From Chiloscyllium plagiosum (taxonomy: Eukaryota), in contig NW_025214746.1 of assembly GCF_004010195.1 (NCBI RefSeq), forward strand, positions 1 to 50,000: a stretch of 50,000 nucleotides of DNA, given 5' to 3'. Under the pieces are notes generated by a model, which had not been told where the DNA came from, did no database searches, and saw nothing but the letters and a program-made list of their open reading frames with translations. The position numbers and the translations under genes are program-made. How positions within the stretch are numbered: the first letter of the stretch is position 1; each line of letters begins with the position of its first letter. Shown one piece after another: positions 1-50,000 of this stretch.

Positions 1-183
1 GAAAGAGCAAAGTGGTTCCAAATTTATCAGTAAATGGAGTTTATTCTTCCTGGGCATGTCGCTCCCTAAATTTGTGTATACAATCATATTCCAGTGCTAA
101 GGAGCCACAACTAGCTTGAGTATCAATGAGTCATATATGTCTCATATATCAATGAGTCAAGAGTAACAAAAAGATGGGGTACT

Positions 184-675
184 GGGCTAATGATCGGATA
201 CTTGGTAGTATGGATGAGCAGAGGGATCTTGGTGTCCATGTACACCGATCTCTGAAAGTTGCCACCCAGGTAAATAGTGCGGTGAGGAAGGCATATGGCG
301 TACTGGCTTTTATTGGTAGAGGAATTGAGTTCCGGAGCCCTGAGGTCATGATGCAGTTGTATAAAACTCTGGTGCGGCCACATCTGGAATATTGTGTGCA
401 GTTTTGGTCGCCATACGAGAGGAAGGATGTGGAGGCACTGGAACGGGTGCAGAGGAGGTTTACCAGGATGTTGCCTGCTTTACTCAGCGAATCGTGAGTT
501 CATGGAATGCCCTGCCAGTAGCAGTGGTGGACTCTCCCTCTTTATGGGCATTTAAACGGGCATTGGATAGGCATATGGAGGATAGTGGGCTAGTGTAGAT
601 TAGGTGGGCTTGGATCGGCGCAACATCGAGGGCCAAAGGGCCTGTACTGCACTGTATTTTTTTCTATGTTTTCTA
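184..675 (+). mobile_element. CR1-clade (HER1-like) LINE 3' fragment, internally deleted near 477
   Basis: ORF reads QRDLGVHVHRSLK...LYKTLVRPHLEYCVQFWSP...VQRRFTRMLP. The 3' end has GGGCCAAAGGGCCTGT and a CTATGTT-type tail. Confidence 0.9.
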
Positions 676-1667
676 TATAGTGTATAAACACTTAAATTCA
701 GAGGAACGTTCTTCTAAACTGCACATTGAATTGAAGTAAAGATTCCCATAAGAATTGATTGTTATAAATGGTTCTGTAGGGCTGCCTTCAGCTGAGATAA
801 AAGAAAACATAAGTATGTCTTCCAAGTTGAAATACAATATCACCTATACTTTGAAAAGTTGTGTTCCTAAAATAAACAGACTAACTCTTAAAATAAACCA
901 CATCTTTTAAATGTAAAACAAATGTGTAATACTCCTTACAATACCTTCTGAAGTCAACCCTGTTGGAATACAGCAGCAGGGGACTGCTCAATCAGTGATA
1001 TGATATGAGGAGAGGCTGCACGTTAGAAGGCTAGGAGCAGTCATAAGTCTGAGAGAGGCAGCAGTCACTCCAGAATAGTGAGTCAGGCCAGGTAAGGTAC
1101 TGCTCTGAACAAGGCTAAAATGAACTGAATAAACTTTCTGATCTAAATAACTTAGTGACTTATAAGTGAAACCCCTGTATGACTAAAGGTACCTACAACA
1201 ACTGGAATAGATACAGAAACGTTAAATAGATGTGGCTGTAACATTGTGGGTAATTTAATTGCTTTAGTTGCAGTGTTGGACTAGGTTCAAATTGCATTTG
1301 AAAGGATAAAGCTTCTTAGAGCCTCAATCTCATGTCTTTGAAAACATCAGCATTATTTCAAGTGGTACAGATGCATAACTTCTTATAAGTGAAGTCACAG
1401 GTAGACATGGTGGTAAAGAAGGCTTTCTGCATGCTTGCTTTCATTGGACAGAACATTGAGTACGAATAGGAGTTGGGAGATGTCGTGTTGCAGCTGTACG
1501 AGACATTGATAAGGCCATATTTGGAGTATTATGTGCAACTCTGGTTGTTGTACTATAGAAATGGTACTATTAAACTAGAAAGGGTACATAAAAGATTTAC
1601 TAGGACGCTATTTGGACTGGAGGTTTGAGTTATAAGGAGAGGCTGGTACTTTTTTTTCTGGAGTGTA

Positions 1668-1701
1668 GGTGACTTGAGGGGTGACTTGAGGGGTGACTTG
1701 A
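1668..1701 (+). repeat. 12-bp tandem repeat GGTGACTTGAGG, about 2.8 copies, inside CR1
   Basis: Directly visible in the sequence. Confidence 0.85.
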
Positions 1702-1944
1702 CAGAAGTCTGTAAGATTGTGAGATGTAGAGAAGGTAGATAAGCAACAGCGTTTTCCCATAATAGGGGAGTCTAAAACTAGAGGGCATAGGTTCAAGGTG
1801 AGAGGGAAGAGATATAAAAGTGTCCAGAAGTGCAATATTTGTTTGCAGTGGGTGGAGAGTGTCTGGAATGGGCTGCCAGAGGTAGTGGTGGAAACGAGTA
1901 CAACTTTGTCATTTCAGAAACATTTCGACAGTTACATGGATGGG

Positions 1945-2140
1945 CTACAAAGTTAAAAATCACACAACACCAGGTTATAGTCCAACAGGTTTAATTGGAA
2001 GCACACTAGCTTTCGGAGCGACGCTCCTTCATCAGGTGATTGTGGAGGGCTCGATCGTAACACAGAATTTATAGCAAAAATTTGCAGTGTGATGTAACTG
2101 AAATTATACATTGAAAAGTTGCTTGTCTATTAATCCAAAT
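1945..2140 (-). mobile_element. Short Penelope-type 3'/pLTR element (family A)
   Basis: 10-bp TSD CATGGATGGG at 1935-1944 and 2141-2150. Carries a hammerhead motif. A second copy is at 26856. Confidence 0.8.
2004..2038 (-). ncRNA. Minimal type I hammerhead ribozyme (family A), intact core
   Basis: Reverse complement reads CAC CUGAUGA A GGAGC GUC GCUCC GAAA GC UA GUG: stem I CAC/GUG, 5-bp stem II, palindromic stem III AGCU, cleavage triplet CUA. Confidence 0.8.
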
Positions 2141-2366
2141 CATGGATGGGATAGGTATGGAGGGATAAACACAGGCAAATGAGACTAGATTAATTGTGAA
2201 AACTGGGCTGCATGGACAAGTTGGACCAAAGGGCCTTGCAGGCTGTAAAGCTTTGAATTTATTTTTGCACCTTATTCCAAAAGATATGTTCAGAATGGGA
2301 AACATTAGGTTTCATGACACTATTAAATAGTAAGGTAAATGTTTGCAGAGCGAGTTCTGACATTGA

Positions 2367-2503
2367 AAACAAAAATGCTGGAAGTCACAGTGGGTCAGGC
2401 AGCATCTGTGGAGAAAGAGTGAGCTAACATTTTGAGTCTAAATGACTCTTTATCAAAACTCTGTTTTCAGTACAGATTCCAGCATCTAAAGCAATTTGCT
2501 CCT
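2367..2503 (-). mobile_element. Old Penelope-type short element (family D) with a decayed hammerhead
   Basis: TSD ACATTGA at 2360-2366 and 2504-2510. Reverse complement TTGATAAAGAGTCATTTAGACTCAAAATGTTAGC is a decayed CTGATGA-stem-GAAACGTT. Confidence 0.65.
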
Positions 2504-3074
2504 ACATTGAGTTATGACATTACTTTCTCAGTTTAGGGACTTGAGTTTGAACCCACTTAAGATAGGTAAAAGCTTCCATGTTCTTGGACTTGAGTGAATT
2601 GCTATGTGCAGTCATGGACTTATCCTTAGTGATATCATAATGTACAAATTGCCCAGTATTTAACGCAAATTGGCATTGTGTTATTATTCCTCCAGAGACT
2701 GAGTGGCTCAAGTGAGTAATATAGTTGCATTGGTATAGTAGTTAGGTGGTAACTGACCACAAGATTTCTAAAGAACATTAAACTGAATGAACATTTTGTG
2801 TTGATACTTGAAGGTTGATTTGGTTACTTGAGTTCTCTTGGCATCATGAAATTAGATTGTTGATGACCTTAACTATTGAAGTAATAATTGCAGTCTGGCT
2901 TGTTTTAAGATAGGAATTCATTGAAGCAAAACAGTACTAAGAATTGATTTATTCTTATGTTGGGTCTTGAGCCACAAATCTATTTTTCCTGGACAGGAGT
3001 TGACCAATGAACCAACTTTATAGGGTGTAACTTTCTCCATTTGAAAGCTGTATGAACTTTTTTTTTCTTTAAAT

Positions 3075-4160
3075 TTGTTATTATTTATTCTTGGAATTGA
3101 TCCAGTTGCTGGCTATACCAGCATTTACTTCCTCTCTTGTTGGTCTTGAGAGGAGATGGTGAGCAGCCTCCTTGAACTGCTGCAGAACATGTGTGTAGGT
3201 AGGTCCACAGTAATGTTAGGGAGGAAGATCCAGTATTTTGACCCAGTAACATTGAAGGAATAGTGTTATGTTTTCAAGTCAGGATTGAGTTGTTTGATAT
3301 TGGGACCTTTGCAAGAGGTTGAGCTGCACTATCAACTCAGCTCTTCTGGCTGAAGATTGTTCCATCCTATGCACGAATATGTTGTGCTTCTCCATTATTG
3401 ACAATGGGAATGTTTGCAGAGCTCCTGCCTCCAGTAAGTTGTTTTGGTGTCAAATACTGTTTACGCTTTGATGTGGCAGGTCTGCAGAGCTTAGAAAAGA
3501 GCAGTTGCTAGGGAATCACTTAGCTTTCTCTCTGACTTGTGGTTATGCAGTATAGCATGAAAGTAGTTCTGTTTTGGAGCCTTATGAAGTTGGAACCTCA
3601 TTTTAGGGTGTGCTTGGTGCTGCTCCTCTCATACCCTCTGCACTTTGATCCAAGGGTTGACCCTTGCTTGATGCTAATGGTAGAGTGAGGTTTATGCTGG
3701 ACCATGAGGTTGCAGATTGTGTTGAACACAATTTGAATACTGCTGATGGTCACAGTGAGTTACTAGATATATTTGAAGTCTAACCCATTTAGCATGGTAA
3801 TAGTGCCACACAACATGATGCAAATAATTTTCAGTGTTAAGGTGGCATTTTGGTCAAGGTATGTGGTAATCAACAAGAGGTTTCCTTGTCCATGTTTGAT
3901 CCAAGGATGATGATAATCTTGTTTAGGGCATTGTTTGTAGGTATCATTCCACGAGAACAACTATATCAGGTGGTTACTTGATTAGTCTGCAGGACGATTT
4001 TAGGACTAGCTCCCAGATTGTCTATAGGAGGAATTTGCGAGGTTGACAGTACTGTTTGCTTTAGTCAATGTCAGGTGGTCCATCTGATTTTAGTCAATTT
4101 TTTTCCCCTTTCTAACAGTTAATGCAGCTGAATGGCTTGCTTGGCAATTTTGTTGTCGAA
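3075..4160 (-). mobile_element. Old LINE fragments (L2/CR1 group; same family as 7520 and 10800)
   Basis: Shares CAGCATTTA...CCTTGAACTGCTGCAG...TTTTGACCCAGT...GAAGGA with the copy at 10800-11115. Confidence 0.6.
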
Positions 4161-4194
4161 ACTGTTATTCCTTATGAAGGTAAATTAAAAGGAG

Positions 4195-4370
4195 AACATT
4201 AGCTCAATTGCTGAATAGTTGGTCTGCAATGTAAACTGATGCTTGCAGTGTGGATTCAATTCCTACACTGGCTGAGGTTAACATGATTGACTCTCCTTCT
4301 CAACCTCTTCCTTCACCTGAGGCATGGTGGCGCTCAGGTTGAGAGCAGTCTTATGATTTGGTTAGACTGC
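4195..4370 (+). mobile_element. Old tRNA-derived SINE, distinct from HE1
   Basis: A-box-like TAGCTCAATTG, B-box-like GGATTCAATTCC, and hairpin CCTGAG-GCATGGTGGCG-CTCAGG. Confidence 0.55.
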
Positions 4371-6731
4371 AGCAGCTTTAACAATTATAAAGAAACAACA
4401 AAGGTAATCAAATTTGCAAGCCCCCTGTGAGAAAATTAATGGGGGAGAAATTATTGTTTTTGTGTTACAAATGCTTAAATGCGATTCAAAGCACCACTTA
4501 TAATTAAATGAAGTATAATTGGGTAATGGAATACTCGGGAGGAAATAACTTTGATCCTTCATCTCAATGCCTTAAACCTCATTGCTGCAGCCCCTTCTGG
4601 TGTTAAATGCGTTTTGTCAAATGTAATCTGTGTTGCTTCAGCTGTTTGTCTTAAATGTGCAATGTAGTCCTCAGCAATTTAGATCTTCTTGGTTGTTTTT
4701 CCCGATTTCAGGCGTTGATAAAGTACTGCTTATGGTTTAAAATCTCAAAATTCAAACTGAAACTTGATAAAATAACTAGGATCCTCAGTTATATTGATAG
4801 TTTTTTTTAAATAGTTGATTTAGGATATAAAATAGAGGTAACTTTTGCTTCACCCTAAATGTTGTTAGATTTCTTTTTGTATGTTTTTGTGAAAAAGTTA
4901 ATTGTGTTATCTTATAACCTTTTGCAACATATCTTGTGCAATAACAGTTCAGATTAATACAGCTGTAGACATGCACCATTTAGTCCACAGAAAGAAATCC
5001 CATCTGTGCAATTTCTGACGTCTGCCTTGATGCTCGAATTTCAACTCATCCATTTTTTTTGTCAGTAAACAAAGCAGTTGTTGTGCAACTGAAGTACATT
5101 GCTGAGAGGAAATTGAAGGAAATTGAAGTCTGGATGAATTGGAACTTATGTAACTGGATTTTCTTTTGGGCTTTTTAACCTTGGAGTTATAAAACTTTAG
5201 CTTCAATCTGGTTTAGTATTTCTCTTCTGAGACTAAAATGGAACACAAATTTTAAATTAGCTGAACCAATTTGGTGAAATCAAATTTGTAGTTAAGATTA
5301 AGTAATCTTGTGACCACACTCTTTATGCAAATGTTGGTGAGTTGGTTGGCTGCTTGTGTGTCAGGCATAAACAAAGATGGGAGATTTTTGACATTGTGAT
5401 CATCTTTGAAAATGATTGCATGTTTGTGTCACAATGAGGTATGATTTTTAGATTGTGATTTGTTCTGGATTGTAGTTTGCAGATACTTAGATAAAAGCAA
5501 GATGCTACCCTTTCAGTACAATTTTTTTTCCAAGCATACTACCCTCCAGTGTATATTTTAATGGAGCTTAAAAATTGACCATGTGGTTTGCATTAATATA
5601 ATTTTTGCTTAAATGTAATGAAATAATTATATCTGAGTGTGGCATTGAGATCAAACATTTGTTACATTGTGTGAGAGGGAGGAAAATACTGAGCGAAGGT
5701 CCGTATTGAAATGGTATCCTACCCATAATAATTGAATCTCATTTGTCCCCATGTGAATCCGGTTCTTGGATTCCTTGTAAGAGTATTGGATGATATTTGC
5801 TTCCTTTGCTTTCAAACATAATTTTCAAACATTTCTATGAATCAATAATGGTACTGTTCAAAATATGAAACTATAATGTGCAGCAGAGGTTTGGGATAAT
5901 TTTATGAATGATGGACAAAATTCAATGCTTCCACTACAAACAGGACCTTTAAATTTAGTTAGCGCTGTTCAGAAATGACTGGATAATAATTAGGAATTGT
6001 AAATGTGGAGAGCTAATTCAATTGTTTCTAATTAGAATAACTTTAGTGAACTTTTAACCGTGCAAGATGCTTTTTTTTTAGCTTTCATGGCTCAGAACTT
6101 CTGTGCAATAGCAATGGCCATTGGATTGCCACTGTGCTTGTAAATTTCCTGACTGTATGCTGCTGTTTTACTAAAAAGAGTCTTCAGAGCCTGGCTTTCA
6201 CAGAAGAGTACAGTGTAATGCCCATCAGGGAATTCTCAGAGTAGAGTAGAAGGAAAACAAAACATAATCCATTTCGACAGCACTGGCAGCCATATGGCAG
6301 GTTTAAATATAAAATTTGAATGCAAGTGAATGAGTGGGTGGGTTGGGTATAGGTGGGTGAATATTGGATGTGTTGGAGTCAGGTTGGAGTGTTAGGTCTT
6401 AGTGTTAGTATTCAGATAGAGTCATAGAGATGTACAGCACAGAAACTTGTCCATGCCGACCAGATATCCCAACCCAATCTAGTCCCACCTGCCAGCACCT
6501 GGCCCATATCCCTCCAATCTCTTCCTATTCATATACCCATCCAGATGCCTTTTAAATGTTGCAATTGTGTTAGCCTCGACCACTTCCTCTGGCAGCTCAT
6601 TCCATACACGTACCACCTTCTGCGTGAAAAAGTTGCCCCTTAGATCTCTTTTATATCTTTCCCCTCTCACCCTGAACCTATACCCTCTAATTCTGGATTC
6701 CCCACTCCAGGGAAGAGACTTTGTCTATTTA

Positions 6732-6898
6732 GGCAAAAGTGAAGACTGCAGATGCTGGAAACCAGAGTTTAGATTAGAGTGGTGCTGGGAAAACACAGCA
6801 AGTCAGGCAGCATCCGAGGGAAGCAGGAAAATCGACGTTTCAGGCAAAAGCCCTTCATCAGGAATGGAGGCAGGGAACCTCCAGAGTGAAGAGATAAG
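6732..6898 (-). mobile_element. Short Penelope-type element (family B)
   Basis: 10-bp TSD TGTCTATTTA at 6722-6731 and 6899-6908; family terminus AAAGTGA-GACTGCAGATGCTGG; hammerhead motif. Confidence 0.85.
6830..6865 (-). ncRNA. Minimal hammerhead ribozyme (family B), core intact
   Basis: Reverse complement reads AUUC CUGAUGA A GGGC UUUU GCCU GAAA CG UC GAUU: palindromic stem III ACGU, triplet GUC, G-U pair closing stem II. Confidence 0.72.
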
Positions 6899-7149
6899 TG
6901 TCTATTTATCCTATCCATGCCTCTTATGATTTTATAAACTTCTATAAAGTCACCCCTCAGCTTCCGACGATCCAGGGAAAACAGCCCTTGCCTATTCAAC
7001 CTCTCCCTATAGTTCAAATCATCCAACCCTGGCAACATCCTTGTAAATCTTTTCTAAACCCTGTCAAGTTTCACAACATCTTTCCGATAAATTATGTTTT
7101 ATTCAGTCAAAACGTTTCATAGGTACTATTCTGGCTAACCCTGTAGATT

Positions 7150-7285
7150 GTCTGACATCAGAGTCAGAGACTTGCATGAAGTGTTGCAAGGAGCTAAAGA
7201 ATTGCCCATAGGAATTTGAGACTTTCCAGGCAATTCCCACATAGGTTCATGCATTGAGACTTCCACAGGGTCCAAAATTCCAGCT
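7150..7285 (+). repeat. Dispersed repeat; inverted copy at about 8962-9120
   Basis: 7224-7248 matches the reverse complement of 9017-9041 at 24 of 25 positions, with similarity in the flanks. Confidence 0.7.
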
Positions 7286-7519
7286 ACAATTGTATGTTAG
7301 ACTTCAGTGAACAAGAGGCTGAAGATTTGGCTCATGTTCTTCAGGCTCAACTTCAGAGGATACAGGTGCATTTTATCAATCGATCAGTTCTTAATTTATC
7401 AAAATAGACATAGCAGATTTGAGGCTTTGGTTTTGGATTTGCTCCCCATATGCTTTGGTAACTTGGCAACGCATGGAACAAATTTGCAATTTGCAACTCA
7501 CTTCCTATTAGCTCTGTGG

Positions 7520-7642
7520 AAGTAACTACACCCTATGGACTGCAAGGATTCAAGGAAATATTTCACCACTGTGTCCTTCAGGGATATTAGGGATGGCCAA
7601 TAACTGCTGGCCAACCAGCGATTTCCACATTGCACTAAAAAA
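7520..7642 (+). mobile_element. LINE 3' end (same family as 3075 and 10800)
   Basis: GGACTGCAAGGATTCAAGG...TAGGGATGGCCAATAACTGCTGGCC resembles the reverse complement of 10825-10900. Confidence 0.6.
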
Positions 7643-7747
7643 TTGGTGAAAAAGAAAGTTAACTGAAGGTGTTTGTCACTGGATCAGTAGTAACCCTGTT
7701 TCTCAAATTTCTTCTGTGATCAATAGATTTAATTCCTTCAAGACAAC

Positions 7748-8404
7748 TATAATGGACCAGACTTAACCCCCTCAAAATATATTAAGAAGGTAGTCTTAAC
7801 TTTTCTTATTTTAAAGGTAAATGTGAGGTATTGCATTTAAGACACAATTTGGTCAAACTACTTGGCATTAAGCAAAACACACTTTATTCATATACTGTCG
7901 TTAAAATACAACAAAAGGAAGAACAAAGAAAATAATTGGCTTAGCTGTTACACTGTGGAAATGCTTAACAAAATAATAGATACAGTAACTATTACTAATA
8001 AACTGTTCCAATACAGTACCATTCCATTAACACACCCTTGGCAAAAGACAAGTTGAGAAAACAATGTCTCACATGCAACTCCAGCAGCAGGAAGACAATC
8101 CACAGCTTTTTAGCTGCAACCAAGAGGAAAACATAGCTTCCACTTCTTCAAGACCCCAGCAGCAACTGCTGATACTGAAAAAGTGAAAAAAAACCCTCCG
8201 AAAATCCTGGTTTGTGAGAGCTTGATCTAGGCATTCAGGCTGCTTTTATTGGTCTAACATTTTTTAAAAAAAATCCAAGGCCTCACAAGCTGTTTACTCT
8301 TGTGGTTCTGTGGAGCTCCTTGGAACCTCTGCTTTAAAACCTCCCCTTTTATAAAAATAAATAGGACAAAATAGACTTCTTAAGATGCTGATAGTATTGT
8401 TACA
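7748..8404 (-). mobile_element. Probable decayed solo LTR
   Basis: Minus strand begins TGTAAC and ends ATTATA (decayed TG...CA), with AATAAA about 135 bp from its 3' end. No TSD recognised. Confidence 0.4.
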
Positions 8405-8961
8405 ATGCCCCCAGTATTCCATGATGAAAATTGACCCAGCTAACAAATACATCTATCTTTTTCTCAGATGTGCATAAGTGACATTTCAACTACTTTTATT
8501 GTCGCATGCATTCTACTAAACCTCACCCTAAGAGTGTGAAAACATACAATTACTGTCTTTTTAAGTCCAGGTTTGTTTGATGAAATACCATTCTTCTATT
8601 TTTCAATTCTGTATCTAACACACCTGCTTGTCAAGTGTTTGTTTTATGTGGTTGCCAATTACATGTTAGGTTAATTGTTCTATGCTGCTATTCAACCTGT
8701 ACATGCAATGTTTTACAATGTTGGTGATCATAGCTTTCAACCTTTGTGTTATTCTCAAAGCTTATACTCCATTTCTGATGTACTTCCTCCTTTGATTCTC
8801 TCTTGCTTTGCACCCTACTTAAAAAGACCTCTAATTTTCCCATCTCCACCCAATATGTTGTTGAATTAAGAACTGATACTTTATGTAATGTGTATCTCTC
8901 TGATATTTTGAAATTCGCCCTGGACAATATGCACCAAATCTTCATTTCTCTAGATAGTTGG

Positions 8962-9120
8962 AGGCCAGAAATTCAACTAAAGATTGACTTCCAAGGTCTG
9001 TGGCAGTCCTGCTGCCGAACCTATGTGGGAGTTGCCTGGAAGTTTCAAGTTCCAGTGGGCAAATCCCCTGCTCACTGGGACTCTCTGTGAAGGTTTCCGA
9101 CTCTGAATTTAGAACTGTCC
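8962..9120 (-). repeat. Dispersed repeat; inverted partner of 7150-7285
   Basis: Same match as described for 7150-7285. Confidence 0.7.
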
Positions 9121-9357
9121 AAAGTCTCCAATTCTGTTAAAAGATGGTCTGTTTAAACTCTGAAAAGTCTCATCTTTTTTTCTCAAAAAAAGTTAGAATA
9201 TATCTAAAGTTGCTTAATCATAATCTTAAGACACAGGCTATGAATTTGGAGGTGAGTGAGTTTTGTCTGTGTGAACTTATCATAGGCTGTATTTAGCTTT
9301 GCTGTGGGAAGAGATGTTTTCGCAGCAGGAGGTAACATGGCAATCATTTTGTCTAAT

Positions 9358-10110
9358 TAGAGCATAAGACACAGGAACAGAGGTTAGGCTATTCAGCACA
9401 TTGAGTCCGCTCTGCTGTTCAATTATGGCTGATGGTTTCTCAACCCCATTTTCCTGCTTTCTCCCTGTAACCCTTAATCCCCTTGACAATCAAGAACTTA
9501 TCTATCTCAGTCTTAAATACACTCAACGACCTGGCCTCCACAGCCTTCTGTGATAATGAATTCCATAGATTCACCACTCCCTGGCTGAAGAACTTTCTCC
9601 TTATCTCTGTTATAAAAGGTCGTCCTTTTACTTTAAGGCTGTGCCCTCAGGTCCTAGTCTCTCCTACGACATCCACTCTGTCCAGGTCATTCAGTAATCA
9701 GTAAGTTTCAGTTAGATTCTCCCTTAGCCTTCTAAATTTCAAGTATAGACAGAGTCCTCAAACATTCCTTGTATGTTAAGCATTTCATTCCTGGGACCAT
9801 TCTTGTGGATCTCCTCTGAACACACTCCAGGGCCAGTGCATCCTTCCTGAGATATGGGGCCCAAACCTGCACACAATTCTCCAAATGTGGTCTGCCCAGA
9901 GCTGTATAGAACCTCAGAAATACATCCCTGCCTTTATATTCAAGTCCTCTCAAAATAAATGCCATCATTGCATTTGCCTTCCTAACTACTGACTCAACCT
10001 GCAAGTTTACCTTGAGAAATTCCTGGACTAGAACTCTCAAGTCTCTTTGCACTTCATACTTCTGAATTTTCTCCCCATTTTGAAAATACATATGTATGTT
10101 ACCACTGTTC
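9358..10110 (-). mobile_element. CR1-clade LINE 3' fragment (older subfamily)
   Basis: ORF 9732-10112 reads VQRDLRVLV...RPHLENCVQVWAPYLRKD...VQRRSTRMVPG. Confidence 0.9.
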
Positions 10111-10799
10111 ACAATTTTGAATTGGCCTCCAAAGAATATTTGTCAAAATTGACTTTGGGTCTCCTGCAAAGCTCTGTTTTTGTATATAGTGAACAAAATT
10201 AAAGTCATAGTTTATGAATGCAAATTAGGGCAGGAGCATGGGAATTTGGCTCCTTCAGTCTATTCCATCATTCAGCAAGATTACAGGTGATCTGTTTGCA
10301 TTCTGAATTCCACATTCTCATCTATCCCAAATAAGTTTTGATTCCTTCGCCTGTCTATCTTCACCTTCAGTGACCCTCCTTGATTGCCTTCTGAGGCAGT
10401 GCTAAATATTATTTGAGTCTAATCCAAGAAATTTCCAAATTTTCATAAGATTGCTTTCATAAAATTGTTGAAAAATCTGTCACATGGTAGTAAGCATTAC
10501 CACTGCTAAACTGTACTCAGATTTAAGCATTATGAAGTTATGACTGATGTATATATGTAAAAAATGTATATGCTATAAATAAAGTTGAAATTGATTGTGT
10601 AGTAAAAGGATCATCAACTTAAAAGATTATTTTGTCTTGATATGATGAAAACTGGAATTGATTTTTAGCTGTAGTAATGATATTGATGTTGAGGCGAGCC
10701 CAGGAAGATTGGTAATGGTTGGTGCTTTCTTATGTCAAAGAAATTGAAAGATAATTGTTTTCTTTGTGCATGACACAGCAGAAATGTCTTTTTTTTTAA

Positions 10800-11115
10800 A
10801 TTCACTCATAGGGCATGGGCATCTCTGGCCAGTATTTATTGCCTGTCCCTGCTTGCCCTTGACGGGGTTATGGTGAACTGCTGCCTTGAACTGCTACAGT
10901 CCATAATGCCCTTAGGGAGGTAATTCCAGGATTTTAACCCAGTGACAGTGAAGGATTGGCAGTGTATTTCCAAGTTGGGATGATGAGAGGTATGAGAGGG
11001 GAACCGATAGATGTTGGTGCTGCCCTTGTATTTCAACATGCAAGTGGTCGTGGTTTAGAAGGTGCTGTATGAGGATCTTTGGTGACTTTCTGCAGTGTAT
11101 CTTGTAGATAGTCTG
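10800..11115 (-). mobile_element. LINE 3' end (L2/CR1 group)
   Basis: Minus-strand ORF contains SFTVTGLKSWNYLP, the WNxLP C-terminal motif. Related copies at 3075 and 7520. Confidence 0.7.
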
Positions 11116-12259
11116 CCTTCTATCCTACTATCTCTTGACCTCAAATTCACAGTACTGCTGATGTTCTATCTGACTTAGTGTGGATTATCTGAATCTAAAT
11201 AAATGAACATGCTGAACCGATGCTAGTTCCACTTAGCTGGATTCTGACTGTTTTTCATGTTCCATTGAACCACAAAGCAGTGATGTGTGAATTTGCAAGT
11301 AATGTTAATGTTAATTTTCTATTAATTAGATGCTCAAATTTGTGGCATATTGATTATTTCTTGTTGTGCTTTCTGTTGAGGATTTATTTGTGGGACCGTT
11401 TAATAAAAAAATGCTTGAAACACTTAGCAAGTCTCAGTGTCAGTGGAGTGAAAGTCATCAACATGAAATATTGACTGTACTTTCTCGCTGACTTCTTGTC
11501 AGACTCTGAGTGTTGCACGCATTTTCTGTTATACTATTTGTGATAAATTGCAGTAGTTCATTCATACCTGCTTAGAGTTTATATTAATCCAGAAAAAGAA
11601 TGCAGAGTTAGAATTCAGAGCAACTCATTGCTTGTCTTTGACAGCTAATCTGAATTATGAAGCTGTGCTGTTGATATTCCATGTAGACTTTGTGTCTTGA
11701 TGGGGAATGTTGAGTTGCAGCTGTAGCAGCTCTTGGATTCCTGAAATCAATATAGAGGTCGACAATATATGCTGACAGCTCTTATCTGTTGCTCCCAGCT
11801 ATGGTCTTAAAAGGACTTGCCAGCCTTTCATTTCTGCATGTTTGTAAATGCCAGATTGTGGCGTAAACTGAACAACTGTCAATCAATTCTATTTAGTTAT
11901 ACTGAGTCTAAAAGCAAATACAGATTGGCAAACAAATTTACAATATATAATTATTGAATGAGTAGGTTGAGCAAGGCAAAACTGCCAGAGCTGACCAGTG
12001 GAGCAGCAAGATAAACAATATGTTTACAATATATCGGAATGCTAAAATTATGTTCTCACCCTATGTTCTAAGTTCTATCTCATAGCTCAGTCTGATTTCA
12101 CATTCAAAAAATCTCACGCTTGAATGAGGGAGGCAAATTAAAAATTAAAACATTTATCTGGTTAAGGCTAATTAACATTCAGGGTGTGCATAAAGATTTG
12201 TAGCTCTGATGCCGGTTGTCGTAGTTGTGGGTATGTTCATTGAGCTGGGAAGTTGATTT

Positions 12260-12299
12260 GCAGACGTTTCATCCCCTATCTAGGTGTCATCTTCAGTGC
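12260..12299 (-). ncRNA. Hammerhead ribozyme in Penelope pLTR; core intact, stem II weakened
   Basis: Reverse complement reads GCA CUGAAGA U GAC ACCUAGAUAGGG GAU GAAA CG UC UGC. Confidence 0.65.
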
Positions 12300-12758
12300 T
12301 TTGGAGCTTTCTCTGAAGCGCTGCTGTACTGTGTCTTTGGAATTTATTTGGTTCCATTCCTGCTGCTCCCGGTTGTTGGTTCTGGTTTTTTGTTTTAGAC
12401 CTTGATCCAATATACGGGTCATATGTGCTTGTTGGTAGAGTCCGTGGATGAGTGCCGTGCTTCTTGAAATTCTCTGGCTGTCCTCTGTTTAGCTTGTCCG
12501 ATGATTGTTCTGTTGTCCTCGTTGAGTTTGTAATCCTTGTCATCTGTGTGTGTGGCAAGTAGGGACAGCTGGTTGTGGTGTTTAGTGGATAGTTGGTGAT
12601 CGTGGATGTGGATTGCCCGTTGTCTGCTTGTTTGTCCTATGTAGTGATGCATTCAGTCTTTGCATGGAATCTTGTAAATTATGTTTGTCTTGCACATAAT
12701 GGATATTGAGTCTTTTGTCCTGGTGAGTTCTTGTCTGAGCATGGATGTCAGTTTTTAA

Positions 12759-13049
12759 AGATAGATTAGATTACTTACAGCGTGGTAACAGGCCCTTCAG
12801 CTCAACAAGTCCACACTGACCCGCCGAAGCGCACCCCACCCAGGCCCATTCCCCTACATTTACTCTTTCACCTAACCGACGGACAAATTAGCATGGCCAA
12901 TTCACCTAACCTGCACATTTTTGGACTGTGGGAGGAAACCCACGCAGACACAGGGAGAATGTGCAAACTCGACACAGAGTTGCCTGAGGCGGGAATTGAA
13001 CCCAGGTCTCTGGCACTGTGAGGCAATAGTGCTAACCACTGTGCCGCCC
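12759..13049 (-). mobile_element. HE1-like (V-SINE) tRNA-derived SINE inside the Penelope arm
   Basis: tRNA-like head, central TCTCCCTGTGTCTGCGTGGGTTTCCTCC, and TAATC tail. Confidence 0.9.
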
Positions 13050-13151
13050 ATGGTTTATGGGCTATCATGAATCTGTGTGGTTTGAGAAGCTTGGTTGTCA
13101 GTTCTGAGACATTATAGCCATCTTTTGCAAGATTAATGTAATTTACAAGAC

Positions 13152-13349
13152 GGACTAGGAGAAAGTGAGGACTGCAGATGCTGGAGATCAGAGCTGAAAA
13201 ATGTGTTGCTGGAAAAGCGCAGCAGGTCAGGCAGCATCGAAGGAGCAGGAGTATCGCCTTTTCGGGCATAAGCCCTTCTTCAGGAAGGGCTTATGCCCAA
13301 TACGTCGATTCTCCTGCTCCTTGGATGCTGCCTGACCTGCGCTTTTCCA
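13152..13349. mobile_element. Palindromic Penelope-type element (family B) with decayed hammerheads on both strands
   Basis: 14-bp TSD GTAATTTACAAGAC at 13138-13151 and 13350-13363. The arms fold back around GGGCATAAGCCCTTCTTCAGGAAGGGCTTATGCCC. Confidence 0.85.
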
Positions 13350-13679
13350 GTAATTTACAAGACTCCATGCAAAGCTCGATAGGACAAACTAGCAGACAAG
13401 TAGCAATCAGCATCCACGATCATCAACTAGCCACTAAACACCACGATCAGCTGTCCCTAGTAGCCATGTACACAGATGACAAGGACCGTAAATTTGACTG
13501 GGACAACACAGTGGTCATAGAGCAAGCCAAACAGAGAATTTCTAGAAGCATGGCACTTATTCATAGACTCCACAAGCACATAGGTCTAGACCCAATATAC
13601 CGGCCACTACAACAAAGAACCGGAAGCAGCAGAAGTGGAACCAAATAAATTCCAGAAGCGCTTCAGAGGACATTCCAAA

Positions 13680-13719
13680 GCACTGAAGATCATTCCCATT
13701 CAGGGGACGAAACATCTGC
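13680..13719 (+). ncRNA. Degenerate hammerhead in the right pLTR of the Penelope element
   Basis: GCA CUGAAGA U CAUUCCCAUUCAGGGGAC GAAA CA UC UGC; the base of stem II and the stem III palindrome are disrupted. Confidence 0.55.
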
Positions 13720-14202
13720 AAATCAACTTCCCAGCTTGGAGAACATACCCACAACTATGTTAATTATTTTATCTCTAGTTCCTTGCCCTGACTTCATAAA
13801 CTATTCTGTTTATATGCCATACTAAGTACTTAATGTTACTATATTTTAAAGTAAAATATCACAGCTTTTGGACGTTGGATAATGGAATACTGTGTGGACC
13901 TCTTGAGGTCAGCGAGTGGTATCGATGTTTCTATCTGTATTCCAGTCGTCATGAATGAGCTATCCGAGCAACCATCTAGCTTAAAGAGGATATTGTTCAC
14001 AACATACTTTTCTGCTTTTCATTATTGTGTCTGCAAATTTAGCTACCACACCCTCACTTCTCTCATCTAATTCATTGATGTGAATTGTAAAACTTTGAGG
14101 GTGCACCTCAGATTGCGACAGGGCTCCACTCATCACATGATGGTGATCAAAGAAAGACCCACTTGTTCATACTCCAGTTTCCACAAGCCAATCAACCTTT
14201 TA

Positions 14203-14370
14203 TTGAATTGAATTTATTGTCAAGTGTACCAAGGCACAGTGAAAAGCTTTGTCTTGGGAACAATACAGGCACATCACACAGTTAAATAGCAGAGATAGTA
14301 AATAATAGGTAATCAGTGGCAAAAAAAAACAGATACAGGCAAATGTTAAGAGTCTGAGAGTCCATTCAGG
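14203..14370 (-). mobile_element. Probable LINE 3' end (Rex1/RTE-like) inside an old CR1 relic
   Basis: Minus strand ends TGACAATAAA followed by TTCAA repeats. Family assignment is tentative. Confidence 0.45.
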
Positions 14371-14513
14371 CTAAGATGTTATCCTTTCCACCATGATCTT
14401 CTGCTTTCAGAATCCCTTTTATGTGACACTTCGTTAATTGCCTTCTGGAAAATACAGTACATCAACTTTGCGAGATACTCCTCAAAAGAAGTCGAATGAA
14501 TTGATTAAACGTA

Positions 14514-14676
14514 TTGGCCATGCTAAAATTACCCCATAGTGTGCAGGGATGTGCAGGTTAGCTAGGTTAGCCATGCAGGATTATTGAAGGACTCTGGGTT
14601 GGATGCTGCTCGGAGGGTTGGTGCAAATTTGATGGGTGGAATGTGCTCTTTCTACTCTCTAGGGGTTTTCTGATTC
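14514..14676 (+). mobile_element. HE1-like SINE 3' part (old)
   Basis: TGGCCATGCTAAAATTACCCCATAGTGT...GGAGGGTTGGTGCA. Confidence 0.75.
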
Positions 14677-14789
14677 CAGGTAAGCTGTTACAATCGATCC
14701 TTAAAGTTACAACTGGAAAACACAGGATACTTGGGAAGAGACAGCATGGCTTGGTGAAGTGGAAATGTTTTTCTAACGTTCTTGCCTTG

Positions 14790-15089
14790 AATCATAGAAT
14801 CCCTACACTGTAGAAAGTGGGCACTCACCCCATCAAGTCTGCACCAACCCTCTGAGGAGCATCCAATTCAGAGCCCTTCAATAACCCTGCATGGCTAACT
14901 TACATAACCTGTACACCCTGGGGCAATTTTTAGCATGGCCAATCCACCTCACTTACATATGTTTGAATGGTGGGAGGAAACCCACGCAGACAAGGAAAAC
15001 TAGAAAAAACTTCCAGGCAAGGTTGGAATTGAACCTGTGTTCCTGGTGCTGTGAAGCAGCAATGCGAACAATGTTTCACCATGCTGCCC
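14790..15089 (-). mobile_element. HE1-like SINE (diverged, full length)
   Basis: GGGAGGAAACCCACGCAGACA core, head GGGCAGCATGGTG on the minus strand, ATTCTATG-type tail. Confidence 0.85.
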
Positions 15090-15352
15090 ACAAGCTTGTT
15101 GTTTTCTCCCTTCCAGTCCATGAATGACAGGATTATATTTTCTACTTTCCGGTCTGGTGGAGCTACTACTTTGAAACTTAGCAACTACTATTCATGATTA
15201 GGTTCTTGCGGTTTCCATACTTAGTAAATTCAAGTATTTTGCTAATTTGTTCAAAAGTGCTCTTTAAGTGTGTAAAATAAATGCTTACAGATTTTGAACA
15301 TTTATCTTCTGTTTTATATGTTTACAATGTACTATTTATTTTCTTTATCCAG

Positions 15353-15423
15353 GTTGAATGTAATTTTTGCGAAATTTGATGAGGTTCAGAAATCTGGAAA
15401 TATGATTTTGTCTTCAGCAGCTG
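15353..15423 (+). CDS. CLASP1: CLASP1 internal coding exon (end of TOG1 region), 71 nt, phase 2 to phase 1
   Basis: Acceptor ttttctttatccAG and donor G|GTGAGT. Translates to (R)LNVIFAKFDEVQKSGNMILSSAA(D), matching recalled human CLASP1 RLNVIFTKFDEVQKSGNMIQSAND. Joins in frame to 42010. Confidence 0.93.
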
Positions 15424-15934
15424 GTGAGTTAACTGGACTGTTATTTTAATGCTGTCTTTGAAATTGGGACATTAAAGACCATGATGAGCTTCCAGATGAC
15501 ACTTGCAATCATCTGATGTTGTATTACTGGTGGAAGCCATTCTGAATTCAAACTCGCAGTTTTGTGTTTAATTATTGGTAGAAGCATTTGACAAGTGCCT
15601 ATTTGATTGGATGAGTTGTAGCTGAATCTAATTTTGTATTTTTGGGCAATGTTCTTTTTAAATGGAGAGGCAGTGTGGAAAGAAAAAGTATCCCTAACAA
15701 AAATATTTACTACTTTTTGATTTAAAAAGGCTGCTTTTTCTTTCTGAATGATTATTGGATAATGTCATGTTGTTAGACTTTTGAATAGTATCTCTGTCGT
15801 GTTTTATTTTCCTACACTAACATTGTTCATGCACTACATGTATTAAATGCTTGAAGTCATGTCCTTCTGTTGTCCTATCACAGCAATTTTTTTTTTCTTA
15901 TTTGCTCTGTTATGTACAAGACTATGATATCTAA

Positions 15935-16098
15935 ATTAGATTAAATGCCCTACAGTATGGTAACAGGCCCTTTGGCCAAACAAGTCCACAATGACCCTCC
16001 GAAGAGTAACCTACCCAGACCCATTCCCCTACCCAACATTTACATCTGACTAATGCATCTAACATTATGGGCAATTTAGCATGGCCAGTTCATCTGAC
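15935..16098 (-). mobile_element. HE1-like SINE 3' part
   Basis: ATTAGATTA...ACAGGCCCTTTGGCCAAACAAGTCCACA...GGCAATTTAGCATGGCCA. Confidence 0.85.
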
Positions 16099-16477
16099 CA
16101 AGTGTCTGTGTAGGTCCTTCAGGTAATAACCCATCAGTGTGGCTTGCTGTCAAATATCTTTGTTAAAGGTGCGTCGCAGAAACATTAGGACATTCGCAAC
16201 TTTAAAACATTGCCAAATAAATGCAAGTTATTGTTGTAAAGATTAACATTCCCCACTATCCTTATAGTGACTGTGTGTAAAGATTTCTTTTAAGTGTATG
16301 GCCATTTACATTATGTTTTTGCTGACTGTGCAGTCGCATCAGGATACTGTGCGACGAGGCAGCTCAGAGAAAACATTGAGTCCTGATACCATCAGGACAT
16401 ACAAGGATGGCCTACAAATGTCGTTTCACAGGCACCACCAAATGCTGAAGAAATTCTAAAAATGTCTCCTCTTTTAG

Positions 16478-16827
16478 GGGCAGCACGGTGGCTTAGTGGT
16501 TAGCACTACTGCCTCTCAGTACCAGGGACCTGGGTTTGATTCCCTACTCGGGCGACACTCTGTGTGGAGTTTACACATTCTCGCCATGTCTGTGTGGGTT
16601 TCCTCCCACACCCTCCGGGTGCTCCTATTTCCTCCCACAATCCAAAGATGTGCAGGTCAGGTGAACTGGTGGAGGCTAGTACAATTACAACATTTAAAAG
16701 ACATTTGGATGGGTATATGAATAGAAAAGGTTTAGAAGAATAGGGACTAGATTTATATAGGACATCTGGTCTGAATGGACAAGTTGGACTGAAGGGTTAG
16801 TTTCTATGGTGTATATCTCTGACTCTA
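16478..16827 (+). mobile_element. HE1 SINE 5' half joined directly to a CR1 3' end
   Basis: SINE runs to GGTGAACTGG (16669), then CR1 TGGAGGCTAGTACAATTACAACATTTAAAAGACATTTGGATG continues to a GACTCTA tail. Confidence 0.8.
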
Positions 16828-16969
16828 CAAAAGCAAGAATGGATAGAAATTGGGAACAAAGTTGATTTAAGCTTTCTGGTTTGATGCAAGAGTAGACAGT
16901 ACCTTTAGATACAGTGATCAATTTACCAAAAAGAATTGAGGGTGGAAACAGTAGAACTGAAACAAAGCA

Positions 16970-17170
16970 AAGAGAAAGTAAGGGCTGCAAGTGTTGGAGA
17001 GTCATTGGAAAGTGTGGCACTAGAAAAAGCTCCAAGGAGCAGGAGAGTCGGCATTTCAGGCGTAAGCCTTTCATCATATTTCTAATGAAAGGTCAACTCT
17101 CCTGCTCCTAGGATGCTGTCTGACCTGCTGTGCTTTTTCCAGTGCCACACTTTTCGACCATGTATCTCCT
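16970..17170. mobile_element. Decayed palindromic Penelope-type element (family B)
   Basis: Inverted arms AAAGTGTGGCACTAGAAAAAGC and GCTTTTTCCAGTGCCACACTTT around hammerhead remnants. Confidence 0.7.
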
Positions 17171-17464
17171 GAAAAGGCAGGCTCATTCAGGAAACATACG
17201 AGTTCCTGAAGCAATGCCCCTTGTTTTGGAGTCACGCACATGTGTGGAGTAATTGGGAATGATGTTTAAGGTAAAACCAGGTTTAGCCAGGCAGAAAAAG
17301 AGTGCTGATAGTTGGGGTCTCATTGCATCTCAGTGTGAGAATGATGAGGTAAACTGGTGACTGATGACACTGTAAACAAACTGGATGTCCGTAGTGTAGA
17401 GGAGACTTTTAGGAAGTGGAAACCACTAACTTAAATTTAATTAATTGATGTAGATTAGAAGATG

Positions 17465-18636
17465 TTGCAGATGACACAAAGGTTGGAGGTGTCGTCGATA
17501 GTTTCGAGGGCTATTGCAGGTTGCAGCACGACATAGACAGGATGCAGAGCTGGGTTGAGAAATGGCAGATGGAGTTCAACCTGGATAAATGCGAAGTGAT
17601 GCATTTGGAAGGTCGAACGCGCATGCTGAATGTAGGATTAAAGACAGGATTCTAGGTAGTGTCGAGGAACAGAGGGACCGGGGTGTGCAGGTACATAGAT
17701 CCCTCAAAATTGCCACCCAAGTGGATAGGGTTGTTAAGAAAGCATATGGTGTTTTGGCTTTCATTAACAGGGGGATTGAGTTTAAGAGGCGCGAGGTTTT
17801 GCTACAGCTCTATAAGTCCCTGGTGAGACCACACTTGGAATATTGTGTCCATTTCTGGTCGCCCTACTATAGGAAAGATACAGAGGCTTTGGAGAGGATG
17901 CAAAGAAGGTTTACCAGAATGCTGCCTGGATTGGGGGACTTGCCTTATGAAGAAAGTTTGAAAAAGCTCGGACTTTTCTCTCTGGAGAGAAGGAGGAAGA
18001 GAGGTGACCTGATCGAGGTATACAAGATAATGACAGGAATAGATAGCCAGAGACTCTTCCCCAGGGCAGAGTTGACGGGTACGAGGGGGTCATAGTTTGA
18101 AAATATTAGGGGTAAGGTATAGATTAGATTAGATTACTTACAGTGTGGAAACAGGCCCTTCGGCCCAACAAGTCCACACCGACTCTCCGAAGAGCAACCC
18201 ACCCAGACCCATTCCCCTACATTTACCCCTTCACCTAACACTACGGGCACTTTAGCATGGCCAATTCACCTAAACTGCACATTTTTGGACTGTGGGAGGA
18301 AACCCACGCAGACACGGGGAGAATGTGCAAATTCAACACAGTCAGTCGCTGGGTCTCTGGCGCTGTGAGGCAGCAGTGCTAACCACTGTGCCACCATGCC
18401 GCCGTATAGAGGAGATGTCAGAGGTAGGCTCTTTACGCAGAGTTGTGATAATGCGTTGCCAGCGGTGATGGTGGAAGCAGAGTCATTAGGGACATTTAAG
18501 TGACTGCTGGGCAGGCACCTGGAGCGCAGTAAGTTGAGGGGTGTGTAGGTTAAATTATTATATTTTACATTAGGATTAAACCTCGGCACAACATTGTGGG
18601 CCAAGGGGCCTGTTCTGTGCTGTACTTTTCTATGTT
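17465..18636 (+). mobile_element. Young CR1-clade LINE, 5' truncated, with a SINE inside
   Basis: ADDTKVGG motif, ORF 17589-18095 (RT C-terminus), and CTATGTT tail. Confidence 0.95.
18124..18403 (-). mobile_element. Young HE1-like SINE
   Basis: 7-bp TSD GTATAGA at 18117-18123 and 18404-18410; TAATC tail. Confidence 0.92.
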
Positions 18637-18971
18637 GTCGGAGTGAAAATCTAGCCAGGATCAGAAGAAGCATATTACAGGGATCTCACTTCTAGTTTTC
18701 TCTTTACTTTTCTCAATTTTTCTTCCCTTTTTTTTGTTTTTCTCTTTTAATGTTAGTGGGAAGAATAGCCATTTTTGCTGCACTCTGTCCTTGAAATTTC
18801 TGGGAAAATGCAGCCCCATATTCTACCACTCATGCTTCCTTCAATCTTCCCTCTATCATCTTTCCTTCTAGCACCATTCAAATTTATTGCTATCCCTATC
18901 TCTTCCCTTTTTGAACTATTCACTGCACTCTAACCTCAAATTCCCTTGTTCCGTTGTACGGTTTCCCCCTC

Positions 18972-19019
18972 ATGTCTGCTGTCTGCACGTGCGCAAGAGC
19001 TCATGTGACTCTCTCCCAT
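18972..19019 (+). CDS. Candidate alternative first exon X (MSAVCTCARAHVTLSH)
   Basis: ATG followed by 16 codons, then CAT|GTGAGT. Next comes a 103-nt intron-like segment with branch-like CCTTAAC, a long pyrimidine tract and TTTCAG. Kozak context is weak. Confidence 0.3.
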
Positions 19020-19122
19020 GTGAGTATTCACACACCCTGTATTCTGACTGGAGCAAATGTTTTCCTTAACCGTAATTTATTTCTCTTCCTCCTTCCACCT
19101 TCCACGTTCATTGCTCTTTCAG

Positions 19123-19330
19123 CCTCCTGTTTGCTCCATTTATTTATTTTCAAAAAATTCAGTTAGTTGTGAAGTTGAACAAATAAACATCAAATTGTCT
19201 GTTGCTTTCACACAGTGCCTCTTTAAAAATTCAGTATGTAAACACAAAAGTGACCTTTTGAAATTGACCCAACTGTTATTCAAATCATTGAGCCACACAA
19301 CTGAACATATACTGTTAAAAGCTGAAGAAA
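19123..19330 (+). CDS. Candidate alternative exon Y (69 codons + 1 nt)
   Basis: Acceptor cattgctctttcAG and donor AAA|GTAAGC. Stop-free from phase 0 to phase 1, which links ATG 18972 in frame to exon 42010. Confidence 0.3.
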
Positions 19331-20940
19331 GTAAGCTTGTTTCATACAGCTGATTGCTACTATTTGTATCCTGAGAACTAGCATACACTGCCAAGATGTC
19401 GTTAACCAAATATACCTAAAGCATCCAAGATCTGGCCTGAATATCAAATGCAAATAATTTTTGTTTTGGATATGCTGAGTTCATTCAAGTTAAACCTCAC
19501 TAAAGGCATTAAAATAATCCAAGTCAAGTGATGGATAACTTTGTTTAAACTTTTGTCTTATTTGGATATTGGAGACACTGCAACTGCTGAGGAAAAAGTG
19601 ATAGAAGAAAAACACGAGTGATATGTAGGGTAAAAGTCACCTTGTTGGCAGATTACTAAATTGCAGGGTGATAGATTTCATTTATGCAAACACGTTATAA
19701 ATCTGAACACAGAAATTTTATATTTGGACTAAGGAAGTTTTAATGATGACAACTATCAGATGCAAAATCAGATATTTTAGTAGGAAATTGAATTGACATT
19801 GAGGTTTTGTTTAACATATAAGTTATACTTGACTTCTGTAAGAAGTGAAACTAACATATAGAAACTGTGTATAGTACAAATTAAATCTATCCGTATAAAT
19901 AAATTTGGGTAGCTATAAAGTGTTCTAATGTTGACTGTAACTTAAGGGCATTTAAATGATCCAGCCTGATGTTATAAAAGTGCTGTAAACACTGCAAGGT
20001 TTCAGAGAATGAAGAATTTCATCTTGATGCGGTTCACCTTTTGAGATGTGATGTCTTGTATTGGAAATTTTTTTTGTGACTACGGGGATCAGAATTTTGA
20101 AGAGATGTTTTCATGGATGAAAATCCTCATTGTTTGGTTACTGTCATATTGGGCATTAAAATGTTTTTGAGCTAAGATGTAAACTGGAGTCTATGCACTT
20201 CTTCATTATAAAACAAATGACAATTGCTGGCTTCATGCAATAAGGAACTTGAGTTGAGAGTTTTGAATTTAAATTTGAGGTTGCTGAGTGGAATTATATT
20301 TTTGAATCATTGCTTTCGGTTAATTATGCAGGTGTTTTTTTTTAAACACCCAAAAGAGATATTCTATTTCGAGTGCAAGTGTTTGCAATTGGAGATCATC
20401 TAGTGTCTCCATTCAGATCTTTCCTCTCTGGTGATATGTAATTTATGTTCAATCTTTTGTGCTGGTTTACAGTGACTCATGGCACCATGCTAAGAAACAA
20501 GCATACCTGTCAATCAGTGTAAATGAATTTAGAAATTTCATTCTGATGCACTAGAAGAGACTCTAGATATTTGAGTTTGTATAAAAAATAATACGGTTTA
20601 TTTCAGTGCTCCCAATCTTCATGTTGGGGAAAAGGATTGCTTTTTGAAAAGATGTTGTACAGCGTACATTTTCTGGGCCAACCCAGTTCTCCACATTTTG
20701 TTCTATTATAAACCATCAAATGAAGGAAATATTGAGAGCTGGGTTAATTTGAAGGTTGGGCTTTCACTATAAATGTTGTCCCTTGGTTGAAAAGAAACTG
20801 GTGTCTTTAGCATTGGTGTTGATTGATGGTTGGTGTCTGTTTGACTGGGGAGGGTTTGATTGAATTTTACCCTATTGACACTAAATCCTCTGACTTCAGA
20901 GCTAACACTGAGCACTGTATTGTGTAGACTGGTGTTAGAT

Positions 20941-20956
20941 ATGACTACTGGTGAAG
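20941..20956 (+). CDS. CLASP1: Candidate coding part of an alternative first exon (CLASP gamma-type short isoform, MTTGE-D)
   Basis: gatATG ACT ACT GGT GAA G|GTAAGA: strong donor, phase 1, purine at -3. Splicing to 42010 gives MTTGEDKNFDEDDS, parallel to CLASP2-gamma MAMGDDKSFDDEES. Confidence 0.65.
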
Positions 20957-20993
20957 GTAAGATTCAAACTGAAATTTGTCAGTTTAAAATCAG

Positions 20994-21024
20994 ATGCATA
21001 ATTTGTCAGCGATAATTGATATGC
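20994..21024 (+). CDS. Candidate alternative first exon or alternative donor (MHNLSAIIDM-H)
   Basis: ATG CAT AAT TTG TCA GCG ATA ATT GAT ATG C|GTAAGT: consensus intronic donor bases, phase 1, in frame with exon 42010. Confidence 0.3.
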
Positions 21025-22329
21025 GTAAGTTTAGTATTTGAAAGAATCAACAGACATGTCAAGTAAAACGAAGAAAAAAGATGCTGAGTACAGTTTGTAA
21101 CAAAAAAATTTCAATTTTTGACAATATACATATTGGTTAACACGTGATAGTTGGCCTTTACAGTTAACAGAAGAAACAATTTATCCTTTTCTGTTGACTG
21201 AATTCATGAGTTATTTTTCTACATAAGAAATGTACATCATTTTGTAGGGAGCTGGTTTTTAAAACAAGGTGACTCAACAATTCATGACTAACACATAACT
21301 GCTTCAAAATACAAGTATCAGATGTTGGTTGTTTATTTACTTTGGTGTATTTATTGTTATAAATACTGGCTAATTTTGTTCTGACTGCTTTTAATAGCTT
21401 GTAGGATTCTTGGGGTGCAGTTTTAACATAATTCTGCTAAATTTCCATTTAATTCCTTTTGACTTCAGAAATTTTCCATTGTAATGTATTGTTTGTCTCC
21501 AGCCAGCAATAAATACTTGTCGGTTATAAACTTACTTGATTATCCCTTTAAATTATTTCTAAAACAAACTTCGAGATGTTAATACATGGGGACAATTTAA
21601 TAAGTTATTGATAGTCTGTTGAATTTTGTAGAGACCATCTCCTTAATAATTAGAATGATTAAGCTCCTTTCTACGTTTTTGTACATTTAGAACATATCTT
21701 AGTTGAGGAATCATTCATTAGTGAGTTTGTAGAATTTGTTTACTTTGCTGGACATTAAGTACATTGGATCTGCTATCTTGTTGGACTTGACTTGATAGAT
21801 TACTTTGTAACTTGTTGAGATTGTACACATAGTGAGAATAACGCTATTAACTTGATGGCTACTTTGCGTCAGCTGTTTCCAGCATCTTGTGTGTGAATAT
21901 TAAGTGCAATTTGTGCATTGTTACCAGGCATTGGTCTGATTTTTAAAAAAGTTATTTACAAAATTTATTTTTGTTGTTCTTCGAATGCTGACTTCATGTA
22001 AAGGAATTTACAGTTAATTTAAGTTTTTGGTTTTTTTGAATGGTTATTTCTTTCACCTCTATGTCGGGAATAAGATCCTGTGGAGAAGATAAAATGAGGA
22101 TTAAAATTAAGACCTTTTCCTGCTCTCTTGGCTATCACTTGCAGTCACGTCCTCATCTGGGAGGGTTGGGGTCAGCAGTTTTAATGTCCTTATTGAGCTG
22201 ATATTTAATACGACAGCAGCAGGCTCAGATTTGACTCCTGCTGTCTGTGAAATTGCCATCTGTTTTATTTATTGATGTCAGAAAGCAACACCATTCAACA
22301 TTATGGTTGCCTGCTTTTCTAAAATATAC

Positions 22330-23145
22330 CAGCCTCCACATTTCAACAAACATGGTTTAAATTTCCACTCCTGTATGGTTGTCTCTAACTCTGGTGTCCC
22401 CTAAGGATCTATTCTTGCAAATCTTCTATTTCTCATCTTCACACTGCTCCTTGATCATATCATCTGAAAGCACTGCATCAGTTTTCACGTGTAGGCTGAT
22501 GGCATCTTGTTTTATTTCAACACCATCTCTCTCAGACTGAACTGTCCTTGTTGGAATTTTTTGATTACTTCTCTGATATTTGGTACTAGATGAGTTGAAA
22601 TTTCCTTCGATTAAATATTGCAAGCACCAAAAATGTTTTTTGATCTACACACTAAACTCCTTACATTCCATCCCTCTCTCTGACAAGTATGAATGATGCT
22701 TTGGTGTTTTATTTGACTTTGAAATGAGCTTCAAATATACGTTTGTGGCACCTAAGGCCACTGCTTTCACCCCTGTAGTATTACTTGACTTTACCTTGAT
22801 TTTGCTTTATCTGTTGAGATGCTCATTTGTGCATTTGCTAACTCTGTACTTGACTATTCAAGTGCTCTATTCACTGGTGTGTCTCACTGTACCCAAAACT
22901 GTCTTAAATTTCACCATGTCCCATGCCTAATTTACCCATGTGCTTTCTGATCTACATTGGTCTAAGAACATATTGATTTAAAATCCTCATCTTTGTTTTC
23001 AAATTCTCCTTTGACCTCGCATTCTCTCCACAACCACTTTGTAATCTCCTCTAGCCCACAATCCTCCAAGATACCAAAGAAGTGTTACACCGTGAAATGT
23101 CTTGGTATGTTTCATATTGAAGGAGCTACACACATACAAGTTATT
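22330..23145 (+). mobile_element. Old L2-clade LINE 3' fragment
   Basis: Translates to SGVP*GSILANLLFLIFTLLLDHII*KHCISFHV*ADG, a decayed GVPQGS...YADD. L2-type tail near 23090-23145. Confidence 0.75.
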
Positions 23146-24599
23146 TATCTTTTCAGCCATAAACTTAATTTCCATTTTCTCCTGTTTGGATCATTCTGAA
23201 TACAGGTTCAAAAAAATCTATGAAGTCATAATTCCAGAGGCTGTTCAAGTCAATTATTATTTTCGTAAAAAATATCAGATTCAAATGTAATTTAGTAACT
23301 GGATGTGTTTCTGTAAGGCCTGGAGGTAAAGTTACAGCATAAGCAATATTGTGTAAGCAAGATATGCAATCATTGGTTAAAAAAAATCTGTATCGTAAGA
23401 TATACTGTGGTGTTTAAATGCTGTAAACAAACTCGACAATACTCCTGGAAATGTATACTTTACATGATTGAAATCGCTAGATTATTTGTAAATTGAACCT
23501 ATTTATTACATTCTTATTTTGATCTCCTGAAGGAAAGGGAGAGCCCAATTTGCAGTTCTTTAGAGATTTAATTTTTCTGTTTTGACTTGTTTTCTCATCA
23601 GCTTCTGTGTGGTTCATAAGTTATTAATGCATGTCATAAATTCAAAATGAAAATCGTAAAATAGTAAAGCAGCACAAGTGGTCTTCATTTGGCTTATCAA
23701 GTTTGTACTGTCTGACATGACTCAGCAATTATACCCATTTCCCTATCTTTTCCAATAACTTTGTTTTTTCTTTCTATACAAGTATATATCCAATTTCTCT
23801 TTGAAAGCTACTACTGTGTTCACCTCTTTCAAACAGTATACTTCATATCATAACAGCTTGCTGTGCGACTTTATTGCTCATACTGCCCAAGTCTTCGAGT
23901 CAGTATGAATATTAGTATAGAGAGATGATTGAATATGCGTATTATTTCCTTGGTTGTTGCTGAATGCAGAAGTTGGCCATATTCTCTCTCTCTCTCGTAA
24001 AATTATTGATTTAGTGTCTTTTAGCTGTGGTATTCTGCAGTGACAGTGAGAACAATGACTTTAGTTTGAAAACGTATGACTTTTAAAATTTATAGTTGTG
24101 GTAATGGAGCAACTTGAAACATGTAATTACCTGTTCTATGCTGCAACTATGCAGTATTAAGAAATTGATCTTGAGGTAGTAATGTACATATTTTTACTCC
24201 TTAGTGTTAAATATTCTTTTCATGCAATAAGCGAAATTTCATTTAAAAAAAACACCAAATGTGTCCAAAGCTGGCAGTTCACTATTTTGCATTATCCAAC
24301 CATGAGATTAGACTGGTCTTGAAATAAAGCTCTATCTCTGCATGGAAACATAAATTGTATAATTTTTAATACAATTTGCAGAAATTTCTTAATGAAATTT
24401 ACAAAGCAGCTAGATTTTGAGGAATCTTAGTTTCACTGTTTTCTTTTAGTCAAATAATAATCCTTGAACCATTTTATTTTTCCCTAAAATATAACCTTTA
24501 GTGCAAAATTGACCTTGTAATTTATAATACATAACCGGTGTGACATTGAAGCATCTAATTTTGGTTTCACTTTATGAAGTGCTGACATCAGAAACTGTA

Positions 24600-25295
24600 T
24601 GATCGAAGAAAATGTGGTGGGATGAGGAATTATTAAGTTTGCAGATGACATGAACATTGGCTGGGTGGTTGATAGTGAGGAAGAAGTTCATGGTTTAAGG
24701 AGAGTGTAGGTTGGCCAAATGGGCATATCAGTGGTAGATGGAATTTTATATTGGAAAATGTTGGAAAATTAAACAAGGTAAGGGAATACTCAATGACTTG
24801 ACTAACTCTGCTTTCTCCTGACAGATGCTGCCAGATCTGCGTTTCTTCAGTAATTTCTGTTTTTGTCTTTACCAGAATGTTGCCTGGCATGGAGCAGATT
24901 ACTTATGAAGAGAGGCCAGATAGGCTCAGGTTGTTTTCTGGGGTGGGTGGGGTGGTAAGAGAGGCTAATGTTGTTTAAAATTACGAGGGGTGTGCACAGA
25001 GTGGAGGGAAAGCTGCTGTTCCCCTTAGTTGAAGAGTCAATAACAAGGGTCCATAATTTTAAGGTGAAAGGCAGGATTTTTGGAGGGGACTTGAGTAAAA
25101 CATTTTTTCATCCAGAGGGTGGTGAAAGTCTACAATTCACAGCCTCTGAGCATAGTTGAGGCCTAGATATCAGAACCTTTTAAAAAGCGCTTGGGATAAG
25201 CACATGTCCCACAGCCTTGAATGTTATGACACAAGTGCTGAAAACTGGGACTGGTGTAACTGAGAATAGCATTTGTCTCTGCACTGTATGATTCT
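24600..25295 (+). mobile_element. Old CR1 fragment with a Penelope-type (family D) tail at about 24800-24872
   Basis: AAGTTTGCAGATGACA (KFADD), ACCAGAATGTTGCCTGG, and insert ACAGATGCTGCCAGATCTGC. Confidence 0.75.
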
Positions 25296-26855
25296 GCAAG
25301 TGACATAGAATAAGCCATTGGTGACCAAGTGACTCAATCTACTTCATGTATTGGCTGAAGAAAATTCCCCCATTACATAGCTGAAGTCAGGCAAGGCAAG
25401 AAAGAGCAGAAGTGACTAACCAAAATAACAACTTGTGTCTTCTGACTTGTCAGCAAAGATTATACAATTGGTAAATTATTTCACTGTCCATGTGTTCTTG
25501 AACTTGAATCATTTTTATTTTAGTTCATGCTGTGAGTGCTTTCAGCAACAATTTATATTTCCTTTTATTTGATTTGTTTCCATATATAAAAATTGTAAGT
25601 CGCATATTTGTGAAATACTTTGGGTACTCTAAATAATGGCACAAAGGGAAAAAAGTGCTCTTTTTCAGAAAAGCTACGACCTCACAAGGACATGATTTCT
25701 GCAACAATGTTTCCCATTTTGGTTCAACAATGGCAGGGTGTTAACCTATATATAAATCAGGCATCTCCTCAGTTTGATTCTGCCTAAGTTGCAGCCAGCT
25801 CAGTGACAATGTTGCCAAATATGGAACTAGTATTTCCAGGGCTGGGTCAGTAAAAGTTTTATCCAGTAAAAGTCAGCCATGGTTTCCATTTTTAATCATT
25901 AATGGCATCTGGAAGACGCATGTTTTGTGATGAAAATTCAGTTCAGGTTCAACTAAAATGCCTTCAGTGTGTATATATAAATATTGGCATTAATGAAAGT
26001 TGGTTAATACCATGATGCTGGCTCATGTATACGGCACTAGCTGCACAGTCAAGAAAGTCAATATTAAAAACAATAAAATTGCTTCCAACTTGATGATTCC
26101 TTAACAATGTATAATGCAGCAGGAAGTAGGCAAGTGCCCAGTTTATGCCAAATATGTCTCAAAACCGCAACACACCATAGTTGGAAATGTAATAGAGTGG
26201 ATTCCATGAAATCATTTCATACAAGATACTGTGATGTTTCCATTTGGGGGAAAAAAAAACACTTGTTTCATGTGAAATCTTGAATCATTAAATTGTCTGA
26301 TCCATGATCAAAATAATGGTACCTATCTTGTAATAATGAACTTTAAATTCATATTTATTTTAAATCCTAGACTACGTGATGATTCTTTAAATTGCTTCTT
26401 GGGATTTTAAATACAAAGGGTGCTTAAGATGCAATAAAATGCTGACCATTATTGTGTTAATGAAATGGCATTTATTAAAGACTTCCAACACTTAAGTTAA
26501 ATAATATGTGACGCACTGTCTTAAAACATACCTGTCGCTCAAACTGAATTTGGCACTTAGTTCTAATATTGCAGTCCTCACTGTTTTATCTGACTGAATG
26601 AGTTCTGGTTTGGTGTCTCATTGTTTTGTTTTGCAAAGTACCTGTGAAACAGGGGCAGTTTCATGACATGCTGTATAATATGTAAGTTGTATCAATGGAG
26701 TCATAGAGCCTTACAGCATGGAAACAGGCCTTTTGGTACAAATTGTTCAAGCCGACTAGATATCCTAAATAAATCTAGTCCTGTTTGCCAACTTTTGGCC
26801 CATGTCCTTTTAAACCTTTTCTATTCATATACCCATCCAGTTGCCCTTTAAATGT

Positions 26856-27220
26856 CAAAAATCACACAACACCAGGTTATAGTCCAACAGGTTTATTTCC
26901 AAGTGCTCCTTTTGGAGCACTGCTCCAGGTAGCTGTGGAATAGGATTATAGCACACAGAATTTTCAGCAGAAGATCACAGTGTCATACTACTGAAATGAT
27001 ATATTGAACAAATCTAGATTGCTGTCAAGTCTTTCACCTTTTAGAATGGGCTGCAGGTTCATTAATATGTAAATCTCAGAACTTCTTTCAAGTCACATTC
27101 TCAATATAACATTAGATTTTATAAAAGAAAGGTGACATCTCAGCAATTGGACTATAACTTGGTGGTTGTGTGATCTTTAACTTGGTCCACCCAAGTCCAA
27201 CACTGACACCTCTACATCAT
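26856..27220. mobile_element. Penelope-type element (family A) with an inverted terminal segment; hammerhead core deleted
   Basis: ATCACACAACACCAGGTTATAGTCCAA on the left and its near reverse complement at about 27147-27175. TSD core TTTAAATGT at 26847-26855 and 27225-27233. Confidence 0.8.
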
Positions 27221-27615
27221 GGCTTTTAAATGTTGTAATTGTACCAGCCTCCTCCACTACTTCTGGCAGCTCATTCTGCACACACTCCACTGTCTGCGTG
27301 AAAAAGTTGCCCTTTAGGTCACTTTGAAATCTTTCCCTTCTCACCTTAAACATTGCTCTCTAGTTTTCCAATCCCACAACCTGAGGAAAAGACCTTGTCT
27401 ATTTATCCTATCTCAACCTTGAAGGTCACCCCTCAGCCTCGGATATTCCAGGGAAAATAGCGCCAGCCAATTCAGCCACTCCCGATAGCAAAAACCCTCC
27501 AAACTTGGCAACATCCTCGTAACTACTTTCTGAACCCTTTTAAGTTTCACAACATCCCACCTATAGCAGGGAGACCAGACCTGCACGCAGTATTCCAAAA
27601 GTGGTCAAACTAATG

Positions 27616-27935
27616 GGCGGCACGGTGGCACAGTGGTTAGCACTGCTGCCTCACAGTGCCAGAGACCCGGGTTCAATTCCCGCCTTAGGCGACTGACTGA
27701 CTGTGTGGAGTTTGCACGTTCTTCCCGTGTCTGCGTGGGTTTCTTCCGGGTGCTCCGGTTTCCTCCCACAGTCCAAAGATGTGTAGGTCAGGTGAATTGG
27801 CCATGCTAAATTGCCCGTAGTGTTAGGTAAGGGGTAAATGTAGGGGTGGGTTGCGCTTCGGCGGGGCGGTGTGGACTTGTTGGGCCGAAGGGCCTGTTTC
27901 CACACTGTAAGTAATCTAATCTAATCTAATCTAAT
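27616..27935 (+). mobile_element. Young full-length HE1-like (V-SINE) SINE
   Basis: Pol III A box TGGCACAGTGG, B box GGTTCAATTCC, CR1-shared end GGGCCGAAGGGCCTGTTTCC, (TAATC)n tail, TSD CTAATG at 27610-27615 and 27936-27941. Confidence 0.95.
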
Positions 27936-28434
27936 CTAATGTACTGTACAGCCTCAACATGGCCTCCCAACTCCTACGCTCGATGCTCTGACCAACAAAG
28001 GCAAGCGTACCAAACTTCGCCTTCACTATCCTGTCCACTTGCGACTCCACTTTCAAGGAACTGTGAACTTGCATTCCATGGTCTCCTTGTTCAGCAACGT
28101 TCCCTTGGGCCTTACCATTAAGTACATAAGTTCTGCCCTGATTTGCCTTTCCAAAATGCCGCACCTCACATTTATCAAAACTAAATTCCATATGCTACTT
28201 CTCGGCCCATTAGCCCATCTGATCAAGATTATCTTGTTCTCTGAGGTAACCTTCGCTGTCCACTACACCATCAATTTTAGTGTCATCTGCAAACTTACTA
28301 ACTGTACCTCCTGTTATCACATCCAGATCATTTGTACAAATGATGGAAAGCATTTCCTATATATTTTAGAAGAACTAGGAGTGGCTATAGACAATATAGT
28401 CATTCAGTCCTGCTCTACCACTTGATATGATCAT

Positions 28435-29186
28435 AGAACATAGAACAATACAGCGCAGAACAGGCCCTTCGGCCCTCAATATTGCGCCGACCTGTGAACT
28501 ATTCTCAGCTTGTCCTCCTACACTATCCCATTATCATCCATGTGCTTATCCAAGGATTGTTTAAATCTCCCTAATGTGGCTGAGTTGACTACATTGGCAG
28601 GTAGGGCATTCCACACCCTTATCACTCTCTGAGTAAAGAACCTATCTCTGACATCTGTCTTAAATCTATCACCCCCCAATTTGTAGTTATGCCTCCTCGT
28701 ACAAGCTAATGTCATCATCCTGGGAAAAAGATTTTCACTGTCTACCCTATCTAATCCTCTGATCGTCTTGTATGTCTCTATCAAAACCCCTCTTAGCCGC
28801 CTCCTTTCCAATGAGAACAGACCCAAGGTCTCAGCTGTTCCTCAAAGCCTTCCCTCCAGACCAGGCAGCATCGTGGTAAATCTCCTCTGCACCTTTTCCA
28901 ATGCATCCACATCCTTCCTGAAATATGGCGACCAGAACTGTACATAATATTCCAAGTGCGGCTGCACTAGTGTTTTGTATAGTTGCAGCATGATATTGCG
29001 GCTCCGGAACTCAATCCCTCTATCAATGAAACTTAACACACCGTATGCTGCCTTAACAGCACTATCGACGTGGGTGGCAACTTTCAGGGATCTATGTACA
29101 TGGACGCCAAGATCCCTCTGCACATTCACACTGCCAAGAATCCTTCCATTGACCCAGAACCTATGCCTTCCTGTTGTTCTTCCCAA
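28435..29186 (-). mobile_element. Young CR1 3' fragment
   Basis: ORFs 28518-28826 and 28842-29186; CTATGTT tail; TSD ATCAT at 28430-28434 and 29187-29191. Confidence 0.93.
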
Positions 29187-29219
29187 ATCATGGCTGATTT
29201 CAACTCCGTCTTACACCCC

Positions 29220-29687
29220 TGTGAGGTTCCCTTCTTGAGATTCTTACACGCATGATGCAACTACAATCTGCCAACTTCTGTGAACAGCCATGATTTATTT
29301 CAGCAAGTACAAACTTTTGGAGGATTGCTTCGTGCTCTTTGCGATACTTGTGGAGCGTGTCAAGCGAGGCTGTCCGAACAAGGGAACCGTCCTCCCCTTA
29401 TATGAGGTTTTACATCACAGTCAGTCATGCACACAAGACACAACCCTTTGCTACCCAAAAAGTGAGAGATTAGGTTATTCTGTAAAACAGCGTGTGATTA
29501 GATTATTCCTGAAAACAACGTGTGACTAGGTTATTCCTGAAAACAGCGTGTGATGAGGTTATTCCATAAAATAGCGAGTGTTCGGGTTATTCCTTAACCT
29601 GCAGCCTTTACAGAGTATCATTAGATTGTCACATCCTGCCTGTAAGACAGAACTTATCAGAACAAATTAACCCTTTAACATCTCACA
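29220..29687 (-). mobile_element. Solo LTR, 468 bp (ERV or Gypsy type)
   Basis: Inverted termini TGTGAG and CTCACA; 4-bp TSD CCCC. On the minus strand, a U3 tandem array is followed by TATAA (29398-29402) and AATAAA (29294-29299). Confidence 0.85.
29468..29593. repeat. 28-bp tandem repeat, about 4.5 copies, in LTR U3
   Basis: Unit is approximately GATTAGGTTATTCCTGAAAACAGCGTGT, with starts at 29468, 29496, 29524, 29552 and 29580. Confidence 0.9.
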
Positions 29688-30029
29688 CCCCCCACCCCCT
29701 TTCCTGCCTGCTCCCTATAACCCATTAACTCAAAACATGTTAAAAATTTGTTTATCTGCTCAAATTTATTTATTGTCCACTGGATTCTGAGGTACTGAAC
29801 TCTACAGATTCAAGGCCCTTTGAGAGAAGTAATGCTTCCTGTTCTCTGTTTTAAATCTGCCACGCTTTAATCAAAACTTGTGTAATCTGTGGTTCTCAAA
29901 TTGGCTCTTTGGCTACTTTGTCAATCCCCTTTTTAATCTTAGATCTCCTCTAGTCCTTCTGAACTCTAGTGAGTAAAGACTGAAACTGCTTAATTTCTCC
30001 TCATAAAACAGGCCTTCCTTCTCTGGAAT

Positions 30030-30340
30030 TAGATTACTTAGTGTGGAAACAGACCATTCGGGCCCAACAAGTCCACACCGACCCTCCGAAGAGCAACCCA
30101 CCCAAACCCATTCTCCTACATTTACCCCTTCACCTAACACTATGGGCAATTTTGCATGTCCAATTCACCTACCCTGCACATTTTTGGACTGTGGGAGGAA
30201 ACCGGAGCACCCGGAGGAAACCCACGCAAAAACTGGGAGAATGTGCGAACTCCACACAGACAGTTGCCTGAGTCAGGAATTGAAGCCAGGTCTCTGGCGT
30301 TGTGAGGCAGCAGTGCTAACCACTGTGCCACCGTGCCACC
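30030..30340 (-). mobile_element. Young HE1-like SINE
   Basis: Complete from head to tail; imperfect TSD CTCTGGAAT / CTCAGAAT. Confidence 0.92.
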
Positions 30341-31123
30341 TCTCAGAATGTTTCCAATGCAATTCCAATCTTCCTCAAGTAAGGGGACCAAGACCAAACC
30401 ATTTCTTTCACAATAAATGCCAAAATTCCATTTGCCCTCGTTATTACCTGCGATACCTGTGTGCTTGCTTTCTGTGACTCGTGCACAAGGAGATACACAT
30501 CCCTCTAGACGGAAGCATTTTGAAGTTTCCTTTCTGTTGTTCTGACCAATTGAAAACTTAAACACTTATCCACATTTAATTCCATCTGCCACATTTTGGC
30601 TTATTCACCAAATCTACCCATATCCATTTGTAAATTTCTTATTTCTTCATTGCAGCCTATTTTCCTGCCTATTTTAGTGTCATCTTCCAATTTACCTATA
30701 TTATATTCTATCCCTGCATACAAGTCATGAGCACAGGTTGTAAATAGTTGGTGCCTGAGGACTGAACCCTGTGGTAGCCCACTACTTGCAGTTTGCCAAT
30801 CAGAAAATGACCCGTGTATCCGGACTGTCGTCTTTCTTTTGGTTAGCCAGTCCTCTGTCCAGACTAATGTATTTGCCCAACCCCACGTGCTCTCGCCTTG
30901 TATATTAATGGTTTGCGTGCCATGTTATCAAATGCCTCTGGAAGTTCAGCTATACTGCATCTGTCAGACCCCCATTATCAACTTTTCTTGTTGCATTCTT
31001 TGAAAAACTCTGATAACTTTAGTCAAACATAATTTACCCATCTGTTTTAAAAAAAATTCTAACTCTGGATTGTGTACTAACTTTCCAAGTATCCTGTTAC
31101 TAATTTCTAAAGCATGGATTCTA

Positions 31124-32397
31124 ATGGCTTTGTGCATGGGAAATAATTTTTCACAAACTTGATTGAGGTTTTTGAAGAAGTACCAAAGAGGATTGATGAG
31201 GGCAGAGCAGTAAACGTGATCTATATGGACTTCAGTAAGGTGTTCGACAAGATTCACCATGGGAGACTGGTGAGCAAGGTTAGATCTCATGGAATACAGG
31301 GACAACTAGCCAACTGGATATAGAACTGGCTCAAAGGTAGAAGACAGAGGGTGGTGGTGGAGGGTTGTTTTTCAGACTGGAGGCCTGGAACTAGTGGAGT
31401 GCCACAGGGATTGGTGCTGGATCCACTACGTTTCATCATTTATATAAATGATTTTGATGTGAGCTTAAGTTTGTAAGTTTGCAGGTGACGCCAAAATTGG
31501 AGGTGTAGTGGACAGCAAAGAAGCTTACCTGAGATTACAACGGGATCTTGATCAGATGAGCCAATGGGCTGAGGAGTGGCAGATGGAGTTTAATTTAGAT
31601 AAATGTGAGGTGCTGCATTTTGGGAAAGCAAATCTTAGCAGGACTTATACACTTAATAGTAAGGTTCTGGAAATGTTGCTGAACAAAGAGACTTTGGAGT
31701 GCAGGTTCACAGTTCCTTGAAAGTGGAGTCGCAGGTAGTCGGGATTGTGAAGAAGGCGTTTGGTATGCTTTCCTTTATTGGTCAGAGTATTGAGTACAGG
31801 GGTTGGGAGGTCATGTTGCGGCTGTATAGGACATTGATTAGGCCGCTGTTGGAATATTGCATGCAATTCTAGTCTCCTTCCTAACTGAAGCATGTTGTGA
31901 AACTTGAAAGGATTCAGAAAAGATTTATAAGGATGTTGCCAGGGTTGGAGGATTTGAGCTATAGGGAGAGGCTGAATAGGCTGGGCCTGTTTTCCTTGGA
32001 GGCTGAGGGGTGACTTTATAAAGGATTATAAAATCATGAGGGGCATGGATAGGATAAATAGACAAAGTCTTTTTCCTGGGATGGGGGAGTCCAAAACTAG
32101 AGGGCATAGGTTTAGGGTAAGAGGGGAAAGATATAAAAGAGACCTAAGGGGCAATACTTTCATGCAGAAGGTGGTATGTGTGTGGAATGAGCTGCCAGAG
32201 GAAGTGGTGGAGGCCAGTACAATTGCAACATTGAAAAGGCATCTGGATGGGTATATGAACAGGAAGGGTTTGGAGGGATAGAGACAAAGTGATGGCAGTT
32301 GGGACGAGATTGGGTTGGAATATCTGGCCAGCATGGACGAGTTGGACCGAAGGGTCTGTTTCTGTGCTGTACCTCTTTATGACTATGACTCCATGAC
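31124..32397 (+). mobile_element. CR1-clade LINE, RT domain to 3' end
   Basis: IYMDFSKVFDK, SGVPQG, WQMEFNLDKCEVLHFG and WNELP motifs; CTATGACT-type tail. Confidence 0.95.
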
Positions 32398-32689
32398 AGA
32401 TGTTAAAAAAACTTGTCTGTGGTTTCCTACTTTTTGTTTCCTTCCCTTTTTGAATAAGGGCATTACATTAGCATTTTTTTTCCAATCCAATAGAACATTT
32501 CTGTAGAGAATTTACCAATGCATCCGCTATCTCTGCTGCCACTTCCTGTAAGACCCTCTGATATAAATCATGGGGACTGGTTTGCCTTTAATCCCAATCG
32601 TTTGATCAGTACTTTTTCTTAAGTGGAAATAATAGTTTTATGTTCCTCCATTTCTGTAATTTCTACGTGACATTACCTGTTATATCAAG

Positions 32690-32978
32690 TTGCGTTGGCT
32701 CAGTAGTTAGTACTGCTGCTTCGAGCACCAGGGACCTGTATTCGATTCCAGCTGTGGGTAACTGTCTATGTGGAGCTTGCACATTCTACCGTGTCTGTGG
32801 GGGTTTCCTCCCATCGTCCAAAGATATGTGGGTTAGATAGATTTTTCCATGCCAATTGCCCATAGTGTCCAGGGATGTGCAGGCAAGGTAGGTTAGCCAT
32901 AGGAAAAGAAGGGTGACAGGAATAGGATAAGGTAGTTGGTCTGCGTGGGATTTCTTTGTAGGGTCGATGTTCTATGAT
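32690..32978 (+). mobile_element. Old HE1-like SINE
   Basis: TGGCTCAGTAGTTAG, TTCGATTCC, and TGTGGAGCTTGCACATTCT core. Confidence 0.8.
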
Positions 32979-34032
32979 ATATTTACATGGTGGTGGATCT
33001 GGAAACTGAGGCAAATATTGTTCTAATGCCTGTGCAAATCTTTGTTCTGCACTGTCAACTCTGCAATCTCGTGTTCTGAGGGGCCAATGCTCATTTTAGC
33101 TATAATCTTTTTGCTGTTGATGATTTTATATTTTGCACTTGTCATCATTTATAATTAACCTTTAGTTTGTTTATTACTGTTTTAGTAAGCCTTTTTTGGT
33201 CTTTACGTTTCCCACTTACTTTTGCAATGTGATATGCCTTAGTTTTGTCCTGGTGTTATCTTTAGCTTTCTTGCTTTACCATTTTTCCTCCCTCTCTTAG
33301 AATCGTTCTTCCTTTCTGGAATATATTTATTTGGGAAGGATTGAATATTTTCTTAAATATATAGCACTGTTCAACTGTCATATCTCTCAATTTTTCTGCC
33401 CAGTCCATTAAGGCTAAATCTGTCTTGGTGCTTATCTAATTATCTCTGTTTAACACCAGAACTCTCGTGTTGGCTCCAGTTTCTCATTTTGAAACTGAAG
33501 TTGAAATTTCAGCATGGCATGATCAGTCTTTCCTAAAGTATCCTTTACGCAAGATAATCAACTAATCTTACCTTATTACACAATAGTAAATCCAAAATAG
33601 CCTTCTCCCTCGTTGCTTCTTGGAGCAATATGTTGGGGAACCAACCTCTAATACTCTCCGACTTCTCACTTGAGGTTGCTCTTGCCCGTTTGATTAATCC
33701 AGTCTCTGTATATTTAAATAACCCATGATTGTTATCATACCTTTCTTACAATCTACAATGTTTCGAGGTTTATTGCCTTGTGGAACTGCTGTCAGGGGAT
33801 CTATGGATTACTTCCATCAAGCATTTGTTTTCCCTAGCAGTTTGTTCTTTCCACTGATTCTGCATCTTGATCTCCAATGTAACACTGATCCCTTCCTTTA
33901 GTAACAAAGTTGCAGCACCTCCTTTTCCTTTCTGTCTTATCTGTCCGAAACAGAGTACTAGTGGGCATTCAGCTCGCACTTCTGAATCCCTGTAACAATG
34001 TCTCAGTAACTGCTACTAAATCATACCTATTT

Positions 34033-34193
34033 GGAGTGTAGAGATATATAGCACAGGAATAGACCCTTTGGTCCAACTCGTCCATGCCTACCAGATATCC
34101 TAACTAAATTGAGCCCCATTTCCAGCATTTGGCCCATATCCCTCTCAACCCTTCCTATTCATATACCCATCCAGACTCCTTTTAAATGTTGTC
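34033..34193 (-). mobile_element. Short CR1 3' end
   Basis: Closely similar to 6420-6560. Confidence 0.85.
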
Positions 34194-34317
34194 GTATGTT
34201 TACTATTTCTGTCCTTGTTTCTCTGAGAAACTTCTCTGCAGTTTTTAACCTCCTCCAGCAACCCCCCTCCGCTCACAATGTGCTAATCTTTTATCCTTCA
34301 CTGATAAATATAAATGC

Positions 34318-34440
34318 TTCCTGAAGAAGTCACGCTGGACTTGAAACATTAACTCTGTTTCCATTTCAATGGATGCTGCCAGATCTGCCAACATTGTGTG
34401 TTTATATCAGATTTCCAGCAAACACAGTATTTTGCTCTTG
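34318..34440 (+). mobile_element. Penelope-type tail (family D) with a degenerate hammerhead at 34321-34354
   Basis: CTGAAGA AGTC ACGCTG GACT T GAAA CATT AACT, followed by GATGCTGCCAGATCTGC. Confidence 0.7.
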
Positions 34441-34852
34441 ACAAACCAGATAGTTCATTAAAGGATAAAAAGGTCAATGCATCACGAATAAAAAGCTGAC
34501 AAAAAGGTCAAGAACAAGCAAAACTGAAAGAACACAAAATTCGCAGCCTTGGGCGACTGTGTTCATAAAGAAAGAAAGAGTCAATGTTTGTTTCTATTTG
34601 CATTCTAAAAATTTGCACTTTATTCTGAATGTTATGTAAGTTTGTCCTACTATCAATTTTTCCTGCTTGCTTAGTTCCTTAGTACAAAGTGACATTCATA
34701 TGGCCTGTCATTTCCTTTCATTTTCTAGTGACAACCAACCTCATCACTAGCCTGTACTGCTTATAGTTTTGATTTCTTTAAAAAAAAGATATGCTAATTT
34801 AGAGAATGTTAACGAGATGAGTATCGGGAATAGTGGATTATTTTATGAGGAA

Positions 34853-35971
34853 AGAACATAGAATATAGAACAGTATGGCACAGTACAGGCCCTTCGGCCC
34901 TCGATGTCGTGCCAGTCTTTTATCTTACTCTAAGATCAGACTAACCTACATATTCTTCATTTTACTGTCATCTATGTGCCTATCCAAGAGTCGTTTAAAT
35001 GTCCCTGATGTATCTGACTCTATTACCACCATTCAACGCACCCACCACTGTCTGTGTAAAGACCTACCTCTGACATTTCCCCAAATCTGTCCTCCAATCA
35101 CCTTAAAATTATGTGTCTTTGTGATTATTCACTCTATCTATGCCTTTCATCATCTTGTAAATCTCTGTCAAGTCACCTCTCACCCTTCTTCGCTGCAATG
35201 AGAAGAGCCCTAGCTCCCTCAACCTTTCTTCATAAGATATGCCCTCCAGTCCAGGCAGCATCCTGATAAATCTCCTTTGTACCTTTTCTAAAGCTTCCAC
35301 ATCCTTCCCATAATGAGGTGACCAGAACTGAACACAATATTCCAAATGTGGTCTAACCAGGGCTGTATAGAGCTGCAGCATAACCTTGCGGTTCTTAAAC
35401 TCAATCCCCCTGCTAATGAAAGCCAACACACCATGTGCCTTCTTAACAACCCTCTCAACTTGGGTGGCACCTTTGAGGGATCTGTGGATGTGGATTCCAA
35501 GATCCCTCTGTTCCTCCACACTGACAATACTGCCTTTAACCGTGTAATCTACATTCAAATCTGACCTTCCAAAATAAATCACTTTACACTTTTTCAGGTT
35601 GAACTCTAACTGCTACTTCTCAGCCCAGCTCTGCATCTGTCAATGTCTTGTTGCAACGTACAACATCCCTCCACACTATCCACAACTCCTCCAACCTTCG
35701 TGCCATCAGCAAACTTACTAACCCACCCTTCCACTTCCTCATCCAAGTCATTTATAAAAATCACAAAGAGCAGCGGTGCCAGAATAGATCCCTGCGGAAC
35801 ACTGCTCATCACTGAGCTCCAGGTTGAATACTTTCCATCAGCTACCAGCCTCTGTCTTTTATGGGCCACTCAATTCTGTACACAGACAGCCAAATTTTCC
35901 TGTAGCCCATGCCTCCTTGCTTTCTGAATGAGCCTACCATGGGAACCTTATCAAATGGCTTGCTAAAATCC
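34853..35971 (-). mobile_element. Young CR1 LINE, RT to 3' end
   Basis: ORFs 35606-35869 (SVPQGSILAPLLFVIFINDLD..SKFADGTK) and 35109-35582. Confidence 0.95.
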
Positions 35972-37478
35972 TTGAAGGGAATTTAAAGCTCAAAAAGAAT
36001 TTTGCATTGACAGCATGTGGAATTTAGAGCAAATGCAGATCAGAAAAGACAAAGTTTGTGCGTAACTTGGTGCTGTATTGAATATGCAAAGCAGTTTTGA
36101 GAGAGTTGAAGTTTATGGATGGTGGGAGTGTGTTGAATTGGTCGGGTCTGGATATGGCTTTGGATAACGGCCTCAGCAACAAGTATGCTGGAGTGAGGCC
36201 GAGGTGGCTGTCGCCGGTTTTTGCACTAGAGAGAATATGAAATCTGATGAATGACTTGGGCTTGAATAAGAAATGAATTGCAAACAAAAATGTCTTGGTT
36301 AGCAAACAATGTTTGACAGATATTTATAAATTTATGCATCTGGAAGGAAATGTCTGTCTAAAACATTTTGGCAGTGCTTATTTGGCAGTCAAGTGTCTTC
36401 CCGTGTAAATCATTATTGTAAGATACCCACCAGCTTGTGTAGCAATGTTATGCAAAAAATATTTGAAGTTGCACGAAGGTTTACTGCAATAATTATAATT
36501 TTCTCAGAATGGCATTCTAGTATTCCTCAAACTAATTGAACTTTAATTGTCGTGCATGCTAAATATGAGACCACTCTAGGTTTAAGTGTGTTTAGACAAA
36601 GTTTGCCAATTTATTAAATTATCACAACAAGTACAATAGAAATGGCACTTAATCAAGTAGTGGACATTGCCACTCCAAAATGGAACACGAATCCTCAGTT
36701 GGCTGGGGTGCTGTTTCCTCCTCCTTTTCTGCACACCTGCAACTACCAAAATATTGCCCTTTATTAACTCCTTCCCAACCACAATAGATAGCATGATTAG
36801 AAATTTCTTTGAATGCTGATTTAATTCAGACATTGCATGAATAGATTCATAATTGACTGGGTGATGCCTACACAGGCACGTATAATCCATAATCAGTCTT
36901 GGTTTGAGTATATGTTCAATTCCTATTTCGTTTCTTTAAAGTGATGGTTATTTGAGTGTAATTACTTCCAAATGTTCCCTGAATCACTCTTTTCACAGGT
37001 TGATCATGTTATGAAATCAATCCTTTACTAAGACCAGATGCTGTAGGCGCTGAAGTAGGTCACTCAGCCTGATGAATCTGCTCTGTCATCATAAATGTTT
37101 GCCTTCCCACTATGTTTATGTCATCTCCAACCGTTGGTTATGGTACATGCACTTTCCTCATCCAAGCTATTAATATATATTGTGAATAACTGTGGCCCCA
37201 GCACTGATTCTTGTGGTACTCCATTTTTGAAAATGGCCCCCACATCCCAAACTCTGTCTTTTTATTAGTTAGCCAATCCTCTATCCATCCTAATGTCCTC
37301 CAACATCATGCGTTCAACTAGCCTAACATGCGGCATGTTAGAGCTTGTTTCTCTTAAGTTTAACCCTCAGATTCATGAGATGGTACCAGCAAAGCAATTA
37401 GTGTGTCTGTTAGTACATACAATGTTATCTTCTAGGGATTAACTATCATTCCAATGATCAACTCAGTCTATCAGTATC

Positions 37479-37652
37479 AAAGTGTGACACTGGAAGAACA
37501 CAGCAAATCAGGCAGCATCCGAAGAGCAGGCGAATCGACTTTTCAGGCATAAGCCTCTAATCGGGATGTTGCCTGACCTACTGTGCTTTTCCAGCGCCAC
37601 TCTTTTCGACTTTGATCTCCAGCATCTGCAGTCCTCACTTTCTCCTAAGCCA
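37479..37652. mobile_element. Palindromic Penelope-type element (family B)
   Basis: 9-bp TSD ATCAGTATC at 37470-37478 and 37653-37661; inverted arms; decayed hammerhead. Confidence 0.82.
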
Positions 37653-37919
37653 ATCAGTATCCTTTATTTAGAAAATCCATATATGATTCTACAATAATTG
37701 TTGATATTAAAGCAAATTCAAACTCAAAATAACCATACAAATTAATGCACATTGTCTCATGCATGCTTTTAAAATATAAAACTGAACTGTTTTTGAGCAT
37801 ATCTTTCTGAAACTTATTAATCTAAGTTTATATAATTGTGTCTGAAACAACAAAGCCCTAAACCTTCTATCTGATTTGGGCCAAATACCTTCTTCCTTAC
37901 AGAGAATGTTTCAACAACT

Positions 37920-38410
37920 TTCAGAATACTGTATTTAATTCTGGTCCACCTGCTGTAGGAACAATGTTGTTAAACTGAAAAGGTTGCAAAAAAGATTTAC
38001 ATGGATGTTGCTAGGGTTAGAGGGTATGACCTTTCGGGAGGAGGCTGAATAGGCCGGGGCTATTTTCCCTAGAGCATCAGAGGCTGAGGGGTGACCTTCT
38101 AGAAGTTTATAAAATTACGAGGGGCATGGAATAGGGTGAATGGCCGAGGTCTTTTTCTCAGGGTAAGGGAGTCCAAAGCTAAAGGATGTTGGTTTAAGGT
38201 GAGAGGGGAAAGATTTAAAAGGGACACAAGTGCAACGTTTTCATGCAGAGCGTGTGTATGTGGATTGAGCTGCCAGAGGAAGTGGTGGAGGCTGATACAA
38301 TTACAACATTTAAAAGGCATCTGGATGAGTAAGTGAATAGGCAGGATTTAGAGGGATATGGGCCAAATGCTGGCAAATGGGATTAGATTAATTTAGGATA
38401 TCTGGTTGGT
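37920..38410 (+). mobile_element. CR1 3' fragment
   Basis: Same subfamily as 31850-32330 (GAGGCTGAGGGGTGACC, GAGCTGCCAGAGGAAGTGGTGGAGGC). Confidence 0.9.
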
Positions 38411-41400
38411 ATCTGATTTAGTGACGAATGGAGGTTGTTGAGAATGCAGCTGAAGCTGTTTGGATCAAGCACCCTCCCCTGAGAAACTCCTGAAATGATA
38501 CCCTGGGGCTAAGGTGATTAGCCTCTGACAGATCCATCCATCAATTTTTTTATATTTGCTATGGAACTGGGTAGTAAGAACAGTTTATCTCCAAACGTGC
38601 AGAAAATACTTGGATTTTAATTGAGTTTGAATGTATTATCATCTGACTACTATTTCAAATTTACGGTTTGTTATTTGAGACTTATGAAATGTGCAATCTG
38701 TTTCAGGATGTCTTTCTTATAAAGTGATGTTTCATAAATGTATGTCTGTAAGCTAATTGCAGAGCTATCTTTATCCCCTATAGTTTGCACATATTTGAAA
38801 ATTTTAGAATCAAGCACCAATGTAATTGCTGTGATATTTTGTCCCTTTTAGTTTGTGATAGACTTTACAACAATTTCAATCTGACATATCAATTTAAAAC
38901 TATATTATGTCTAACTTGTAATCAGATCATTGGAATTTTATTAGATCTCAGTTGATTTTCCAATTTACAAGAGAGGATTTAGGATGAAGTGGATCAAGTA
39001 GATCATGTGATAAGTGGGGAAACATTTATGGGATAATGATAATTGTATTGTAAGGTTTAGAGTGATGGTGCAAAATAAAATTAGTCAGTGCTGAGAGAGT
39101 AATCAACTGATGGAAAACTGACTTCATTGAATCAAAAACCGAACTGGATGATATAGGTTTAGAACCAAAGATTGGTGGGAAAAAGAAATAATAGCTGAAC
39201 AGGAGGTTACTGTTGAAGAGGAGATGGCTCAGACCCCATTGAGGTTTGTTACCTCATAAGTGGGAGGGGAAACAAATCCAGATCTCCCTGATGACAAAGC
39301 AGACAGAAATTAAGTTAAAGAAGAAAAAGCTGTGCTTACGCTAAATATCGGGCAGTAAACAAGATTGAGAACCATGCCGAATACAGAATGTTCAGAACAG
39401 AAATGCAAAAGCAAGTTCGAAAAACAAAATGGGATCATGAAAAATATTGGAAAGGGGAATCTCCGAGTTTTTTTTAAATAAGCGTTTATAAGTAAAGATT
39501 AATTAATGGAGGAGTAAGGTCCAATATGGTGATTTCCAGTTGGGAGTTCGAGGTATAGCTGAGGTGTTAAACGAAAACTTTGTCTTGTAGATAAAAACAG
39601 ATGCAATGACGTTACCACTATACCTCTTCCCGCTTCCCACACCCACCCCACCCCATGGAAAAAGTTTTAAAATTGGTTTGTATTTTTACTGTATTTATAT
39701 TTTGTTTGCTTAATATTTCCTTTTTAATCTTTCAGTTGCTTTTATTTTTATAATTCATGTTTTTATTTTTAATCAGAAGTCAAATGGGTTCATTAACTGA
39801 ATTGCGAATTGCATAGCCAAAAAGGAAATTCTTATCGAGTTGGTTTAGTTGCAATTGTGGAGTTTTCTGTCAGGAGGCAGAACAAATTTTGTGCAGCTAC
39901 TCTATTTCTCAAGCATTTAATCCCTTATAATTTTTCTGTTCAGAAGCTTAAGATGATAAAATTATGAAAATAAAAGTTCAATTTTAAATAGTAGAAGTAA
40001 TGGTTTACTTTTAAAGTTAGTGTTTTCTTTAATATGCAATTTATATGCTTTATTTTTGAAAAAAAATGTCATCTTTTTAACGTTTTAAGTTAATGGATTA
40101 TTACTGTGATTCTATTGGTAAAATATCAGAAGTAAATACCCGAAATAAAACCTGACTCACTCCTCATTTCTTCCTGCTCTCTCTCCTCCACATCCCCTGT
40201 TCATCAACTTGAGTGTATGACTATTACTACAGAAACCTTCCCATTGGTTTTCCATGAAGTCACCCTGTACACGTCAGCTTGGATAATTACCATCTCTCTC
40301 TTAGTCGACTGGTGATGTCACAGATGGACCTGTCAAATCCAAACACTGACCATGGTTATTTGTTTCTGATTGGGATTTTTTTAAAACTTGCCCCCACTTG
40401 GACACTGATTCCAAACTGTTTAGGACATAAATATGATGTTTGAATAAGTGAATAATTGTATAGACGATAACTCATGACACAATCTTTAGCTGTAATAGTA
40501 TAAAAATCATGGTTGGGTTCCTATCATATCCTCCTGTCTTCAACATCACCTCCACTGCTGCTTTATTGTTACATTGTATGGGTCCTGATTACCTTGCAGC
40601 TAAGTTCATACGTGATATGATTTTTCTGTTAAGACCAGGTAGGTAGAAAGTTGATTCTGAATGATTTGACTGACTACATTTGGTGGGTAAAATTGTCTTT
40701 CATCAGCGCATGTAGTTTTTCAAGTTGTTTGGCTTTGTAATGAACATTATGTTGATATAATTAAAGAATGTGTTAAACCCATATTTTAGGGACACAATCA
40801 ATCCTCTCCTATTCAAAAATAGATTCACTGTTATTAAACACACAAACCTCTTCCTAGTTTCTGAACTATGTGTTGCTGGGAAACTAGCGATGCGTTTTTT
40901 CTTGACAGTGGGGGAAGCATTGCTTTCTGCATTATTGAAGCATATCGTTTTTTAAATTATAACTGTTTTTAAGTGTCTTATATAAAGTAAATGCTCTGGG
41001 CAAGTGTCTTTTTTATGATATTAAGAACATATTTGAAGTCAGATTGAAAAGGTATCTTGTGTATTGTTCATTATCCATATTAATGTTTAGACCTCTACTG
41101 CAGTTCATGAAGAGGCTAACTAGTCAAATGTGGGTTAAGAAACAGTACTTACGTTTTAATTCACACGCAGATTCCCAAAAAGATGATCTGATGTAGTGTA
41201 CCAGTATAAGCACTAATATTGCCTTTGACCATGCAGCTGTTTAATATTGAGGTCAGAAGAGTCTGGAATAGATAATGAAGCTGACATTTTATTTGTCAAA
41301 GGAAATTGATGACAGCTGTTCGAGCCGTCCTGCTAACGCCTCCCGTGAGATGCTTGAGGCAGACTCTTTCTGTGGGTTTTAATAGCAATAGAGATTGCCT

Positions 41401-42009
41401 ATTACTTCCCGTTTTTGTTTGATAGTGCCTTTGTCATTAAAGACTTTGAAACAGAGTTACAATATCTTTCCACCATTAGGGTCATCTTGAATATTCCGTT
41501 TAGACTCTGACACATACACTCCAACATATCACGAGTATTTGTTTTAATGCTCAGTGGACAATGTGTGCTTAGGCTCCTAGCACGTGGGAGCATGATTGAT
41601 CATTGTCTGGATTGATTGCAAATAGAATTTGTTGAAGGAGAGGAGGTGATTGCGATTGCTAAAGGGCAGGATGATGAGAAGACTAATCTGCAAAAAAATT
41701 TGTGCTTGTAAGAGATAGTTGTACATTTTCGCATAGGAGTGAGTGAACTAAAATGCACTAAATGTAATGTAAAGAGAGTAGAACATATAATGGACAAAAG
41801 ATCAGAAATTTGCAGTCTTTTCAGAGGTGTTTCTGATGTCATTTTGAAAAGAAATGGGGGTCACCAGATAATAGAGCAGTGATGTGTACTGTTGAAAGTG
41901 GCACCTCTGATTGGCAGCTAAGGGTAGAGAATGGCTCTATTTATATTGAAGCATACTTTGGAGTGTTTGTTGAAGACATTTTCCTCATTTTTTTTATTCT
42001 TTAATCTAG

Positions 42010-42156
42010 ATAAGAATTTTGATGAAGATGATTCGGTGGATGGAAATAGGCCATCTTCTGCTAGCTCCACGTCTTCAAAAGCTCCCAGTTCACGGCGTAT
42101 GGTTGGTACCAGTCGTAGACCAGGATCATCTGCAGTTGGCTTGAGGACTGGTACAG
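42010..42156 (+). CDS. CLASP1: CLASP1 internal coding exon (linker after TOG1), 147 nt, phase 1 to phase 1
   Basis: Acceptor ttttattctttaatctAG and donor CAG|GTAACA. Translates to (D)KNFDEDDSVDGNRPSSASSTSSKAPSSRRMVGTSRRPGSSAVGLRTGT, matching recalled CLASP1 DKNFDDEDSVDGNRPSSASSTSSKAPPSSRR better than CLASP2 DKSFDDEESVDGNRPSSAASAFK. Confidence 0.95.
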
Positions 42157-43044
42157 GTAACAATATCTGATATACATTCATCTGATGTATAAATTGCTAT
42201 GTGTTTTTACATTGTTTACCCTGTTTTCACTTCAAGCATAAAAATAAATTAGAGCACAACAAAGTCTATTCCTTTAATTGGTCCGTAACTCTTCATGCAA
42301 TCTGTTTTGAAAGCATTTGTTCAAGATATTCGACTACCTGTTAATCTCTTTCATTAACCAGATGTGCAATAAAATTCTGCAGATGGTATTCTTAAACTTG
42401 TAGTCAGTAGTGTCAGTGAAAAATCAATGTAGAATAAAATCTAAACTTTCAGATTTCTTTTACACAGAATTAGTAGAGTCATGCAAGTTATTTTATATTT
42501 TTTCCACAGATTATATTTGTTTGAAACTTGATATGCTATATTTATTGCTCTCTCTACTCCCAAAAGGAATCTATCCTTTTAAAAGAGAGTGGAAATTCTG
42601 GGTGTGGCTGACACTTTGTCACTTTGTCATGTTGTCATTTCTGCCTTTTAGGAAAGGGATGATATTTTGAAATGTTGTAGTCTGGAAGCTGTAATAGTGG
42701 CCAGGTTTTAATTCAAAGTTGTATACTTTGAATTCTGAAGAAGTGCAAGAGTTAAAAGCCCCTATCATTGATAATAGTCAGATTTTTAACTCAGGCAGTC
42801 TCCAGGTTGCAAATAGGCGTCTGTTCACAAGTTGAGCACACTGCAGGACAATGGATAGCTGCCATTTGTAAGCACAGGCAATGTTTAAATGTCAGATCTT
42901 CAACATACAACACCATATATGGAATTGTGCTCATAAGTACTTGTATGAGCATTCATAATTCGATTGTTTGTAAATTGGGAACCACTGTGATCAAATTCGG
43001 ATGCAGATCTTGTTTTTAAATCTCTGCCATCAGTAAATTAAGGG

Positions 43045-44740
43045 TCATAGAATTATACAGTCCAGAAAGGGCCATTCGGCCCATCAAGTTTATATTGCCA
43101 AAAGTCTATCAATACCCCATAAAAACCAAAAGAACTATGGCTGCTGTAAATCAGAAGCAAAAACAAAATTTGCTGGAAACACTCAGCGGATCTGGCAGCA
43201 TCTGTGAATAGAAATCAGAGTTAGTGTTTAGGGTCCAATGACCCTTCCTCAAAACTGATGGTAGCTGGGAAAATGTATAAACTGACATCTTTCTAGCTAC
43301 CATCACTTTTGAGGAAGAGTCACTGGACCCGAAATGGTAGCTGTTTTCTCTTCACCAGTACTCCATTAGTCTCATAGCCTTGAATATTGTGGCTCTTCAA
43401 GTGCTCATCCAGTACTGTTTAAAGATTGTGAGGTTTCCTGCCTCAACTACCATCTCAGTCATCCAGACCATCCCCCTGGGTTTAAAAAAGAACTTTTCCT
43501 CAAATCCCCTCTAAGCAACAAGAAAGACAAGCATCCTCTATGGCTTCTTAAATTCCCTATCGACCTGTTGTACCATCTTCAGTAATCCAGACAAGTACCC
43601 TGAGATCCCTCTGTTCCTTTGGCCTTCTTACTTCTTGCCATTCATTGAGTACTACCTTGTCTTGTTCTTCTTTCCAAAGTGCACCTCACATTTATCAGTG
43701 TGAAATTCAATCTGCCACTGATCTGCCCACCTTACCACTCTGTTTGCACCGTCCTGCTTCCACCCCACTGTCAACCACCTAGCCAATTACTTATTTCTCT
43801 TACAAAAGATTGCACGCGCACAATTTTAATAAAGGATCACGAGTTGATATCTGTGGTACACCGTTGCACACCAGTTACAAATATCCTTTTATTGCCACCC
43901 TCTGTCTTCTGTCATTCAGCCAATTTTAGATACAGTGAGATTTTATCTTCTTTATCAGATTCCCATGTAGGACCTTGTCAAATATCTTGTTGAAATTCAT
44001 ATAAACTATGTTAACTGTCCCACCCTCACCCAACACTTCGTTGCCTCTGCCAAAAAATCCATTTGATTTGTTAGGAATGACCTCGCTCTGACAAGGCATT
44101 GCTGACTCTTTCTGATCAAACTTTGCCTTTATAGATGGAGATAAATTTTCTCATTCTCTATTTTCTCATTCTCTATTTTCTCTAATAGTTTCCCTATCAC
44201 TAATGTTATACTCTTTGGTCTACAGTTTCCTGATTCTCTACCACCCATCTCGTGCCTCATTAGTTGTCCTCTGGTACCTCCTCTGTAACCAGAGTTGATT
44301 TAAAAATTTGGGTTGGGGCCCTTAATATCCTCCCTTGTCTTCCACAGCAGTCTGCGATACAAAACATTGGATCTGGGGATTTGTCTACTTTTAAGTCTGT
44401 CAAAATCTCCAATACCTCCTTGCTGCTTGTGTCAATCTATTCAAGCATGTCAAAGTCATTTAATCGAATTCTGTGCTTGCATCTTCCGTCTCCCAAAAAA
44501 AAAGACACATGTGAAGAACTCATTTAACACTCTACCAATGTTCTCTGGCTTAACCTGGTTATTCTCACCCCCTTTTGTACCTGTAACCTACCTTGGAATT
44601 CTCCCTAATTTTATCTCAATCCCTTCTTTGCTCTATTAATTGCTTTTTCAGGTTCCCCCATGCATTTTCTGTATTCCTGTAGGATCTCCATTGTTTTGCT
44701 CCCTTTGTAACTGTTGAGCATCTCTCTTCCATTTTGTTCA
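43045..44740 (-). mobile_element. Old CR1 LINE relic
   Basis: Tail GTCATAGAAT..GGCCATTCGGCCCATCAAG and RT relic TTTCCAAAGTGCACCTCACATTTATC. Confidence 0.7.
43120..43358. mobile_element. Palindromic Penelope-type element (family D) with decayed hammerheads
   Basis: Fold-back from about 43226 to 43335. Plus arm TTGAGGAAGAGTCACTGGACCCGAAATGGTAG is a decayed CTGAnGA-stem-GAAA. Confidence 0.75.
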
Positions 44741-45331
44741 CTTCTAAATATCATTAGGAGGTGGAGCTTGTGATGTGTAATCTATAATGCTTCATTCCTG
44801 TAAGTAACTAGAAATACATATATTTGATTACAGATTAATTATATCTATAAACCTATATAAGTGCCTGTTACGTATATAGTCCCAACTGGTTTTCTTAAAT
44901 CACCAAATTAAAGTACTCTGGATGATATATCACCCAACCAACATTTTGCATACAGTACTGGAATGAACAAATGTTAGAGATGTTGTTAACTGCAGCAAGT
45001 GAAATATCTCCAGCATTTGTTTGCATAGTCATACTTCAGTTAACATTTCTGAGCCACTGCCGCAGCCAGACAATGACTCAGTATTTTTCACACTGAGTTC
45101 TTAAATCATGTTTGAATTTACAATGCAGCATTGACATTTCTGATTAGACAGGGTTCAAATTGCTTTTGTGAATCTCGTAGGAACTTCAAAATATTTTCAG
45201 CAATAATCATAAGATGCTGTTGTTTGGTGTATGTTAAGAAATTCAGGATGTTTGTTGAGAATAGATGAGGTTTAGGAGCTCTTTAAGTTTCCTGACTGTT
45301 AGTGGGTGAATTGAACTGTTTAAAAGCCTCA

Positions 45332-46235
45332 AGAGCATAAGATATAAAGGAGTAGAATTTGGATATTTGGCTAATTGAATCTGCTGTGCCATTTGATGAT
45401 GATTGAAATGATTCTCATACCTATTCTCTTACCTTCTCCCCATAACCCTTGATCCCTTTATAAGTCAAGAATCTATTTGTGTTTTAAATACACTTAGTGA
45501 CTTGACCTCCACAGCCATCTACGGCAATTAGTTCCACAAATGAATTGCCCTCTGGTTGAAAAAATGCTGCTTCTTCTCAGTTCCAGTGGGCAGTGCCTTC
45601 ATTCTGAGACTGTGCACTTGTCCTAGTCTCTCCTACTAGCGGAAACACCATCTCCATGTCCACTGTATCCAGGCCTCTCCATCCTGTTAAGGTTCAATCA
45701 GATCCCCCTTCTTATCCTTCTAAACTACATCAAATGATGTAGAGTCAGAGTCCTGAACACCACCTCCTATGTCAAGCCCTTCATCTCCAGGATTCCTCTC
45801 TTGTAAACCTCCTCTGGACTCATTTCAACACCAACACTTCCTTCCTTAGACGTGGAACCTAAAACCGCTCACAATATTTCAAATGTGGGTCTGATTCGAG
45901 CCTTATACAAGCTCAGCAGTATATCTCTGCTCTTGTATCCAACCTTCTTGAAATGAATGCTAACATTGCATTTGCCTTCCTTGCCAACTGAACCTGATCT
46001 TAACTGTAAGAGAATCCTGAACTGGGTCTACTAAGTCCCTTTGTGCTTAGGGTTTCTGAAGCCTTTCCTATTTAGAAAATAACCTGCACCTATCTTCCTA
46101 CTAAAGTGCATAACCTCACACTTGCCCATATTGTATTCCATCTACCACTCTGCTAGCCTGTTCAAGTCTTTCTGCAGCCTTCCCTCTTCCTCAACATCAC
46201 CTGTCCCTTCACCTATCTTTGTGTCAACTGCATCA
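45332..46235 (-). mobile_element. CR1 3' fragment (same subfamily as 9358)
   Basis: AGAGCATAAGATATAAAGGAGTAGAA tail and colinear similarity to 9360-10080. Confidence 0.85.
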
Positions 46236-46589
46236 TGCACTGTAAATTTAATGATCACCGAGCTTCCAATTTGTCTGGCTTTGACCACATTGAATAAGTG
46301 TTTAACAAATAGCAAAATGTCATAGATACTTGACTGGAATAAAAACAGAAGTGGCGAACTTTTAAGCTTTCTGCTTTTTCCATTAAGATTTGGAAATGTG
46401 TATTTTAAAATAAAGTTTTACATTCACTTATCTACTGATATGCTATCCATGGCTCCGTGTGGATATTACGATTCCCTCATAGACTCATCCAGCCTGATGC
46501 ATGACCATTTGTGGCAAATAGGAGAGTTACAGGGTAGTAGAAGCTGCATTTTCTAATATCTGCATAAATGTGTGCCCCTTTTCCTTGTA

Positions 46590-47275
46590 GATAATGAGGA
46601 TTTGGTGTACCATGCTTTAAGTAAAGTTAGTGTACAGCTGTTTAGGGATCAGCTAACTGGATCTAACTTGAGATTTTCCTGATTAATTATTTCTTGCCTT
46701 GAAGAGATTTACTTATTGGGGAGATCATTGATGAGACCACATGTCTAATACCGTGTCCTGTTTCAGTGGTCTTATTTGAGGAAGAAAACTAATGAATCAG
46801 TGGTGCTTCAGAGGAAGTTTAGTTGGTTGATGGGAAGTTTAGTGGGATGAGTGGGCTGTCTAATAAAGAAAGTATTATAATGGGCATGTTTCCGTTGGAG
46901 TTTAAATGAATGAGGTATGACTTTATTGAACAGGAAATAAGATCCTGAGTTGTCTTTTCAAGGTGAATGTAGAAAAGTTGTTTCCTCTTGTGGGTGAGTC
47001 CAAAAATAGGCTGCACTATTTAACAATTAACGGTCACCCTCTCAGGACAGAAATGCTTTTCACTGACTGAAATTCTCTGGTTCCAAAGGCAATAGAGATA
47101 GTCACTGAATTATTTTTAAGGCAGAGGTAGACATATCTTTGTTTGTCAAGGGAATCAAAGGTTATTGGGGGTAGATGGGAATGTGGAATTTGAAGCACAA
47201 AAATGTTACTGAATGGCAGAGTGGCTTGAGAGAAGGAGTGACCTACATTTCCTCAGTTGGTATTTGTTGTATTCC
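46590..47275 (+). mobile_element. Old CR1 relic
   Basis: CATTGATGAGACCACAT, GTTTCCTCTTGTGGGTGAGTCC, and TTTTTAAGGCAGAGGTAGACA. Confidence 0.7.
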
Positions 47276-48038
47276 TACAGTTTGTCCATTATACATAGAA
47301 TGTGAAAGTGAGACATTTGAAAAATAAACCTGATACTTTAGCATTTTAGTAGATGCTATAATCTAAAATTACGTAATTTTATTTTTGCCAGTCATGGTAC
47401 AATATTTTCCAGAAGATTAAATGACACACATTAAATAAGACGAGCAATGAGTTAAAAGACTGTCTGATCTTTACAACCTTCAAAACCCTTGTCACTTCAA
47501 AGGTAAATGTAAAACTAAATAGAACACAGGCAATTATAGTCGGGCAGTAGGCGGCTAGAAGATTTCTATGAAACCCACCAATTGAAGCTTAACTTGAAGA
47601 ACCATGCTGGTCTTGATTAATGTTGTCATACTGTATACAAAAGATAAATATTATATCAGCTCTGTCTCAGCGAGACATAGGTCCAACTCTCACTTTAAGA
47701 TATTCCATATAATGGCCTTCACTGAACGAATTATTAGTTGTGTTCCACGTGTCCACTGACCTTTGGGGGAAAGAACCAATCTTGTAACATGTAACCTGGC
47801 TCTGATCATGCACACTTCAAAATTGTGACCCTTATCTTCCCTAGCCTATTCAGTTGAAGTAAACTGCTACATTTGAATTCCTGCCACCAGAATCCTTCAA
47901 CATAGGAATCTCCATATGTAAAACAGCACCCTCACCATCATTTTTTTTGAACGTTTGATGAAATGGAACAAATAAAATAAACATGGACTTGTTATTTATA
48001 ATTTTGAATGCTGTAAATTTATGCCCCTTTGTTACTTC

Positions 48039-48872
48039 TGTTATTAGTGTTAAGTACAGTCCATGTAACATGTGATTTTGTTTTTTTTGTATAGCATTTC
48101 TTAAAATGAGTTTGGATTTTAAACTAGTGGCATTTGAATGTTGGGTTTTTTTTTGGTGAAAGGTTTTAAGAATTAACTAGATCAGTTTTTGAGAAGCTGT
48201 AATTTTTAAACTAGTATGGAACTCCTGGGGTGTTAATGGAAGTTTGTTTATATTCAACAAAATATTAAACTGTTGGCATAGCAGAGTCTCTGATGAGCAA
48301 GTTGTTTTTTTAATGTAGTTTAAAAACCTTTAGGTTTAATTTGAAGGGGTTCTGAAGTCAGATGCAAGTTTTATTTCTCAGAGAAAAAGGAGATTGTTCA
48401 GTGTAGTTAAGAAAGTAAATTACCTCAGTGGAAAAGTGCTGTTTGCGAAATCTTCCATACTAGTAGTGTTTATCTAGAAACTTGTATTGGTTATTCAAAG
48501 CTGAGAAGGTCTAAGATCTTAGTTGTGTGAACCAAAGAAAAAGACTTCACTGCATATAGGTCCAGAACTGAAAAGCAGTAGTTGTTTTTGAGTAAGTATA
48601 TGTGATGGTGTAGGGGAATAGATGGGATTATTTTGCCACCTGTTTTGAAAATTTTCAAACAATTATAGATGAATAGCTTGGTTTATTTTATTTTTGTTTC
48701 TTTTGTGCAGTAAACTTATGTTTTATAGTTAAACACAAGGCTGCCGATTTGGTTTTATGTTGCAGTGGAAAACCACCAAGTTAAATTAAAACTAAAATAA
48801 TATATGATTATCAAGCGAGATTTCATTTTGGAATCTGACTTGTCTGATAGTAACATTGGCTGAAACATAACA
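48039..48872 (+). mobile_element. Probable decayed solo LTR (834 bp)
   Basis: Inverted termini TGTTAT and ATAACA; flanks CTTC and ATTC (3 of 4 match); AGTAAA at 48709. Confidence 0.45.
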
Positions 48873-49189
48873 ATTCAACTTCAGGTTTTTTTTGTGAAAT
48901 TAAGTTGTTAAACCACAGAAATACAAAATTGAGGTGATTTGTTTCGTAAATATTAGTTTCTATAATCTTTCTTAACCCCCTGCAGATAAATAAAGTGGGA
49001 GGTAAAAATCTGTTAGATGGCATATTGTTTAACCATATCCTCAGTTACGGAGAAGTTTAAAGATGTAAAAACATTCTTTTTGGTAAAATCACTTCAATTG
49101 GCATGTAAACTTACTGGTCTCAGCTAATACGTAGTGTACCTTCTGTTTGTAACAGAGCAATGCCTGACATATTTTAGATTCATAATTGT

Positions 49190-49340
49190 GGTGAATGGGT
49201 GGCTCAATACCAAGGATACGGCAGCATTTAGTTCTAGGTTTCAATCCAGACCAGGTATGGTTTAATTCTCTGTTGGTTATAAGTGTCTTGATGTGAAATG
49301 AGTTTCACAGATAACCAAATTGGTTGCTAATTGGACCAAA
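49190..49340 (+). mobile_element. Old tRNA-derived SINE resembling LF-SINE
   Basis: TGGCTCA, TTCAATCCAGACCAGGT and ATGTGAAATGAGTT (49291-49304) occur in the order recalled for LF-SINE. Confidence 0.45.
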
Positions 49341-49462
49341 GTAGCAATCTTTCTGCTCATATAGGAAATGGAAATGAAAATGGAAAGCCTGTATTGGATA
49401 TATTAATAGAATTGGGATGCAAGGATTTTACCAGAGCATTTTGGTTCCAGAAACAGAGAGAA

Positions 49463-50000
49463 TGTTGTGGTTCTGTTCGCCGAGCTGGGAATTTGTGTTG
49501 CAGACGTTTCGTCCCCTGTCCAGGTGACATCCTCAGTGCTTGGGAGCCTCCTGTGAAGCGCTTCTGTGATCTTTCCTCTGGCATTTGTAGTAGTTTGAAT
49601 CTGCCGCTTCCGCTTGTCAGTTCCAGCTGTCAATGGCAGTGGCCGGTATATTGAGTCCAGGTCGATGTGCTTATTGATTGAATCTGTGGATGAGTGCCAT
49701 GCCTCTAGGAATTCCCTGGCTGTTCTCTGTTTGGCTTGTCCTATAATAGTAGTGTTGTCCCAGTCGAACTCATGTTGCTTGTCATCTGAGTGTGTGGCTA
49801 CTAAGGATAGCTAGTCATGTTGTTTCGTGGCTAGTTGGTGTTCATGGATACGGAGCATGTCCTCATTCCGTTGTCTTTCCCTTAGGCATCTGTTGATGAA
49901 ATTGCACGGGTATCCGTTTTTGGCGAATACATTGTATAGTTGTTCTTCTTCCTCTTTTTGCAGTTCTGGTGTACTGCAGTGTGTTGTGGCCCTTTTGAAT
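49463..50000 (-). mobile_element. Penelope-like element (family C relative), running off the window, internally deleted
   Basis: Minus translation FKRATTHCSTPELQKEEEEQLYNVFAKNGYP (thumb) is joined to RIHEHQLATK..FDWDNTTIIGQAKQRTAREFLEAWHS (GIY-YIG C-terminus), then the pLTR. Confidence 0.92.
49500..49539 (-). ncRNA. Hammerhead ribozyme in Penelope pLTR, intact
   Basis: Reverse complement reads GCA CUGAGGA U GUC A CCU GGAC AGG G GAC GAAA CG UC UGC: stem I GCA/UGC, paired stem II, palindromic stem III ACGU, triplet GUC. Confidence 0.82.

Follow-up and report, generated by a model that had tools for sequence, protein, structure and literature searches.

Minimal hammerhead motifs in three introns of bamboo-shark CLASP1a very probably mark dead, truncated PLE insertions

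Why does one stretch of shark DNA hold a dozen repeats with hammerhead-like motifs, and do these motifs act as ribozymes? The question is raised by a 50,000-nt stretch of the bamboo-shark genome (hereafter the window), analysed here at its full length. A sequence-only reading had placed about ten hammerhead loci, from four distinct repeat families (A to D), within one intron and had proposed a very large genomic ribozyme load. Exon mapping identifies the host gene as CLASP1a. Two of its exons on the plus strand, at 15353-15423 (where the first TOG domain region ends, mapped by 62/62 CLASP1 proteins) and at 42010-42156, divide the loci among three introns rather than one. Another stretch, ~7300-7365, is exon-like in look and was rejected, having no match in the 62 CLASP1 proteins. 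All 12 listed loci are indeed copies of repeat families, and they probably represent 11 insertions when C12260 and C13680 are counted as one. The three intact motif copies are all antisense to CLASP1a (3/3, a sample too small to infer bias).

The hammerhead motifs are real. Our strict descriptor combined a core of CUGANGA plus one nucleotide, a stem II of at least 3 bp and GAAA with a palindromic 15.2-16.2, UH and a stem I of at least 2 bp. It finds three complete minimal hammerheads (C3 at 2035, 6861 and 49536), all on the minus strand. Across 1000 dinucleotide shuffles it finds none in 996 and one in the remaining four (mean 0.004, maximum 1). This excess, together with a match to the published min-HHR consensus, bears out the proposal of minimal hammerheads at PLE termini. 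An Rfam search of the window (E<=10) returned no hammerhead family and four unrelated matches, as expected because the motifs have no stem III. A MIR9471 match at 43227-43338 scored 41.5 bits, where the gathering score is 150, and was discarded, since it merely mirrors the palindrome of family D.

Few of the motifs are intact. We parsed 14 motif positions, 11 scored and three read by eye, for 12 invariant positions (C3, U4, G5, A6, G8, A9, G12, A13, A14, A15.1, U16.1 and H17). All 12 are kept at 6/14 positions, and both invariant positions and stems at 3/14, none of these in family D; counted as ribozymes, ‘about ten’ loci was therefore too many. The extra nucleotide between 9 and 10.1, noted earlier, is present in 3/3 intact copies, and stem II and the triplet are as described for A (GGAGC/GCUCC, CUA), B (GGGC/GCCC, GUC) and C (a long stem II, GUC). 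The 10.1-11.1 pair is G-C in A2004 and C49500 and G-U in B6830, and the palindromic 15.2-16.2 is GC in family A and CG in families B and C. Compensatory change, previously offered as an argument for real structure, has within-family support from one D pair (A-U at 2425, G-C in the left arm of 43226); the other stem differences lie between families. In scattered copies, CpG decay erodes C11.1-G12 and C15.2-G16.2. According to predicted folds, 0/4 monomers adopt the hammerhead and palindromic copies bury the motif inside long hairpins. A dimer hammerhead fold is possible, yet it lies 13-20 kcal/mol above the dimer MFE (ViennaRNA).

Family C links the motifs to a coding element. A copy at 49464-50000 on the minus strand carries an internally deleted remnant of RT thumb and GIY-YIG sequence that extends off the window end, and behind this remnant an intact motif (C3 49536, N17 49503). 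The head-to-head inverted insertion at 12180-13764 occupies both strands and was later broken by a SINE-like repeat (~12757-13045) and by B13253. Its minus arm (12180-13120) holds a GIY-YIG remnant and a motif (C3 12296) with damaged stem II, its plus arm (~13126-13764) a motif (C3 13683) with damaged stems II and III. Because the arms adjoin head to head, the C12260 and C13680 loci probably stem from a single inverted insertion. At 65-90% identity, the ORF remnants align with shark proteins that combine RT and GIY-YIG and run at their C-termini into the motif. The GIY-YIG ORF claimed for this family is thus recovered by alignment, as RT and GIY-YIG remnants upstream of the motif. Pfam gave no real match for the window's broken C ORFs (0/3), and relatives were needed for recognition. 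The CX2-5CxxC linker occurs in 0/5 of the shark relatives. Judged by these alignments, the coding sequence of family C is that of a Poseidon-type PLE, and the relatives of this family combine RT with a C-terminal GIY-YIG and no Zn-finger linker, like the Poseidon PLE of Anolis (PAc; Frangieh et al. 2024, PMC11167929). PAc is active and full-length; the window preserves nothing but broken 3' pieces.

Family A is represented by two insertions. The one at 1947-2135 (minus strand) is a 5'-truncated pLTR end and not inverted; a 10-bp duplication of the target flanks it at 1935 and 2141. It contains an intact minimal type I hammerhead at 2004-2038 (C3 2035, N17 2007, stem II 5 bp, stem I 3 bp). The other, at 26853-27219 on both strands, is inverted and lies within a LINE fragment. 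Its minus arm (26853-27139) has a destroyed core, its plus arm (27144-27219) consists of the distal tail with extension, and its target duplication is degenerate (12/14 bp, judged by eye, at 26842 and 27220). The tail extension is found in 1485 contigs. The sequence-only reading had asked whether family consensus sequences lack the core. Loose-end consensus from other copies holds an intact core for family A (616 contigs in X1, 673 in X10) and the intact right half of the core for family B (507 RNA reads in X21), which settles the matter for A and partly for B.

The affiliation of family A comes from two metagenome contigs of another marine organism that have only the 36-nt core in common with shark family A. 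In contig L002, a GIY-YIG-type ORF with the CX2-5CxxC linker is followed after ~750 nt by an A-type core (34/36 nt identical); in L001, an A-type core and an RT fragment are arranged head to head. This linker defines the Neptune clade of PLEs (PMC8557442). Among the best 150 relatives of the L002 ORF the linker pattern is present in 107, and they include turtle RT + GIY-YIG proteins; of those scanned for domains, 6/7 have RVT_1 and 3/7 GIY-YIG. On this protein evidence, family A is probably a Neptune-type PLE.

Families B and D form one lineage. A profile built from B alone detects D copies (E 3e-6 and 4e-5), one built from D alone detects B (1e-6), and the alignment of their tails past the cut beats 1000/1000 shuffles. 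The four proposed families therefore reduce to three lineages (A, B/D and C), with B and D as sisters. The intact B copy (6732-6898, minus strand) was inserted into a LINE fragment, with a 10-bp target duplication at 6722 and 6899, and has an intact core (C3 6861, N17 6834, a G10.1-U11.1 wobble, stem I 2 bp). The other three B insertions are palindromic. At 13152-13350 (minus strand, 14-bp duplication at 13138 and 13350) the inversion centre, 13279.5, falls inside the core, U16.1 is lost and one arm only has a ~50-nt tail extension. At 16950-17182 (both strands) the arms join at ~17078-17082 and both cores are broken; at 37479-37652 (both strands, 9-bp duplication at 37470 and 37653) the core is destroyed.

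In family D, an inverted insertion at 2365-2500 (minus strand, with a weak 7-bp duplication at 2360/2504) has a long minus arm with a broken core (U3, A8, A12) and a short plus arm of distal tail from ~2460. It is also present in a second species (X10 record, joint 2371-2462). Whether the short arm begins at the cut site is ambiguous; identical letters also fit the distal tail. The copy at 34318-34435 (plus strand) keeps the invariant core letters and has damaged stems I, II and III; an inverted arm upstream of it was weighed and dropped. The palindrome at 43134-43356 (both strands, centre 43279.5) has a broken core with U3 in both arms, and a tail-only fragment without core at 24795-24867 (plus strand) had escaped the earlier list. 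Among the four D arms none is intact, stems I and II pair in 2/4, U3 occurs in 3/4 and U16.1 is retained in 2/4. N17 is U in 4/4, and 15.2/16.2 reads UG, CA, CA and UG, a pattern of decayed CpG, so GUU is likely to be the family D triplet, as had been suspected. No ORF could be linked to B or D by protein search with the B translation or by patterns in viral and genome contigs, and tblastn of 150 Neptune-type proteins returned C remnants, LINE pieces and weak noise, with no B/D ORF.

The anatomy of the insertions is that of PLEs. Seven of the 11 are inverted head to head; the inversions of families A, B and D are 150-370 nt long, and in 4/7 the junction lies no more than ~5 nt from the first core base. 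Target duplications are exact at five insertions (7-14 bp) and 12/14 bp at a sixth, and no direct duplication was found for the C pair, B17050, D43226 or D34321. A tail on one arm only is seen in B13253, A26856 and the C pair, and both a short end and a tail-extended end occur. Inverted pLTRs, one-sided tails and 8-10 bp duplications are known from PLEs (PMC3846280, PMC8557442). In particular, Penelope elements of Adineta vaga and Drosophila virilis (PMC3846280, PMC2377424) show head-to-head inversion, a junction palindrome, a one-arm tail and 8-10 bp duplications. Compared with these, the shark inversions are very short and often join close to the core.

The motifs themselves are equally familiar. 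Cervera and de la Pena 2014 (PMC4209133) described the min-HHR of metazoan PLEs, with six families in coelacanth and eight in Xenopus. The shark motifs share with it the type I fold, CUGANGA plus the extra nucleotide, G10.1-C11.1, GAAA, the palindromic 15.2-16.2, the absence of loop 3 and a short stem I. They also share the occurrence of several families per genome, mostly as single motifs on truncated copies with some opposite-strand pairs. Since every diagnostic feature is already in that paper, the motifs are not new, as the sequence-only reading foresaw. The identification is thus ordinary: PLE minimal hammerheads, their within-genome variety and inverted pLTR insertions have all been published. 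Sharks are absent from the motif list in supplement file 2 of that paper, which counted 4,000-9,000 motifs in coelacanth and Xenopus. Read depth suggests very high copy numbers of the shark families, far more than these counts, albeit with decayed copies included. A large genomic load therefore holds for motif copies; for working ribozymes it finds no support, because most copies are decayed, monomers lack stem III and palindromes hide the motif in hairpins.

Taken together, we consider it very likely that the window copies are dead, 5'-truncated insertions of three PLE lineages (C Poseidon-type, A probably Neptune-type, and the sisters B/D), each with the minimal type I hammerhead of the PLE pseudo-LTR. 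From the literature, a tandem master element would be transcribed through its pLTR. The RT-endonuclease would nick the target, and cDNA would start internally in the RNA, at either of two neighbouring sites, so that a short or a tail-extended end results; such start sites have been shown for the anole PLE. The template is uncleaved RNA, because each core-bearing copy retains sequence to either side of the cut, and for family A the anatomy shows that this RNA also continued beyond the poly(A) site. PAc likewise initiates internally at two sites, which produces a tail, copies uncleaved RNA and shows no read ends at the cut site (PMC11167929); our read data show no pile-up of read ends at the predicted cut site. 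As the structures indicate, the cDNA would often end early and be joined head to head with a second arm, producing a palindrome and a target duplication, possibly through fold-back or through priming at both strands of the target. In scattered copies the motif is a passenger, with no stem III in a lone copy, hairpins hiding it in palindromes and CpG decay eroding it. Cleavage would probably be confined to the RNA of tandem masters, in dimeric form and aided by protein. Sharks seem to carry very many copies with clean target duplications, which is useful material, and counting breakpoints on them could address both cutting in vivo and the origin of head-to-head inversions.

Other readings have to be weighed against dead PLE insertions. 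Chance matches in A/T-rich intron sequence would be consistent with 39 occurrences of CUGANGA by itself in the window, with folding z-scores of about zero for isolated motifs, and with a relaxed descriptor (one core mismatch, no stem I) that finds two in the window and 0-4 in eight shuffles, i.e. no excess. However, the strict count of three is above anything in 1000 shuffles, the motifs recur at a constant position within repeat families and follow PLE ORFs, and an intact family consensus recurs in hundreds of contigs. The shuffle test and this consensus refute chance, to which we give next to no probability. Regulation of CLASP1a, with some intronic motifs working as ribozymes that cut its pre-mRNA, is very improbable. 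Amniote-conserved intronic hammerheads are known (PMC6155905), three cores are intact and D2425 is common to two species, but its core lacks G12, every intact motif is antisense, stems or cores are broken in the motifs on the sense strand (13683, 34321, 43309), and a single min-HHR gave no in vitro cleavage (PMC4209133).

It is unlikely, too, that B and D, and perhaps also A, derive from pLTRs as non-autonomous, SINE- or retrozyme-like short units that PLE proteins help to move, with palindromes as their normal form. The window has no coding sequence beside any A, B or D copy, 4/4 B insertions stop 0-37 nt upstream of C3, and the summed read depth is very high. PLE-derived retrozymes are known in vertebrates, including one chondrichthyan (10.64898/2026.07.22.740005), and these non-LTR retrozymes (see also PMC7229834) share the type I hammerhead, the PLE pLTR origin and the non-coding nature of the shark copies. 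They are defined, however, by tandem repeats with a motif per unit, and the window has no tandem motif array among its five tandem repeats; on the same strand, the closest intact motifs lie at a distance of 4.8 kb and belong to different families. Moreover, junction and arm length differ in each palindrome, which argues for separate events and not one amplified hairpin. A26856 reaches ~210 nt upstream of its core, and 404 RNA reads run on beyond the 5' end of A2004.

The addition made here is that family A is polyadenylated just behind the predicted motif cut. On the minus strand a poly(A) signal, AUUAAA (1995-1990), is followed by a poly(A) site at ~1978-1975 and a GU/U-rich stretch. In RNA run X21, family A reads end in poly-T loose ends at 1975 and 1978 (559 + 456); these reads derive from family copies anywhere in the genome, not this locus specifically. 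Hence ~1,000 RNA reads place polyadenylation ~30 nt past the predicted cut, which itself lies 11 nt before the signal. X21 gives no sign of RNA editing (36 A-to-G and 30 T-to-C against 35 and 30 in a DNA run). For 1900-7000 no RNA record was listed, a result that says nothing about expression. PMC4209133 calls the 3' flank only AU-rich. The used poly(A) site in family A offers a concrete idea of what the cut could serve. Family A might be a compact RNA 3'-end switch in perhaps 10^4-10^5 copies across bamboo-shark genomes, in which cleavage, by dimers or with a PLE protein, removes the poly(A); we regard this as unlikely. If true, the tail would be lost from element RNA and from host transcripts ending in a sense A copy. 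The sole strand-change joint listed within A could then be a trace of cleaved template, i.e. in vivo evidence of cleavage by a PLE minimal hammerhead: it lies no more than 2 nt from the predicted cut, in 10 contigs of X1 and five of X10.

The hammerhead motifs in the window are real and were correctly named in the sequence-only reading. A strict minimal-hammerhead descriptor (CUGANGA plus 1 nt, stem II of at least 3 bp, GAAA, a palindromic 15.2-16.2, UH and stem I of at least 2 bp) finds three of them, all on the - strand, with core position C3 at 2035 (family A), 6861 (family B) and 49536 (family C). Among 1000 dinucleotide shuffles, 996 contain no such motif and four contain one. With a relaxed descriptor (one core mismatch permitted, stem I not required) the window count is no better than that of its eight shuffles, and an Rfam search of the window gives no hammerhead match. 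The window motifs are mostly decayed. Fourteen motif positions were parsed (11 of them scored by script), and all 12 invariant positions are kept in six, named here by family and locus: A2004, B6830, C12260, C13680, C49500 and D34321. In three of these six, stems I and II and the palindrome of stem III are preserved as well. The remaining eight positions have lost C3, G12, U16.1 or bigger pieces; CpG decay at C11.1-G12 and C15.2-G16.2 accounts for many of the motif changes. U replaces C3 in three of the four family D arms (2456, 43252 and 43309), and in D2425 U3 occurs together with A8 and G12 is lost. The U3 and A8 pair is a covariant core known from Schistosoma, according to the available text of PMC4209133.

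In every feature given by the sequence-only reading, the motifs correspond to the min-HHR of Cervera and de la Pena 2014, whose available text already reports several motif families per genome and single motifs without cleavage (PMC4209133). They are an ordinary case of the class described in that year. Our literature search pairing hammerhead with shark or cartilaginous fish found no paper on shark motifs. In the portions consulted, Penelope is among the elements given as present in the paper on the whale shark genome (PMC8455134), and a 2026 preprint reports retrozymes in one chondrichthyan, with tables that may include shark families (10.64898/2026.07.22.740005).

The loci lie in part of the bamboo-shark CLASP1a gene (+ strand), to which all three intact motifs are antisense. 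One exon, at 42010-42156 (+), shows 100% identity to CLASP1a from Chiloscyllium punctatum as well as from Hemiscyllium ocellatum; the other, at 15353-15423 (+), corresponds to residues 216-235 of human CLASP1. Both are flanked by AG and GT, and the 62 CLASP1 proteins tested, from sharks and rays, all map here and nowhere else. Since these exons fall inside the window, the repeat loci are distributed over three introns, not the single one first proposed. A short open frame at about 7300-7365 has an exon-like look, with AG and GT-like flanks, and matches none of the 62 proteins; around it (7290-7370), CUGAAGA occurs on both strands without the remainder of the core.

The proposed four families likewise reduce to three lineages, because B and D have a common tail and the A and C profiles are self-specific. 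The profile of B copies matches D at E 3e-6 and 4e-5, that of D matches B at 1e-6, and one B/D tail pair outscores all of 1000 shuffles; the A and C profiles match their own copies only, plus one match at E 0.26. C12260 and C13680 stand head to head, meeting at about 13120-13126, and the ORF of the - arm resumes beyond a SINE-like repeat, with residues 105-127 at 13113-13045 and residues 119-241 at 12769-12407. We infer that the two are a single insertion, within whose + arm B13253 was later inserted with a 14-bp target duplication. No direct target duplication was found for the C pair; its outer ends are flanked by a 10-bp inverted match (12169-12178 and 13757-13766), which could reflect target duplication in inverted form or a coincidence in A/T-rich DNA.

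In total there are 12 insertions, including the tail-only D24850, and 11 have both ends inside the window. Of the latter, seven are inverted head to head (A26856, B13253, B17050, B37535, the C pair, D2425 and D43226), and in four of the seven the sense arm begins within about 5 nt of C3. Besides that of B13253, exact target duplications occur at A2004 (10 bp), B6830 (10 bp), B37535 (9 bp) and, weakly, D2425 (7 bp), with an imperfect one at A26856 (12/14); the search found none convincing at B17050, D43226, D34321 or the C pair. A tail extension is often present on one arm and absent from the other, and that of family A is present in 1485 contigs. Inverted pseudo-LTRs, one-sided tails and target duplications are all described in the available text of Arkhipova et al. 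2013 (PMC3846280) and Craig et al. 2021 (PMC8557442). Predicted hairpin folds of B13253 (-116 kcal/mol, z -13.65) and D43226 (-78 kcal/mol, z -12.07) would bury the motif. The window also holds a 138-nt inverted repeat at 14547-14918, with 96 nt separating its arms, SINE-like and unrelated to the hammerhead families, and a 28-nt tandem repeat of 4.5 copies at 29468-29594.

The link to Penelope-like elements (PLEs) differs by family. Family C is 65-90% identical to shark RT and GIY-YIG proteins, with Pfam scores under cut-off, and is of Poseidon type because none of its five shark relatives has the Neptune linker pattern. Five annotated shark isoforms (P0121, P0126, P0129, P0130 and P0132) carry translated family C PLE sequence C-terminally, through either exonisation or annotation artefact. 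For family A, scanning metagenome contigs for the core pattern gave two loci matching at 34 of 36 nt, the likeness being confined to the core. These marine contigs, L001 and L002, have 677 nt in common at 99.6% and hold pieces of Neptune-type PLEs together with an intact A-type motif. The L002 motif stands some 750 nt downstream of an ORF that contains both a CX2-5CxxC linker and a GIY-YIG-like segment; a Pfam scan of this ORF was blank, and its relatives, turtle proteins among them, have RVT_1 in six of seven scanned and GIY-YIG in three of seven. L001 has the same end joined head to head with an RT fragment, and 109 nt of the 3' region of L002 recur inverted at the start of L002 itself. All searches for an ORF linked to families B and D were blank, and their putative PLE status is based on motif and insertion anatomy.

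The used poly(A) site of family A and a breakpoint near its cut deserve follow-up. Four public runs (two-species DNA contigs, raw poly(A) single-cell reads and RNA-like contigs) were aligned to 1900-7000. In the RNA run X21, of which 2% was read, poly-T loose ends stand at 1975 (559 reads) and 1978 (456 reads), where the depth at 2002 is 2034; the first mates are chiefly on the + strand (845 vs 211). This reads as family A RNA in the hammerhead sense, polyadenylated about 30 nt past the predicted cut. AUUAAA at 1995-1990 is followed by a GU/U-rich stretch, and internal priming is unlikely because the A2004 site has no genomic A-run. AAUAAA stands at the corresponding place in A26856 and L002, and just past stem I in seven of 44 published-alignment rows among those listed (eye count; available part of PMC4209133). 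The literature covered, including term look-ups in PMC3846280, PMC2377424, PMC3681739 and PMC6765202 and with most subscription papers outside its scope, mentions no poly(A) signal behind PLE hammerheads, which is weak evidence of novelty.

In X21, 442 reads gapped at 2002 probably span the cut site uncleaved, and no read-end pile-up was found in the 2% of that run read, where a cleaved product of ~30 nt would fall below library size. The genomic copies of family A extend past the poly(A) site, to about 1950 or farther, which means that the RNAs serving as their templates were read-through and uncleaved. Frangieh et al. 2024 describe, in the text available, two-site internal initiation with an uncleaved template and protein-assisted cleavage (PMC11167929). 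Among the joints listed, the only within-A strand change runs from 2004 to 2043 (10 contigs in X1, five in X10, one read in X21). It falls at most 2 nt from the cut site, and as a trace of cleavage it is a lead only; stem I complementarity gives microhomology there. In structure prediction a hammerhead fold appears in none of four monomers; in the dimer it is possible, yet 13-20 kcal/mol above the dimer minimum in ViennaRNA, which undervalues hammerhead cores.

Among the rows listed, the loose-end consensus of family A keeps the core intact with a different loop II (616 and 673 contigs), and that of family B keeps the right half of the core in 507 RNA reads. Set against ~20-25 on single-copy contigs, the depths sum to 7.0 million for family A (position 2002), 0.44 million for family B (6820) and roughly 0.02 million across D, with 9.6 million for the LINE fragment 6517-6687. 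Summed depth is no copy number; overlapping short contigs push it up and divergence pushes it down. As a rough reading only, family A has some 10^4-10^5 copies, on the scale of the adjoining LINE. We take the repeats adjoining the hammerhead loci to be a CR1-type LINE and a SINE. In public contigs, copies of families A and B often pass at their ends (1950-1954 and 6864-6866) into sequence resembling that from 6416 onward, where another repeat has its edge. Each such joint occurs in 10-33 contigs, and the pattern suggests either a favoured target or frequent nesting.

Follow-up and report, generated by a model that had tools for sequence, protein, structure and literature searches.

Two candidate internal first exons, gamma-like and beta-like, in the CLASP1 gene of a carpet shark

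The closest described counterparts of the exons considered here belong to CLASP2, the paralogue of CLASP1. Mouse Q8BRT1-6 is taken here to be CLASP2-gamma and rat Q99JD4 is presumably CLASP2-beta; the membrane binding of the latter is said, in work of Akhmanova from 2001, to occur by cysteine palmitoylation. PMC6373834 mentions membrane binding of CLASP2-beta and an enrichment of the short CLASP2 forms in neurons, and section 10 of PMC6035287 states that in CLASP2 lacking TOG1 the C-terminal domain inhibits TOG2 until CLIP-170 binds. According to the supplement of PMC5114537, mouse Clasp2 Q8BRT1-6 starts with MAMGD in front of DKSF, at whose Asp the long form is joined as well, in agreement with the CLASP2-gamma start MAMGD-D that the initial annotation of the DNA studied here had named. 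For rat CLASP2 Q99JD4, the supplement of PMC6415872 provides residues 7-21, including K7-R8-I9-C10-D11-Y12-K13-S14.

As regards CLASP1, the available parts of PMC6373834, PMC6281476 and PMC6035287 describe a single isoform and assign the regulated TOG1-less forms to CLASP2. N1E-115 cells showed a single CLASP1 band (PMC6373834), and therefore a short protein may be scarce. The preprint 10.1101/2022.04.27.489792 reports that a smaller CLASP1 is present in heart, in wild-type mice as well as in exon-2 knockouts, and that the other organs tested had lost CLASP1. In the literature searched, most subscription papers lying outside its scope, neither a CLASP1 form of beta or gamma type nor the age of the corresponding exons was described, and the available parts of PMC3747297, PMC6641166, PMC5994897, PMC6890249, PMC10443533 and PMC3315288 added nothing on isoforms. 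Here, we analyzed a window of 50,000 nucleotides from Chiloscyllium plagiosum. We consider it likely that the CLASP1 intron following TOG1 holds two internal first exons in this shark, a gamma-like exon orthologous to the MTTGK exon of mammals and a second, beta-like one, and that the set of alpha, gamma and beta starts most likely arose before the CLASP1/CLASP2 duplication.

The shark CLASP1 intron and its probable gamma-like exon

The window carries carpet-shark CLASP1: a query comprising positions 42012-42155 matched clasp1a of Chiloscyllium punctatum and Hemiscyllium ocellatum with 100% identity, and in tblastn both coding exons of the window were 100% identical to shark clasp1a. VQKSGNM and DKNF are present in the window as in human CLASP1, whereas mouse Clasp2 has VQNSGGM and DKSF, which assigns the gene to CLASP1 rather than CLASP2. 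Only two annotated CLASP1 coding exons were located in the window by tblastn, both on the forward strand, as are the candidate exons, the splice donor and the TATAAAT motif described below. The last TOG1 exon (15353..15423, 71 nt), which is part of the full-length alpha form, ends in phase 1 and matches residues 214-238 of Chiloscyllium/Hemiscyllium clasp1a. The shared linker exon (42010..42156, 147 nt, phase 1 to phase 1) matches residues 239-287. The intron between them measures 26,586 nt, and many repeat copies, LINE-like or SINE-like and lying in either orientation, fill it at 15900-18550 and 24900-38400; a short tandem array with a 28-nt period is located at 29457-29596.

The initial annotation had drawn attention to an ATG in this intron that is followed, after five codons and a G, by a GTAAGA donor. 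The sequence bears this out: positions 20941-20956 read ATG ACT ACT GGT GAA G and are followed by GTAAGA at 20957..20962 (AAG-GTAAGA). This stretch, the coding part of the putative gamma-like internal first exon, encodes MTTGE plus a G in phase 1 and is situated 5.5 kb downstream of the TOG1-end exon and 21,053 nt upstream of the linker exon. It falls into the gap between the two repeat-filled regions and is itself free of the listed repeat families. The final G and the AT at 42010 make up an Asp codon in frame, the phase being the same as in the TOG1-end exon. The donor is one of three [AC]AG-GTRAG sites in the intron, and of the three open sites of the type ATG+4 codons+G-GT only this one has a GTRAG donor.

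Promoter signals at the gamma-like exon are weak. A TATAAAT at 20768..20774, 173 nt before the ATG, was detected by motif scan as a possible, weak core promoter, and it is a lead only, because the window as a whole contains 1.64 motifs of this kind per kb. There is no CpG island at the exon and no exact MEF2 or CArG site near it, leaving a muscle promoter unsupported. One upstream ATG was found, at 20826, which is out of frame and whose reading frame stops before 20941.

The exon is missing from the cartilaginous-fish gene models compared. A short CLASP1 start was present in none of the 96 cartilaginous-fish models that carry the linker exon (97 examined, one being partial and lacking it; the count is a lower bound, as some cluster members are not included), as the initial annotation had expected for a 16-nt exon that gene finders would miss. 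A search of sequencing runs turned up none recorded as an RNA source. In the read data, neither a joint nor a loose end was seen at 20956 in four runs on 20200-21200 (four contig pieces), the 21-kb junction exceeding the span limit of the method. Contigs X1 (20818-20997) and X6 (20695-20984) cross the donor unspliced; they provide no promoter evidence, because the runs were chosen for holding the site and their library type is not recorded. Two single-cell runs, sampled at 2 and 6 in 100 and of almost no power, had no reads at 20200-21200. Use of the gamma-like exon in shark is what we infer from its conservation, shark junction reads amounting to none.

Short CLASP1 starts in mammals

A first protein search returned five pig RefSeq models starting with MTAGK and one unnamed protein starting with MTTGK, all at the linker junction. 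When residues 1-40 of the pig short form were used as query, 6199 matches were obtained, of which 82 of the best 120 start with MT-x-G-K/R (68 MTTGK, 6 MTAGK, 4 MTAGR, 2 MVMTTGK, 1 MTVGK and 1 MTFGK). Among these best 120, the carriers are placentals only (primates, rodents, bats, carnivores, ungulates and whales), the order being by likeness to pig and hence uninformative on other vertebrates. The comparison consists of two points, shark and placentals, because no short start from a marsupial, bird, reptile, amphibian or bony fish was obtained. A second TOG1-less class, starting with MIQSAN, accounts for 16 of the best 120 of the 6199 matches and includes the cDNAs FLJ53242 (testis) and FLJ61355. 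The Met of this start class is kept in the shark exon at 15353-15423.

The human matches comprise RefSeq models, e.g. XP_016859171.1, and the full-length cDNA FLJ55338 (AK297259, BAH12531.1). In the accessible part of PMC2780955 (2009), FLJ55338 is an oligo-capped first-exon variant, which Table 3 groups with the variable first exons whose expression is high in fetal brain, and FLJ55778 (brain) and FLJ53242 (testis) are further CLASP1 entries. The supplement of PMC2780955, as available, places its coding sequence from base 41 onwards, i.e. behind a 40-nt leader, with a length of 1246 aa, and classes FLJ55338 as type B and FLJ55778 as type A1. The Pfam hit for TOG1 (PF21041) is present in the full-length shark protein and absent from the human short form. 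A TOG1-less CLASP1 isoform, as predicted from the shark sequence, does exist in mammals, but it is not new, human and many placental entries being held in databases.

The shark and human starts are identical at four of five residues, and in shark, too, an M-T-x-G start of five codons would be joined to the Asp of the linker exon, as expected of an orthologue of the mammalian MTTGK exon. Because the mammalian motif was not known when the shark site was selected, the match is a real test, and the exon passed it. In introns simulated after masking the gamma-like and beta-like sites from training, the motif M-T-x-G-x-G-GTRAG, whose fixed residues were taken from the independent mammalian starts, occurred in 1 of 2000. 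When the strong donor was not required, the mean was 0.03 per simulated intron. The gamma-like exon is very probably real and conserved from shark to human.

The 50%-cluster protein search gave 11 matches, none with a true short start, and the short-protein search gave 19, mostly genomic read-throughs. In P0314 and P0323 the Asp is preceded by five residues, which were rejected as intron read-through. No short-form N-terminus was found in the PDB, no CLASP start peptide in the N-terminal proteomics supplements of PMC9396073, and no N-terminal sequences by atlas searches. The Ensembl-derived primate models P0271, P0284, P0258, P0342, P0344 and P0174 have garbled N-termini at the linker junction, which suggests mis-projection of a tiny first exon.

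A beta-like candidate and the age of the internal exons

The same intron contains a second candidate internal first exon at 41671..41707. Here, two successive ATG codons are present, and from 41674 the frame encodes MRRLICKKICA plus T (34 nt, phase 1), followed by a GTAAGA donor at 41708. The exon ends 302 nt upstream of the linker exon, and its T together with the linker AT yields Tyr12. The intron has 14 open sites of the type ATG+10 codons+1-GT, and a GTRAG donor is present at this site alone. The beta pattern, which was written after the match had been seen and takes its content from the rat sequence, occurred in 3 of 2000 simulated introns and in none of them with a strong donor. Presumably, residues 1-6 of rat Q99JD4 also match the shark exon. 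The shark peptide contains two cysteines, at positions 6 and 10. CpG observed/expected rises to ~0.5 at 41001-41750 just upstream of the exon (window mean 0.28; counts are small), possibly reflecting a promoter. A beta-type CLASP1 start was found in none of 344 fetched proteins. A metagenome motif scan yielded a single genomic CLASP1 locus, L001, which comes from another vertebrate and does not reach the position of the gamma-like exon; the 2.4 kb preceding its linker exon contained no beta exon either, and a 9-codon ATG-to-donor stretch in it was discarded because of its unconvincing likeness to a beta exon.

The initial annotation had likened MTTGE-D to the start of CLASP2-gamma. As judged from the genomic sequence, the shark candidate would resemble the latter as a five-codon, phase-1 first exon that joins the linker exon and removes TOG1, and likewise in its M-x-x-G pattern. 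An acidic residue 5, in contrast, is not a shared feature: Glu in shark is faced by Lys or Arg in 81 of 81 fetched five-residue CLASP1 starts. Compared with MAMGD, the shark start agrees at two of five residues (M and G) with a BLOSUM score of 12, versus 22 for the mammalian CLASP1 start. The claim that the exon predates the CLASP1/CLASP2 duplication could not stand on these two residues, but a second exon of this intron, the beta-like one, lends it support that is independent, if indirect, and backs a pre-duplication origin better than the five gamma residues do. As both CLASP2 short starts have counterparts in CLASP1, descent from a pre-duplication gene is the best explanation. At the sequence level, the agreement of both exons argues for an arrangement of internal promoters that was already in place before CLASP1 and CLASP2 separated; short CLASP forms probably predate the two genes and are not a speciality of CLASP2. 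Overall, the earlier interpretation is partly supported.

Four other explanations have to be weighed against this. That the gamma-like motif merely arose by chance in a long intron is hardly conceivable: the intron does offer 26 phase-1 combinations of an ATG with a GTRAG donor no more than 30 codons away, but the mammalian match was not used to pick the site, and the full motif is as rare as one in 2000 simulated introns. Very improbable, too, is that the segment is an in-frame cassette exon of 57 nt (20900-20956) between TOG1 and the linker exon. An AG at 20898-20899 could serve as acceptor, and the frame is open through the ATG; yet this acceptor has pyrimidines at 13 of 20 positions and differs from the two real acceptors in lacking a distinct tract, none of the 96 long cartilaginous-fish models carries an insert at the junction, the mammalian proteins begin at the corresponding Met, and the human cDNA has its 40-nt leader.

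It is also improbable, though less so, that both exons are orthologous relics which are no longer transcribed or spliced in shark. In line with this, junction reads are lacking and the exons are absent from 96 cartilaginous-fish models built with RNA-seq. However, the read data, including the two single-cell runs without reads, have almost no power, and ATG, frame and strong donors have stayed intact over a very long separation amid a repeat-filled intron. The most serious rival, which we nevertheless regard as doubtful, is a gamma-like exon shared by sharks and mammals that arose independently of CLASP2-gamma, its five-codon length being a coincidence. Any start exon in this intron must end in phase 1, and the two residues in common with MAMGD and the lower BLOSUM score point in the same direction. 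Against it, the exons of both paralogues agree in length, in Gly at position 4 and in the final G, and the beta-like exon matches the other CLASP2 short start, that of beta type, at 4/6 comparable positions, so that the internal exons of this intron either predate the split or were exchanged. Two internal first exons, most likely of pre-duplication age, are the preferred reading.

Predicted products and comparison with known CLASP forms

According to this preferred reading, two internal promoters would give rise to mRNAs from which all TOG1 exons are missing and which encode 5 or 11 additional residues in front of the linker, the TOG1-end exon, the gamma-like exon and the beta-like exon all being spliced to the linker exon at 42010..42156. 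A promoter just upstream of 20941 would start the gamma mRNA, whose 16 coding bases would be joined, in phase 1, to the start of the linker exon (42010). The product, CLASP1-gamma, would be a CLASP1 of about 1230 aa (computed on the X7 backbone, as for the beta form) without TOG1 and with TOG2, TOG3 and the C-terminal partner-binding domain. The beta-like exon at 41674 would produce a form of about 1236 aa with a basic, two-cysteine N-terminus like that of CLASP2-beta. By analogy with CLASP2, auto-inhibition of the TOG1-less forms may persist until the C-terminal domain is occupied by a partner, and CLIP-170 might gate the CLASP1 short form in the same manner. Enrichment in nervous tissue would also be expected from this analogy; the neuron enrichment of the CLASP2 short forms agrees with the listing of the human CLASP1 cDNA under fetal brain.

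On balance, we lean slightly towards a wider scheme in which the ancestral vertebrate CLASP had alpha, gamma and beta promoters. CLASP2 would have kept all three, and CLASP1 would have kept gamma from shark to human and beta in sharks, the latter perhaps having been lost in amniotes. CLASP1 would accordingly supply a partner-gated TOG1-less brain form that neither exon-2 knockouts nor N-terminal reagents would reach, and a membrane-targeted form in addition in sharks. What this work adds is the shark orthologue, by which the transcript is recognized as ancient, and the beta-like exon; the mammalian isoform was already in databases. Conservation of a five-codon start between shark and human would identify as functional a transcript known only from databases, and the beta-like exon would place the origin of the entire promoter layout ahead of the CLASP1/CLASP2 duplication. 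If the start is conserved, exon-2 Clasp1 knockouts may not be nulls.

A heart form that survives disruption of exon 2 is what an internal promoter predicts, and the MTTGK form would provide a named candidate for it. As far as described in the accessible part of 10.1101/2022.04.27.489792, the small mouse-heart CLASP1 is shorter than alpha and independent of exon 2. However, mouse is absent among the MTTGK matches listed, and the human evidence points to brain. The heart protein may be the MTTGK form, and it could also be the form starting with MIQSAN.

The nearest relative of the predicted shark gamma-like form is the human CLASP1 short form (FLJ55338, XP_016859171.1; pig XP_020930841.1), which likewise has a five-residue start, joins at the same Asp, lacks TOG1 and comprises about 1230-1250 aa. 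It differs in having Lys at residue 5, where the shark has Glu, and it is represented by database entries and one table row in the available part of PMC2780955, no functional study having been found, while the shark copy is unannotated. CLASP2-gamma (mouse Q8BRT1-6), which is made from an alternative promoter, has in common with the predicted shark form a start of five residues, Gly at position 4, junction at the Asp of DK[NS]F and absence of TOG1, but it is encoded by the paralogous gene, differs at residues 2, 3 and 5 and is well studied as a protein. CLASP2-beta (rat Q99JD4) and the shark beta-like exon agree in eleven codons plus T, in the start position and, within the stretch of rat sequence available, in K7, I9, C10 and Y12 (4/6 comparable positions); they differ in R8 and D11 of CLASP2 versus K8 and A11 of shark CLASP1, the beta type being known only from CLASP2. 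The CLASP1 exons would be an addition to a known kind of regulation rather than a new mechanism.
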